Shown here piece after piece: positions 1-35,601 of a stretch of 35,601 nt of DNA. Position 1 is the first letter of the stretch. Each line of letters begins with the position of its first letter. A program made the translations under genes and the position numbers. The notes under the pieces are model-generated. The model was not told the origin of the DNA. It ran no database searches and saw nothing but the letters and a program-made list of their open reading frames with translations. The DNA comes from Chthonomonadaceae bacterium (lineage in GTDB: Bacteria; Armatimonadota; Chthonomonadetes; Chthonomonadales; Chthonomonadaceae), in contig DASRGZ010000223.1 of the NCBI GenBank assembly GCA_035650735.1, positions 1 to 35,601 of the forward strand. The letters run 5' to 3'.

Positions 1-2
1 CT

Positions 3-461
3 TACGTCCAATTGGCGCACGCAGCGGAATCCAGGGGCGATCTGCAGGCGGCCCGTGATAATTACCGCAAGGCCCTCGACGTAGACCCGGATAACGCGAC
101 TGCGCATAACGGGCTGGCAAACATCCTGGATCGGCTGGGCGATACGGCGGGCGCCGGAGCCGAGCGTGCCGCGGCCCAAAGCGGGGGCGGTTCCGTGGAG
201 ACGCCCTCTGCGCTCAAAACCATCTCGCCTTCCGAGGAGGCGGCCTCCGGCACGGATGCCCGGCAATTTGTTGAGGAACGCCGCGCCGAAGCGCGCCGTC
301 TTATTCAAGAGGGGGATGAGTTGGCGCAGCAGGGCGATAAGGATGGGGCGCGGGAGAAGTGGCAGCAGGCCATCAGCATGGCTCCCGGCACGCCGGAGCG
401 CGACGCGGCCAAAGCGCGCATGGATCAGACGCAGACCCCGCCGAATTTTGATGTACAGTAG
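3..461 (+). CDS. TPR-repeat protein, C-terminal part (starts before the window)
   Basis: The frame is open from the window edge. It has TPR-like helices (ARDNYRKALDVDPDNATAHNGLA; AREKWQQAISMAP) and a TAG stop at 459-461. Confidence 0.75.
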   Translation, partial: YVQLAHAAESRGDLQAARDNYRKALDVDPDNATAHNGLANILDRLGDTAGAGAERAAAQSGGGSVETPSALKTISPSEEAASGTDARQFVEERRAEARRLIQEGDELAQQGDKDGAREKWQQAISMAPGTPERDAAKARMDQTQTPPNFDVQ

Positions 462-533
462 GGTTTTTGGGGGCTAAGTTTCTGAGGTCCGCATTCGCCT
501 AATTTTGGCATACAGTGAAGGAAGGTTTGTCGC

Positions 534-1568
534 GTGGAGAATCGTACTCAGAAGGACGTTGCCGCGCTGCTGGCCGAGGCGACGCCGGAGGCCGCCTCCC
601 AGCTTCAGGAACTGGCCGAGAGCGCGCCCGATAAGGAGACGCGCAAGGTGGCACGGCGTGCGCTCTACCGGCTCAGCCTGGCGGGCGTCAGGCCGCCGGA
701 GCGGGCGCCTGCTCCTAAAACTGCGGAGCCAACGCCATCGGACACCCTGCGTGCCTACGCCAGCGCTTACGACGGCGCCGGGAACCGGCTGGTCTTTTGT
801 GTTGTGCCCGACCCGGACGGCGGCTGGCCGACGCTGCTGCAAACGTTGATCAACGATGAGGAGGGCACGAAGGACTTCAGCGCCCGGCGGATGTCGCGCC
901 GCGAGGTCGCCGAGCGCGTGGACAGGTTCGAGCAGCAGTTGGAAAACGGGCTGGCCTTTGCCGAGATCGAAGGCGATTACGGACGCTGGCTGCTGCATGA
1001 GGCCCGCCTGCTCAACCTGCGCCTGGGGCAGTTGTCTCCGCCCGGTTTTCTGGAGTGGATGGAGCGTGTCGGGGAGCCGCGCGGCAGCTACGAGACGCCG
1101 CCGGTCTTTGCGGCGCTTAACCCGGAGGAGGTGCGCGCCGATCCCTCTGTTCCGCATGATCCGGCCGCCTTCTTCGCCCTGCCCTGGTTTGAGCCGTGGT
1201 TTCTGGCGGCGCGTGACGTCTACGAATGGCTCGACGCCTGGGAAAAGAGCGAGGCCAGCGTGCTTGCCGTGCCCGAATCGGCCAAAGCGGAGCGGCGGGA
1301 GCGCATCGTGACGGAGGCGGTGAACAAGCTGCTTACCCCGGAGGCGCGGGAACGCTACACGCATCGCCTGGAAGAATCTGCCGATATTCTGCGGCGGCGG
1401 GATAAGATGGAGGCGGCCCGCATTGCGCTCTATCACGCGCTGGCGCTGGCCGATAATAAGCCGGTGGCCGACGTGCCGTTTGCCCGCGCGCTGGTCCGGC
1501 GTACCATCGAGGCGGCGGCGCAGATGCTGGAGCGGATACGCCATGGCGAGGCGCAGGCCACCGCCTGA
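534..1568 (+). CDS. Hypothetical alpha-helical protein with an N-terminal HEAT-like segment
   Basis: 344-aa ORF with GTG start after purine-rich GAAGGAAGG and GC3-rich codons. DKETRKVARRALYRL is a HEAT-like helix. Confidence 0.7.
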   Translation: MENRTQKDVAALLAEATPEAASQLQELAESAPDKETRKVARRALYRLSLAGVRPPERAPAPKTAEPTPSDTLRAYASAYDGAGNRLVFCVVPDPDGGWPTLLQTLINDEEGTKDFSARRMSRREVAERVDRFEQQLENGLAFAEIEGDYGRWLLHEARLLNLRLGQLSPPGFLEWMERVGEPRGSYETPPVFAALNPEEVRADPSVPHDPAAFFALPWFEPWFLAARDVYEWLDAWEKSEASVLAVPESAKAERRERIVTEAVNKLLTPEARERYTHRLEESADILRRRDKMEAARIALYHALALADNKPVADVPFARALVRRTIEAAAQMLERIRHGEAQATA

Positions 1569-1665
1569 TCGCCACGCGCATAAGCAGCTAAATACGGACA
1601 GCCGCGCCTGCAGGGGACGCCGTTTGTGGCACGGTCGCCGTTTTGCGATAGGGAGTTTTGCCGAC

Positions 1666-2517
1666 GTGAAGAGTACCCGCATCCCGATTGACATCGGGCG
1701 TTCCCGGCCCTATATGCTTGAGATCACGGCCCAGGACGTGCCGCTGTGCGGCCTGCCGGAGGCGCTGTGCGGGGCCACGCTGGTTCATATGAGCGACCTG
1801 CACGCCGGATTTAGCAATCTGGAGCCAGTCTATGAGGAGGCGATTGCCCGCGTCAATGCCCTGCAGCCGGATTTTATCGTCCTTACCGGCGACTACATTG
1901 ACGACCACTCCCGTGAGCCGAACTATCCTATGCCGGGAATACTGCGGCGATTCCGGGCGCGGCGGGGCGTCTACGGTTCGTTTGGCAACCACGACCATCG
2001 GCGCGGCATCGTTGGCTCGCGCCGCGTTTTGGAACAGGGCGGCGTGCGTGTCCTCAACAACGAGGCCCTGTGCGTGGAGCCGGGGCTGTGGCTGGCGGGC
2101 GTGGACGACCTCTACGAGGGCCAGCCGGACATCGCCGGGACGCTCGCCGGCATCCCGGACGACGTGACGGGCATCGTCCTCTCACATAACCCCCGGCTGA
2201 TTGAGAAAGTAGGGCACCGGGACGTTTTCGTCCTTTCCGGGCACACGCACGGCGGTCAGATCGCGCTACCCTTCCCGACGCCGAAGATGGTCTGCTGGCT
2301 GCATCTGCGCTGCCCGCAGGTCGCCGGGTGGTACAAGAACGGACGGGCACGCCTCTATGTCAATCGCGGCATGGGCGTTACCGGCCGTCCCCTTCGCTAT
2401 AACTGCCCCGCCGAGATCGGGGTGTTTCGCCTGACGCCTGCTCCGGAGGAGCGGGGCGCGCTCAAAGGCAACAGATCGCGTGCCGCCACACCGCCCGAGC
2501 CCGTCGGCAGGCTCTAA
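1666..2517 (+). CDS. Calcineurin-like metallophosphoesterase (YkuE/YaeI-like)
   Basis: Motifs SDLH, LTGDY, GNHD, LSHNP and SGHTHGGQ are present. Start moved to GTG 1666 (after GGGAG) because the track's 1423 start overlaps the upstream gene. Confidence 0.85.
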   Translation: MKSTRIPIDIGRSRPYMLEITAQDVPLCGLPEALCGATLVHMSDLHAGFSNLEPVYEEAIARVNALQPDFIVLTGDYIDDHSREPNYPMPGILRRFRARRGVYGSFGNHDHRRGIVGSRRVLEQGGVRVLNNEALCVEPGLWLAGVDDLYEGQPDIAGTLAGIPDDVTGIVLSHNPRLIEKVGHRDVFVLSGHTHGGQIALPFPTPKMVCWLHLRCPQVAGWYKNGRARLYVNRGMGVTGRPLRYNCPAEIGVFRLTPAPEERGALKGNRSRAATPPEPVGRL

Positions 2518-2655
2518 GCCGGCCTGCGCTCTCGTCCGTAGTTTATCGGGAGGCAGCTTCTGTGCTCTTGGGCCGCAGGGCTACTCAGGAGCCTAATGCC
2601 CACAACCTTTGCCTCAACTTTGTTGTAGGTATACCTTCGCCGTAGGAGAGGTGTT

Positions 2656-4107
2656 TTGAGCGACTCTTCTTCAGAAAATCGCCCCGCTGCTTTCCCTTCC
2701 GCGCCCGATTCCCATTCACTGCTCGACACGGAAACGCGCCTGCGCCTGATCGAGGAGAATGTCACCGACTATGCCATCTTCACGCTCGGTGTAGAGAATC
2801 GCATCATCAGTTGGAACGTCGGAGCCGAGCGTATTGTCGGGTATTCTGAGGAGGAGGCCATCGGACAGCCCGGTTCCCTGCTGTTTACCCCCGAAGACCG
2901 GCAGGCCGGAGTGCCCGAGCGGGAGATACGTCAGGCCATCCAGACGGGACGTGCCGAGGACGAACGCTGGCACCTGCGGAAAGACGGCTCGCGCTTCTGG
3001 GCCAGCGGCATTCTGACGGCTCTGCGCGATGAGTCCGGGCAGTTATACGGCTTTGCCAAAATCCTGCGCGACTTCACCCAAAGGCACCACGCGGAGCGGA
3101 TTGTTCGCCAACAGAATGCCCTCCTGAACTTGGCTCATGACGCCATCCTCGTATGCGATCTAGACAACCGGGTGACCTTCTGGAACGCAGGCGCCGAGCG
3201 GCTGTATGGCTGGTCGGCGGGAGAGATGGTCGGTCAGGTCGCACGCGAACGCCTGCATACCCGGTTCCCTTCGACCTTTGAGGCCGTCCTGGAGGCGCTG
3301 TTTGCGACCGGACAGTGGGAAGGAGAGCTGACTTACACGCGCAGGGATGGCACGCAGGTGGTCGTCAGCAGTCGGTGGGCGTTGCAGCGGGATGAGCAGG
3401 GCGACCCCGGTTCCATATTGGAGATCAACCGCGACATCACCGAGCGCAAACAGCAAGAGCACCAGATCCTGCAACTGAACGAGCGCTTGCAGCGTGCGAT
3501 GACTGAAACGTACCATCGGGCTAAGAATAGTCTGCATCAGGTTGCGGCACTGATAGATATACGGCTGCTGGATCAATCGGAGACGGTGAGCGCCGAGGAT
3601 TTACGACACATCGCCAGCTATATCCGCGCGCTGGCGGCCCTGCATGATCTTCTCAGCCGGGAGAGCCAGGAGTACGCGCAGGCGGAGTCCGTATCGAGTC
3701 GGGCCTGGATGGAGCAGATGGTGGCTCTGTTGGAACAGACGACCGGGGAGCGGCGCATCCGCTATGAGGTGCAGCCCGTCCGTCTTTCGGCGCGGCAGGC
3801 GTCGGCTCTGGCGCTCATCCTCAACGAGCTCGTCTCCAACGCGCTCAAACACAGCAATCAGGGCGACATCGAAGTGTCCTTTGCCGTCCAGGCGGGCACG
3901 GGCGTGCTGCGTGTCTGCGATGCCGGACCTGGTTTTCCCACCGAATTTCAAGCGGATGAGCAGGCTAATGTAGGTTTGGGCCTGGTAGAGGCGCTGGCGC
4001 GCGGCGATCTAGGTGGGCAGACGCTTTACGCGAACCGCGAGGACGGTACCGGAGCGTGCGTGACCATCACGTTCCCGCTGCCTTCGGCGCAGGCTGAGAA
4101 TGCCTGA
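2656..4107 (+). CDS. Cytoplasmic PAS-PAS sensor histidine kinase (HisKA_2/HWE type)
   Basis: Two PAS domains (SWNVGAERIVGYSEEEAIGQ...RKDGSRFW; FWNAGAERLYGW...RRDG), H-box ETYHRAKN, N-box NELVSNALKH, D/G boxes DAGPGF and GLGL. TTG start after AGGAGAGG. Confidence 0.9.
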   Translation: MSDSSSENRPAAFPSAPDSHSLLDTETRLRLIEENVTDYAIFTLGVENRIISWNVGAERIVGYSEEEAIGQPGSLLFTPEDRQAGVPEREIRQAIQTGRAEDERWHLRKDGSRFWASGILTALRDESGQLYGFAKILRDFTQRHHAERIVRQQNALLNLAHDAILVCDLDNRVTFWNAGAERLYGWSAGEMVGQVARERLHTRFPSTFEAVLEALFATGQWEGELTYTRRDGTQVVVSSRWALQRDEQGDPGSILEINRDITERKQQEHQILQLNERLQRAMTETYHRAKNSLHQVAALIDIRLLDQSETVSAEDLRHIASYIRALAALHDLLSRESQEYAQAESVSSRAWMEQMVALLEQTTGERRIRYEVQPVRLSARQASALALILNELVSNALKHSNQGDIEVSFAVQAGTGVLRVCDAGPGFPTEFQADEQANVGLGLVEALARGDLGGQTLYANREDGTGACVTITFPLPSAQAENA

Positions 4108-4140
4108 CAAAACCTGGCTCCTCTTAACCTAACTCCCTTC

Positions 4141-4460
4141 CGGCAGGCTAAACCCTGCCGCTGTGGGGCCTGCGGCTCGCTGCCCACCTACGTGGGCAGA
4201 GAAGACACCCGGCTTCTCCTCTCCCCTCTCCCGCAGCGTGGGAGAGGGGGAAGGGGGTGAGGGCTTCTCCTCTCTCCTTGAGAAGGAGAGGGGACGGGGG
4301 TGAGGTCAGTTGGAAGGTGAGGACAGCAACCATCCCAAGTTGGGTCACCCCCACTGCCAGGGTCGGCCCTACAATGGTTCGGGCCTCCGCCTTGCGACAC
4401 CCCTCCGCCTGACGACCCTGCGAACGCAGTGAGCGCATTAGGGAAGGGGCCGGGGGTTGG
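4141..4460. repeat. Composite palindromic repeat cluster: small hairpins, A hairpins (4221-4264, 4267-4307), a B module (4327-4346) and an A hairpin split by element C (4352-4415)
   Basis: CTCCCCTCTCCC-GCAGCGT-GGGAGAGGGG...GGGGTGAGGGC and CTGCCCAC-CTAC-GTGGGCAG are visible. The same modules recur at 6.3, 18.8, 28.1, 31.4 and 33.8 kb. Confidence 0.85.
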
Positions 4461-4461
4461 C

Positions 4462-5166
4462 ATGATGGAGTTGGATACATACGCTCAGAAGATGGAGCGT
4501 ATGCGCGCCTACTGGGCGCAGCGGCTGCCGCTGGTGACGGTGGAGATACCCATTGGCGGGCGAAACTGGCGTGTGACGGCGGTTCAGAACCAGGATGCCC
4601 TGCTGGATGCCGCCGAGCAGCTTGAGCATTTTCCGTATGGCTTCCTGCTCTGGGAGTCGGCGGTGGGGCTGGCGCGATTCCTGGCGGCCCATCCGGGGCT
4701 GGTGGCAGGGAAGCGGGTGCTGGAGCTGGGCGCAGGCGTCGGGCTGCCGGGTATGGTCGCGCAGGCGTTGGGAGCGCAGGTCTGCCAGACCGACCATCAG
4801 CAGGGCGCACTGGCGTTGGCGCAGGTCAACGCCTATCAGAACGGAGTGAGCGGCCTGACCTTCTTCCTGGCCGATTGGCGCACCTGGGCGCATGCAGAGC
4901 GTTATGACATTCTCCTCGGCGCAGACATCCTCTATGAGCGCGCCATGCATTTCTACCTGGAGTCGATCTTCCGGCGAAGTCTGGCTCCGGGTGGACAGCT
5001 GATCCTTTCCGACCCGGTACGCCCGCAGGCGATGGAGTTTGCCGCACACCTGGAGAAATCCGGCTGGCGGATCGCGCTGGAGATGCAGCTAGTCACGCTG
5101 GCGGAAGAGGGAGGCGAGGGCAAGCCGGTCGAGGTCGCCCTGCTGATAGGCGCACAGCCTTCCTGA
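4462..5166 (+). CDS. Class I SAM-dependent methyltransferase (Methyltransf_16 / protein-lysine methyltransferase-like)
   Basis: Motifs PYGFLLWESA, VLELGAGVGLPG and ILLGADILYE. Start set at ATG 4462 (or 4465); the track's N-terminal extension is repeat DNA. Confidence 0.85.
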   Translation: MMELDTYAQKMERMRAYWAQRLPLVTVEIPIGGRNWRVTAVQNQDALLDAAEQLEHFPYGFLLWESAVGLARFLAAHPGLVAGKRVLELGAGVGLPGMVAQALGAQVCQTDHQQGALALAQVNAYQNGVSGLTFFLADWRTWAHAERYDILLGADILYERAMHFYLESIFRRSLAPGGQLILSDPVRPQAMEFAAHLEKSGWRIALEMQLVTLAEEGGEGKPVEVALLIGAQPS

Positions 5167-5338
5167 GGTTGATGTGAGTACCGCAACCGCTGCAAGCGCC
5201 TTTTGCGCCTCTGTTGGTGATGAGCACGCCGCGCTCCTGAGGCCGCTTCCCTGGGGATGAGTTTACGGAACACGGGTATCCGGGCATTCGTATTGTACAG
5301 TGAGGATTAGCGAGAGGATACCTTAAGGATTTTAATCC

Positions 5339-6196
5339 ATGAATACATTCAAAACCGCGATGTTGCTGGCTGGGCTGACCGGCCTGTTTGTCGCCGTCGG
5401 CGGAGTCATCGGCGGTCGCAGCGGTATGGTAACCGCCTTCATTCTGGCGATGATCATGAACTTCGCCAGTTATTGGTTCAGCGATAAGATCGTGCTCATG
5501 GCGCAGGGCGCGCAGGAGTTGCAGCCTTCCGATGCGCCGGAGCTCTTCCGGATAGTGGAGCGGTTGACGGCGCGGGCGGGCATGCCGATGCCGCGCATCT
5601 ATGTCGTCCCTGGCGACCAGCCCAACGCCTTTGCCACCGGGCGCGACCCGGAACATGCCGCCGTCGCCGTGACCCAGAGCATTGTGGATCTGCTGACGCC
5701 TGCGGAGTTGGAGGGCGTCCTGGGGCATGAACTATCGCATGTGCGCAACCGCGACGTGCTGATCAGCACCGTGGCGGCCACGATTGCGGGCGCGGTTGGC
5801 TTCCTGGTTCAGATCGCGCGGTGGGGGATGCTGCTGGGCGGCTATGGAGGCAGGGACGACCGCGAGGGCGGCTATAACCCGATTGCCTGGCTGCTGGCGA
5901 TTATTCTGGCGCCGATTGCCGCGCTGATCATCCAGATGGCGATCTCGCGCTCTCGCGAGTTTGAGGCGGATGCCTCCGGCGCGCGGCTCAGCGGGAAGCC
6001 ATTGGCCTTGGCCAGCGCCCTGCAAAAGATCGAAGCCTATGCCCAGACGCGGCCTTTGCCGGTCAATCCCAGCTTCGCGCACCTGTATATCGTCAATCCG
6101 TTCCGCATGGAGGGGCTGATGAATCTGTTCCGGTCGCACCCTCCGACCGCCGAGCGGATCGCGCGCTTGCAGGCGATGGCCGCCCAGGCCGCCTGA
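5339..6196 (+). CDS. htpX: Zinc metalloprotease HtpX (M48)
   Basis: N-terminal transmembrane pair, PNAFATGR, HELSH (HExxH), ISRSREFEAD and SHPPTAERI. Confidence 0.95.
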   Translation: MNTFKTAMLLAGLTGLFVAVGGVIGGRSGMVTAFILAMIMNFASYWFSDKIVLMAQGAQELQPSDAPELFRIVERLTARAGMPMPRIYVVPGDQPNAFATGRDPEHAAVAVTQSIVDLLTPAELEGVLGHELSHVRNRDVLISTVAATIAGAVGFLVQIARWGMLLGGYGGRDDREGGYNPIAWLLAIILAPIAALIIQMAISRSREFEADASGARLSGKPLALASALQKIEAYAQTRPLPVNPSFAHLYIVNPFRMEGLMNLFRSHPPTAERIARLQAMAAQAA

Positions 6197-6242
6197 GACA
6201 AGCCCTACATTTCGTAGCGTCGGACGCCCCCGCGTCGCCGAC

Positions 6243-6292
6243 AGAGCCGCCGGAGGTTCCCTCTCCCTGGGAACATACCCTCCGGCGGCTCT
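6243..6292 (+). terminator. Perfect 14-bp stem hairpin between convergent htpX and gmhB (possible terminator or mRNA stabiliser)
   Basis: AGAGCCGCCGGAGG (6243-6256) pairs with CCTCCGGCGGCTCT (6279-6292). Only a short T-run follows. Confidence 0.45.
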
Positions 6293-6313
6293 CCTTTGGC
6301 CAGATCATTTGCG

Positions 6314-6475
6314 GCCCTCACCCCCTGTCCCCCTCTCTCCCGTATAACCTAACCCCCCGGCCCCCACTGCCAGGGTCGGTGCTGCGCACGCTCGCACCAC
6401 TGCCAGGATCGGCCCTACAATGGACTGCAAGGGCCGTAACCTTGCCGACCCTGGCAGTGGGAAGGGGTAGGGGCC
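6314..6475. repeat. A-hairpin arms enclosing a head-to-head form of element C (6365-6459)
   Basis: CCCACTGCCAGGGTCGG ... CCGACCCTGGCAGTGGG forms a 17-bp inverted repeat, flanked by CCTAACCCCCCGGCC and GAAGGGGTAGGGGCC. Confidence 0.8.
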
Positions 6476-6573
6476 AAAACGGAATAACTTTGTCCTTTGG
6501 CTACCAGGCGGGGTCAGCGTGGCGGCCTCAGGCATCGCGGCCTCAAAACGGAATAACTTTGTCCTTTGGCTAC
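6475..6573 (-). repeat. Two identical 30-bp direct repeats separated by 39 bp (GTAG-capped, REP-like on the minus strand)
   Basis: CAAAACGGAATAACTTTGTCCTTTGGCTAC occurs at 6475-6504 and 6544-6573. The second copy contains the gmhB stop codon. Confidence 0.85.
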
Positions 6574-7139
6574 TCCTGGCTTTGCCGGCAAAGCCAATCC
6601 GCCGCGGCGGCCAGATCGGCAAAGACAAAATCCGGGTGGGGTGGGGGAAAGGTGGCCGGGTCGTACTGGCGCGTGTGGCCGGTAAGCACGAGGATGGTAC
6701 GGCAGCCGACGGCGTGCCCGGCGGCAATATCGCGCGGGCTGTCGCCGACCATGTAACTTGCGCAGAGATCCAGACCGAGATCGGCGGCGGCCTGGCGCAG
6801 CAGGCCCGGCCTGGGCTTGCGGCAATCACAGCCTTCTTCCGGGCAGTGCGGGCAGGCGTAGATGGCCGTGAGCCGTCCGCCCGCCGTCTCTATCTCGGCG
6901 CGCAGGCGGGCATGGACCGCTTCTAACTCTTCCAGCGAGAGATATCCGCGCCCGACGCCCGCCTGGTTGGTGATTACGATGACCGGCCATCCCGCCGCCG
7001 TCAGGCGGGCTACGGCCTCGGCGGCGCCTGGCAGCAGATGGAGGGCGTCCGGGCGCGTGACATACGCTCCCCCCTCCACGGTCAGCACGCCGTCTCGGTC
7101 AAGAAACACGGCGCGGCGCTCCGAACCCGCCTCACGCAC
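6570..7139 (-). CDS. gmhB: D-glycero-D-manno-heptose 1,7-bisphosphate phosphatase (HAD IIIA)
   Basis: Motifs FLDRDGV, ITNQAG, zinc-binding CPH...CDCRKP and MVGD. Overlaps the stop of gmhA. Confidence 0.85.
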   Translation of the reverse strand: MREAGSERRAVFLDRDGVLTVEGGAYVTRPDALHLLPGAAEAVARLTAAGWPVIVITNQAGVGRGYLSLEELEAVHARLRAEIETAGGRLTAIYACPHCPEEGCDCRKPRPGLLRQAAADLGLDLCASYMVGDSPRDIAAGHAVGCRTILVLTGHTRQYDPATFPPPHPDFVFADLAAAADWLCRQSQE

Positions 7140-7725
7140 GCCCGGCCTCCGCTTTAGCGCGCTCCAGCACCGTCGAGAAGAGGACGTGCAGCAGGATCAT
7201 GTGGACATCCTCGATGCGCTGCATGTTCTCGCTCGGCACGACCAGGCAGCATTGGGTTGTGTCCTTGAGCTTGCCGCCCTGGAATCCTGCCAGGCCGAAG
7301 GTCGTCGCTCCGGCTCTGTTGGCGGCTGCGATGCCGTTGATGACGTTCATGGAGTTGCCGCTGCCGCTGACGCCAATGACCACGTCGCCCGGCTCCGTCC
7401 AGCACTCCACCTGCGGCGCAAAGATGTTCTCCCAAGCCGTATCGTTGGCCCAGGCCATCATCAGCGGCGTGCAGTCCGACAGGCAGAGCGTCCGCAACGG
7501 TCTGCCCGCCTCCAGGTAGATGTTTTTCTGCAAATCATTAACAATATGGCTGACGCTGCTGCTGCTGCCGCCATTGCCCATGAGCAGAACGCGCTTGCCG
7601 TCCCGCCAGGCCGCCAGCAGCGCCTCCACCATTCGCTCCAGCTGTGCCATGTCCACCTTATTGAGCAAATCTTTGACATTATCCAGGTAGGCGGTTATAT
7701 ATGTTCTTGTCTCCAAATGCGTCAT
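7132..7725 (-). CDS. gmhA: SIS-domain phosphoheptose isomerase family protein
   Basis: Motifs GNGGS, AWAND, GDVVIGVSGSGNSMNV and QRIEDVH. Adjacent to gmhB. Confidence 0.8.
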   Translation of the reverse strand: MTHLETRTYITAYLDNVKDLLNKVDMAQLERMVEALLAAWRDGKRVLLMGNGGSSSSVSHIVNDLQKNIYLEAGRPLRTLCLSDCTPLMMAWANDTAWENIFAPQVECWTEPGDVVIGVSGSGNSMNVINGIAAANRAGATTFGLAGFQGGKLKDTTQCCLVVPSENMQRIEDVHMILLHVLFSTVLERAKAEAGRA

Positions 7726-7740
7726 ATCTTCAAGTGGCCT

Positions 7741-9423
7741 CTAAATCTCCATGATGACCGGGACGACGACCGGACGGCGGTTGGTGCGCTTGCGCAGGTA
7801 GCGCGCGACCGTATCGTGGACGGTGACGCGCACGGTGTCCAAATCCGAGCCTTCCGTATAGTTAAGCTCCTCCAGCGCCTGGGTGACGCGCTCCGCCGCG
7901 CCCTCGAAAAGCTCGCTGCTGTCCTCCGGGTGCAGGAAGCCGCGCGAGAGCAGGTCCGGCCCGGCCAGGACTTCGCCCGTGCTGCGATCCATGCTGACCG
8001 TGACGATCACGGTGCCATCCTGGGCCAGATGCCGCCGGTCGCGCAGCACCACGTCGCTCACGCCGCCCGCGCTGATGCCGTCCACCAGCACGCTGCCGTG
8101 CGGCACCGTCATCGCCGCGCGGCGGACGCCCTCCGCATCCATCTCCAGCATCTGCCCGACCTCAAACGTCAGGATGCCGTCCGGCGCAAAGCCCATATCC
8201 AGCGCCATCTGCGTGTAGGCGTGGTAGTGGCGCGGCTCCCCGTGATAGGGGGCTACGTACTCAGGCCGGGTCAGGTTGATCATCATCTTGAGCTCTTCCT
8301 GGTAGGCATGGCCGGAGACGTGGACGTTCTGGATCAGGTCATAGACGACGTTAGCGCCCAGCCGGAAGATGCGGTTGACGACGCGCCAGATCATGTCCTC
8401 GTTGCCGGGAATGGGCGTCGAGGAGAGAATGACCGTATCGCTCGGCTCGATCTGGACTTTGGCCGTCTCGTCACGGCTCATGCGGGTCAGGCCCGCCAGC
8501 GGCTCACCCTGGCTGCCCGTGGTCAGGATGACGATCTCGACGGGATGGTATTCGCCGATGTCCTCGACGCGGACGCGCTGCGCGTCGCTGATGCGCAGAT
8601 AGCCAAGCGAGCGGGCCGTATCAATGTTCTGGACCATACTGCGCCCAAAGACCGCCACTTTGCGCCCGTAGCGGGCGGCCACGTCGAAGACCGTCTGGAC
8701 GCGATGCAGGTTGGAGCCGAACGTCGCTACGATCACGCGGCCCATGCTCTCGCGCATGAAACGATCAAAGACGGGCACCAGCGACCGCTCCGAAGGGCAC
8801 CAGCCCTTCCGCTCGACGTTGACGCTGTCCGAGATCAGCAGGCGGACGCCCTCATCGCCCAGCTGCGCGAAGCGGGACGTATCGAAGAGGCGGTTATCAA
8901 TCGGGGTCTGATCGATCTTGAAGTCGCTGGTATGGACGACCGTGCCGACCGGGGAGCGAATGGCGAGGCTAGCGGCGTCAGGTATGGAGTGGGTAACGTG
9001 AATGGCCTCCACCGAGAGCGGCCCAAACGCGACGGCTCCCTCTGCCGGGTACTCCACAAACTCGGTGCTGCCCGCCAGCCCGTGCTCGGCCAGTTTGGCG
9101 CGCACCATGCCCAGCGTCAGGCGCGTACCGTAGATGGGGACGGGCAGTTGCTTGAGGACGTAGGGCAGCGCGCCGATATGGTCCTCATGGCCGTGCGTCA
9201 GGCAGATGGCCTTGACCTGTTCGCGGCGTTCCAGCAGGTAGGTAATATCCGGAATAATGAGATCGACGCCCGGCTGCTCCTCGTTGGGAAACATCACGCC
9301 GCAATCCACGACGAGAATCGTGTCCTCGTAGTGGAAGGCGAGCATATTCTTGCCGACCTCGCCGCTGCCTCCCAGCGAAATGATATGCAGCTTGCCGTTC
9401 GTGCTGTTCTCTACATCACTCAA
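7741..9423 (-). CDS. rnj: Ribonuclease J
   Basis: Motifs LGGSGEVGKN, THGHEDHIG, VTHSIPD, TTGSQGEP, HVSGHA and YHGE, plus C-terminal RRPVVVPVIMEI. Confidence 0.95.
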   Translation of the reverse strand: MSDVENSTNGKLHIISLGGSGEVGKNMLAFHYEDTILVVDCGVMFPNEEQPGVDLIIPDITYLLERREQVKAICLTHGHEDHIGALPYVLKQLPVPIYGTRLTLGMVRAKLAEHGLAGSTEFVEYPAEGAVAFGPLSVEAIHVTHSIPDAASLAIRSPVGTVVHTSDFKIDQTPIDNRLFDTSRFAQLGDEGVRLLISDSVNVERKGWCPSERSLVPVFDRFMRESMGRVIVATFGSNLHRVQTVFDVAARYGRKVAVFGRSMVQNIDTARSLGYLRISDAQRVRVEDIGEYHPVEIVILTTGSQGEPLAGLTRMSRDETAKVQIEPSDTVILSSTPIPGNEDMIWRVVNRIFRLGANVVYDLIQNVHVSGHAYQEELKMMINLTRPEYVAPYHGEPRHYHAYTQMALDMGFAPDGILTFEVGQMLEMDAEGVRRAAMTVPHGSVLVDGISAGGVSDVVLRDRRHLAQDGTVIVTVSMDRSTGEVLAGPDLLSRGFLHPEDSSELFEGAAERVTQALEELNYTEGSDLDTVRVTVHDTVARYLRKRTNRRPVVVPVIMEI

Positions 9424-9453
9424 GTGACAACCCCTAAAACAAAAGCAACAACC

Positions 9454-9602
9454 TCAACAGGATGAACAGGATTAGACAGGATTTACAGGATGAAGACAAA
9501 GACAGAAATATAGGGCTTGTATGGGTCATAGAGACAGAAGCAGAGATTGGGTAGGTTTTAGAAATCCTGTTTAATCCTGTAAAATCCTGTTCATCCTGTT
9601 GA
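9454..9602. repeat. Fold-back element with tandem ACAGGAT units in inverted arms
   Basis: TCAACAGGATGAACAGGATT (9454-9473) is the exact reverse complement of 9583-9602. Each arm has four ACAGGAT units. Confidence 0.85.
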
Positions 9603-9628
9603 AAGGTTTTTCTAGCGCAGCGGGTGGT

Positions 9629-10528
9629 TTAGATTAAACCGTAGTCGGCCAGAGCGGTGCGCAGGATGCTGCGCTCCTTATCGTTGGCTTCGACCAGGGG
9701 CAGGCGCACGCCGCCGACATCCAGGCCCAGCATATTCAGGCCGGCCTTCACGGGCACGGGGCTGGGGGTCGTGGGCTGGAAGCAGGCGCGGACAATCGGC
9801 AGCATTTTCGCGTTCAGGCAGGCCGCCTCGCCCGTGCGTCCGGCAAAGAAAGCCGTATGCATCGCCTTCATGTCCTTGCCGACCAGGTGTGCGGTCACGC
9901 TGACCACGCCGACTCCGCCGATGGCGAGCAGGGGCAGGGTCAGGCCGTCCTCGCCGCTATAGACCGCAAAATCCCCCGGCGCGCTGGCTATGATCTCCGC
10001 CGCCTGCATCAGATTCCCGGACGCCTCCTTGATGGCGACGATGTTGGGCACGTCGCGGGCCAGGCGCAAGGTGGTCGCCGCGTCCATGTTCTGCGCGGTG
10101 CGCGGGGGCACGTTGTAGAGCATACAGGGCAGATTCGGCACGCTTTCGGCGATGGCGCGGAAGTGCTGATACAGGCCCTCCTGCGAGGGCTTATTGTAGG
10201 GAGGGACTACCAGCAGCGCCCCATCCACGCCGATCTCCGCCGCTTCCTGGGTGATCGTGATGCTGCTGGCCGTGTCGTAGTTGCTGGTTCCGGCGATGAT
10301 TTTAGCTCGCCCGCCCGCCGTCTCCGTGACCAAGCGGAACAGGCGCAGCTTCTCCTCGTGCGTCAGGGTCGGGGATTCGCCGGTGGTGCCGCAGACCACG
10401 AGACCGTCGGAGCCGTTGTCCAGCAGGTGGTTAACCAGGCGCACGGTCGCCGGCTCGTTGATCTGGCCCTGGGCGTCGAACGGCGTCACCATCGCCGTCA
10501 ACACCTGTCCAAAAATAGCCTTGCCCAT
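9629..10528 (-). CDS. dapA: 4-hydroxy-tetrahydrodipicolinate synthase
   Basis: Motifs TAMVTPF, CGTTGESPTL, PPYNKP, LYNVPPRT and IVAIKEASG (Schiff-base Lys). Lies between asd and rnj. Confidence 0.95.
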   Translation of the reverse strand: MGKAIFGQVLTAMVTPFDAQGQINEPATVRLVNHLLDNGSDGLVVCGTTGESPTLTHEEKLRLFRLVTETAGGRAKIIAGTSNYDTASSITITQEAAEIGVDGALLVVPPYNKPSQEGLYQHFRAIAESVPNLPCMLYNVPPRTAQNMDAATTLRLARDVPNIVAIKEASGNLMQAAEIIASAPGDFAVYSGEDGLTLPLLAIGGVGVVSVTAHLVGKDMKAMHTAFFAGRTGEAACLNAKMLPIVRACFQPTTPSPVPVKAGLNMLGLDVGGVRLPLVEANDKERSILRTALADYGLI

Positions 10529-10551
10529 CGCACCCTTCCTCCTAAAACTTA

Positions 10552-10653
10552 TTTAGACAGGATAAACAGGATTTACTGGATTAGAGCTAGAGGGAGAAGC
10601 AGAGCTTGTGCTGATTTGTAGCAATCCGGTTAATCCCGTTAATCCTGTCTAAA
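10552..10653. repeat. Second, more degenerate ACAGGAT fold-back element
   Basis: TTTAGACAGGAT (10552-10563) pairs with ATCCTGTCTAAA (10642-10653). Each arm has three units. Confidence 0.8.
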
Positions 10654-10655
10654 AG

Positions 10656-11675
10656 TTAAACCGTGACGAGGTGCATCCACTTCTCGGCGATCTGAATGGC
10701 GTTGAGGGCGGCGCCTTTGAGGATCTGGTCGCCGGAGACGAACAGATCGAGGGCGTCATCGTTGGAGAGGTCGTAGCGCAGGCGGCCCACCAGCACCTCG
10801 TCGCGCCCGCTGGCCTCTAGAGGCATCGGGAAGTGGTTGGCCTCGCGGTCGTCCACAATAGCGACGCCGGGGAACGTGCTTAGCGCCTCGCGAACTGCCG
10901 CCAGCGAGGGCCGCTGGCCCGGCGCGAATTCGATATTGACGCTCTCGGAGTGGGCGCGCACCACCGGCACGCGCACGCAGGTAGCCGTGATCTTGAGCGT
11001 CGGGTCATGTAGGATCTTGCGCGACTCGTAGATCATCTTGCGCTCTTCCTCATTGTAGCCCGTCTCATCTATCTTGGAGTTATGGGCAAAGAGGTTGAAC
11101 GCAATGGGATGCGGGAAGACCTGGGGGGTAATGGGCCGCTCATGCAGAACGGCGTGCGTCTGATCAATAAGCTCCTGCATGGCCTGTGCGCCCGCGCCGC
11201 TGGCGGCCTGGTAGGTGGAGACGACGATACGACGAATGGGAGCCAGTTGGCGCAGCGGGGCCACGGCCATGAGCAGGATGATGGTGGAGCAGTTGGGATT
11301 GGCGATGATGCCGTGCTGGGCGGCGAGGTCCTCCGGGTTGATCTCCGGGACGACCAGCGGCACGTCCGGGGCCATGCGGAAGGCCGACGAGTTATCAATC
11401 ACGACGGCTCCGGCGGCCACGGCGGCGGGCGCAAACTCGCGGCTGCGGGAGGCCCCGGCCGAGAAGAAGGCGATGTCCATATCCGCAAACGAGTCGGCGG
11501 TGAGCTGCTCGACGGTATACGGCTTATTCCGTAACGTCAGCACACGCCCTGCCGAGCGTTCTGAGGCCAGCAGGCGCAGCGCGCCAAGCGGAAATTCGCG
11601 CGTCTCCAACAGATGCAAAAACTCGGTGCCAACCGCGCCCGTCGCGCCGACGATGGCGACATTATAGGTCTTCAT
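10656..11675 (-). CDS. asd: Aspartate-semialdehyde dehydrogenase
   Basis: Motifs VGATGAVG, IDNSSAFRM, IANPNCST (catalytic Cys), STYQAASGAG, TCVRVPV and KGAALNA. Confidence 0.96.
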   Translation of the reverse strand: MKTYNVAIVGATGAVGTEFLHLLETREFPLGALRLLASERSAGRVLTLRNKPYTVEQLTADSFADMDIAFFSAGASRSREFAPAAVAAGAVVIDNSSAFRMAPDVPLVVPEINPEDLAAQHGIIANPNCSTIILLMAVAPLRQLAPIRRIVVSTYQAASGAGAQAMQELIDQTHAVLHERPITPQVFPHPIAFNLFAHNSKIDETGYNEEERKMIYESRKILHDPTLKITATCVRVPVVRAHSESVNIEFAPGQRPSLAAVREALSTFPGVAIVDDREANHFPMPLEASGRDEVLVGRLRYDLSNDDALDLFVSGDQILKGAALNAIQIAEKWMHLVTV

Positions 11676-11775
11676 GGGAGGAACTCGCTTTCCTGAAGGT
11701 CATCAAGTTTAAGCATAAGTGTACCGCATCGCTTGCCCTCCCGTCAACCGTAAAAATGCCCGGCAGCCTGCCAGG

Positions 11776-12408
11776 TCAGCCGCCACCGGAGCCAGACTTC
11801 AGCGGCTCGCCGTGCCAGCGCTCTAAGGCCCAATCGCGGATCTGGCAGGCTACGGCGGAGACCGGCGTTTGCGTGGTATCCAGGGTCCGCAGCGGTGGAT
11901 CAAAGGCCGTTTCGGCGTGCTCCAGGAGCCAATGCGCGAACTGCTGCTGCTCGGCAAGGAAGGCTTCCGTACAGCCCCGCCAGGCAGGCCGCGCCCGCAA
12001 GCGCGCCGCACGCGTGGGGTCGTCGCAGTGCAGGTTGAGGTAGTAGACTTGGCGGAAAAAGGGCCGGTGATCACATCGGTCTATATCTTCCGGCAGCATC
12101 ATGCCGCACAGGAGCGTCGGGCGACCGCTCTGGGCGATGCTGTGGGCGATGCGCAGCCAGTTATTGCGCACCTGCTGCCAGTCCGCGCCCCAGATAACAT
12201 CGGTCTCGAAGATTTCCCATTCGGGAAGGAGGCGGCGCAGTTCCCGGACGACCGCAGTTTTGCCCGCGCCGCTGGCCCCGGTCACGATGAACAGCGGCAG
12301 GATGCGCATCGGCTCTCTGTGACCGCAATCGGGGCAGCGGATGGCCTGCGCGTCCGTATCCACAAGAGGCTGAATATAGCCCCCGCAACCCTCGCATACG
12401 ATAGCCAT
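11776..12408 (-). CDS. P-loop nucleoside/nucleotide kinase-like protein with an N-terminal zinc ribbon
   Basis: CEGC and CPDC pairs, Walker A GASGAGKT, and a lid-like RAARLRAR segment. Confidence 0.7.
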   Translation of the reverse strand: MAIVCEGCGGYIQPLVDTDAQAIRCPDCGHREPMRILPLFIVTGASGAGKTAVVRELRRLLPEWEIFETDVIWGADWQQVRNNWLRIAHSIAQSGRPTLLCGMMLPEDIDRCDHRPFFRQVYYLNLHCDDPTRAARLRARPAWRGCTEAFLAEQQQFAHWLLEHAETAFDPPLRTLDTTQTPVSAVACQIRDWALERWHGEPLKSGSGGG

Positions 12409-12524
12409 CGCTTTTACACTTTATCCGAATCGGGCATGATCACCGTCAGTATGGACGATCCCGCGATCCCGGAGGGAGAAAGCTGACGGATAGGGTATAC
12501 TACCGGATCGGAGGTGCCTCTCCT

Positions 12525-13088
12525 ATGTCCAGCATGGAAAACACAGACCCCGCGCCGCTCCTGCCCGACCTGCTGGCGCCCGGTCTCGACGTCATCTTCG
12601 TCGGCGCAGCGCCGAGCCTATCCGCCGCAGCGAGCGGGCACTATTACGCCGGGCCAACGAACAGATTCTGGCTTCTGCTTTACCAGGCGGGGTTTACGCC
12701 CCGCCAGTTCCGAGCGGAGGAGGATGGGGAGGTCCTCCGATACGGGATCGGGCTGACGGGCCTCTTCAAGCACATCGCCTCCAGCGCCAACCACCTGCTG
12801 CCGCCGCCGACCGAGACGCAGCGAGCGCACCTGCGGGAGAAGCTGCTGGCCCACGCGCCGGGGTTCGTGTGCTTCAACGGCAAGGACGTATACGCCCTGG
12901 CAACCGGCCGCCTCTGCATGGATTGGGGCGAGCAGGAAGAGCGGATCGGAGAGGCCCGCGTCTACGTCGTCCACAGCTCCAGCGCCCGTGCCGATTTTTG
13001 GGGCCGCGAGCGCCTGGCCCTCTATAAGGAGCTGAAGGAACTGATCGGTGGATGGCGCGCATGCCAGAGATCCGAACTACACTCTTGA
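12525..13088 (+). CDS. mug: Mismatch-specific uracil-DNA glycosylase (MUG/TDG family)
   Basis: LPDLLAPGLDVIFVGAAPS...HYYAGPTNRFW...YGIGLT, FNGK and SSSAR. GGAGGTG RBS upstream. Confidence 0.85.
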   Translation: MSSMENTDPAPLLPDLLAPGLDVIFVGAAPSLSAAASGHYYAGPTNRFWLLLYQAGFTPRQFRAEEDGEVLRYGIGLTGLFKHIASSANHLLPPPTETQRAHLREKLLAHAPGFVCFNGKDVYALATGRLCMDWGEQEERIGEARVYVVHSSSARADFWGRERLALYKELKELIGGWRACQRSELHS

Positions 13089-13107
13089 GAGATCGGTAAA
13101 TAGAGTC

Positions 13108-14466
13108 ATGGATCGTCGTCAGTTTCTGCTCTCTCTTGCCCTCCTGGGCACGCCGCTTACCAAACCGAGGAACCGGCGGCGTGCCGGAACACAGAACGTC
13201 GCGTTGCCCCCGCTAACCCTCTCTCCGCCGCCCGGCAGCTACACAGGGGAGGCCCAACGGCTCACGGCCTTGATCTTCGGGCGCTTCTGGGACGCCAACG
13301 TGGGAATGTTTCGGGCGCCCGTCCGCAGCGCCGAGACGGTAGACAGCGACCCCCCGCACCAGAACGGCTACACCTTCTGGCCTTCGCTGCTGGCGTTCCA
13401 TACCCTCGTTGAAGGCGAAAAGATCCGCCGGGGCCGGTACAAAGCCCGCATGGCCCAGGTCTACAGGGGGCTGGAGCAGTACTACGACCCCCAGAAGCAT
13501 GCCTACAATGCCTGGCGGCACTTTCCTGGCAACAACGACACCTATTATGATGACAACGCCTGGGGCGTGACCACGCTCGTCGCGGCCTATGAAGCGACGG
13601 GGGACGCCGCCTATCGAGACCGGGCACAGCAGGTCATGGAGGGCTTCGTCTCTGGGGGCTGGGACCCAACGGACACCCCCGGCGGCGTGCGCTGGGGAAC
13701 CGACCCGACCAAGCCGCATACGGCCGACAAGACCGCCTCCGCAACGGCGGGAGCCGCCCTGGCCGCGTTGGGGCTGGCGCGGCTGGGTATCCACCGAGCC
13801 TCCAACATCGCCTGGGCGCAGAGCGCCCTCACCTGGCTCCAGCGGCATCTTCAGGACAAAGACGGCTTGATCCGCGACGGCTTGCAGGCCCCCACCTGGA
13901 CGGTGATGCCGACGAAATGGACCTACAATACCGGCGTCCCTATCCGCGCCTACGTGGAACACTACCGCCTCACCCACGATCCGGCTAGCCTCGAGGCAGC
14001 CAAGCGCCTGGCCCGCGCAGCCACGGATCGCAACAAAGCGCTCTACGACCAGCTCGTTCGTGACCCGGAGCGCCGGTTCTTCTACGACAGCTCGTTTTTC
14101 GTGCATTACCTGGCCGACGGCCTGCTGGCGTTGTATCGAGTGACCCAGGATGCCGCCCTGCTGGACGAGGTGAAGCGTAACGCCAACTACGCCTATGCCT
14201 ACTTGCGTGATCCCACCGACGGCCTCTATTTTCGCAACTTTCGGCTCTGGCGGATCGGAGAAGCGCAGTACCAGGCATGGCGGCGGCTGACCGGCCAGGA
14301 GCACCGCCGGGAGCCCGACGCTGCGGAGCGCTCCCAAGCGGACAAAGACACGCGCCTTCCGGTGTCCGCGCGCCCTTTAGTCAAGACGCTTCTGGCCAAC
14401 GCCGGCTGTGCCCGGCTGTTCTGGCTGCTGGCCCAGGTCCAGACGGTCCCGCATCCTTCCTCTTGA
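13108..14466 (+). CDS. Tat-exported glycoside hydrolase family 76 (alpha-1,6-mannanase-like)
   Basis: Twin-arginine signal MDRRQFLL at ATG 13108, catalytic YYDDNAW, GGVRW and WTYNTG. Confidence 0.85.
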   Translation: MDRRQFLLSLALLGTPLTKPRNRRRAGTQNVALPPLTLSPPPGSYTGEAQRLTALIFGRFWDANVGMFRAPVRSAETVDSDPPHQNGYTFWPSLLAFHTLVEGEKIRRGRYKARMAQVYRGLEQYYDPQKHAYNAWRHFPGNNDTYYDDNAWGVTTLVAAYEATGDAAYRDRAQQVMEGFVSGGWDPTDTPGGVRWGTDPTKPHTADKTASATAGAALAALGLARLGIHRASNIAWAQSALTWLQRHLQDKDGLIRDGLQAPTWTVMPTKWTYNTGVPIRAYVEHYRLTHDPASLEAAKRLARAATDRNKALYDQLVRDPERRFFYDSSFFVHYLADGLLALYRVTQDAALLDEVKRNANYAYAYLRDPTDGLYFRNFRLWRIGEAQYQAWRRLTGQEHRREPDAAERSQADKDTRLPVSARPLVKTLLANAGCARLFWLLAQVQTVPHPSS

Positions 14467-14492
14467 GGCTCCCGAAGGTGACTAAGAGCGCA

Positions 14493-14548
14493 CTCCCTCT
14501 ACTGTGCAGGGAGAGGGCCGGGGTGAGGGGAGAGCCGCACTGCCAGGG
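14493..14548. repeat. Single degenerate A hairpin plus an isolated element-C left end
   Basis: CTCCCTCT...AGGGAGAGGGCCGGGGTGAGGGG, followed by CACTGCCAGGG at 14538-14548. Confidence 0.6.
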
Positions 14549-14578
14549 TTTGTTAGGGACTCTAAGCAATCGCCGCTT

Positions 14579-15625
14579 TCACAGCGCTTCGGCAACTTCG
14601 AAGAGCACTTTCCCGGATTGCCCGCTCTCCATCACAGCGAAGGCTTCCTCCGCCTGTTCCAGCGCAAACCGATGGGTGATGAGCCGCTCGAAGGGCAGAT
14701 TGTACTCGACCGTCCGCTGGATCAGCGCAGGAAAGTAGCGCAGCGGCGTCGCCGCAATCCCGATCAGGCGTATCTGCCCTCCAATGAAAAATCGGTCCGC
14801 GCTTAGGGTGAGCGGTTCGGAACCTAATCCTGCAAAGGCCACCCGCCCCCGCGTCGCTGCCATCTCCAGCGCCTGATGCCGCGTCTGCGCCAGCCCCACG
14901 CACTCGGCCACCACCTCACAGCCCCGCCCGCCCGACCAACGCCGAACCGCAGCGACCGGGTCTTCTCCGGTCGCGTCTACCGCGCAGTCCAGCCCCAGGG
15001 ACAGTGCCTGTTCCAATCGACGGGAGACGACATCTATGCCCACCGTTCGCACGCCCAGCGACTTGGCCAGGATCAGCAGACACTGTCCCACCGGCCCCAG
15101 GCCCACAATCGCCAGCCGGTCTTCGCCACCGAGGTCGGCTTCCCGGAGAGCCGTGTAGGCGGTGCCGCCCGCGCAGGTCAGCAGGGTAGCCGTTTCCAGA
15201 GACATCGCCTCCGGCAGGACGAAGACATTGCCGGCGGGCCAGACGATAGCGGTGGCATCACAGCCGTGCCGCTTCCAGCCAAGCCCAGAGACGCCCTGCT
15301 CGCAGGCGGTATTATAGCCCTGCCGGCACCAGGCGCAGCGACCGCAGCCCAGGACACCCGCCAGCAGGACGCGGCTGCCCACCTTCAGGCCGGTGACGCC
15401 CTCGCCGAGAGCGGCCACCCATCCGGCGGGCTCATGGCCGACGATGAGGGGCGAGCCATCGGCCAGCCGCTCAACATACTCGGCAGGCGCACGATACTTA
15501 TGGATGTCGGTGCCGCAGACGGCGGCCCGTGCGATCTTGATCAGCACCTCGCCTGGCCCCGGTTGCGGATCGGGAAACGCTTCCAACCGAAGCTGCCTGT
15601 CTCCCAGAAAAACCAGCCCTTGCAT
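14579..15625 (-). CDS. Zinc-dependent medium-chain alcohol/sugar dehydrogenase
   Basis: Motifs VCGTDIH, GHEPAG, CGRCAWC...C and GLGPVG. Start moved to ATG 15625 after an AAGGAG RBS. Confidence 0.9.
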   Translation of the reverse strand: MQGLVFLGDRQLRLEAFPDPQPGPGEVLIKIARAAVCGTDIHKYRAPAEYVERLADGSPLIVGHEPAGWVAALGEGVTGLKVGSRVLLAGVLGCGRCAWCRQGYNTACEQGVSGLGWKRHGCDATAIVWPAGNVFVLPEAMSLETATLLTCAGGTAYTALREADLGGEDRLAIVGLGPVGQCLLILAKSLGVRTVGIDVVSRRLEQALSLGLDCAVDATGEDPVAAVRRWSGGRGCEVVAECVGLAQTRHQALEMAATRGRVAFAGLGSEPLTLSADRFFIGGQIRLIGIAATPLRYFPALIQRTVEYNLPFERLITHRFALEQAEEAFAVMESGQSGKVLFEVAEAL

Positions 15626-15707
15626 GCTGTCCGCTCCTTGCGCGCTATCAAAGCCGTTCGGGACGTGAGTGAAGCGGTCCGAGCGGCGGCTCCGCCCTGG
15701 ATTTGGC

Positions 15708-16814
15708 TCATCGCCCGCTGGGGAACAGTTCGCCCACGTCCATTCCCAGGTCCCGCTCTGGCCCGGCATCCCGCTCATGCAGGATTAAGCGGCCTCCCGT
15801 GTAGGTGAGACGATCAACGCCCCGGTAATCTCGGGGAATCTTAAAGAGGAAGCAGGCAAAAGTCTTGGAGGTCGTCTCACCGGCATCCAGATACTCATAG
15901 AGCGAGCGCCCGAATATCCGTCCCTTAGCCACCAGGACGGAGAAGGGCTGGTGCAATCCTGTGGTGCCGAATTCCAGGCCGCGGGCCGCAGGCTTGCCCT
16001 TCTCTACGTTCCGCCAGGCACTGAACCAGGGATATTCCGCGGACTTCCAGAGGTAGCCGATCAGCAAGCCTCGTGAGGGATTGCAGGCGGCGACCCAGCC
16101 ATATTCCTCGTCAATCGTATAGGAAACCACGCTCGGATTGGCGTCGTTGGTCAAATAGCGCATGTTCACCGGCTGGCCATCCTGGCGCGCTTCCGGCCAG
16201 TAAACGGCTGGCTCTTCGGGATTAGGCAAAGGGCTACTCTGCATGAAGCCTCGGCGCGCATTGGCATCTACGACGGTATGTTCGTCCAGAAACGGCGGGC
16301 CAATCGTCGGATGCTGCACCATATTGAAGAGGCGTCCCAGCTTGTTAGCGTTGGTGACTTCCTCCCTGACGATAAAGAAAGCATCGGTAACGGATAACTG
16401 GATCCGGCGTTTAACTTTCAATCCTGCCAACGGCAGGGTCGCGGTCATTTCGGCCTGAACTTTCCCGTCTCTCTCTATCGGCGCCTGCACCACTTGCCAC
16501 TCGACATGGGCGGCTTCGCCATGAAAGGGCATGCCATTCTTCGCTTCCGCCTCCGAGGGAGCGCCCCAGCGATCTAGACAGAGGAAATGCCCCATCGGGT
16601 GGGGAGCCATCGACTCATCTACTGCCCCCCATTCGAGCGGATTGAGCCCCTGGCTGCGGAGGTGGAAATTGGTGAACGATCCACCGCCGATGTCCACAAC
16701 GAGTTGAGCCGTCTGGCCTTCCAGCACCAGGGAGCGCCGGCCTTTGATAATCGGCTGGGCCTTGCTGAAGGGAACGGCATAGAGAAACGTGACCAGGAGC
16801 ATAAACGTCACCAT
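15708..16814 (-). CDS. Secreted hypothetical protein, possibly galactose-mutarotase-like beta-sandwich
   Basis: Signal peptide, MPFHGEA, NMVQHPTIG and RGLEFGT resemble aldose-epimerase-fold motifs. GGGAGG RBS upstream. Confidence 0.6.
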   Translation of the reverse strand: MVTFMLLVTFLYAVPFSKAQPIIKGRRSLVLEGQTAQLVVDIGGGSFTNFHLRSQGLNPLEWGAVDESMAPHPMGHFLCLDRWGAPSEAEAKNGMPFHGEAAHVEWQVVQAPIERDGKVQAEMTATLPLAGLKVKRRIQLSVTDAFFIVREEVTNANKLGRLFNMVQHPTIGPPFLDEHTVVDANARRGFMQSSPLPNPEEPAVYWPEARQDGQPVNMRYLTNDANPSVVSYTIDEEYGWVAACNPSRGLLIGYLWKSAEYPWFSAWRNVEKGKPAARGLEFGTTGLHQPFSVLVAKGRIFGRSLYEYLDAGETTSKTFACFLFKIPRDYRGVDRLTYTGGRLILHERDAGPERDLGMDVGELFPSGR

Positions 16815-16901
16815 AGGTCATTTCCTCCCGCGTAGAGTAGGCGAATAGGTCGGGGGTATCCAGATATCCAATTGCTCCTGCTTCAAACCTAGTACCGAGG
16901 C

Positions 16902-16973
16902 TTAGAGCCTCGTTGAGAGCGGTCCGAGCGGCCCGGGATCGCCCTGACAGATAAAGGCGCCCCAGAAGCGTGG
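16902..16973 (-). pseudogene. Probable remnant of the last codons of a CHAT-domain gene
   Basis: The minus strand reads PRFWGAFICQGDPGPLGPLSTRL*, matching the P-x-(Y/F)-W-x-A-F-x-x-x-G-D signature that ends CHAT domains. The frame is closed by TGA at 17022-17024. Confidence 0.5.
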
Positions 16974-17055
16974 AACGTCTCCTGACGGGAGTGGTGGTTC
17001 AATGAGCGCGGCGAGGTGGTCTCAGGACGAGGGAATTGAGCCCATTGGCCTGGGC

Positions 17056-17270
17056 GCGGAGGACTTAGGCATCCTCTTCAGGACGGAACTAGCGGGGCGT
17101 GAGCCCGGCCTGGTAGAGCAGCAGCGAGAATTTGTTAGGTGGGGCCGGCATAGTAGTGCCCGATAGCTGCCGAAGAGAGACTGGACGCGGCCCCGACACA
17201 GATTACATCCAGGCCGGGCGTGACGAATGTCCGGCAATAGCGGTCGGTCAAAAAGCTCCGCTTCCTCCAC
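17056..17270 (-). pseudogene. mug: Truncated, frameshifted mug paralogue
   Basis: Reconstructs as MEEAELFDRPLLPDI/VTPGLDVICVGAASSLSSAAIGHYYAGPT/NKFSLLLYQAGLTPR*FRPEEDA*VLR, with two +1 frameshifts and stops at 17089-91 and 17065-67. Colinear with the protein at 12525. Confidence 0.9.
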
Positions 17271-17273
17271 GGC

Positions 17274-17591
17274 TTAAGGAGTCTGCTTCTGTTTCTGCTG
17301 CTCCCTCCAGGCGGAGGCAATCGAGGCCGGACCAAAGCCGTGGGAAATCTTCTGTACCTTGGCCTGATCTTCCGGGCTGAGCTTATTAAAATCGCCCTGT
17401 GCCTCCTGGGCCTTCTGGTTAATAAAGTTAATGTCCTGTGTGGGCGGGGGAGGCAGCGGCCCCGCATGGGGCGGCGCGAACGCCACCCAGGCCCGCCATG
17501 CTAGAAACGCCAGCAGCGCCACGGCGGCGAGCACAACCACGACCGGCGATACTTTCTGCCCCGACGCGGGTTTGCTGGAACGCACGCTCAT
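17274..17591 (-). CDS. Small single-pass membrane protein downstream of the prepilin-like gene
   Basis: AGGAGGAG RBS, one hydrophobic helix (VVVVLAAVALLAFLAW) and a Pro-rich linker. Confidence 0.75.
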   Translation of the reverse strand: MSVRSSKPASGQKVSPVVVVLAAVALLAFLAWRAWVAFAPPHAGPLPPPPTQDINFINQKAQEAQGDFNKLSPEDQAKVQKISHGFGPASIASAWREQQKQKQTP

Positions 17592-17699
17592 ATCTGGTAC
17601 TCCTCCTGCATAACTTGACTACGACTCCGAAGACGGATCGTTCCCCGCCGTCGCGGCAGACGACAGGGAACGGTCGCGAAAGCTGGGTTGCCTTCCCGG

Positions 17700-18587
17700 C
17701 TAGAGGCCGGTGGTCCACTCCGTAATGCTGTTGATGCTGTTCAGGACATCCTGCTTGGACTGCGCGCCCGTGTAGCCGCCGCCCCAGTCCGTGTTGGGAG
17801 CAAACGCATCCCACAGGTCGTCGGCAACGGATTTTTGCAGGCGCAGGGTCTTGACATGGCCGTCAAAGAAGGCGAAATTGGTCATGCCGCCATGATGCCC
17901 CGAGATGCAGCCGGTGGGCTGTCCGCCGGCGGGAATGCCGTCGGGAGTGCATTCATAGCCCATCGCCTGCCACCAGATCTCCGGGAAGAACATGCGCGTC
18001 TCCGCGAGCATGATGGTGTTAGCCGGCTGCTGGAGCAGGGCCAAAGAGCCGCCGGGGTTCACGCTGCCCGGGGTGATCTCCGGCCAGAAAGCGCCCTCCC
18101 GATTGGCCTCGTTGTGGCCCGCATGGAAGTTGATGGCATAGCCGCGCGGATAGCGGGTTGTCTCGTCGCCCGGCTCGCCCGGACCAAAGTTGCCCCAGTA
18201 GACCGCTTTCTGCGCCGACCAGGAGGCGGTATTCTCCGGACACTCGAAGATGCCTCCATTGCCGGGGGTCGTATAGGTCTGGCCGTTATTGTAGGGGCGA
18301 CCGCCGCTCTTGATATAGGGCTCGACCAGGTCCTTCCAGATGATCTCCTGGCCGCTGAACCAGGCCGCGTTATCGGTGAACTCGCGCTTGGGCGTTCCCG
18401 CCTCGTCGTAGTCCTGGAAATACATCATCTCGCCCAGGCTGACCTGCTTCATGTTGGAGAGGCAGGTGGTCTTGCGCGCCTGCGCGCGGGCCTGCGCAAA
18501 GACCGGGAACAGGATGGCTGCTAGGATGGCTATGATAGCAATAACCACTAGCAGTTCAATCAACGTAAAACCGAACCGTTTCTTCAT
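17700..18587 (-). CDS. Prepilin-type N-terminal cleavage/methylation protein with H-X9-DG-type C-terminal motif (DUF1559-like)
   Basis: [33 protein letters not shown]...CLSNMKQ and [19 protein letters not shown] 18587 follows GAAGGGG. Confidence 0.92.
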
Positions 18588-18703
18588 TGAGTTCCCCTTC
18601 AAATGGATGTTACGGGTAGCGATTAGGATAAGGGCTGCCCATGTTTCATTATGACGAACCTATTCTCTTTATGTCAAGGACTTCCGTGGGCTTCGGCTTC
18701 CGT

Positions 18704-19122
18704 GTAGCGGGCGAATCAATTCGCGGCAACAAAGGCACAAAGTCGCCCTACGGCGACTCCATCCTCCCCTCTCCTTGCAAAGGAGAGGGGCGGGGGGTGA
18801 GGTCTCTCCCCTCTCCCTCAGCGTGGATCGCAAGGCGGAGGGGTGTCGCAAGGCAGAGCCGTGTCGCGAGGCGGAGGCAGGGGCCGTAACCCTGCCGACC
18901 CTTGCAGTCCGTTGAGCGGCGTCCCTTGCAGTCCGTTGAGCGCCGACCCTAGCAGTGGGGACAGGGGGTGAGGGCAGAACCCGCGCAGGCGGGTTTTGTG
19001 CCTTGGTTGCTGCGGCTGGTAATCCCTCCCAACGGTGTGGACGTATCTCCTCAGCAGCAGGCTGCGTGAGATTGATCCACACGGCTGGGAGTGTCTACCC
19101 TGCGGCTTGAGCCGCCCGAAAA
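18704..19122 (+). repeat. GTAG-capped fold-back element D carrying two A hairpins, element C (18827-18957) and a MITE
   Basis: Left arm GTAGCGGGCGAATCAATTCGCGGCAACAAAGGCACAAAGTC and right arm GAACCCGCGCAGGCGGGTTTTGTGCCTTGGTTGCTGC...TGAGCCGCCCGAAAA match the reverse complement of 28006-28160. Confidence 0.9.
19018..19099. mobile_element. 82-bp MITE with IS1-like termini and an 8-bp target-site duplication
   Basis: CTGCGGCT flanks it at 19010-19017 and 19100-19107. The 24-bp ends GGTAATCCCTCCCAACGGTGTGGA and GGTAGACACTCCCAGCCGTGTGGA (rc) match at 19/24. The homologous site at 28 kb is empty. Confidence 0.8.
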
Positions 19123-19202
19123 CAAACAGAAGGACACTGACACAACACCTGGCAACAAGGATCTATCATCAGCAGGCGCACAGAGAGAGGGCCTATCGTA
19201 CA

Positions 19203-20012
19203 TTACCGCAGGCCGCGGGCGGAGGCTTCGCGGTAGGCGGCGAGGACGCCCGGCACGTCGCCGTCCATCTGGATGATGCCGTTATTGATCCAGAGGATGC
19301 GGCTTGCCACGCGCTCCACGACCGCCAGATCGTGGGAGACAAACAGGATGGTCTTGCCCTTATCCTGCAACTCGGCGATGAGGCGGTAGCATTTGTTCTG
19401 GAACGCCTCGTCGCCCACGGCCAGCACCTCGTCCACGAGCAATATGTCCGGGTCGGTGTGGACGGCGATGGAGAAGCCCAGGCGCAGCTTGGCGCCCTCG
19501 TTCCAGGTGCGCAGGATCGTGTCTATCTTCTCCCCCAGCTCCGCAAATTCCACGATCTGTTCGAACTTCTCGTTGATCTGGCGCGCGGAAAGCCCCAGCA
19601 CGGCGCCGTAGAACTCGATGTTCTCCTGGCCGGTCAGGTCGGGGTGGAAGCCGGCGCCCAGTTCCAGCAGCGGCGCGATGCGGGCCGGGCCGCCCTGGGG
19701 GTTGGCAAGATGGATGGCGCCGGCGGTCGGGCGATAGACGCGGGCGAGGATGCCTAGCAGCGTGGATTTGCCGGAGCCGTTGCGCCCGATGACGGCCACG
19801 GTTTGGCCGTGGGGCACGCGGAAGGAGATGTCCTTGAGCGCCGTGAACTGCTCCAGCGGCTTGGGGCGCATAGCGCCCAGCAGCGCCCGCTTGACCGAGC
19901 CGCGATGGCGGATGGTGAACTGCTTGGTCAGATGCTCCACCACGATGGCATCGCAGTGCGGCTCGTTGGGGAGGACTTCGAGGCTGGGGGGGGTTGCCAT
20001 AATATCTGTCAT
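19203..20012 (-). CDS. ABC transporter ATP-binding protein, Wzt/TagH polysaccharide-export type
   Basis: Walker A GRNGSGKST, LLELGAGFHPDLTG, ILLVDEVLAVGD and FVSHD. Confidence 0.92.
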   Translation of the reverse strand: MTDIMATPPSLEVLPNEPHCDAIVVEHLTKQFTIRHRGSVKRALLGAMRPKPLEQFTALKDISFRVPHGQTVAVIGRNGSGKSTLLGILARVYRPTAGAIHLANPQGGPARIAPLLELGAGFHPDLTGQENIEFYGAVLGLSARQINEKFEQIVEFAELGEKIDTILRTWNEGAKLRLGFSIAVHTDPDILLVDEVLAVGDEAFQNKCYRLIAELQDKGKTILFVSHDLAVVERVASRILWINNGIIQMDGDVPGVLAAYREASARGLR

Positions 20013-20044
20013 AGAACGGTTAAAACTCGATTGTCATTCTCGTG

Positions 20045-20270
20045 CTCTGGCCTGTGGTACGCCGAGAAACCTTTCCAGGAAGATTCTGCGCTGCGCTAAC
20101 ATTCCAGACGAGCAGGGTGTTTCTCGTTCCGACGGCACCGTGAAACTTTTCCAGGAAGATTCTGTGCTGCATCCAGAGCGCCGACCAGGCCAGAGGTCTC
20201 TTCAAGCAACGAAAAACACCGATGGCACGGACCACGGGCCACTATTCAAGCCATAAAAGACGCCGATGGC
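20045..20270. repeat. Repeat-rich intercistronic region with two direct-repeat pairs and an enclosing inverted repeat
   Basis: A 29-bp pair at 20066-20094/20142-20170 (2 mismatches), a 26-bp pair at 20201-20226/20245-20270 (21/26), and a 10-bp inverted repeat at 20045-20054/20186-20195. Confidence 0.7.
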
Positions 20271-20280
20271 GGAGCGGCGG

Positions 20281-21201
20281 TCAGGGCCGCTCCACAAACT
20301 GCCACTTGCGCTTGTTGAAATACCAGTACCCGCCCCAGGCGATGAGCAGGGAAAGAAGACATGCTCCGGCAAACGTCCCCCAATCCATCGGCAGCGGGTT
20401 GCCCGTCAGGCCCTGCGTGCCGCGAGGCACCGGCTCCAGGATCGTCTTGCGATAGGCGTTGATGATGGCGGTGATAGGGTTGAGCATGTAGAGCTTATAG
20501 AGCCAGGGATGCGCCTGCATCACGTGCGAATAGTAGACACTATCGGCAGGATAGAGCACCGGCAACAGGAAAAACAGCAGATTGAACAGGGTCTGTAAGA
20601 TAAACTTCACATCCTCATAGAAGACGTTGAGCGCCGACACCCACAGCGACATTCCCAGCACAAAGCAGAAGAGAACGAGCGTAATGAAGGGAAACCAGGC
20701 CAGGGTAGCCAGGATGGGAATGTGGATGTCCAGCAGGCGGGCGACCACAAAGAAGGCGGCGAAGTAGACCGCCCACCCCAGCATCATATGGATGAAGTTG
20801 CTGAGGACGTAGGAGAGCGGGATCACCTCGCGCGGCATGTAGACCTTTTTGATGATCGGGTAGTTGACCAGCAGGGACATACTCGAATCGAGCATGGCCG
20901 TGGAGATGAAGGTCCAGGGAATGAGCCCGCACAACAGGTAGGCCGAGTAGTTATCCGCCGGGACTTTGAGCACGCTGCGGAAGACATACGAGTAGACGAG
21001 CACCTGCAACAGGGGAGGCACGATAGACCAGAAGAAGCCGAGCGCGGAGTTTTTGTAGCGCACTTTCAGTTCCCGCGCGACCAATTGGCGCAGCAACTCC
21101 CGATAACGCCACAGTTCCTCTAGTTCGGCGCGCAGGGAGGTCCTCTCAGACGTTGGGCGTGTCCTGATAAAATCGGCTGCCAGACTCATGCGTTTAGGCA
21201 T
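20281..21201 (-). CDS. ABC transporter permease, Wzm/TagG type
   Basis: LWRYRELL...RELKVRYKNSALGFFW, IIKKVYMPRE, PVLYP and LNPIT, with multiple transmembrane helices. Alternative start at 21189. Confidence 0.92.
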   Translation of the reverse strand: MPKRMSLAADFIRTRPTSERTSLRAELEELWRYRELLRQLVARELKVRYKNSALGFFWSIVPPLLQVLVYSYVFRSVLKVPADNYSAYLLCGLIPWTFISTAMLDSSMSLLVNYPIIKKVYMPREVIPLSYVLSNFIHMMLGWAVYFAAFFVVARLLDIHIPILATLAWFPFITLVLFCFVLGMSLWVSALNVFYEDVKFILQTLFNLLFFLLPVLYPADSVYYSHVMQAHPWLYKLYMLNPITAIINAYRKTILEPVPRGTQGLTGNPLPMDWGTFAGACLLSLLIAWGGYWYFNKRKWQFVERP

Positions 21202-21206
21202 TCCCC

Positions 21207-21455
21207 TCAGACGTTGGACGCATCTTCGTCGCCGTGATCGTTATCGTCAAGAGTAAGTTCCTCCACTTCTTCGGGGCGGGCGGGTTCGAGCAGGGCCAGC
21301 AGGGCCGAGCGGGGAATCAGCACTTTGCGCTTTCCGGCAATGCGGAAGGCTTGCAGCCGTCCCTGGCGGATATACGACCGGATGCTCGATTGACTGACCT
21401 GCAAATACTGAGCCGCCTGTTCGACGGTGAGCAGGTCCCTGGCTTCCATCTCCAT
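21207..21455 (-). CDS. Excisionase-family (HTH_17) DNA-binding protein
   Basis: LLTVEQAAQYLQVSQSSIRSYIRQGRLQAFRIAG followed by an acidic tail. AAGAGGGG RBS before ATG 21455. Confidence 0.85.
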   Translation of the reverse strand: MEMEARDLLTVEQAAQYLQVSQSSIRSYIRQGRLQAFRIAGKRKVLIPRSALLALLEPARPEEVEELTLDDNDHGDEDASNV

Positions 21456-21591
21456 GAAGATGCCCCTCTTTATTGGGAAGTGGTCGATCACAGGCTGCGA
21501 CCGCAGCGCCGCAGAGCAGCGTGCTAGGCAGCAGGAAGAGTAGATGTCGCGGAGTCTCTCTCAGGGCCCTTGCGGGTTGCAGGCGAATAAG

Positions 21592-21657
21592 GACCTTTGA
21601 CAATCTAACCGGATAGTGTTGAGTTAGAAAAACTGCCCCCTTAGACAATCAAAGGTC
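21592..21657. promoter_or_regulatory. Paired palindromic sites TTWGA-CAA-TCWAA within a 17-bp imperfect inverted repeat (candidate operators or leader hairpin)
   Basis: GACCTTTGACAATCTAA at 21592-21608 and TTAGACAATCAAAGGTC at 21641-21657. Confidence 0.5.
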
Positions 21658-21741
21658 ATCAGCCGCCCGTAAGGAAATGCAAAGACCCTGGTTTCTGTCT
21701 GAGCCAGAGAGGAATCGCGCGTCCAGTGACGAATACGGTAG

Positions 21742-21771
21742 AGTATACAAAATGCCGACAGGTATTGTCAA
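21742..21771 (-). promoter_or_regulatory. Sigma70-type promoter for the HTH-wzm-wzt unit
   Basis: The minus strand reads TTGACA-18 bp-TATACT in an AT-rich divergent intergenic region. Confidence 0.65.
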
Positions 21772-21792
21772 TAGCTTACAGGAGTCTTAGGT

Positions 21793-23388
21793 ATGTGGCG
21801 GGCAGGAATTGCCCGTTCCTTCTTGGGGCTAGATCGTCTCAAGATCGGCAGGCAAAGGAAGCGGGGAGCTCTAATACTCGCGGCGGCTGTCGCGCTGTTC
21901 TGCGCAGGGCTGGGCAGCTTCGGCAGTGCAGCGCCCGTCATGGCTCAGCCAGCGCGGGCCAGTGTAGGCCGGCAGGCCGCACCGAGCGCGCCGCTGCCGG
22001 CGCTGGCGCTGGCCCGGCGCATCGCCGTACTGGTCTTGCCAGCCTCGGAGGGCGGCGATCCGGGCGTTCAGGCCGTTCTTGAGGCGGCACGCAAGGCGCG
22101 GCGTGCTGGCCGGCGCCGGGCCAAACCAGGCCCTCCTGAGAAAGCGCAAACCGCGCCCCAGGGATCGCAGGCAAGCGGCAGAGCCGACAAAAAAGTCCCC
22201 TCCTGGAAGAAGGAAAGCCGGGAGGCGACAGAGAATGTATCTCCAATTTCATTGCGCGCGGCAGCGGCGCTCTTTTTCGCGGATGCCCTCTCTGATCGCC
22301 TGCGTATCGCTCTGAAACGGACCGTCCTGCCGGAAACGGAGACGCTCTCCGCGCTGACCGCCCTGGGCCTGTCGCCCGCCGAGGCGATGCGGTCGGAGGG
22401 CGCGCGGCGGCTCTGCGCGCGGCTGGATTGCGGCGCGCTCGTCGTAGCGGAGGTGCGCGACTGTTCGGTGCAAGAGGGCCGCACGCGCGACGTGACGCTC
22501 TGGGTTGCCGTCCGCGCTCTGGGCGAGGTCCTGGATCGGACCGACGAGAGCCTGGCCTCGGGCGGAATCGCCCTGCGCCTGATACGGCCGCCGGAGGAGT
22601 TTAGCGTCGGCGCCACAGCGACCGCCGGGCCGCGCCTGTTTCGATCCGGCTACGCCGCTTCTATCCCGATCCTGATTGCCGACGCGGCCCAACTGGCGGC
22701 GGCGCGCGCCGCGCACACGCTGCGCACCGGCGATATCGCGCCCTTCATGCGCGCCGGGACGCGCGCGGCGATCCTGCCCCTGCCGGAACTCCCCTCCCTG
22801 GAGAAGCTGCTCTTTACCCCGCAGGGGCGACAATCTGCGCCCGCCGCACTGCCGCAGGGGCGCTTTGAGTCGGCGCTCGCCTTCGCGCCCAACTTGCGGC
22901 CCCTCGCGCCACAGGACATCGTGGGGCCGCAGGCAGCGCAGCACGCCCTACAGCTTGGCCGGGCAGAGCTCGCCGCCTGCTGGGCCCAGGAAGGGCTGCC
23001 CGATCTGGCCCGCATCCAGGCGCTGGGACGCCGTCTGGGCGTGGACTATGTGCTGATGGCTCGCGTCACTGATATTGAGGTGGACGAGGGCCCGCCGGAC
23101 CCGCCGGCAGCGCCCGCGTACCAAAATGCCTCTGCCCGCCGACAAGCCGCGCCGAGCGGCCTGCTGGAGCGGCAGGCGCGGGCCGAGGCGGTGGGCGCGC
23201 TGGTGCGGGTGCGCGACGGCGCCCTGCTCTGGAACGACCGGGCTACGGCCACCCTGTCGGCCCGCCCATTTCTCAACGATAAGCCGATTCAACTCAAGAC
23301 AGACGCGGAAATTGCCCGCGACGCTGTCCGTTTCGCTCTGATCCAGCTGCAACGCAACTTCGCCCGGTATCGGGCCCGCTTCCAATAG
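21793..23388 (+). CDS. Secreted hypothetical protein with two apparent CsgG/TolB-N-like alpha/beta modules
   Basis: Hydrophobic signal-like stretch. The pattern RIAVLVLP...LCARLDCGALVVAEV recurs as RAAILPLP...LGRRLGVDYVLMARV...LVRVRDGALLW. Confidence 0.55.
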   Translation: MWRAGIARSFLGLDRLKIGRQRKRGALILAAAVALFCAGLGSFGSAAPVMAQPARASVGRQAAPSAPLPALALARRIAVLVLPASEGGDPGVQAVLEAARKARRAGRRRAKPGPPEKAQTAPQGSQASGRADKKVPSWKKESREATENVSPISLRAAAALFFADALSDRLRIALKRTVLPETETLSALTALGLSPAEAMRSEGARRLCARLDCGALVVAEVRDCSVQEGRTRDVTLWVAVRALGEVLDRTDESLASGGIALRLIRPPEEFSVGATATAGPRLFRSGYAASIPILIADAAQLAAARAAHTLRTGDIAPFMRAGTRAAILPLPELPSLEKLLFTPQGRQSAPAALPQGRFESALAFAPNLRPLAPQDIVGPQAAQHALQLGRAELAACWAQEGLPDLARIQALGRRLGVDYVLMARVTDIEVDEGPPDPPAAPAYQNASARRQAAPSGLLERQARAEAVGALVRVRDGALLWNDRATATLSARPFLNDKPIQLKTDAEIARDAVRFALIQLQRNFARYRARFQ

Positions 23389-23577
23389 GAAGCGCGCCAA
23401 CGGCGCTTGCAGCCGGATCGCGCTTCATTCTCCGATGGTGCGGGAGATGCTCCCCGCCATCCTCTCCCATGCCTCTCCTGACTTGTGACCCAACCTGGTA
23501 GGACGACTCGGAAGGATCCTTCAAGTTCACCACGCTGCTGCGTGAGAGTACGTCGCTGTTTGAAAGGAGATGCTCTG

Positions 23578-23823
23578 ATGCATAAATGGCATTATAAGAC
23601 CGTCGTGATCCGAGAACTGGCTCTGAGTGAAGCGAAAATCAATGCCGAGGGCGAACAAGGTTGGGAACTGGTGGCCGTCGTGATGACGGATGAGCATACG
23701 GCGCGCGCTTTCTTTAAGAAGCAGGGCGAGGCCCTGCCGGAGGACCATCCGGTCACGGCAGCGCCGCACGCAGAGCCCCACGCCGCGGCGCACCCGGAAC
23801 ACGCTGCCGTCGTGAGGAGGTAG
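23578..23823 (+). CDS. DUF4177-like small protein
   Basis: KWHYKTV...INAEGEQGWELVAV...FFKK. AAAGGAG RBS before ATG 23578. Confidence 0.75.
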   Translation: MHKWHYKTVVIRELALSEAKINAEGEQGWELVAVVMTDEHTARAFFKKQGEALPEDHPVTAAPHAEPHAAAHPEHAAVVRR

Positions 23824-24001
23824 TAACATATAATAAGACGGGAACAGAGGACCTGAGTCGTCTCGGGTTTGGAGTTCGGTATCTTCAATCTCATCGTTGC
23901 CCATGGCGCAGGGCGAAAGGCTTTAGCCCATTGTGGAACGTTATGGGTAACGATGAGATTTTCCATGCCCGGCTCTCGCTTCTGGTTCCGCGCAAGCTGC
24001 C

Positions 24002-24766
24002 ATGCCCGTTTATACAGCTACCGGCCTCGTCCTCCATCGCATCAATCTGGGCGAGACGGATAAAATCCTGACCCTCTATACCCGCGAGCGCGGCAAGCTC
24101 TCCGCCGTCGCCAAGGGCGCGCGGCGCGTCACCAGCCGATTCAGCGGTGCGACCGAGCTTTTTACCGTCTCCCGCCTCCTGCTCGCCACCGGCAAATCCC
24201 TGGATATTGTGACCCAGTGCGAGATCGCCGAATCGTTTCCGGGCCTGCGCGCCGACCTGCCCCGCCTCGTCCGCGCCACCTATTTCTGTGAGCTGCTCGA
24301 CCGGCTGACGCTGGAACACGACGCCACGGCCAGCGAAGAGCTTTTCGACCTGACGGTCTCCGCGCTCTACCTGCTGGAGCGCGCCGAGGCGTACCCCGAC
24401 AGCATCGTCCACAGCTACGAGATGCGCCTGATGGCCGCGCTCGGCTACGCGCCCGTGCTCGATCACTGTGTGGTCTGCGGCAATCCCCTGGAGCGGCGGC
24501 AGGTGGGCTTCAGCCCCTCGCTGGGCGGCACGCTCTGCAACGCCGACCGCTATCGCACCGAGGACGCGCTGCCGCTCTCCCAGGAGGCCCTCGCCACCCT
24601 GCACACGATGCTCACGGCGGAGCCGGAGGCGCTGCTGGATCTGCACCCGTCCCCCAAAACCGCCGCCGAGATAGACCGGGCGCTGCGCTGGTACGTGCGT
24701 TACCGCGCCGAGCGTGACCTCAAGAGCGCCGAGTTCCTGGATCAACTGCGCGCCAGCAGCCCATGA
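24002..24766 (+). CDS. recO: DNA repair protein RecO
   Basis: GLVLHRINLGETDKILTLYTRERGKLSAVAKGAR OB-fold start, and LGYAPVLDHCVVCG...GGTLC zinc-finger region. Confidence 0.95.
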   Translation: MPVYTATGLVLHRINLGETDKILTLYTRERGKLSAVAKGARRVTSRFSGATELFTVSRLLLATGKSLDIVTQCEIAESFPGLRADLPRLVRATYFCELLDRLTLEHDATASEELFDLTVSALYLLERAEAYPDSIVHSYEMRLMAALGYAPVLDHCVVCGNPLERRQVGFSPSLGGTLCNADRYRTEDALPLSQEALATLHTMLTAEPEALLDLHPSPKTAAEIDRALRWYVRYRAERDLKSAEFLDQLRASSP

Positions 24767-25038
24767 AAGGACCGATGGCCAGGAGCCAGGCAGCCTCCCT
24801 TTGGCGTCTGGCAGAACCTTCAGCTACCGTTACCGTCCCGACCCGCGCCCGACTTCCCGGCCAAAACATTTCTGAAAAGAGAAACTTTTGGTACGATTAT
24901 TGCAATGTTCCAGGAGCGACGATGCCCTTTCCTCGGCATGTTGAGAGTGTATCCGGTACCTACTGGGCAGCCCATCCCTTTAGGGCCGGGCGGAGTTGCA
25001 AGGCATTCGCCAGGAAACGCTATATCAAGGGAAGTTTC

Positions 25039-26022
25039 ATGAAATATGAAGTCGAGCGCGCTCTGGCTATCGAAACGGTCAGCAAAGCCTCCCATCTCTG
25101 CGAGGCGATCCGCAAGGAGCTCGTCTCCGAAGAGACCCTTCTGAAAAAGGACAAATCCCCGGTCACCGTCGCCGATTTCGCGGTTCAGGCCCTGGTCAGC
25201 CTGGACCTCCACCGCGCGTTCCCCGCCGACCCCCTCGTTGCGGAGGAAGACACCCTCGATTTCGATACCGAAGGCGGCGCCAGGCTGCGCGACCGGGTAT
25301 TGCATTTCGTGCGCGCCGCCGATCCCGGCGTCCCGGAGGCGCAGGCGCTCTCGGCCATCGCGCGAGGACGTCACGCGGATCGGACGGCGCGGCGCTACTG
25401 GGTGCTGGACCCCATTGACGGCACGAAGGGATTCCTGCGCGGCGAGCAGTACGCCATCGCGCTCGCGCTCATCGTCGAGGGCGAGGTCGTGCTCGGCGTG
25501 CTCGGCGGTCCTAATTTTCCCCATTCCGACGGCAGCAAAGGATGCCTGTTTGCCGCGGTGGCGGGGCAGGGAGCGGCCATGCGCGCGCTGAACAGCCCGC
25601 GCGAGGAGCGAATCTCCGTTTCCCAGATCGCCGACCCCACCCAGGCCGTCTTCTGCGAATCCGTGGAGTCGGCCCACTCCGCCCACGACGAGGCGGCGCG
25701 CATCGCCGCCGTCCTGGGCGTTGCCGCGCCCCCGCTTCGCATGGATAGCCAGTGTAAGTATGCGGCGGTGGCGCGCGGGGACGCCTCCATCTACCTGCGC
25801 CTGCCCACGCGCGCCGACTACGAGGAAAAGGTCTGGGACCACGCCGCCGGCTGGCGCCTGCTCAAAGAGGCCGGCGGCGAGGTAAGCGACATCTATGGCC
25901 GTCCGCTCGACTTCTCCCTGGGGCCGACGCTATCGGCCAACACGGGCGTCGTCGCCACCAACGGCCATCTCCACGCTCAAGTTCTTGCAGCGATCCGGCA
26001 AGTGCTTAGTCCGCCGCATTAG
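25039..26022 (+). CDS. 3'(2'),5'-bisphosphate nucleotidase, HAL2/SAL1-like inositol-monophosphatase family
   Basis: KDKSPVTVADF, WVLDPIDGTKGFLRGEQYA, ESVESAHS, RMDSQCKY and EKVWDHAAG. Start moved to ATG 25039. Confidence 0.9.
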   Translation: MKYEVERALAIETVSKASHLCEAIRKELVSEETLLKKDKSPVTVADFAVQALVSLDLHRAFPADPLVAEEDTLDFDTEGGARLRDRVLHFVRAADPGVPEAQALSAIARGRHADRTARRYWVLDPIDGTKGFLRGEQYAIALALIVEGEVVLGVLGGPNFPHSDGSKGCLFAAVAGQGAAMRALNSPREERISVSQIADPTQAVFCESVESAHSAHDEAARIAAVLGVAAPPLRMDSQCKYAAVARGDASIYLRLPTRADYEEKVWDHAAGWRLLKEAGGEVSDIYGRPLDFSLGPTLSANTGVVATNGHLHAQVLAAIRQVLSPPH

Positions 26023-26132
26023 CCTGCGCCCTGCTAGAGTGGGAGCCAGGCGCGTTGTGTGCCCGGCTTCGTGGCTGCCTCTCGCACGCTCTTGCGGCAG
26101 CCAAGTTTAGAAAATGTCGCCAGTTAGCGCCC

Positions 26133-27068
26133 ATGAAGGCTTACCTGAAAAAATCCCGCCTGTATCCGCCGCTGCGGTTTCTGTACCATCAGGTCGTTCC
26201 CGAACCGCACTCACGGCCTCCAGTTCTGGAAACCCTGCTGTACAGGCCGTTTAGCGCCCTAGAGAAAGCGCGCTACGTACAGGGGCGCGGCTCGACCGCG
26301 GGGCTGGTCCTGCCGCACTTCCTGGGCATCGGGGGAATGCAATCGGGAACGTCGTGGCTGTGGTTTTACCTGGGGCACCACCCACAGATCTACGTGCCGG
26401 ATGTCAAGGAGCTTCAGTACTTCTCCTGGCGCTATCACCGCAGCCTCCGCTACTACTCCCGACAGTTCGAGGCGCACGCGGATAAGATCCGGGGTGAAAT
26501 CTCCACGGAATATAGCTTCCTGCCGCTGGAGCGGATACGGTTCCTGCGCGCCATCGCGCCGGAAGTCCGCCTGTTCTTTATCCTGCGCGATCCCATTGAC
26601 CGCGCCTGGTCGCACGCCAAGCAGGAGCTCTTGTTTCGCACGCACCGGAAATATGAAGAGGTACGGGAATTCGAATTTATCCGCCGCTTCCGCCACCCTA
26701 ACACCCGCCACTATTCGAACTGCCTGCGTGATATAGATAACTGGCTTTCCGTCTATCCGCGGGAGCAGCTCTACGTCGGCGTGTACGACGATATCGTCCG
26801 GTGTCCGGAGAGGCTGCTGACCGATGTCTTCCGCCATATCGGCGTCTCCACCGATGTGGACTTCTCCACATTCCCGATCCAGGAAGTTTTCCGGGGCGGG
26901 GAGAAAACGCCGCCGATGCCCGCCAAATACCGGGAGGTGCTGGAGGAGATGTATGCCGACATGATCGAGGAGCTTTACCGGCGCTACGGCGAGCCGGTGG
27001 CGCACTGGCGGTGCAAGCCAGCGCTGCCGGAGGCGACGAGCGTGCCTGCCGTGGAAACCCAGCGATGA
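26133..27068 (+). CDS. Sulfotransferase-family protein
   Basis: PHFLGIGGMQSGTSWL...HPQI...KELQYF (5'-PSB region) and ILRDPIDRAWS (3'-PB motif). Start set at ATG 26133. Confidence 0.85.
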   Translation: MKAYLKKSRLYPPLRFLYHQVVPEPHSRPPVLETLLYRPFSALEKARYVQGRGSTAGLVLPHFLGIGGMQSGTSWLWFYLGHHPQIYVPDVKELQYFSWRYHRSLRYYSRQFEAHADKIRGEISTEYSFLPLERIRFLRAIAPEVRLFFILRDPIDRAWSHAKQELLFRTHRKYEEVREFEFIRRFRHPNTRHYSNCLRDIDNWLSVYPREQLYVGVYDDIVRCPERLLTDVFRHIGVSTDVDFSTFPIQEVFRGGEKTPPMPAKYREVLEEMYADMIEELYRRYGEPVAHWRCKPALPEATSVPAVETQR

Positions 27069-27994
27069 ATGCCGGCAGCAGGTCGGAGACGCCCATCTCG
27101 GTGCTGGTCGCCACGCGCGAGCGGCCTGAGGACCTGTTCGTCTGCCTGCGCAGCCTGCTCGCCCAGGACTACGGTTCTTATGAGATTGTGGTGCTGGATC
27201 AGAGCCCTTCCGAGGCGACGGAGCAGGCCGTGCGGCAGGCTTTTGGCACGCCGCAGCGGCTGCGGTTTCTCCGCTCGAATACGATGGGCAAGAGTCTGGC
27301 GATGAACCGGCTCATCGAGGCGGCGTGCGGCACGCTGCTGGCCTGTACCGACGACGATACCGAGGTCCCGCCCGACTGGCTGACCCGCATCGAGGCCGCT
27401 TTTCGCCAGAACCCGGAGGAGGATATTCTCTTCGGGCAGGTCGAGGCCAGCGAGGCCGCCCTGGCCATCTCCGATTCCCGCACGCCGGTGATCTCGTTTC
27501 CCGAGCGGCGCTGCGTGCCATTGGGCGAGGTCGCCGGCATGGGGGCGAATATGGCGATGCGCCGGGAGGTCGGGACGCGCGTTGGAGGCTTTGATGCGCT
27601 GCTCGGCCCCGGCGCTCCCTTCTGCGCTGCCGAGGAGGGTGATTTTGTCTATCGTGCCCAGCTGGGCGGCGCGCGCGTCTTTTTGGAGCCGTCGGTGACG
27701 CTGGTGCATCGGGCCTGGCGCACGCTGGAGGCGTGGGGCTGCATCCTCTATGGCTACGGAATAGGCGACGCCGCGTTTGCCCTCAAGCATGTGCGCTGCG
27801 GTGACGGGCGTATGGCCCGGCTGCTGGCTGGGCGACCCGCCTATATGCTGGCCCGGCTGTGCTATCGGATTCTGCGCCGCCGCTTCCATGAGGAGGAGCA
27901 CTATCTCCGGGGCTATGCGCAGGGCATCCGGCGCAGCCTGCGCTATCGGGTTGACCGCCGCACGCGCCTGTATCAACCGCAGCCCGGCCCGTGA
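27065..27994 (+). CDS. Glycosyltransferase family 2
   Basis: ISVLVATRER, EIVVLDQ, CTDDD (DxD), GANMA and GGFD. ATGA overlap with the sulfotransferase stop. Confidence 0.9.
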   Translation: MNAGSRSETPISVLVATRERPEDLFVCLRSLLAQDYGSYEIVVLDQSPSEATEQAVRQAFGTPQRLRFLRSNTMGKSLAMNRLIEAACGTLLACTDDDTEVPPDWLTRIEAAFRQNPEEDILFGQVEASEAALAISDSRTPVISFPERRCVPLGEVAGMGANMAMRREVGTRVGGFDALLGPGAPFCAAEEGDFVYRAQLGGARVFLEPSVTLVHRAWRTLEAWGCILYGYGIGDAAFALKHVRCGDGRMARLLAGRPAYMLARLCYRILRRRFHEEEHYLRGYAQGIRRSLRYRVDRRTRLYQPQPGP

Positions 27995-28005
27995 GGGGCG
28001 TTTTC

Positions 28006-28160
28006 TTTTCGGGCGGCTCAAGCAGCAGCAACAAAGGCACTAAACCCACCTGCGCGGGTTCGTTTTCCCCTCTCCCGCAGCGCCGGGAGCGGGGCCGGGG
28101 GTGAGGGCAGTCGGCGAAGGACTTTGTGCCCTGGTTGCCGCGAATTGATTCGCCCGCTAC
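28006..28160 (-). repeat. Second copy of element D, carrying one A hairpin (28067-28108)
   Basis: The reverse complement begins GTAGCGGGCGAATCAATTCGCGGCAACCAGGGCACAAAGTC and ends GTTGCTGCTGCTTGAGCCGCCCGAAAA. Confidence 0.9.
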
Positions 28161-28205
28161 TAAGAGGAACCGGCCCCACAGAGTCATTGACAGAGGTTTC
28201 GCGCG

Positions 28206-29630
28206 ATGACCGCAGAAAAGCTAAGCGCAGAAAAGAGCGCTGGAAGGGCCTATGACGCGCGGTTCTTAAGCAGGGTCGCGCACGGCCTGCTGGCGGGGCT
28301 GGGCGTGCTGGCGCTGATCCGGTTTATGCTCCTGCTGAGCCATAAGTACTGGCAGCCCGGCTTCTGCGATTTCGATCAAATCTACATGGCCGGGCTGGCC
28401 TGGCGTCGCGGCGTCGTGCCCTATGGCGTTGTGGAGCCGGCCTTCCATATGCCAAACGGCCCGGACAGCCATATCCTGCAGGCCTATTACTACACGCCGC
28501 TCGGCAGCATGCTCGCCGCTCCGCTCTCGCTGCTCTCCTTTCCGAGGGCCATCTTTCTCTGGAAGATAGGCGCGTTCGCGCTGCTGCTTTATGGCGTCTG
28601 GCGGTTCTCCCGGCTGACGCTGCCGGATTGGCCGCTCTCGCTGCACCTGTTCGGCCTGGGGGTGACGGCCCTGGCCAGCAGCGTGCGCTGGAATCTGCTT
28701 CTATTGCAGCCGACGGCCCTGATCGTCGGAGGGCTGTTGCTGTTTGCCTGCGCCGTGATAGAGGAGCGTTGGACGTCGGCCCTGCTGCTGGCCGTGCTGA
28801 TCAGCATCAAGCCCAGTTTCTTCCTGCCGGTGGTGGGGCTGCTGGCGTTTCGCGGGCGATATCGGCTGCTGGGGCTGGCGCTGGGCGCCATTCTCCTGCT
28901 GAATCTCGTGGCGCTCGCGCCGACCGGCCCACGCCGCACGCTGGCCGCCTACGCGGAGGCGATACGCAGCCTGGATCGTCCTGGCACGGAAAACGATCCC
29001 CGGGCGCTCGAATCCCTGGGTCCCTATCTGAATATGCGGCCCGACTCGCCCCTGGCGCATCATCCCCAGTGGAGTCACAAACGGGGCTTCTGGGCCGAGC
29101 AGCAGCTTTCCGGCGTTTTTCTCCTGAGCGCCTGGCTGCCGACGCTCTGGCAGGCAAGAGCGCTGCATGGGCTGTTGACCCTGCTCGCGCTGGGATTGTT
29201 AGCCCGGCTGTGGTGGCGAGCGCAGGTCGCCCAGCGGTACGCGGATCCGGCCTTTCTCGCGGCGCTCTTTGCCCTGCTGACCGGCCTGGCGCTGCTCAGC
29301 GTCTACCATCGGCGCTACGATGCCCTGGGGCTGATTCCGGCGGTCTACGTCGTCCTGGCAATGCTGCATAAAAACCCGCGCGATCTCGCCGCTTGGGCGG
29401 CGCTGGGGGCGGGCGGGCTTGGCGCCTATGTGCTGGCGGCGGGGATGGTCAACCTCTGGCTGTCTCGCCTGGTCGTGCCCTACGGCCTGCTCTTCCTGAC
29501 GCCCGTCTTCGGTTATCTGACGCTGGCCGTTTGCGTGGCGCTGTTTGTGGCGCTCTGGCGCGAGAGCCGGTCGCCTGTGCAGGCGCGGACGTCTACTTCG
29601 GCAGCAGGTCTTGCAGGTGCGGCGCTTTGA
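28206..29630 (+). CDS. Polytopic GT-C glycosyltransferase (GT87/DUF2029-like)
   Basis: DFDQIY after the first transmembrane helix, YYYTP, SIKP and YHRRYD, with many transmembrane helices. Confidence 0.75.
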   Translation: MTAEKLSAEKSAGRAYDARFLSRVAHGLLAGLGVLALIRFMLLLSHKYWQPGFCDFDQIYMAGLAWRRGVVPYGVVEPAFHMPNGPDSHILQAYYYTPLGSMLAAPLSLLSFPRAIFLWKIGAFALLLYGVWRFSRLTLPDWPLSLHLFGLGVTALASSVRWNLLLLQPTALIVGGLLLFACAVIEERWTSALLLAVLISIKPSFFLPVVGLLAFRGRYRLLGLALGAILLLNLVALAPTGPRRTLAAYAEAIRSLDRPGTENDPRALESLGPYLNMRPDSPLAHHPQWSHKRGFWAEQQLSGVFLLSAWLPTLWQARALHGLLTLLALGLLARLWWRAQVAQRYADPAFLAALFALLTGLALLSVYHRRYDALGLIPAVYVVLAMLHKNPRDLAAWAALGAGGLGAYVLAAGMVNLWLSRLVVPYGLLFLTPVFGYLTLAVCVALFVALWRESRSPVQARTSTSAAGLAGAAL

Positions 29631-29943
29631 CCAGGGCGCGCAGGTCGCCGGGATCGAGGACTTCGAGGAAGTAGGAGATGGGAGGGAGGGTAAGCAGGTT
29701 CAGGGCACGGCGGGCGTCGGCCTCCGGCAGAGGGCGCAGCCCATCCAGGTGCGTTTCGCTCACCTGAAGCAGTCGGGCATAGCTATAAAAGGTGATGCCC
29801 CAGGCCACGGAGACAGCCAGATCGGTGTGGATCAGGATGCTATCGTTAAGCGCAATGGCGCGCGCAAAGTGCTCGTCGAAGACCTCAAAGGTCGCTTCGA
29901 GCACGTCATCCTCCTCTTCATAGATCAGCTCGAACGAGGGCAT
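29593..29943 (-). CDS. Hypothetical protein
   Basis: 116-aa ORF with an AAGGAGAGG RBS and typical codon usage. It overlaps the GT87 gene convergently at the 3' end. Confidence 0.7.
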   Translation of the reverse strand: MPSFELIYEEEDDVLEATFEVFDEHFARAIALNDSILIHTDLAVSVAWGITFYSYARLLQVSETHLDGLRPLPEADARRALNLLTLPPISYFLEVLDPGDLRALVKAPHLQDLLPK

Positions 29944-30172
29944 GGCCTCTCCTTGTCACAGGGGTATAGAAACAGGATGCCGTGGAGGCGAACTCCCGCC
30001 TCCGTAGTGTAACACAGCGCGGCAGCGCCTGTCAAACGAAGAACGATGCGCCAGGGCCATAGCCTTTTCCTTTCTGCGCGTCTATGCCTGTCCGCTCAGC
30101 GGAGAGAGGCAATGCGGTGCGTGCAATCGCCCCGCGGTGCGCTTGCTGATAATAAAGAAATCCACACAGGGG

Positions 30173-30201
30173 TTGAAAGTCTAGCCAGATCGCGCCATAA
30201 T
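30173..30201 (+). promoter_or_regulatory. Sigma70-type promoter candidate
   Basis: TTGAAA-17 bp-CATAAT upstream of the 30244 ORF. Confidence 0.5.
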
Positions 30202-30243
30202 GCAAATACCGGGCATTAACTCCACAGTGGAAGATCGCTTGTC

Positions 30244-31401
30244 ATGAGAGCCCTGCCGCCTTTGTGCCGGCGGCCTGCCGAAAGGAGCCTGATCGTGTGC
30301 CATACCCTTGCCTGCGTCTATCGCACGCTCCTGGGAGTACCGTGTCGGCCTCGCGCCATTTTGCTTTGCCTACTGTTGCCAATGGTGGGGATGGCGTTGT
30401 GCGGCTGTGGCGATGACAAAGACGAGCTCAAGCCCCTCAAGATCGACCGCATGGCTCCGGACCCGCAGTTTCTCGCCGGGACCAGCCCTGTGCCCACGTA
30501 CACCGAGCATCCGGCTCCCGTGCAGCCGACCGAGGCGCTCAAGAACGTGGTGCCGATTGCCGACCCCAATAGTGGCGTCGTCAGCACTCCGATAGCCCCT
30601 GCCGGGGCCGACCTTGATATGGGCGCTCAGGACAGGGATTACCTGCGTAAGGTAGATGTGTACTGGATGCTCCGGTGGGTGCGCAAAGAGCTGCTGACCG
30701 GCCCGCCGCCGCCGAACATGGCCGAAGCCCTCGCCAAAATTCGCAAGAGTCATGCCGATACCAGGCGAGACGCCGATTACGATTTGACTGAAGAGGCCCT
30801 CCACCACCTGGAGAAGGGGTGGGAGTTCTATCAGGCCATTCAGATCTTGCAGGCGGCGCACGTGACCACACGCCTGCTGCCCTGGGGCGCGGGCGGGGAT
30901 GCAATGAAACGGTTTATTGAGAACGGTGGCGTCGGGTTCGGCGCCAAGCGAACCAGCTCCGCGACAGACCTGGCCCAACGTGACGGAGAGGATGAAGACG
31001 ATTTGGGAAGCGCGGTTGGCACGCGGCCTCTGGTGTCTGAGGCGCTGACCCCGATCCAGCAGCAGGCCATGGACATCATGCGGCGCTACGCCGATCTTTA
31101 CCATGCTTCCCCGGAGCAGATGATGCGCCAGGAGCTTCGAGCGGCCATTCAGAAGATCAACGACTTGCGGGAGAGCCTGCGCCGGCACCCGTCCGTCGTG
31201 CGCCATCCCGGCTTGAACAATCCCGCCGAGAAGAGCGACGACGAGTCCAGCACAGAACCGAGCGGCAAAATCAACAGCAGCATGGCCGAACGGGGCGTGC
31301 GCGATGTCGTGCCTATCCCGCGCGTGGGCAGCGATACCTCTGATTTAGACGACGAAACGCCGCACGGCCCGAATCCGTTCAATTCTTCCAACGATCAGTA
31401 G
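30244..31401 (+). CDS. Hypothetical lipoprotein (true start probably downstream of 30244)
   Basis: A hydrophobic stretch ends in lipobox-like ALCGC-G, followed by a Pro-rich linker, a helical core and an acidic tail. Confidence 0.6.
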   Translation: MRALPPLCRRPAERSLIVCHTLACVYRTLLGVPCRPRAILLCLLLPMVGMALCGCGDDKDELKPLKIDRMAPDPQFLAGTSPVPTYTEHPAPVQPTEALKNVVPIADPNSGVVSTPIAPAGADLDMGAQDRDYLRKVDVYWMLRWVRKELLTGPPPPNMAEALAKIRKSHADTRRDADYDLTEEALHHLEKGWEFYQAIQILQAAHVTTRLLPWGAGGDAMKRFIENGGVGFGAKRTSSATDLAQRDGEDEDDLGSAVGTRPLVSEALTPIQQQAMDIMRRYADLYHASPEQMMRQELRAAIQKINDLRESLRRHPSVVRHPGLNNPAEKSDDESSTEPSGKINSSMAERGVRDVVPIPRVGSDTSDLDDETPHGPNPFNSSNDQ

Positions 31402-31410
31402 CGAGCTTGC

Positions 31411-31823
31411 CTAACCCCCAGCTTGTGGCCCTCCCCCCCGGCCCACTGCTAGGGTCGGGGCTACAACGGACTGCCAGGGACGCCGCTCAACGGTTCGCGG
31501 CTCTGCCTTGCGACACCCCTCCGCCTGGCGCCCCCCGGCGCTGCGGCAGAGGGGAGCGGCCCCCACCCCCTTCCCACTGCTAGGGGCGGCGCTGCAACGG
31601 TTCGCCCCACTGCAAGGGTCGGCAAGGTTACGGCCCTTGCCTCCGCCTTGCGACACCTGGCGACAGCCCTCCGCCTAGCGATCCCCAACAACAGGGGAGG
31701 GGAGAGGAAAGCGTTGGCTTCTGCTTCCCCTTCTCCCTGCAAGGGAGAAGGGCCGGGGATGAGGGCGGCCCTACACCCTACACCCTATCCCCTACACCCT
31801 ACACAAGGAGACGGGGTGAGGTC
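31411..31823. repeat. Composite cluster: two A hairpins each split by element C (31444-31530, 31575-31682), an intact A hairpin, and a CCCTACA heptamer run (31769-31803)
   Basis: Module sequences are shared with 4352-4415, 6365-6459 and 18827-18957. There are five heptamer units, one being the variant CCCTATC. Confidence 0.9.
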
Positions 31824-31838
31824 TTCCCGGAAGAAAAA

Positions 31839-32312
31839 TCATTCGCCGCCGTAGATCGAAGCGTAATAGTCCCAGGCGGGGTCAGTGGCGATGCGGATCA
31901 TGGCGACCTGCCCCGCATGGTAGAAATCTTCGGAGGAGAGATAGGCCACTCCGCGCCCGAGCTTTTGCTTGCCGCCATAGCTGCAGACCTCCGTATCCAG
32001 CGGCGCACCGGCATAGCGGCCCTGGATATAGGCACAGAGCGCTGTGAACGACTCTTCCAGCAGGACGCGCAGGCGGGCGATGTCCCGCTCTGACTCCTGA
32101 AGGGCATCGTAATCCGGCTCCTCGCCCGTCTGTAAGGACTGGAGTGCGGCGCGGTCGTCGGTAATCAGGTGCGCCAGCGTCTCCCGGATTGTCTTGCACT
32201 CCGGCCCCGGCCTCCAATCCCACTGGTCTTCCCGCAAACCGTTCAGATGCTTGAGAAAGAACTGGCGCGAGGCGCGCACGCCATTCAGCACATCATCCAG
32301 AGTGAAAGCCAT
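31839..32312 (-). CDS. DinB-family protein
   Basis: QWDWRPGPECKTIRETLAHL...FYHAGQV. ATG 32312 follows AAAGGAG. Confidence 0.8.
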   Translation of the reverse strand: MAFTLDDVLNGVRASRQFFLKHLNGLREDQWDWRPGPECKTIRETLAHLITDDRAALQSLQTGEEPDYDALQESERDIARLRVLLEESFTALCAYIQGRYAGAPLDTEVCSYGGKQKLGRGVAYLSSEDFYHAGQVAMIRIATDPAWDYYASIYGGE

Positions 32313-32625
32313 CCTCGTTCTCCTTTCCCTGTAGATCATTGGCGGGCGGAAGCGCCGCATTTCCAGGGGGACGCCCCGTCCCGCGCGTTCCCGTCGCAGA
32401 CTGCGCCAATTTCCGATAGAGAGCCGCCCCAGCTGCCTCCTGTCGGCGCGTTTGAGATAGAGTAGCCATCAAAGCACTAGATCGCGCCATTGCTGCCTCC
32501 CGCGAAGAGGCAGGGAAGCAACTGAGGCTCGTCGAACTATGGCGCCACAAGCGGCCCATTATAACATGATTGAGACATAAAGGCAAGTACTTTTGTATAC
32601 TTTTTTGGCTAAGGAGAGAGCTTTT

Positions 32626-34764
32626 TTGGCAAGTGCAGTTCAGCTCAGCGCCGGCCAGCGCGCGGCGGTGCAGCACGAGGACGGGCCTGCCGCCGTCTAT
32701 GCCGGGCCGGGCAGCGGCAAGACGCGGGTTGTGGCCCTGCGCGCCGCCCGGTTGGCAGGGCAGGGCAGGCGCCTGCTGGTGACCACCTTTACCAACGACG
32801 CCACGGAGGAGATGAAGGCGCGCATCGCGCCCATGATTCCCAAAGAAGGGCCTGGCGCGGCGCACATCACGACCATGCATGCGCTCTGCCTGCACATTCT
32901 GCGGGCGCAGGGCGAGAAATTCCAGCTGCTTACCGACGAGTTCCTGCGCCGCAATCTGGCCGAAACCGCCCAGGCTGCCGAACTGGAGGGCGGCATCGGC
33001 GGCTTCCTGACGCGCGTTTCCTATCAGAAGAACGTCGGCGTCACCGCCGCCGCCTACAAGCACGATGGCTCTTCCGAGGATAGGGACTTTGCGCGGACGT
33101 GGCGTGCCTATGAGAAGGCCAAGCTCGAAAAAGGACTCCGCGATTTCGACGACCTGATCCTGGACGCGCTGGCGCTGCTGGAAAAGGACGAGGCGCTGCG
33201 CCGCCGGGTCGCCGCCCAGTATACGCATATCATCGTGGACGAGTGCCAGGACATGAACGCGCCCCAGTACGCAATTGCCTTCGCGCTGGGTCGGGACCAC
33301 AAGAACCTGATGCTGGTCGGCGACCTGGATCAATCGCTCTACGGCTTTCGCGGGGCCGATACGCAGACGTTTCGGCACTTTGCCGCCCATCCGCAAACGC
33401 AGGTCTATGAGCTGCGCGAGAACTACCGCTGCACGCGCTCTATTCTGACCTTTGCCGACAGCCTGATACGGCAGGATGCCGAGCGGCGTGCCCTCACCTT
33501 TGTGCCCACGCGCCCGGAGGGTGAGCCCGTCACCTGGCATCGCTACCCCGATCCCGACCTGGAGGCGTTGGCGGTCGGGGAGCAGATACTGCGGCTGGTC
33601 CGGCGCGGCGCTAAATACAGGGAGATTGCCGTCCTGTATCGGGCCAACGCGCAGAGCGAGGCGTTCGAGCGTCACTTTGCCGCTCTCGGCATCCCCTACT
33701 CCCTCCGCGAGGACGGCGACTTCTACGCGCGCAAAGAGGTGCAGGGTCTCCTGGCTTACCTGAACTTTTTCACTGCCGACCGGTCCACCTCCGGGGGAAC
33801 CGACCTCACCCCCTCTCCCGGTGGACCTAACCCCCCGTCCCCCTTCCCTTGTAGGGACGGGAGGGACCCAACCTGGGATGGTTGTGGCCCTCACCCGCTG
33901 TCCCCCTTTCCCACGCTGCGGGAGAGGGAAAGCGGAAAAGCCGGGTCACCCCCTTCCCTCGCAGGGAAGGGGGCCGGGGGGTTAGGTAACGGTTACGAAG
34001 ATGAATGGCTGCTGGCCCTGCTCAACGTGCCCAACCGCAAGCTCTCGCGGATGGTTGGCGCGCAGCTGCGCAACTGGGCCGAGATACGCGGCAAGCGCAT
34101 CTGGGATATCCTGCCGGAGTTCCACGCCGCCGACCTGAAGACCCATCGCACCCTGCGCCAGCTTCGCCAGGAGCTACAGCGTATCGCGGAGAAGCTGCCC
34201 TCCATTACCAACGCGGGCGAGGCGATCCGCATTATCCGCGCCGTCACCGATTTCGACGGCTGGCTGCGCCGCAGCGAGCAGGACGACCGCGATAACGACC
34301 GCATCCAGAACGTGCAGCGAATGCAGGCAGCCGCCGCGCACTACCCTACCATTGCGGAATACCTGGCCGCCGTACAGCGCGTGCGGGAGGAGGCCGCACG
34401 GCGTAAGGCAGAGCGGGCGAAAAAGCGCCGGGAGCAGGACGAGGTGACGCTGGGGACCGGCCACTCGGCTAAGGGATTGGAATGGCGCTATGTGTTTGCG
34501 GTCGGGTGGTCGGAGGAGCTGCTGCCGCATCGAAAGGCGGAAGACATTGCCGAGGAGCGGCGCATCGCCTATGTCATCGCCACGCGCGCACGCGACCTGC
34601 TGGTCATCTCCTCGCCGGATACCTGGAATGATGCCGCTGTGGCGCCTTCGCGCTTCCTGACCGGGCTGCAACTGGCTGCGACGTCGCTTCCCTCGGAGGC
34701 GCCCCTCGACACCGAACCGGAGCCTGAGCCGGACGAGGCGCTCGGCGGCCTGTTCATGGTATGA
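32626..34764 (+). CDS. UvrD/PcrA/Rep-family SF1A DNA helicase with an in-frame repeat insertion
   Basis: Q-motif LSAGQRAAV, AGPGSGKT, TFTN, VDECQD, VGDLDQSLYGFRGA, LRENYR, VLYRAN, HSAKGLEW and EERRIAYVIATRAR. TTG 32626 follows AAGGAG. Confidence 0.93.
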   Translation: MASAVQLSAGQRAAVQHEDGPAAVYAGPGSGKTRVVALRAARLAGQGRRLLVTTFTNDATEEMKARIAPMIPKEGPGAAHITTMHALCLHILRAQGEKFQLLTDEFLRRNLAETAQAAELEGGIGGFLTRVSYQKNVGVTAAAYKHDGSSEDRDFARTWRAYEKAKLEKGLRDFDDLILDALALLEKDEALRRRVAAQYTHIIVDECQDMNAPQYAIAFALGRDHKNLMLVGDLDQSLYGFRGADTQTFRHFAAHPQTQVYELRENYRCTRSILTFADSLIRQDAERRALTFVPTRPEGEPVTWHRYPDPDLEALAVGEQILRLVRRGAKYREIAVLYRANAQSEAFERHFAALGIPYSLREDGDFYARKEVQGLLAYLNFFTADRSTSGGTDLTPSPGGPNPPSPFPCRDGRDPTWDGCGPHPLSPFPTLRERESGKAGSPPSLAGKGAGGLGNGYEDEWLLALLNVPNRKLSRMVGAQLRNWAEIRGKRIWDILPEFHAADLKTHRTLRQLRQELQRIAEKLPSITNAGEAIRIIRAVTDFDGWLRRSEQDDRDNDRIQNVQRMQAAAAHYPTIAEYLAAVQRVREEAARRKAERAKKRREQDEVTLGTGHSAKGLEWRYVFAVGWSEELLPHRKAEDIAEERRIAYVIATRARDLLVISSPDTWNDAAVAPSRFLTGLQLAATSLPSEAPLDTEPEPEPDEALGGLFMV
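33802..33986. repeat. A/B-module composite repeat inside the helicase coding sequence
   Basis: 33865-33884 matches rc of 4327-4346 at 19/20. 33887-33928 closely matches rc of the 4221-4264 hairpin. CCCCCTTCCCT-CGC-AGGGAAGGGGG hairpin at 33949-33973. Confidence 0.9.
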
Positions 34765-34881
34765 CCGGATACTCCCTCCCATCAAGAGGCCCTTGCCCTG
34801 GAGAAGCCATAGCCTACAGCAATAGCCTCAAGCTCAGAAGAACCGCTTTCTCTGCTTCCGCGATTGAAGAAAGTTGGGGCA

Positions 34882-35409
34882 TTAAGAAACGTTCATGCGT
34901 TTCAGCACCCAGGCTGCCAAAGAACGCACATCTTCATCTTCATCTCCATCTAACAGGTAGAGAAGCCGTTGACCCTCCAGGTCAATACGAGGAACCCCTT
35001 TTCTAATTGGAGCAAAGAGCCATTCCTTCAAATCCTGCGTAGGGTTCCAGGTGTGAATGGCAGCAAATACAGGGATAGGAGCCGTAGCATCCTCTAGCCG
35101 CTTGCCTGCTGCAAGATAGCCCTGTCTGAATAGCGTGGTGGTTTTGCCAGCGCCGGGAGGTCCCAGTAAGAGCACACGGCGTTCTAGCTTATCAAAAGCC
35201 TCCTGGAAATCGGGAAAAACCTGTTCATCGGAAACCTGGGGTAAAGCGGCTTCTGAACTTAAGGAAGGGGGAATACAATAGCTGGCAAACAAATCAAAGC
35301 TGTCCACGTAATCGGGGGAGTTCATGGCAGCCAGTGGTTGAATATTTTTCAAGCGGGCAGCCAGGTAGTGTCCCTCTACAGAGTTGATAAGGTCATCGGC
35401 GACGAAGTA
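34882..35409 (-). pseudogene. Degraded NACHT/STAND NTPase gene with a large internal deletion
   Basis: Walker A LLLGPPGAGKTTTL, APIPVF and Walker B start LLYLLDG join directly to HEAT-like DEDEDVRSLAAWVL and a stop. An in-frame TGA lies upstream at 35410-35412. The DNA is visibly lower in GC. Confidence 0.7.
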
Positions 35410-35574
35410 TCAACTCTCTATGGGTACACTACCGGCAGCCATACCAGCAACAAAGTGCTTAAAATAGGCCGTTATAGTAGGGCAGTTTCACTGCCGTACA
35501 CTTTTTGGAAGGAGGGCGTAGAGGTTGCCGCATTGGGTACTCTAGTGCTTACCACAGACACTGGAGAACCTAAA

Positions 35575-35601
35575 ATGAGCGACAACCTCACCCGTTATTG
35601 T
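35575..35601 (+). CDS. Possible start of a gene running out of the window
   Basis: GGAG at 35563-35566, ATG at 35575, and the frame stays open (MSDNLTRYC) to the window edge. Confidence 0.3.

Follow-up and report, generated by a model that had tools for sequence, protein, structure and literature searches.

The closest known systems to the repeat analysed here are the cyanobacterial small dispersed repeats (SDRs), compared by description, and the REP/RAYT system. SDR1-8 of Nostoc and its relatives were reportedly described by Elhai et al. 2008 (Genome Res 18:1484), and these units of about 20-27 nt are said to have a conserved hairpin with compensatory changes and to nest in their own copies. 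Available excerpts of citing papers state that SDR5 inserts precisely within another repeat, HIP1 (PMC4390886, PMC2884548, PMC3116915). REP, REPIN and BIME repeats are associated with RAYT (TnpA-REP) proteins and accompanied in the literature by TIRYT elements (excerpts of PMC3733652, PMC3116915, PMC3333891, PMC8266576 and PMC6006769). In the accessible parts of the REP/RAYT papers, some REPs sit within other palindromes and the CGTC tag varies to TGTC or CCTC. TnpA-REP shows little sequence specificity when cleaving single-stranded DNA close to a bulged hairpin, and it also carries out strand transfer; the origin and spread of REP-like repeats are described as still open (PMC3333891, PMC8266576, both in part).

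Five copies of a repeat, C, in the window

The window (35,601 nt from a Chthonomonadaceae bacterium, genome G000) contains five copies of C. An initial annotation had placed them to within 1 nt of their exact ends (4353-4415, 6366-6458, 18828-18956, 31445-31531 and 31576-31681). The copies and their host sites, where C0 denotes the single unit described below and A the host hairpin, are:

4224..4263, + strand: uninterrupted A repeat; fits the relaxed BoxC/TM-ECO consensus (excerpt of PMC4666352)
4342..4458, + strand: A-type (BoxC-like) host hairpin interrupted by copy 1, compared with the empty site at 33943
4353..4397, + strand: copy 1, intact 45-nt C0 unit (model match 4353-4399)
4398..4415, + strand: copy 1, surplus 18-nt right arm; the left arm of the outer unit is missing
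6366..6423, + strand: copy 2, left arms of 33 nt and 25 nt, one nested in the other
6424..6458, - strand: copy 2, inverted partial C0 starting at 6458
18828..18956, - strand: copy 3, balanced triple nest in host A (arms 24+24, core 18908-18864, arms 18+18)
31445..31531, + strand: copy 4, balanced double nest in host A (left arm 25, 44-nt core 31470-31513, right arm 18)
31576..31681, + strand: copy 5 in host A (left arm 33, core 31609-31653, right arm 10, surplus 18-nt right arm)
33943..33975, + strand: empty host A site; TT at 33954-33955 is the pair replaced by C0 at paralogous sites

The empty site had been recognized in the initial annotation, as had the words that the copies share. These words are far above chance, with 772 strict left-end words in the genome and 162 matches to a full-unit pattern, against none for the reversed control. 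Copy 2 is abnormal in that left arms are fused to an inverted partial copy, presumably by a fusion event; its halves are joined head-to-head via a 7-nt shared word, and host A continues on the - strand.

Anatomy of the C0 hairpin

C0 is a single hairpin unit, typically of 44-45 nt (range 44-46 nt), whose ends are fixed and whose inner stem covaries. Across the whole genome 793 units were peeled from 479 loci; 426 were intact, with 218 distinct sequences. The unit consists of a 6-bp outer stem, a conserved internal loop and a 5-bp inner stem, closed by an AAYGRTT-like apex that is conserved in most subtypes. Variation in the inner stem takes the form of compensatory changes. In rows picked for diversity, from which the structure itself was derived, 95.9% of cells were paired and there were 46 two-sided changes, a result matched by none of 500 shuffles (slid controls, 31-58%). 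The inner 4-bp stem was perfect in 166 of the 218 distinct units, compared with 27.6 (maximum 44) after shuffling. About ten inner-stem subtypes were distinguished, and what had been described as modules are their two arms; chimeric inner stems are also present. The outer pair 6-41 was Watson-Crick in only 48% of units (shuffled, 27%), and the fold as drawn is not always adopted by single units (folding z-scores of -0.2 to -0.4 for copy 1 and -2.0 to -2.6 for the core of copy 5).

C0 is mostly intergenic (24 of 441 blocks lie within a strong predicted ORF). Among 863 right-end flanks the following dinucleotide was CA in 415, TC in 143, GG in 81, CC in 80, CT in 57 and CG in 12, and no invariant guide tetranucleotide was found in them. 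On the reverse strand the foot of the hairpin most often reads TGTC, and CGTC is rare. Avoidance of a restriction site was rejected as the cause of CG>CA, the observed/expected ratio of CGACG being only 0.88.

Self-nesting

Long copies of C are C0 units within C0 units: 285 junctions give an intact outer unit once 2 nt are restored. Four fixed positions in the unit are the main nesting sites, namely 22 (28 junctions), 26 (106), 30 (41) and 34 (96), with a few junctions at 27 (5) and 33 (9). These and other C0 counts are of related copies and not of independent events. A block runs constantly from left arms through one intact unit to right arms, and in the 357 complete blocks (of 441; in the other 84 the left end was missed) all 263 right-arm lengths were 10, 14, 18 or 22 nt. 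The innermost arm pairs total 42-44 nt in 111 of 133 cases, compared with 43 (maximum 63) when shuffled. In deeper stacks the arm opened last is closed first. A 35-nt spacer scar that arose once within a C0 was found at 14 contig places with distinct flanks (seven far-left and eight far-right), which points to copying.

The initial annotation had proposed that short modules are assembled in different order and number, with reshuffling, for example by template switching, as the main process. Such reshuffling is now very improbable and, as an account of the modules, is largely refuted. The 394 C-type blocks do comprise 330 distinct sequences, 109 of the 357 complete blocks are unbalanced and copy 2 is a fold-back fusion; however, the pieces always come in one order, arm lengths take only discrete, complementary values, and what were called modules are the arms of known unit subtypes. 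Nesting of one hairpin at fixed sites explains the vocabulary. Surplus arms in the unbalanced blocks are on the right in 74 cases and on the left in 35.

Insertion junctions and host sites

Replacement of about two bases without target duplication, proposed from the empty site in the window, was borne out genome-wide. Exactly 2 nt were lost at 94 of the 116 junctions that have an empty partner, these partners being paralogues (300 of 416 junctions had none, and no filled/empty orthologous pair was seen). The lost pair was a pyrimidine pair in 88 of the 94, and the net gain per insertion is 43 nt. Unlike a classical MITE, C0 shows no target-site duplication; as a positive control, an 82-nt MITE of the same genome has duplications of 8-9 nt in 56 of 69 cases. 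At loop sites the right end of C0 is placed more precisely than the left end, and 70 of 75 right-flank changes are transitions. Identical 45-nt boundaries recur in at least 12 unrelated site classes. Targets do not share a single structural position, as sites occur in stems, loops and bulges.

Because the hairpin takes the place of two bases in other hairpin repeats and in its own copies, C0 is likely a very small, non-coding mobile element, in agreement with the earlier description of C as non-autonomous and repeat-targeting. It is not confined to A hairpins, as had been thought. A forms the left flank of 176 of the 357 complete blocks, and 164 lie in other repeat families, that is, in six hairpin sites also found flanking short Y1 (HUH) genes; 17 are unclassified. 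Left and right hosts agree in 295 of 321 classified blocks (101 when shuffled). Host A, the largest host, is BoxC-like: the genome has 5 matches to the strict and 127 to the relaxed consensus. It was found next to none of 32 Y1 loci. The host motifs P, Q, R, S and T were each found beside Y1 genes, usually paired. In a second genome (G010), all seven C0 copies are at the same TT of one repeat, the empty form of which flanks Y1 genes of that genome.

Candidate enzymes and mechanism

In the window no enzyme for C0 was found among 31 ORFs compared with NCBIfam and 14 with Pfam, as the initial annotation had stated. The C0 model had no match flanking Y1 genes at 32 Y1 loci in six genomes, a set that includes 30 of the 38 matches listed in relatives. 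DUF559 occurs solely within a 1561-aa frame and GIY-YIG solely within a 618-aa frame. Reverse transcriptase (RVT_1, PF00078), IS110 (PF01548) and IS91-type Y2 (PF04986, for which the control was equally silent) had no match in the draft genome (224 contigs, 97.6% complete). Inspection by eye revealed no candidate enzyme among 98 genes flanked on both sides by repeats, no autonomous long copy and, among the matches listed (70 orphan left and 112 orphan right ends), no left and right ends around a long ORF. The terminal repeats of C0 amount to the 6-bp subterminal stem. Y1 genes are also abundant in relatives lacking C0 (eight in G002 and 11 in G033), and in G000 both short Y1 genes appear damaged: one has HVP instead of HUH and the other is frameshifted. 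As none of the 32 Y1 loci carries C0 and both of these genes look damaged, no enzyme was assigned. The suggested HUH link may hold, as hosts include Y1-gene flanks, but C0 itself was beside no Y1 gene at the 32 loci.

With moderate confidence, we favour a non-coding mobile hairpin moved as single-stranded DNA by a Y1/HUH-type enzyme, predicted to be encoded elsewhere in the genome. This enzyme, supplied in trans, would cut and rejoin single-stranded C0, which would replace two bases in a hairpin repeat or in one of its own copies. The single-strand cleavage and strand transfer of TnpA-REP set a precedent. HUH insertion, as by IS608, is not known to lose target bases; the 2-nt loss therefore needs an extra step. 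Each site class may have been founded by end-specific insertion, with later copying that started at any of the left ends of a nested donor and stopped at any of its right ends, or gene conversion between copies; either could give rise to blocks with surplus arms and to chimeric stems. The excess of surplus right arms and the nearly exclusive transitions at the right-end flank weakly suggest that the transferred strand is the reverse of the one read in the initial annotation.

A more specific reading is speculative and, in our estimate, unlikely: that C0 parasitises parasites, as a single-stranded hairpin of 45 bases that hijacks the cut sites of domesticated Y1 transposases (or of a hairpin-specific recombinase), with two target bases swapped for C0.

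Also rather unlikely is the same discrete self-nesting unit moved by another protein, or by host repair or recombination at extruded hairpins (nick, strand invasion, copying and flap trimming), with Y1 flanks hit merely as abundant hairpins. Either would be consistent with half of the blocks lying in BoxC-like repeats without a Y1 link, with Y1 genes never being flanked by C0 and with the chimeric inner stems; the transitions that often overwrite right-flank bases resemble co-conversion, and two nicks or trimming would fit the 2-nt loss. However, common 45-nt boundaries in so many unrelated site classes are unexpected from plain homology-driven repair, and inspection by eye of the 98 repeat-flanked genes gave no candidate enzyme.

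RNA-mediated copying, in which a transcribed hairpin is inserted by target-primed reverse transcription with possible deletion of a few target bases, seems improbable. R2 retrotransposons make small target deletions. Structure in C0 is maintained by compensatory change, the right end is the more precise at loop sites, and RNA-mediated copying has been proposed for yeast GC42 clusters (excerpt of PMC4478555). However, the genome lacks an RVT_1 match, C0 reaches the gathering score of no Rfam family (its ten weak matches by E-value are far under the cut-off), and there is no spectrum of 5'-truncated units, arms being broken at nesting sites only.

Distribution and assembly support

The C0 pattern was absent from all 400 other genomes of the phylum in a sample without G001, G010 and G019. 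Carriers of C0 include G000, G001, G010 and metagenome lineages. One G019 copy, of the G000 barcode type, lies at the end of a contig and may therefore be misbinned. At 21 metagenome loci outside G000, 17 of 18 distinct units keep the stem, with ten different stem sequences. A viral scan gave one match, in which the inner stem is absent, and a scan of all genomes gave at least nine loci; among the matches listed, five from other phyla resemble chance. No description of the element was found in the literature, subscription papers being largely outside its coverage.

It is extremely improbable that a collapsed repeat produced the mosaics as artefacts of assembly. A C word is present at 63 of 448 contig ends, and the runs available are contigs and not reads, with whole blocks unphased. 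Against this, exact junction-spanning pieces occur in several runs: contig pieces from runs X3 and X5 tile copy 3 at 100% identity, and a 97-nt contig from run X1 crosses the copy 5 junction at 31609 with no differences. In addition, host identity agrees on both sides of blocks, a nested locus is identical over 4 kb in the separately named assemblies L102 and L116 (whose reads are possibly shared), and self-nesting with 2-nt loss is seen again in contigs of other organisms (L095, L110 and L117).

C0 offers hundreds of base-exact junctions, empty and filled hosts, a nested time order and a natural barcode, and intact candidate Y1 proteins occur in relatives. Because of these features, a short oligonucleotide assay could test the 45-base hairpin as a complete mobile unit, together with insertion by two-base substitution. 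If the parasite-of-parasites reading were true, C0 would be better documented than any other member of a class of self-nesting micro-elements that is widespread and undescribed, and its insertion chemistry would be distinct from both duplication-making and footprint-free transposition.

Comparison with known systems

A CRISPR repeat was rejected, since the array on contig C93, which the array finder missed and its incomplete listing lacks, has an unrelated 30-nt repeat. The BoxC/PIT/TM-ECO triplex repeat corresponds to host A and not to C, and the accessible part of PMC4666352 describes no insertion element inside BoxC. Like pneumococcal BOX, C has variable length and fixed outer ends and involves repeats inserting into each other; however, BOX is a tandem boxB array with transposon-like terminal repeats, whereas C consists of nested whole units (PMC3049150, in part). 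A BOX-type modular repeat was rejected, as the arms of C are complementary and last-in-first-out and not a tandem internal array. Yeast mitochondrial GC42 is likewise a GC-rich, structured mobile unit (about 42 nt) with insertion-linked flank substitutions and merging of units. In contrast to C0, with its target loss, GC42 has AG/ACT target duplications, and its stems are conserved and its loops variable, whereas in C0 the inner stem varies and the loops are conserved (available excerpts of PMC4478555).

Like REPs, C0 is an imperfect hairpin that is intergenic, present in many copies and marked by a conserved bulge-like loop, and the word at its foot on the reverse strand matches the REP variant TGTC. 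Unlike REPs, it lacks a fixed GTAG/CGTC tag and has a longer two-tier stem; its copies are not arranged as doublets about a Y1 gene of their own, they nest in one another, and target bases are lost. With SDRs, whose properties are in part as reported above, C0 shares tiny dispersed units, precise insertion into other repeats and into itself, and structure kept by compensatory change. It differs from them in size (44-46 nt against about 20-27 nt), in belonging to a Chthonomonadaceae-type lineage, in replacing 2 nt and in occupying Y1-gene flanks and BoxC-like repeats.

Copies of element C in the window and across the genome

The five copies proposed in the window by the initial annotation are all present, at most one base from where it placed them, and its empty site at position 33943 is real. 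Arms are the parts of an outer unit on either side of a nested one.

4353-4415, forward strand: copy 1, surplus right arm
6366-6458: copy 2, head-to-head fusion
18828-18956, reverse strand: copy 3, balanced triple nest
31445-31531, forward strand: copy 4, double nest
31576-31681, forward strand: copy 5, surplus right arm

The source genome, G000 (6.52 Mb, 224 contigs, 63% GC, 97.6% complete), of which the window is contig C223, holds 772 occurrences of the strict left-end word of C. In four public runs from three studies, one possibly the source, word depth over the copies was 200 to 400 times that of single-copy sequence. Inverted arrays of short ACAGGAT-type repeats (window 9454-9602 and 10552-10653) flank a dapA-like gene. 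CGATCG is strongly depleted in G000 (observed/expected 0.089), which suggests a restriction system for this site.

A single hairpin unit underlies all copies

Every copy traces back to one unit, C0, with 426 intact examples (44 to 46 nt, 218 distinct). Its outer stem pairs positions 4-9 with 38-43, followed by a conserved internal loop, and its inner stem pairs 13-17 with 29-33. The inner four pairs were perfect in 166 of the 218 distinct units (shuffles 27.6, maximum 44), with about ten different inner stem sequences. In a covariation alignment of 29 rows, hand-picked for diversity, 95.9% of cells were paired, with 46 two-sided changes; no shuffle attained this level and slid controls gave 31 to 58%. 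A metagenome search whose pattern placed no constraint on the inner stem returned 36 loci, 15 of them G000 itself; the other 21 yielded 18 distinct units, and in 17 of these, representing 10 stem sequences, the inner stem was perfect. Counting against the fold, pair 6-41 is Watson-Crick in only 48%, and copy 1 showed no folding advantage over its shuffles.

The interiors of C had been read as reshuffled modules; they are instead nests of one unit. When the innermost C0 was excised, two placeholder bases restored and an outer unit sought, an outer C0 was rebuilt 285 times, 271 of them at positions 22, 26, 30 or 34. Unit peeling fully resolved 309 of 479 C loci in G000. Block statistics were taken on 357 complete blocks, leaving out 84 of 441 whose left end was missed. 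Arm lengths were quantised, the right arm being 10, 14, 18 or 22 nt in 263 of 263, and innermost arm pairs totalled 42 to 44 nt in 111 of 133 (shuffles 43, maximum 63). Of the complete blocks, 171 are single units and 77 are balanced nests; the other 109 carry surplus arms, on the right in 74 and on the left in 35. Nesting with a 2-nt loss recurs at loci of other organisms (L095, L110, L117). C is real and very probably a self-nesting micro-element.

Insertion junctions

An empty paralogue was found for 116 of 416 distinct junctions. Exactly 2 nt were lost at 94 of these (TT 32, TC 29, CT 21, CC 6, other 6), in keeping with the earlier estimate that about 2 nt are replaced; 3 nt were lost at 10 and none at 4. 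The net gain per C0 insertion is 43 nt. The two bases following the junction were frequently altered (G to A 40, C to T 19), transitions making up 70 of 75 changes. The related genome G001 contains a C0 lineage that retains CG, so the change to CA is not obligate. The junction method sees duplications where they are present, since an 82-nt MITE of G000 had 8- to 9-nt target duplications in 56 of 69 copies.

There are 69 full copies of this MITE in G000. The one in the window (19018-19099, ends GGTA...TACC, 8-nt target duplication) sits in a Q-type repeat adjoining copy 3.

Host repeats

C was originally described as confined to A hairpins. Among left flanks of the 357 complete blocks, however, host A accounts for 176, the remainder being R 51, P 45, P2 40, T 13, S 9, Q 6 and unclassified 17. 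A flank 12-mer occurring at least 10 times was present at 403 of 441 blocks versus 25% of random positions. Host A fits the BoxC/TM-ECO consensus as given in PMC4666352. Every one of hosts P, Q, R, S and T adjoins short genes for Y1 (HUH-type single-strand transposase), either in G000 itself or in a relative; P2 is the small hairpin within these flanks. In the family genome G010, all seven C0 copies lie at TT of one repeat, the empty form of which occurs in three G010 Y1 loci.

Left and right hosts were the same in 295 of 321 blocks (shuffles 101), including 61 of 69 and 24 of 28 unbalanced blocks (P and T merged), evidence against crossovers or misjoins. As a check on assembly artefacts, exactly matching contig pieces were found to run across the nested junction in copy 5 and to tile copy 3; they do not phase whole blocks.

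Copying of marked blocks

Sixteen repeat-spacer-repeat scars (25- to 38-nt duplication, 35- to 42-nt spacer) overlap C blocks, on G000 contigs C27, C40, C59, C105, C107, C120, C182 and others. They resemble off-target Cas1-Cas2 (CRISPR spacer) insertions, and G000 has a cas1 gene. Eleven of the sixteen are copies of a single scar. One scar occurs at 14 contig places with distinct far flanks (7 left, 8 right) in hosts A and P, and is therefore a one-off mark copied into several hosts. Each copied block runs from a left end to a right end.

Contig C93 (about 7000-21300; L070) contains a CRISPR array with a 30-nt repeat. It adjoins cas2, cas1 and other genes resembling cas genes; judged by eye, the set looks type I-B-like with additional type III-like genes.

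Distribution

Of 42 genomes of the family searched with a covariance model, four contained C0: G000, G001 (9), G010 (7) and G019 (2), the last perhaps through misbinning. A pattern search of 400 other sampled genomes of the phylum gave no matches. Two loci, L037 (G000 C35, about 33268) and L059, have divergent C0 units with apparently unique, non-repeat flanks; one lies directly upstream of a gene that, judged by eye, probably encodes an Lrp/AsnC-type regulator.

Candidate enzyme

Reverse transcriptase, IS110 and IS91-type genes were not found in G000, a 97.6%-complete draft in which the IS91-type control was silent. G000 has an IS605-type remnant and two short, apparently damaged Y1 genes:

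C166, L071 and L072: two short IS200-like Y1 genes, inverted hairpin repeats either side; second His of HUH missing in one, frameshift in the other

None of 32 Y1 loci examined contained C0, and many Y1 genes also occur in genomes without C0. A Y1/HUH enzyme acting in trans is the favoured but tentative candidate for the mover, put at somewhat below an even chance. It is favoured on two grounds: of the seven host classes, six are Y1 flanks, and TnpA-REP recognises bulged single-stranded DNA hairpins, makes cuts of low specificity close by and joins the strands again (PMC3333891, PMC8266576). Both C0 ends carry CC-TNGC, similar to the loop sequence in the hairpin of the R flank, which is a further hint at Y1/HUH. 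Neither the loss of 2 nt nor the use of a BoxC-like host is explained by known HUH chemistry.

Comparison with known systems

Searches of largely open-access literature returned no description of the C0 element. C0 failed the target duplication test for a MITE. It looks like a REP-type single-stranded DNA hairpin, but failed both the tag test and the cognate-gene test for REPs. C0 behaves as cyanobacterial SDRs reportedly do but differs from them in length.
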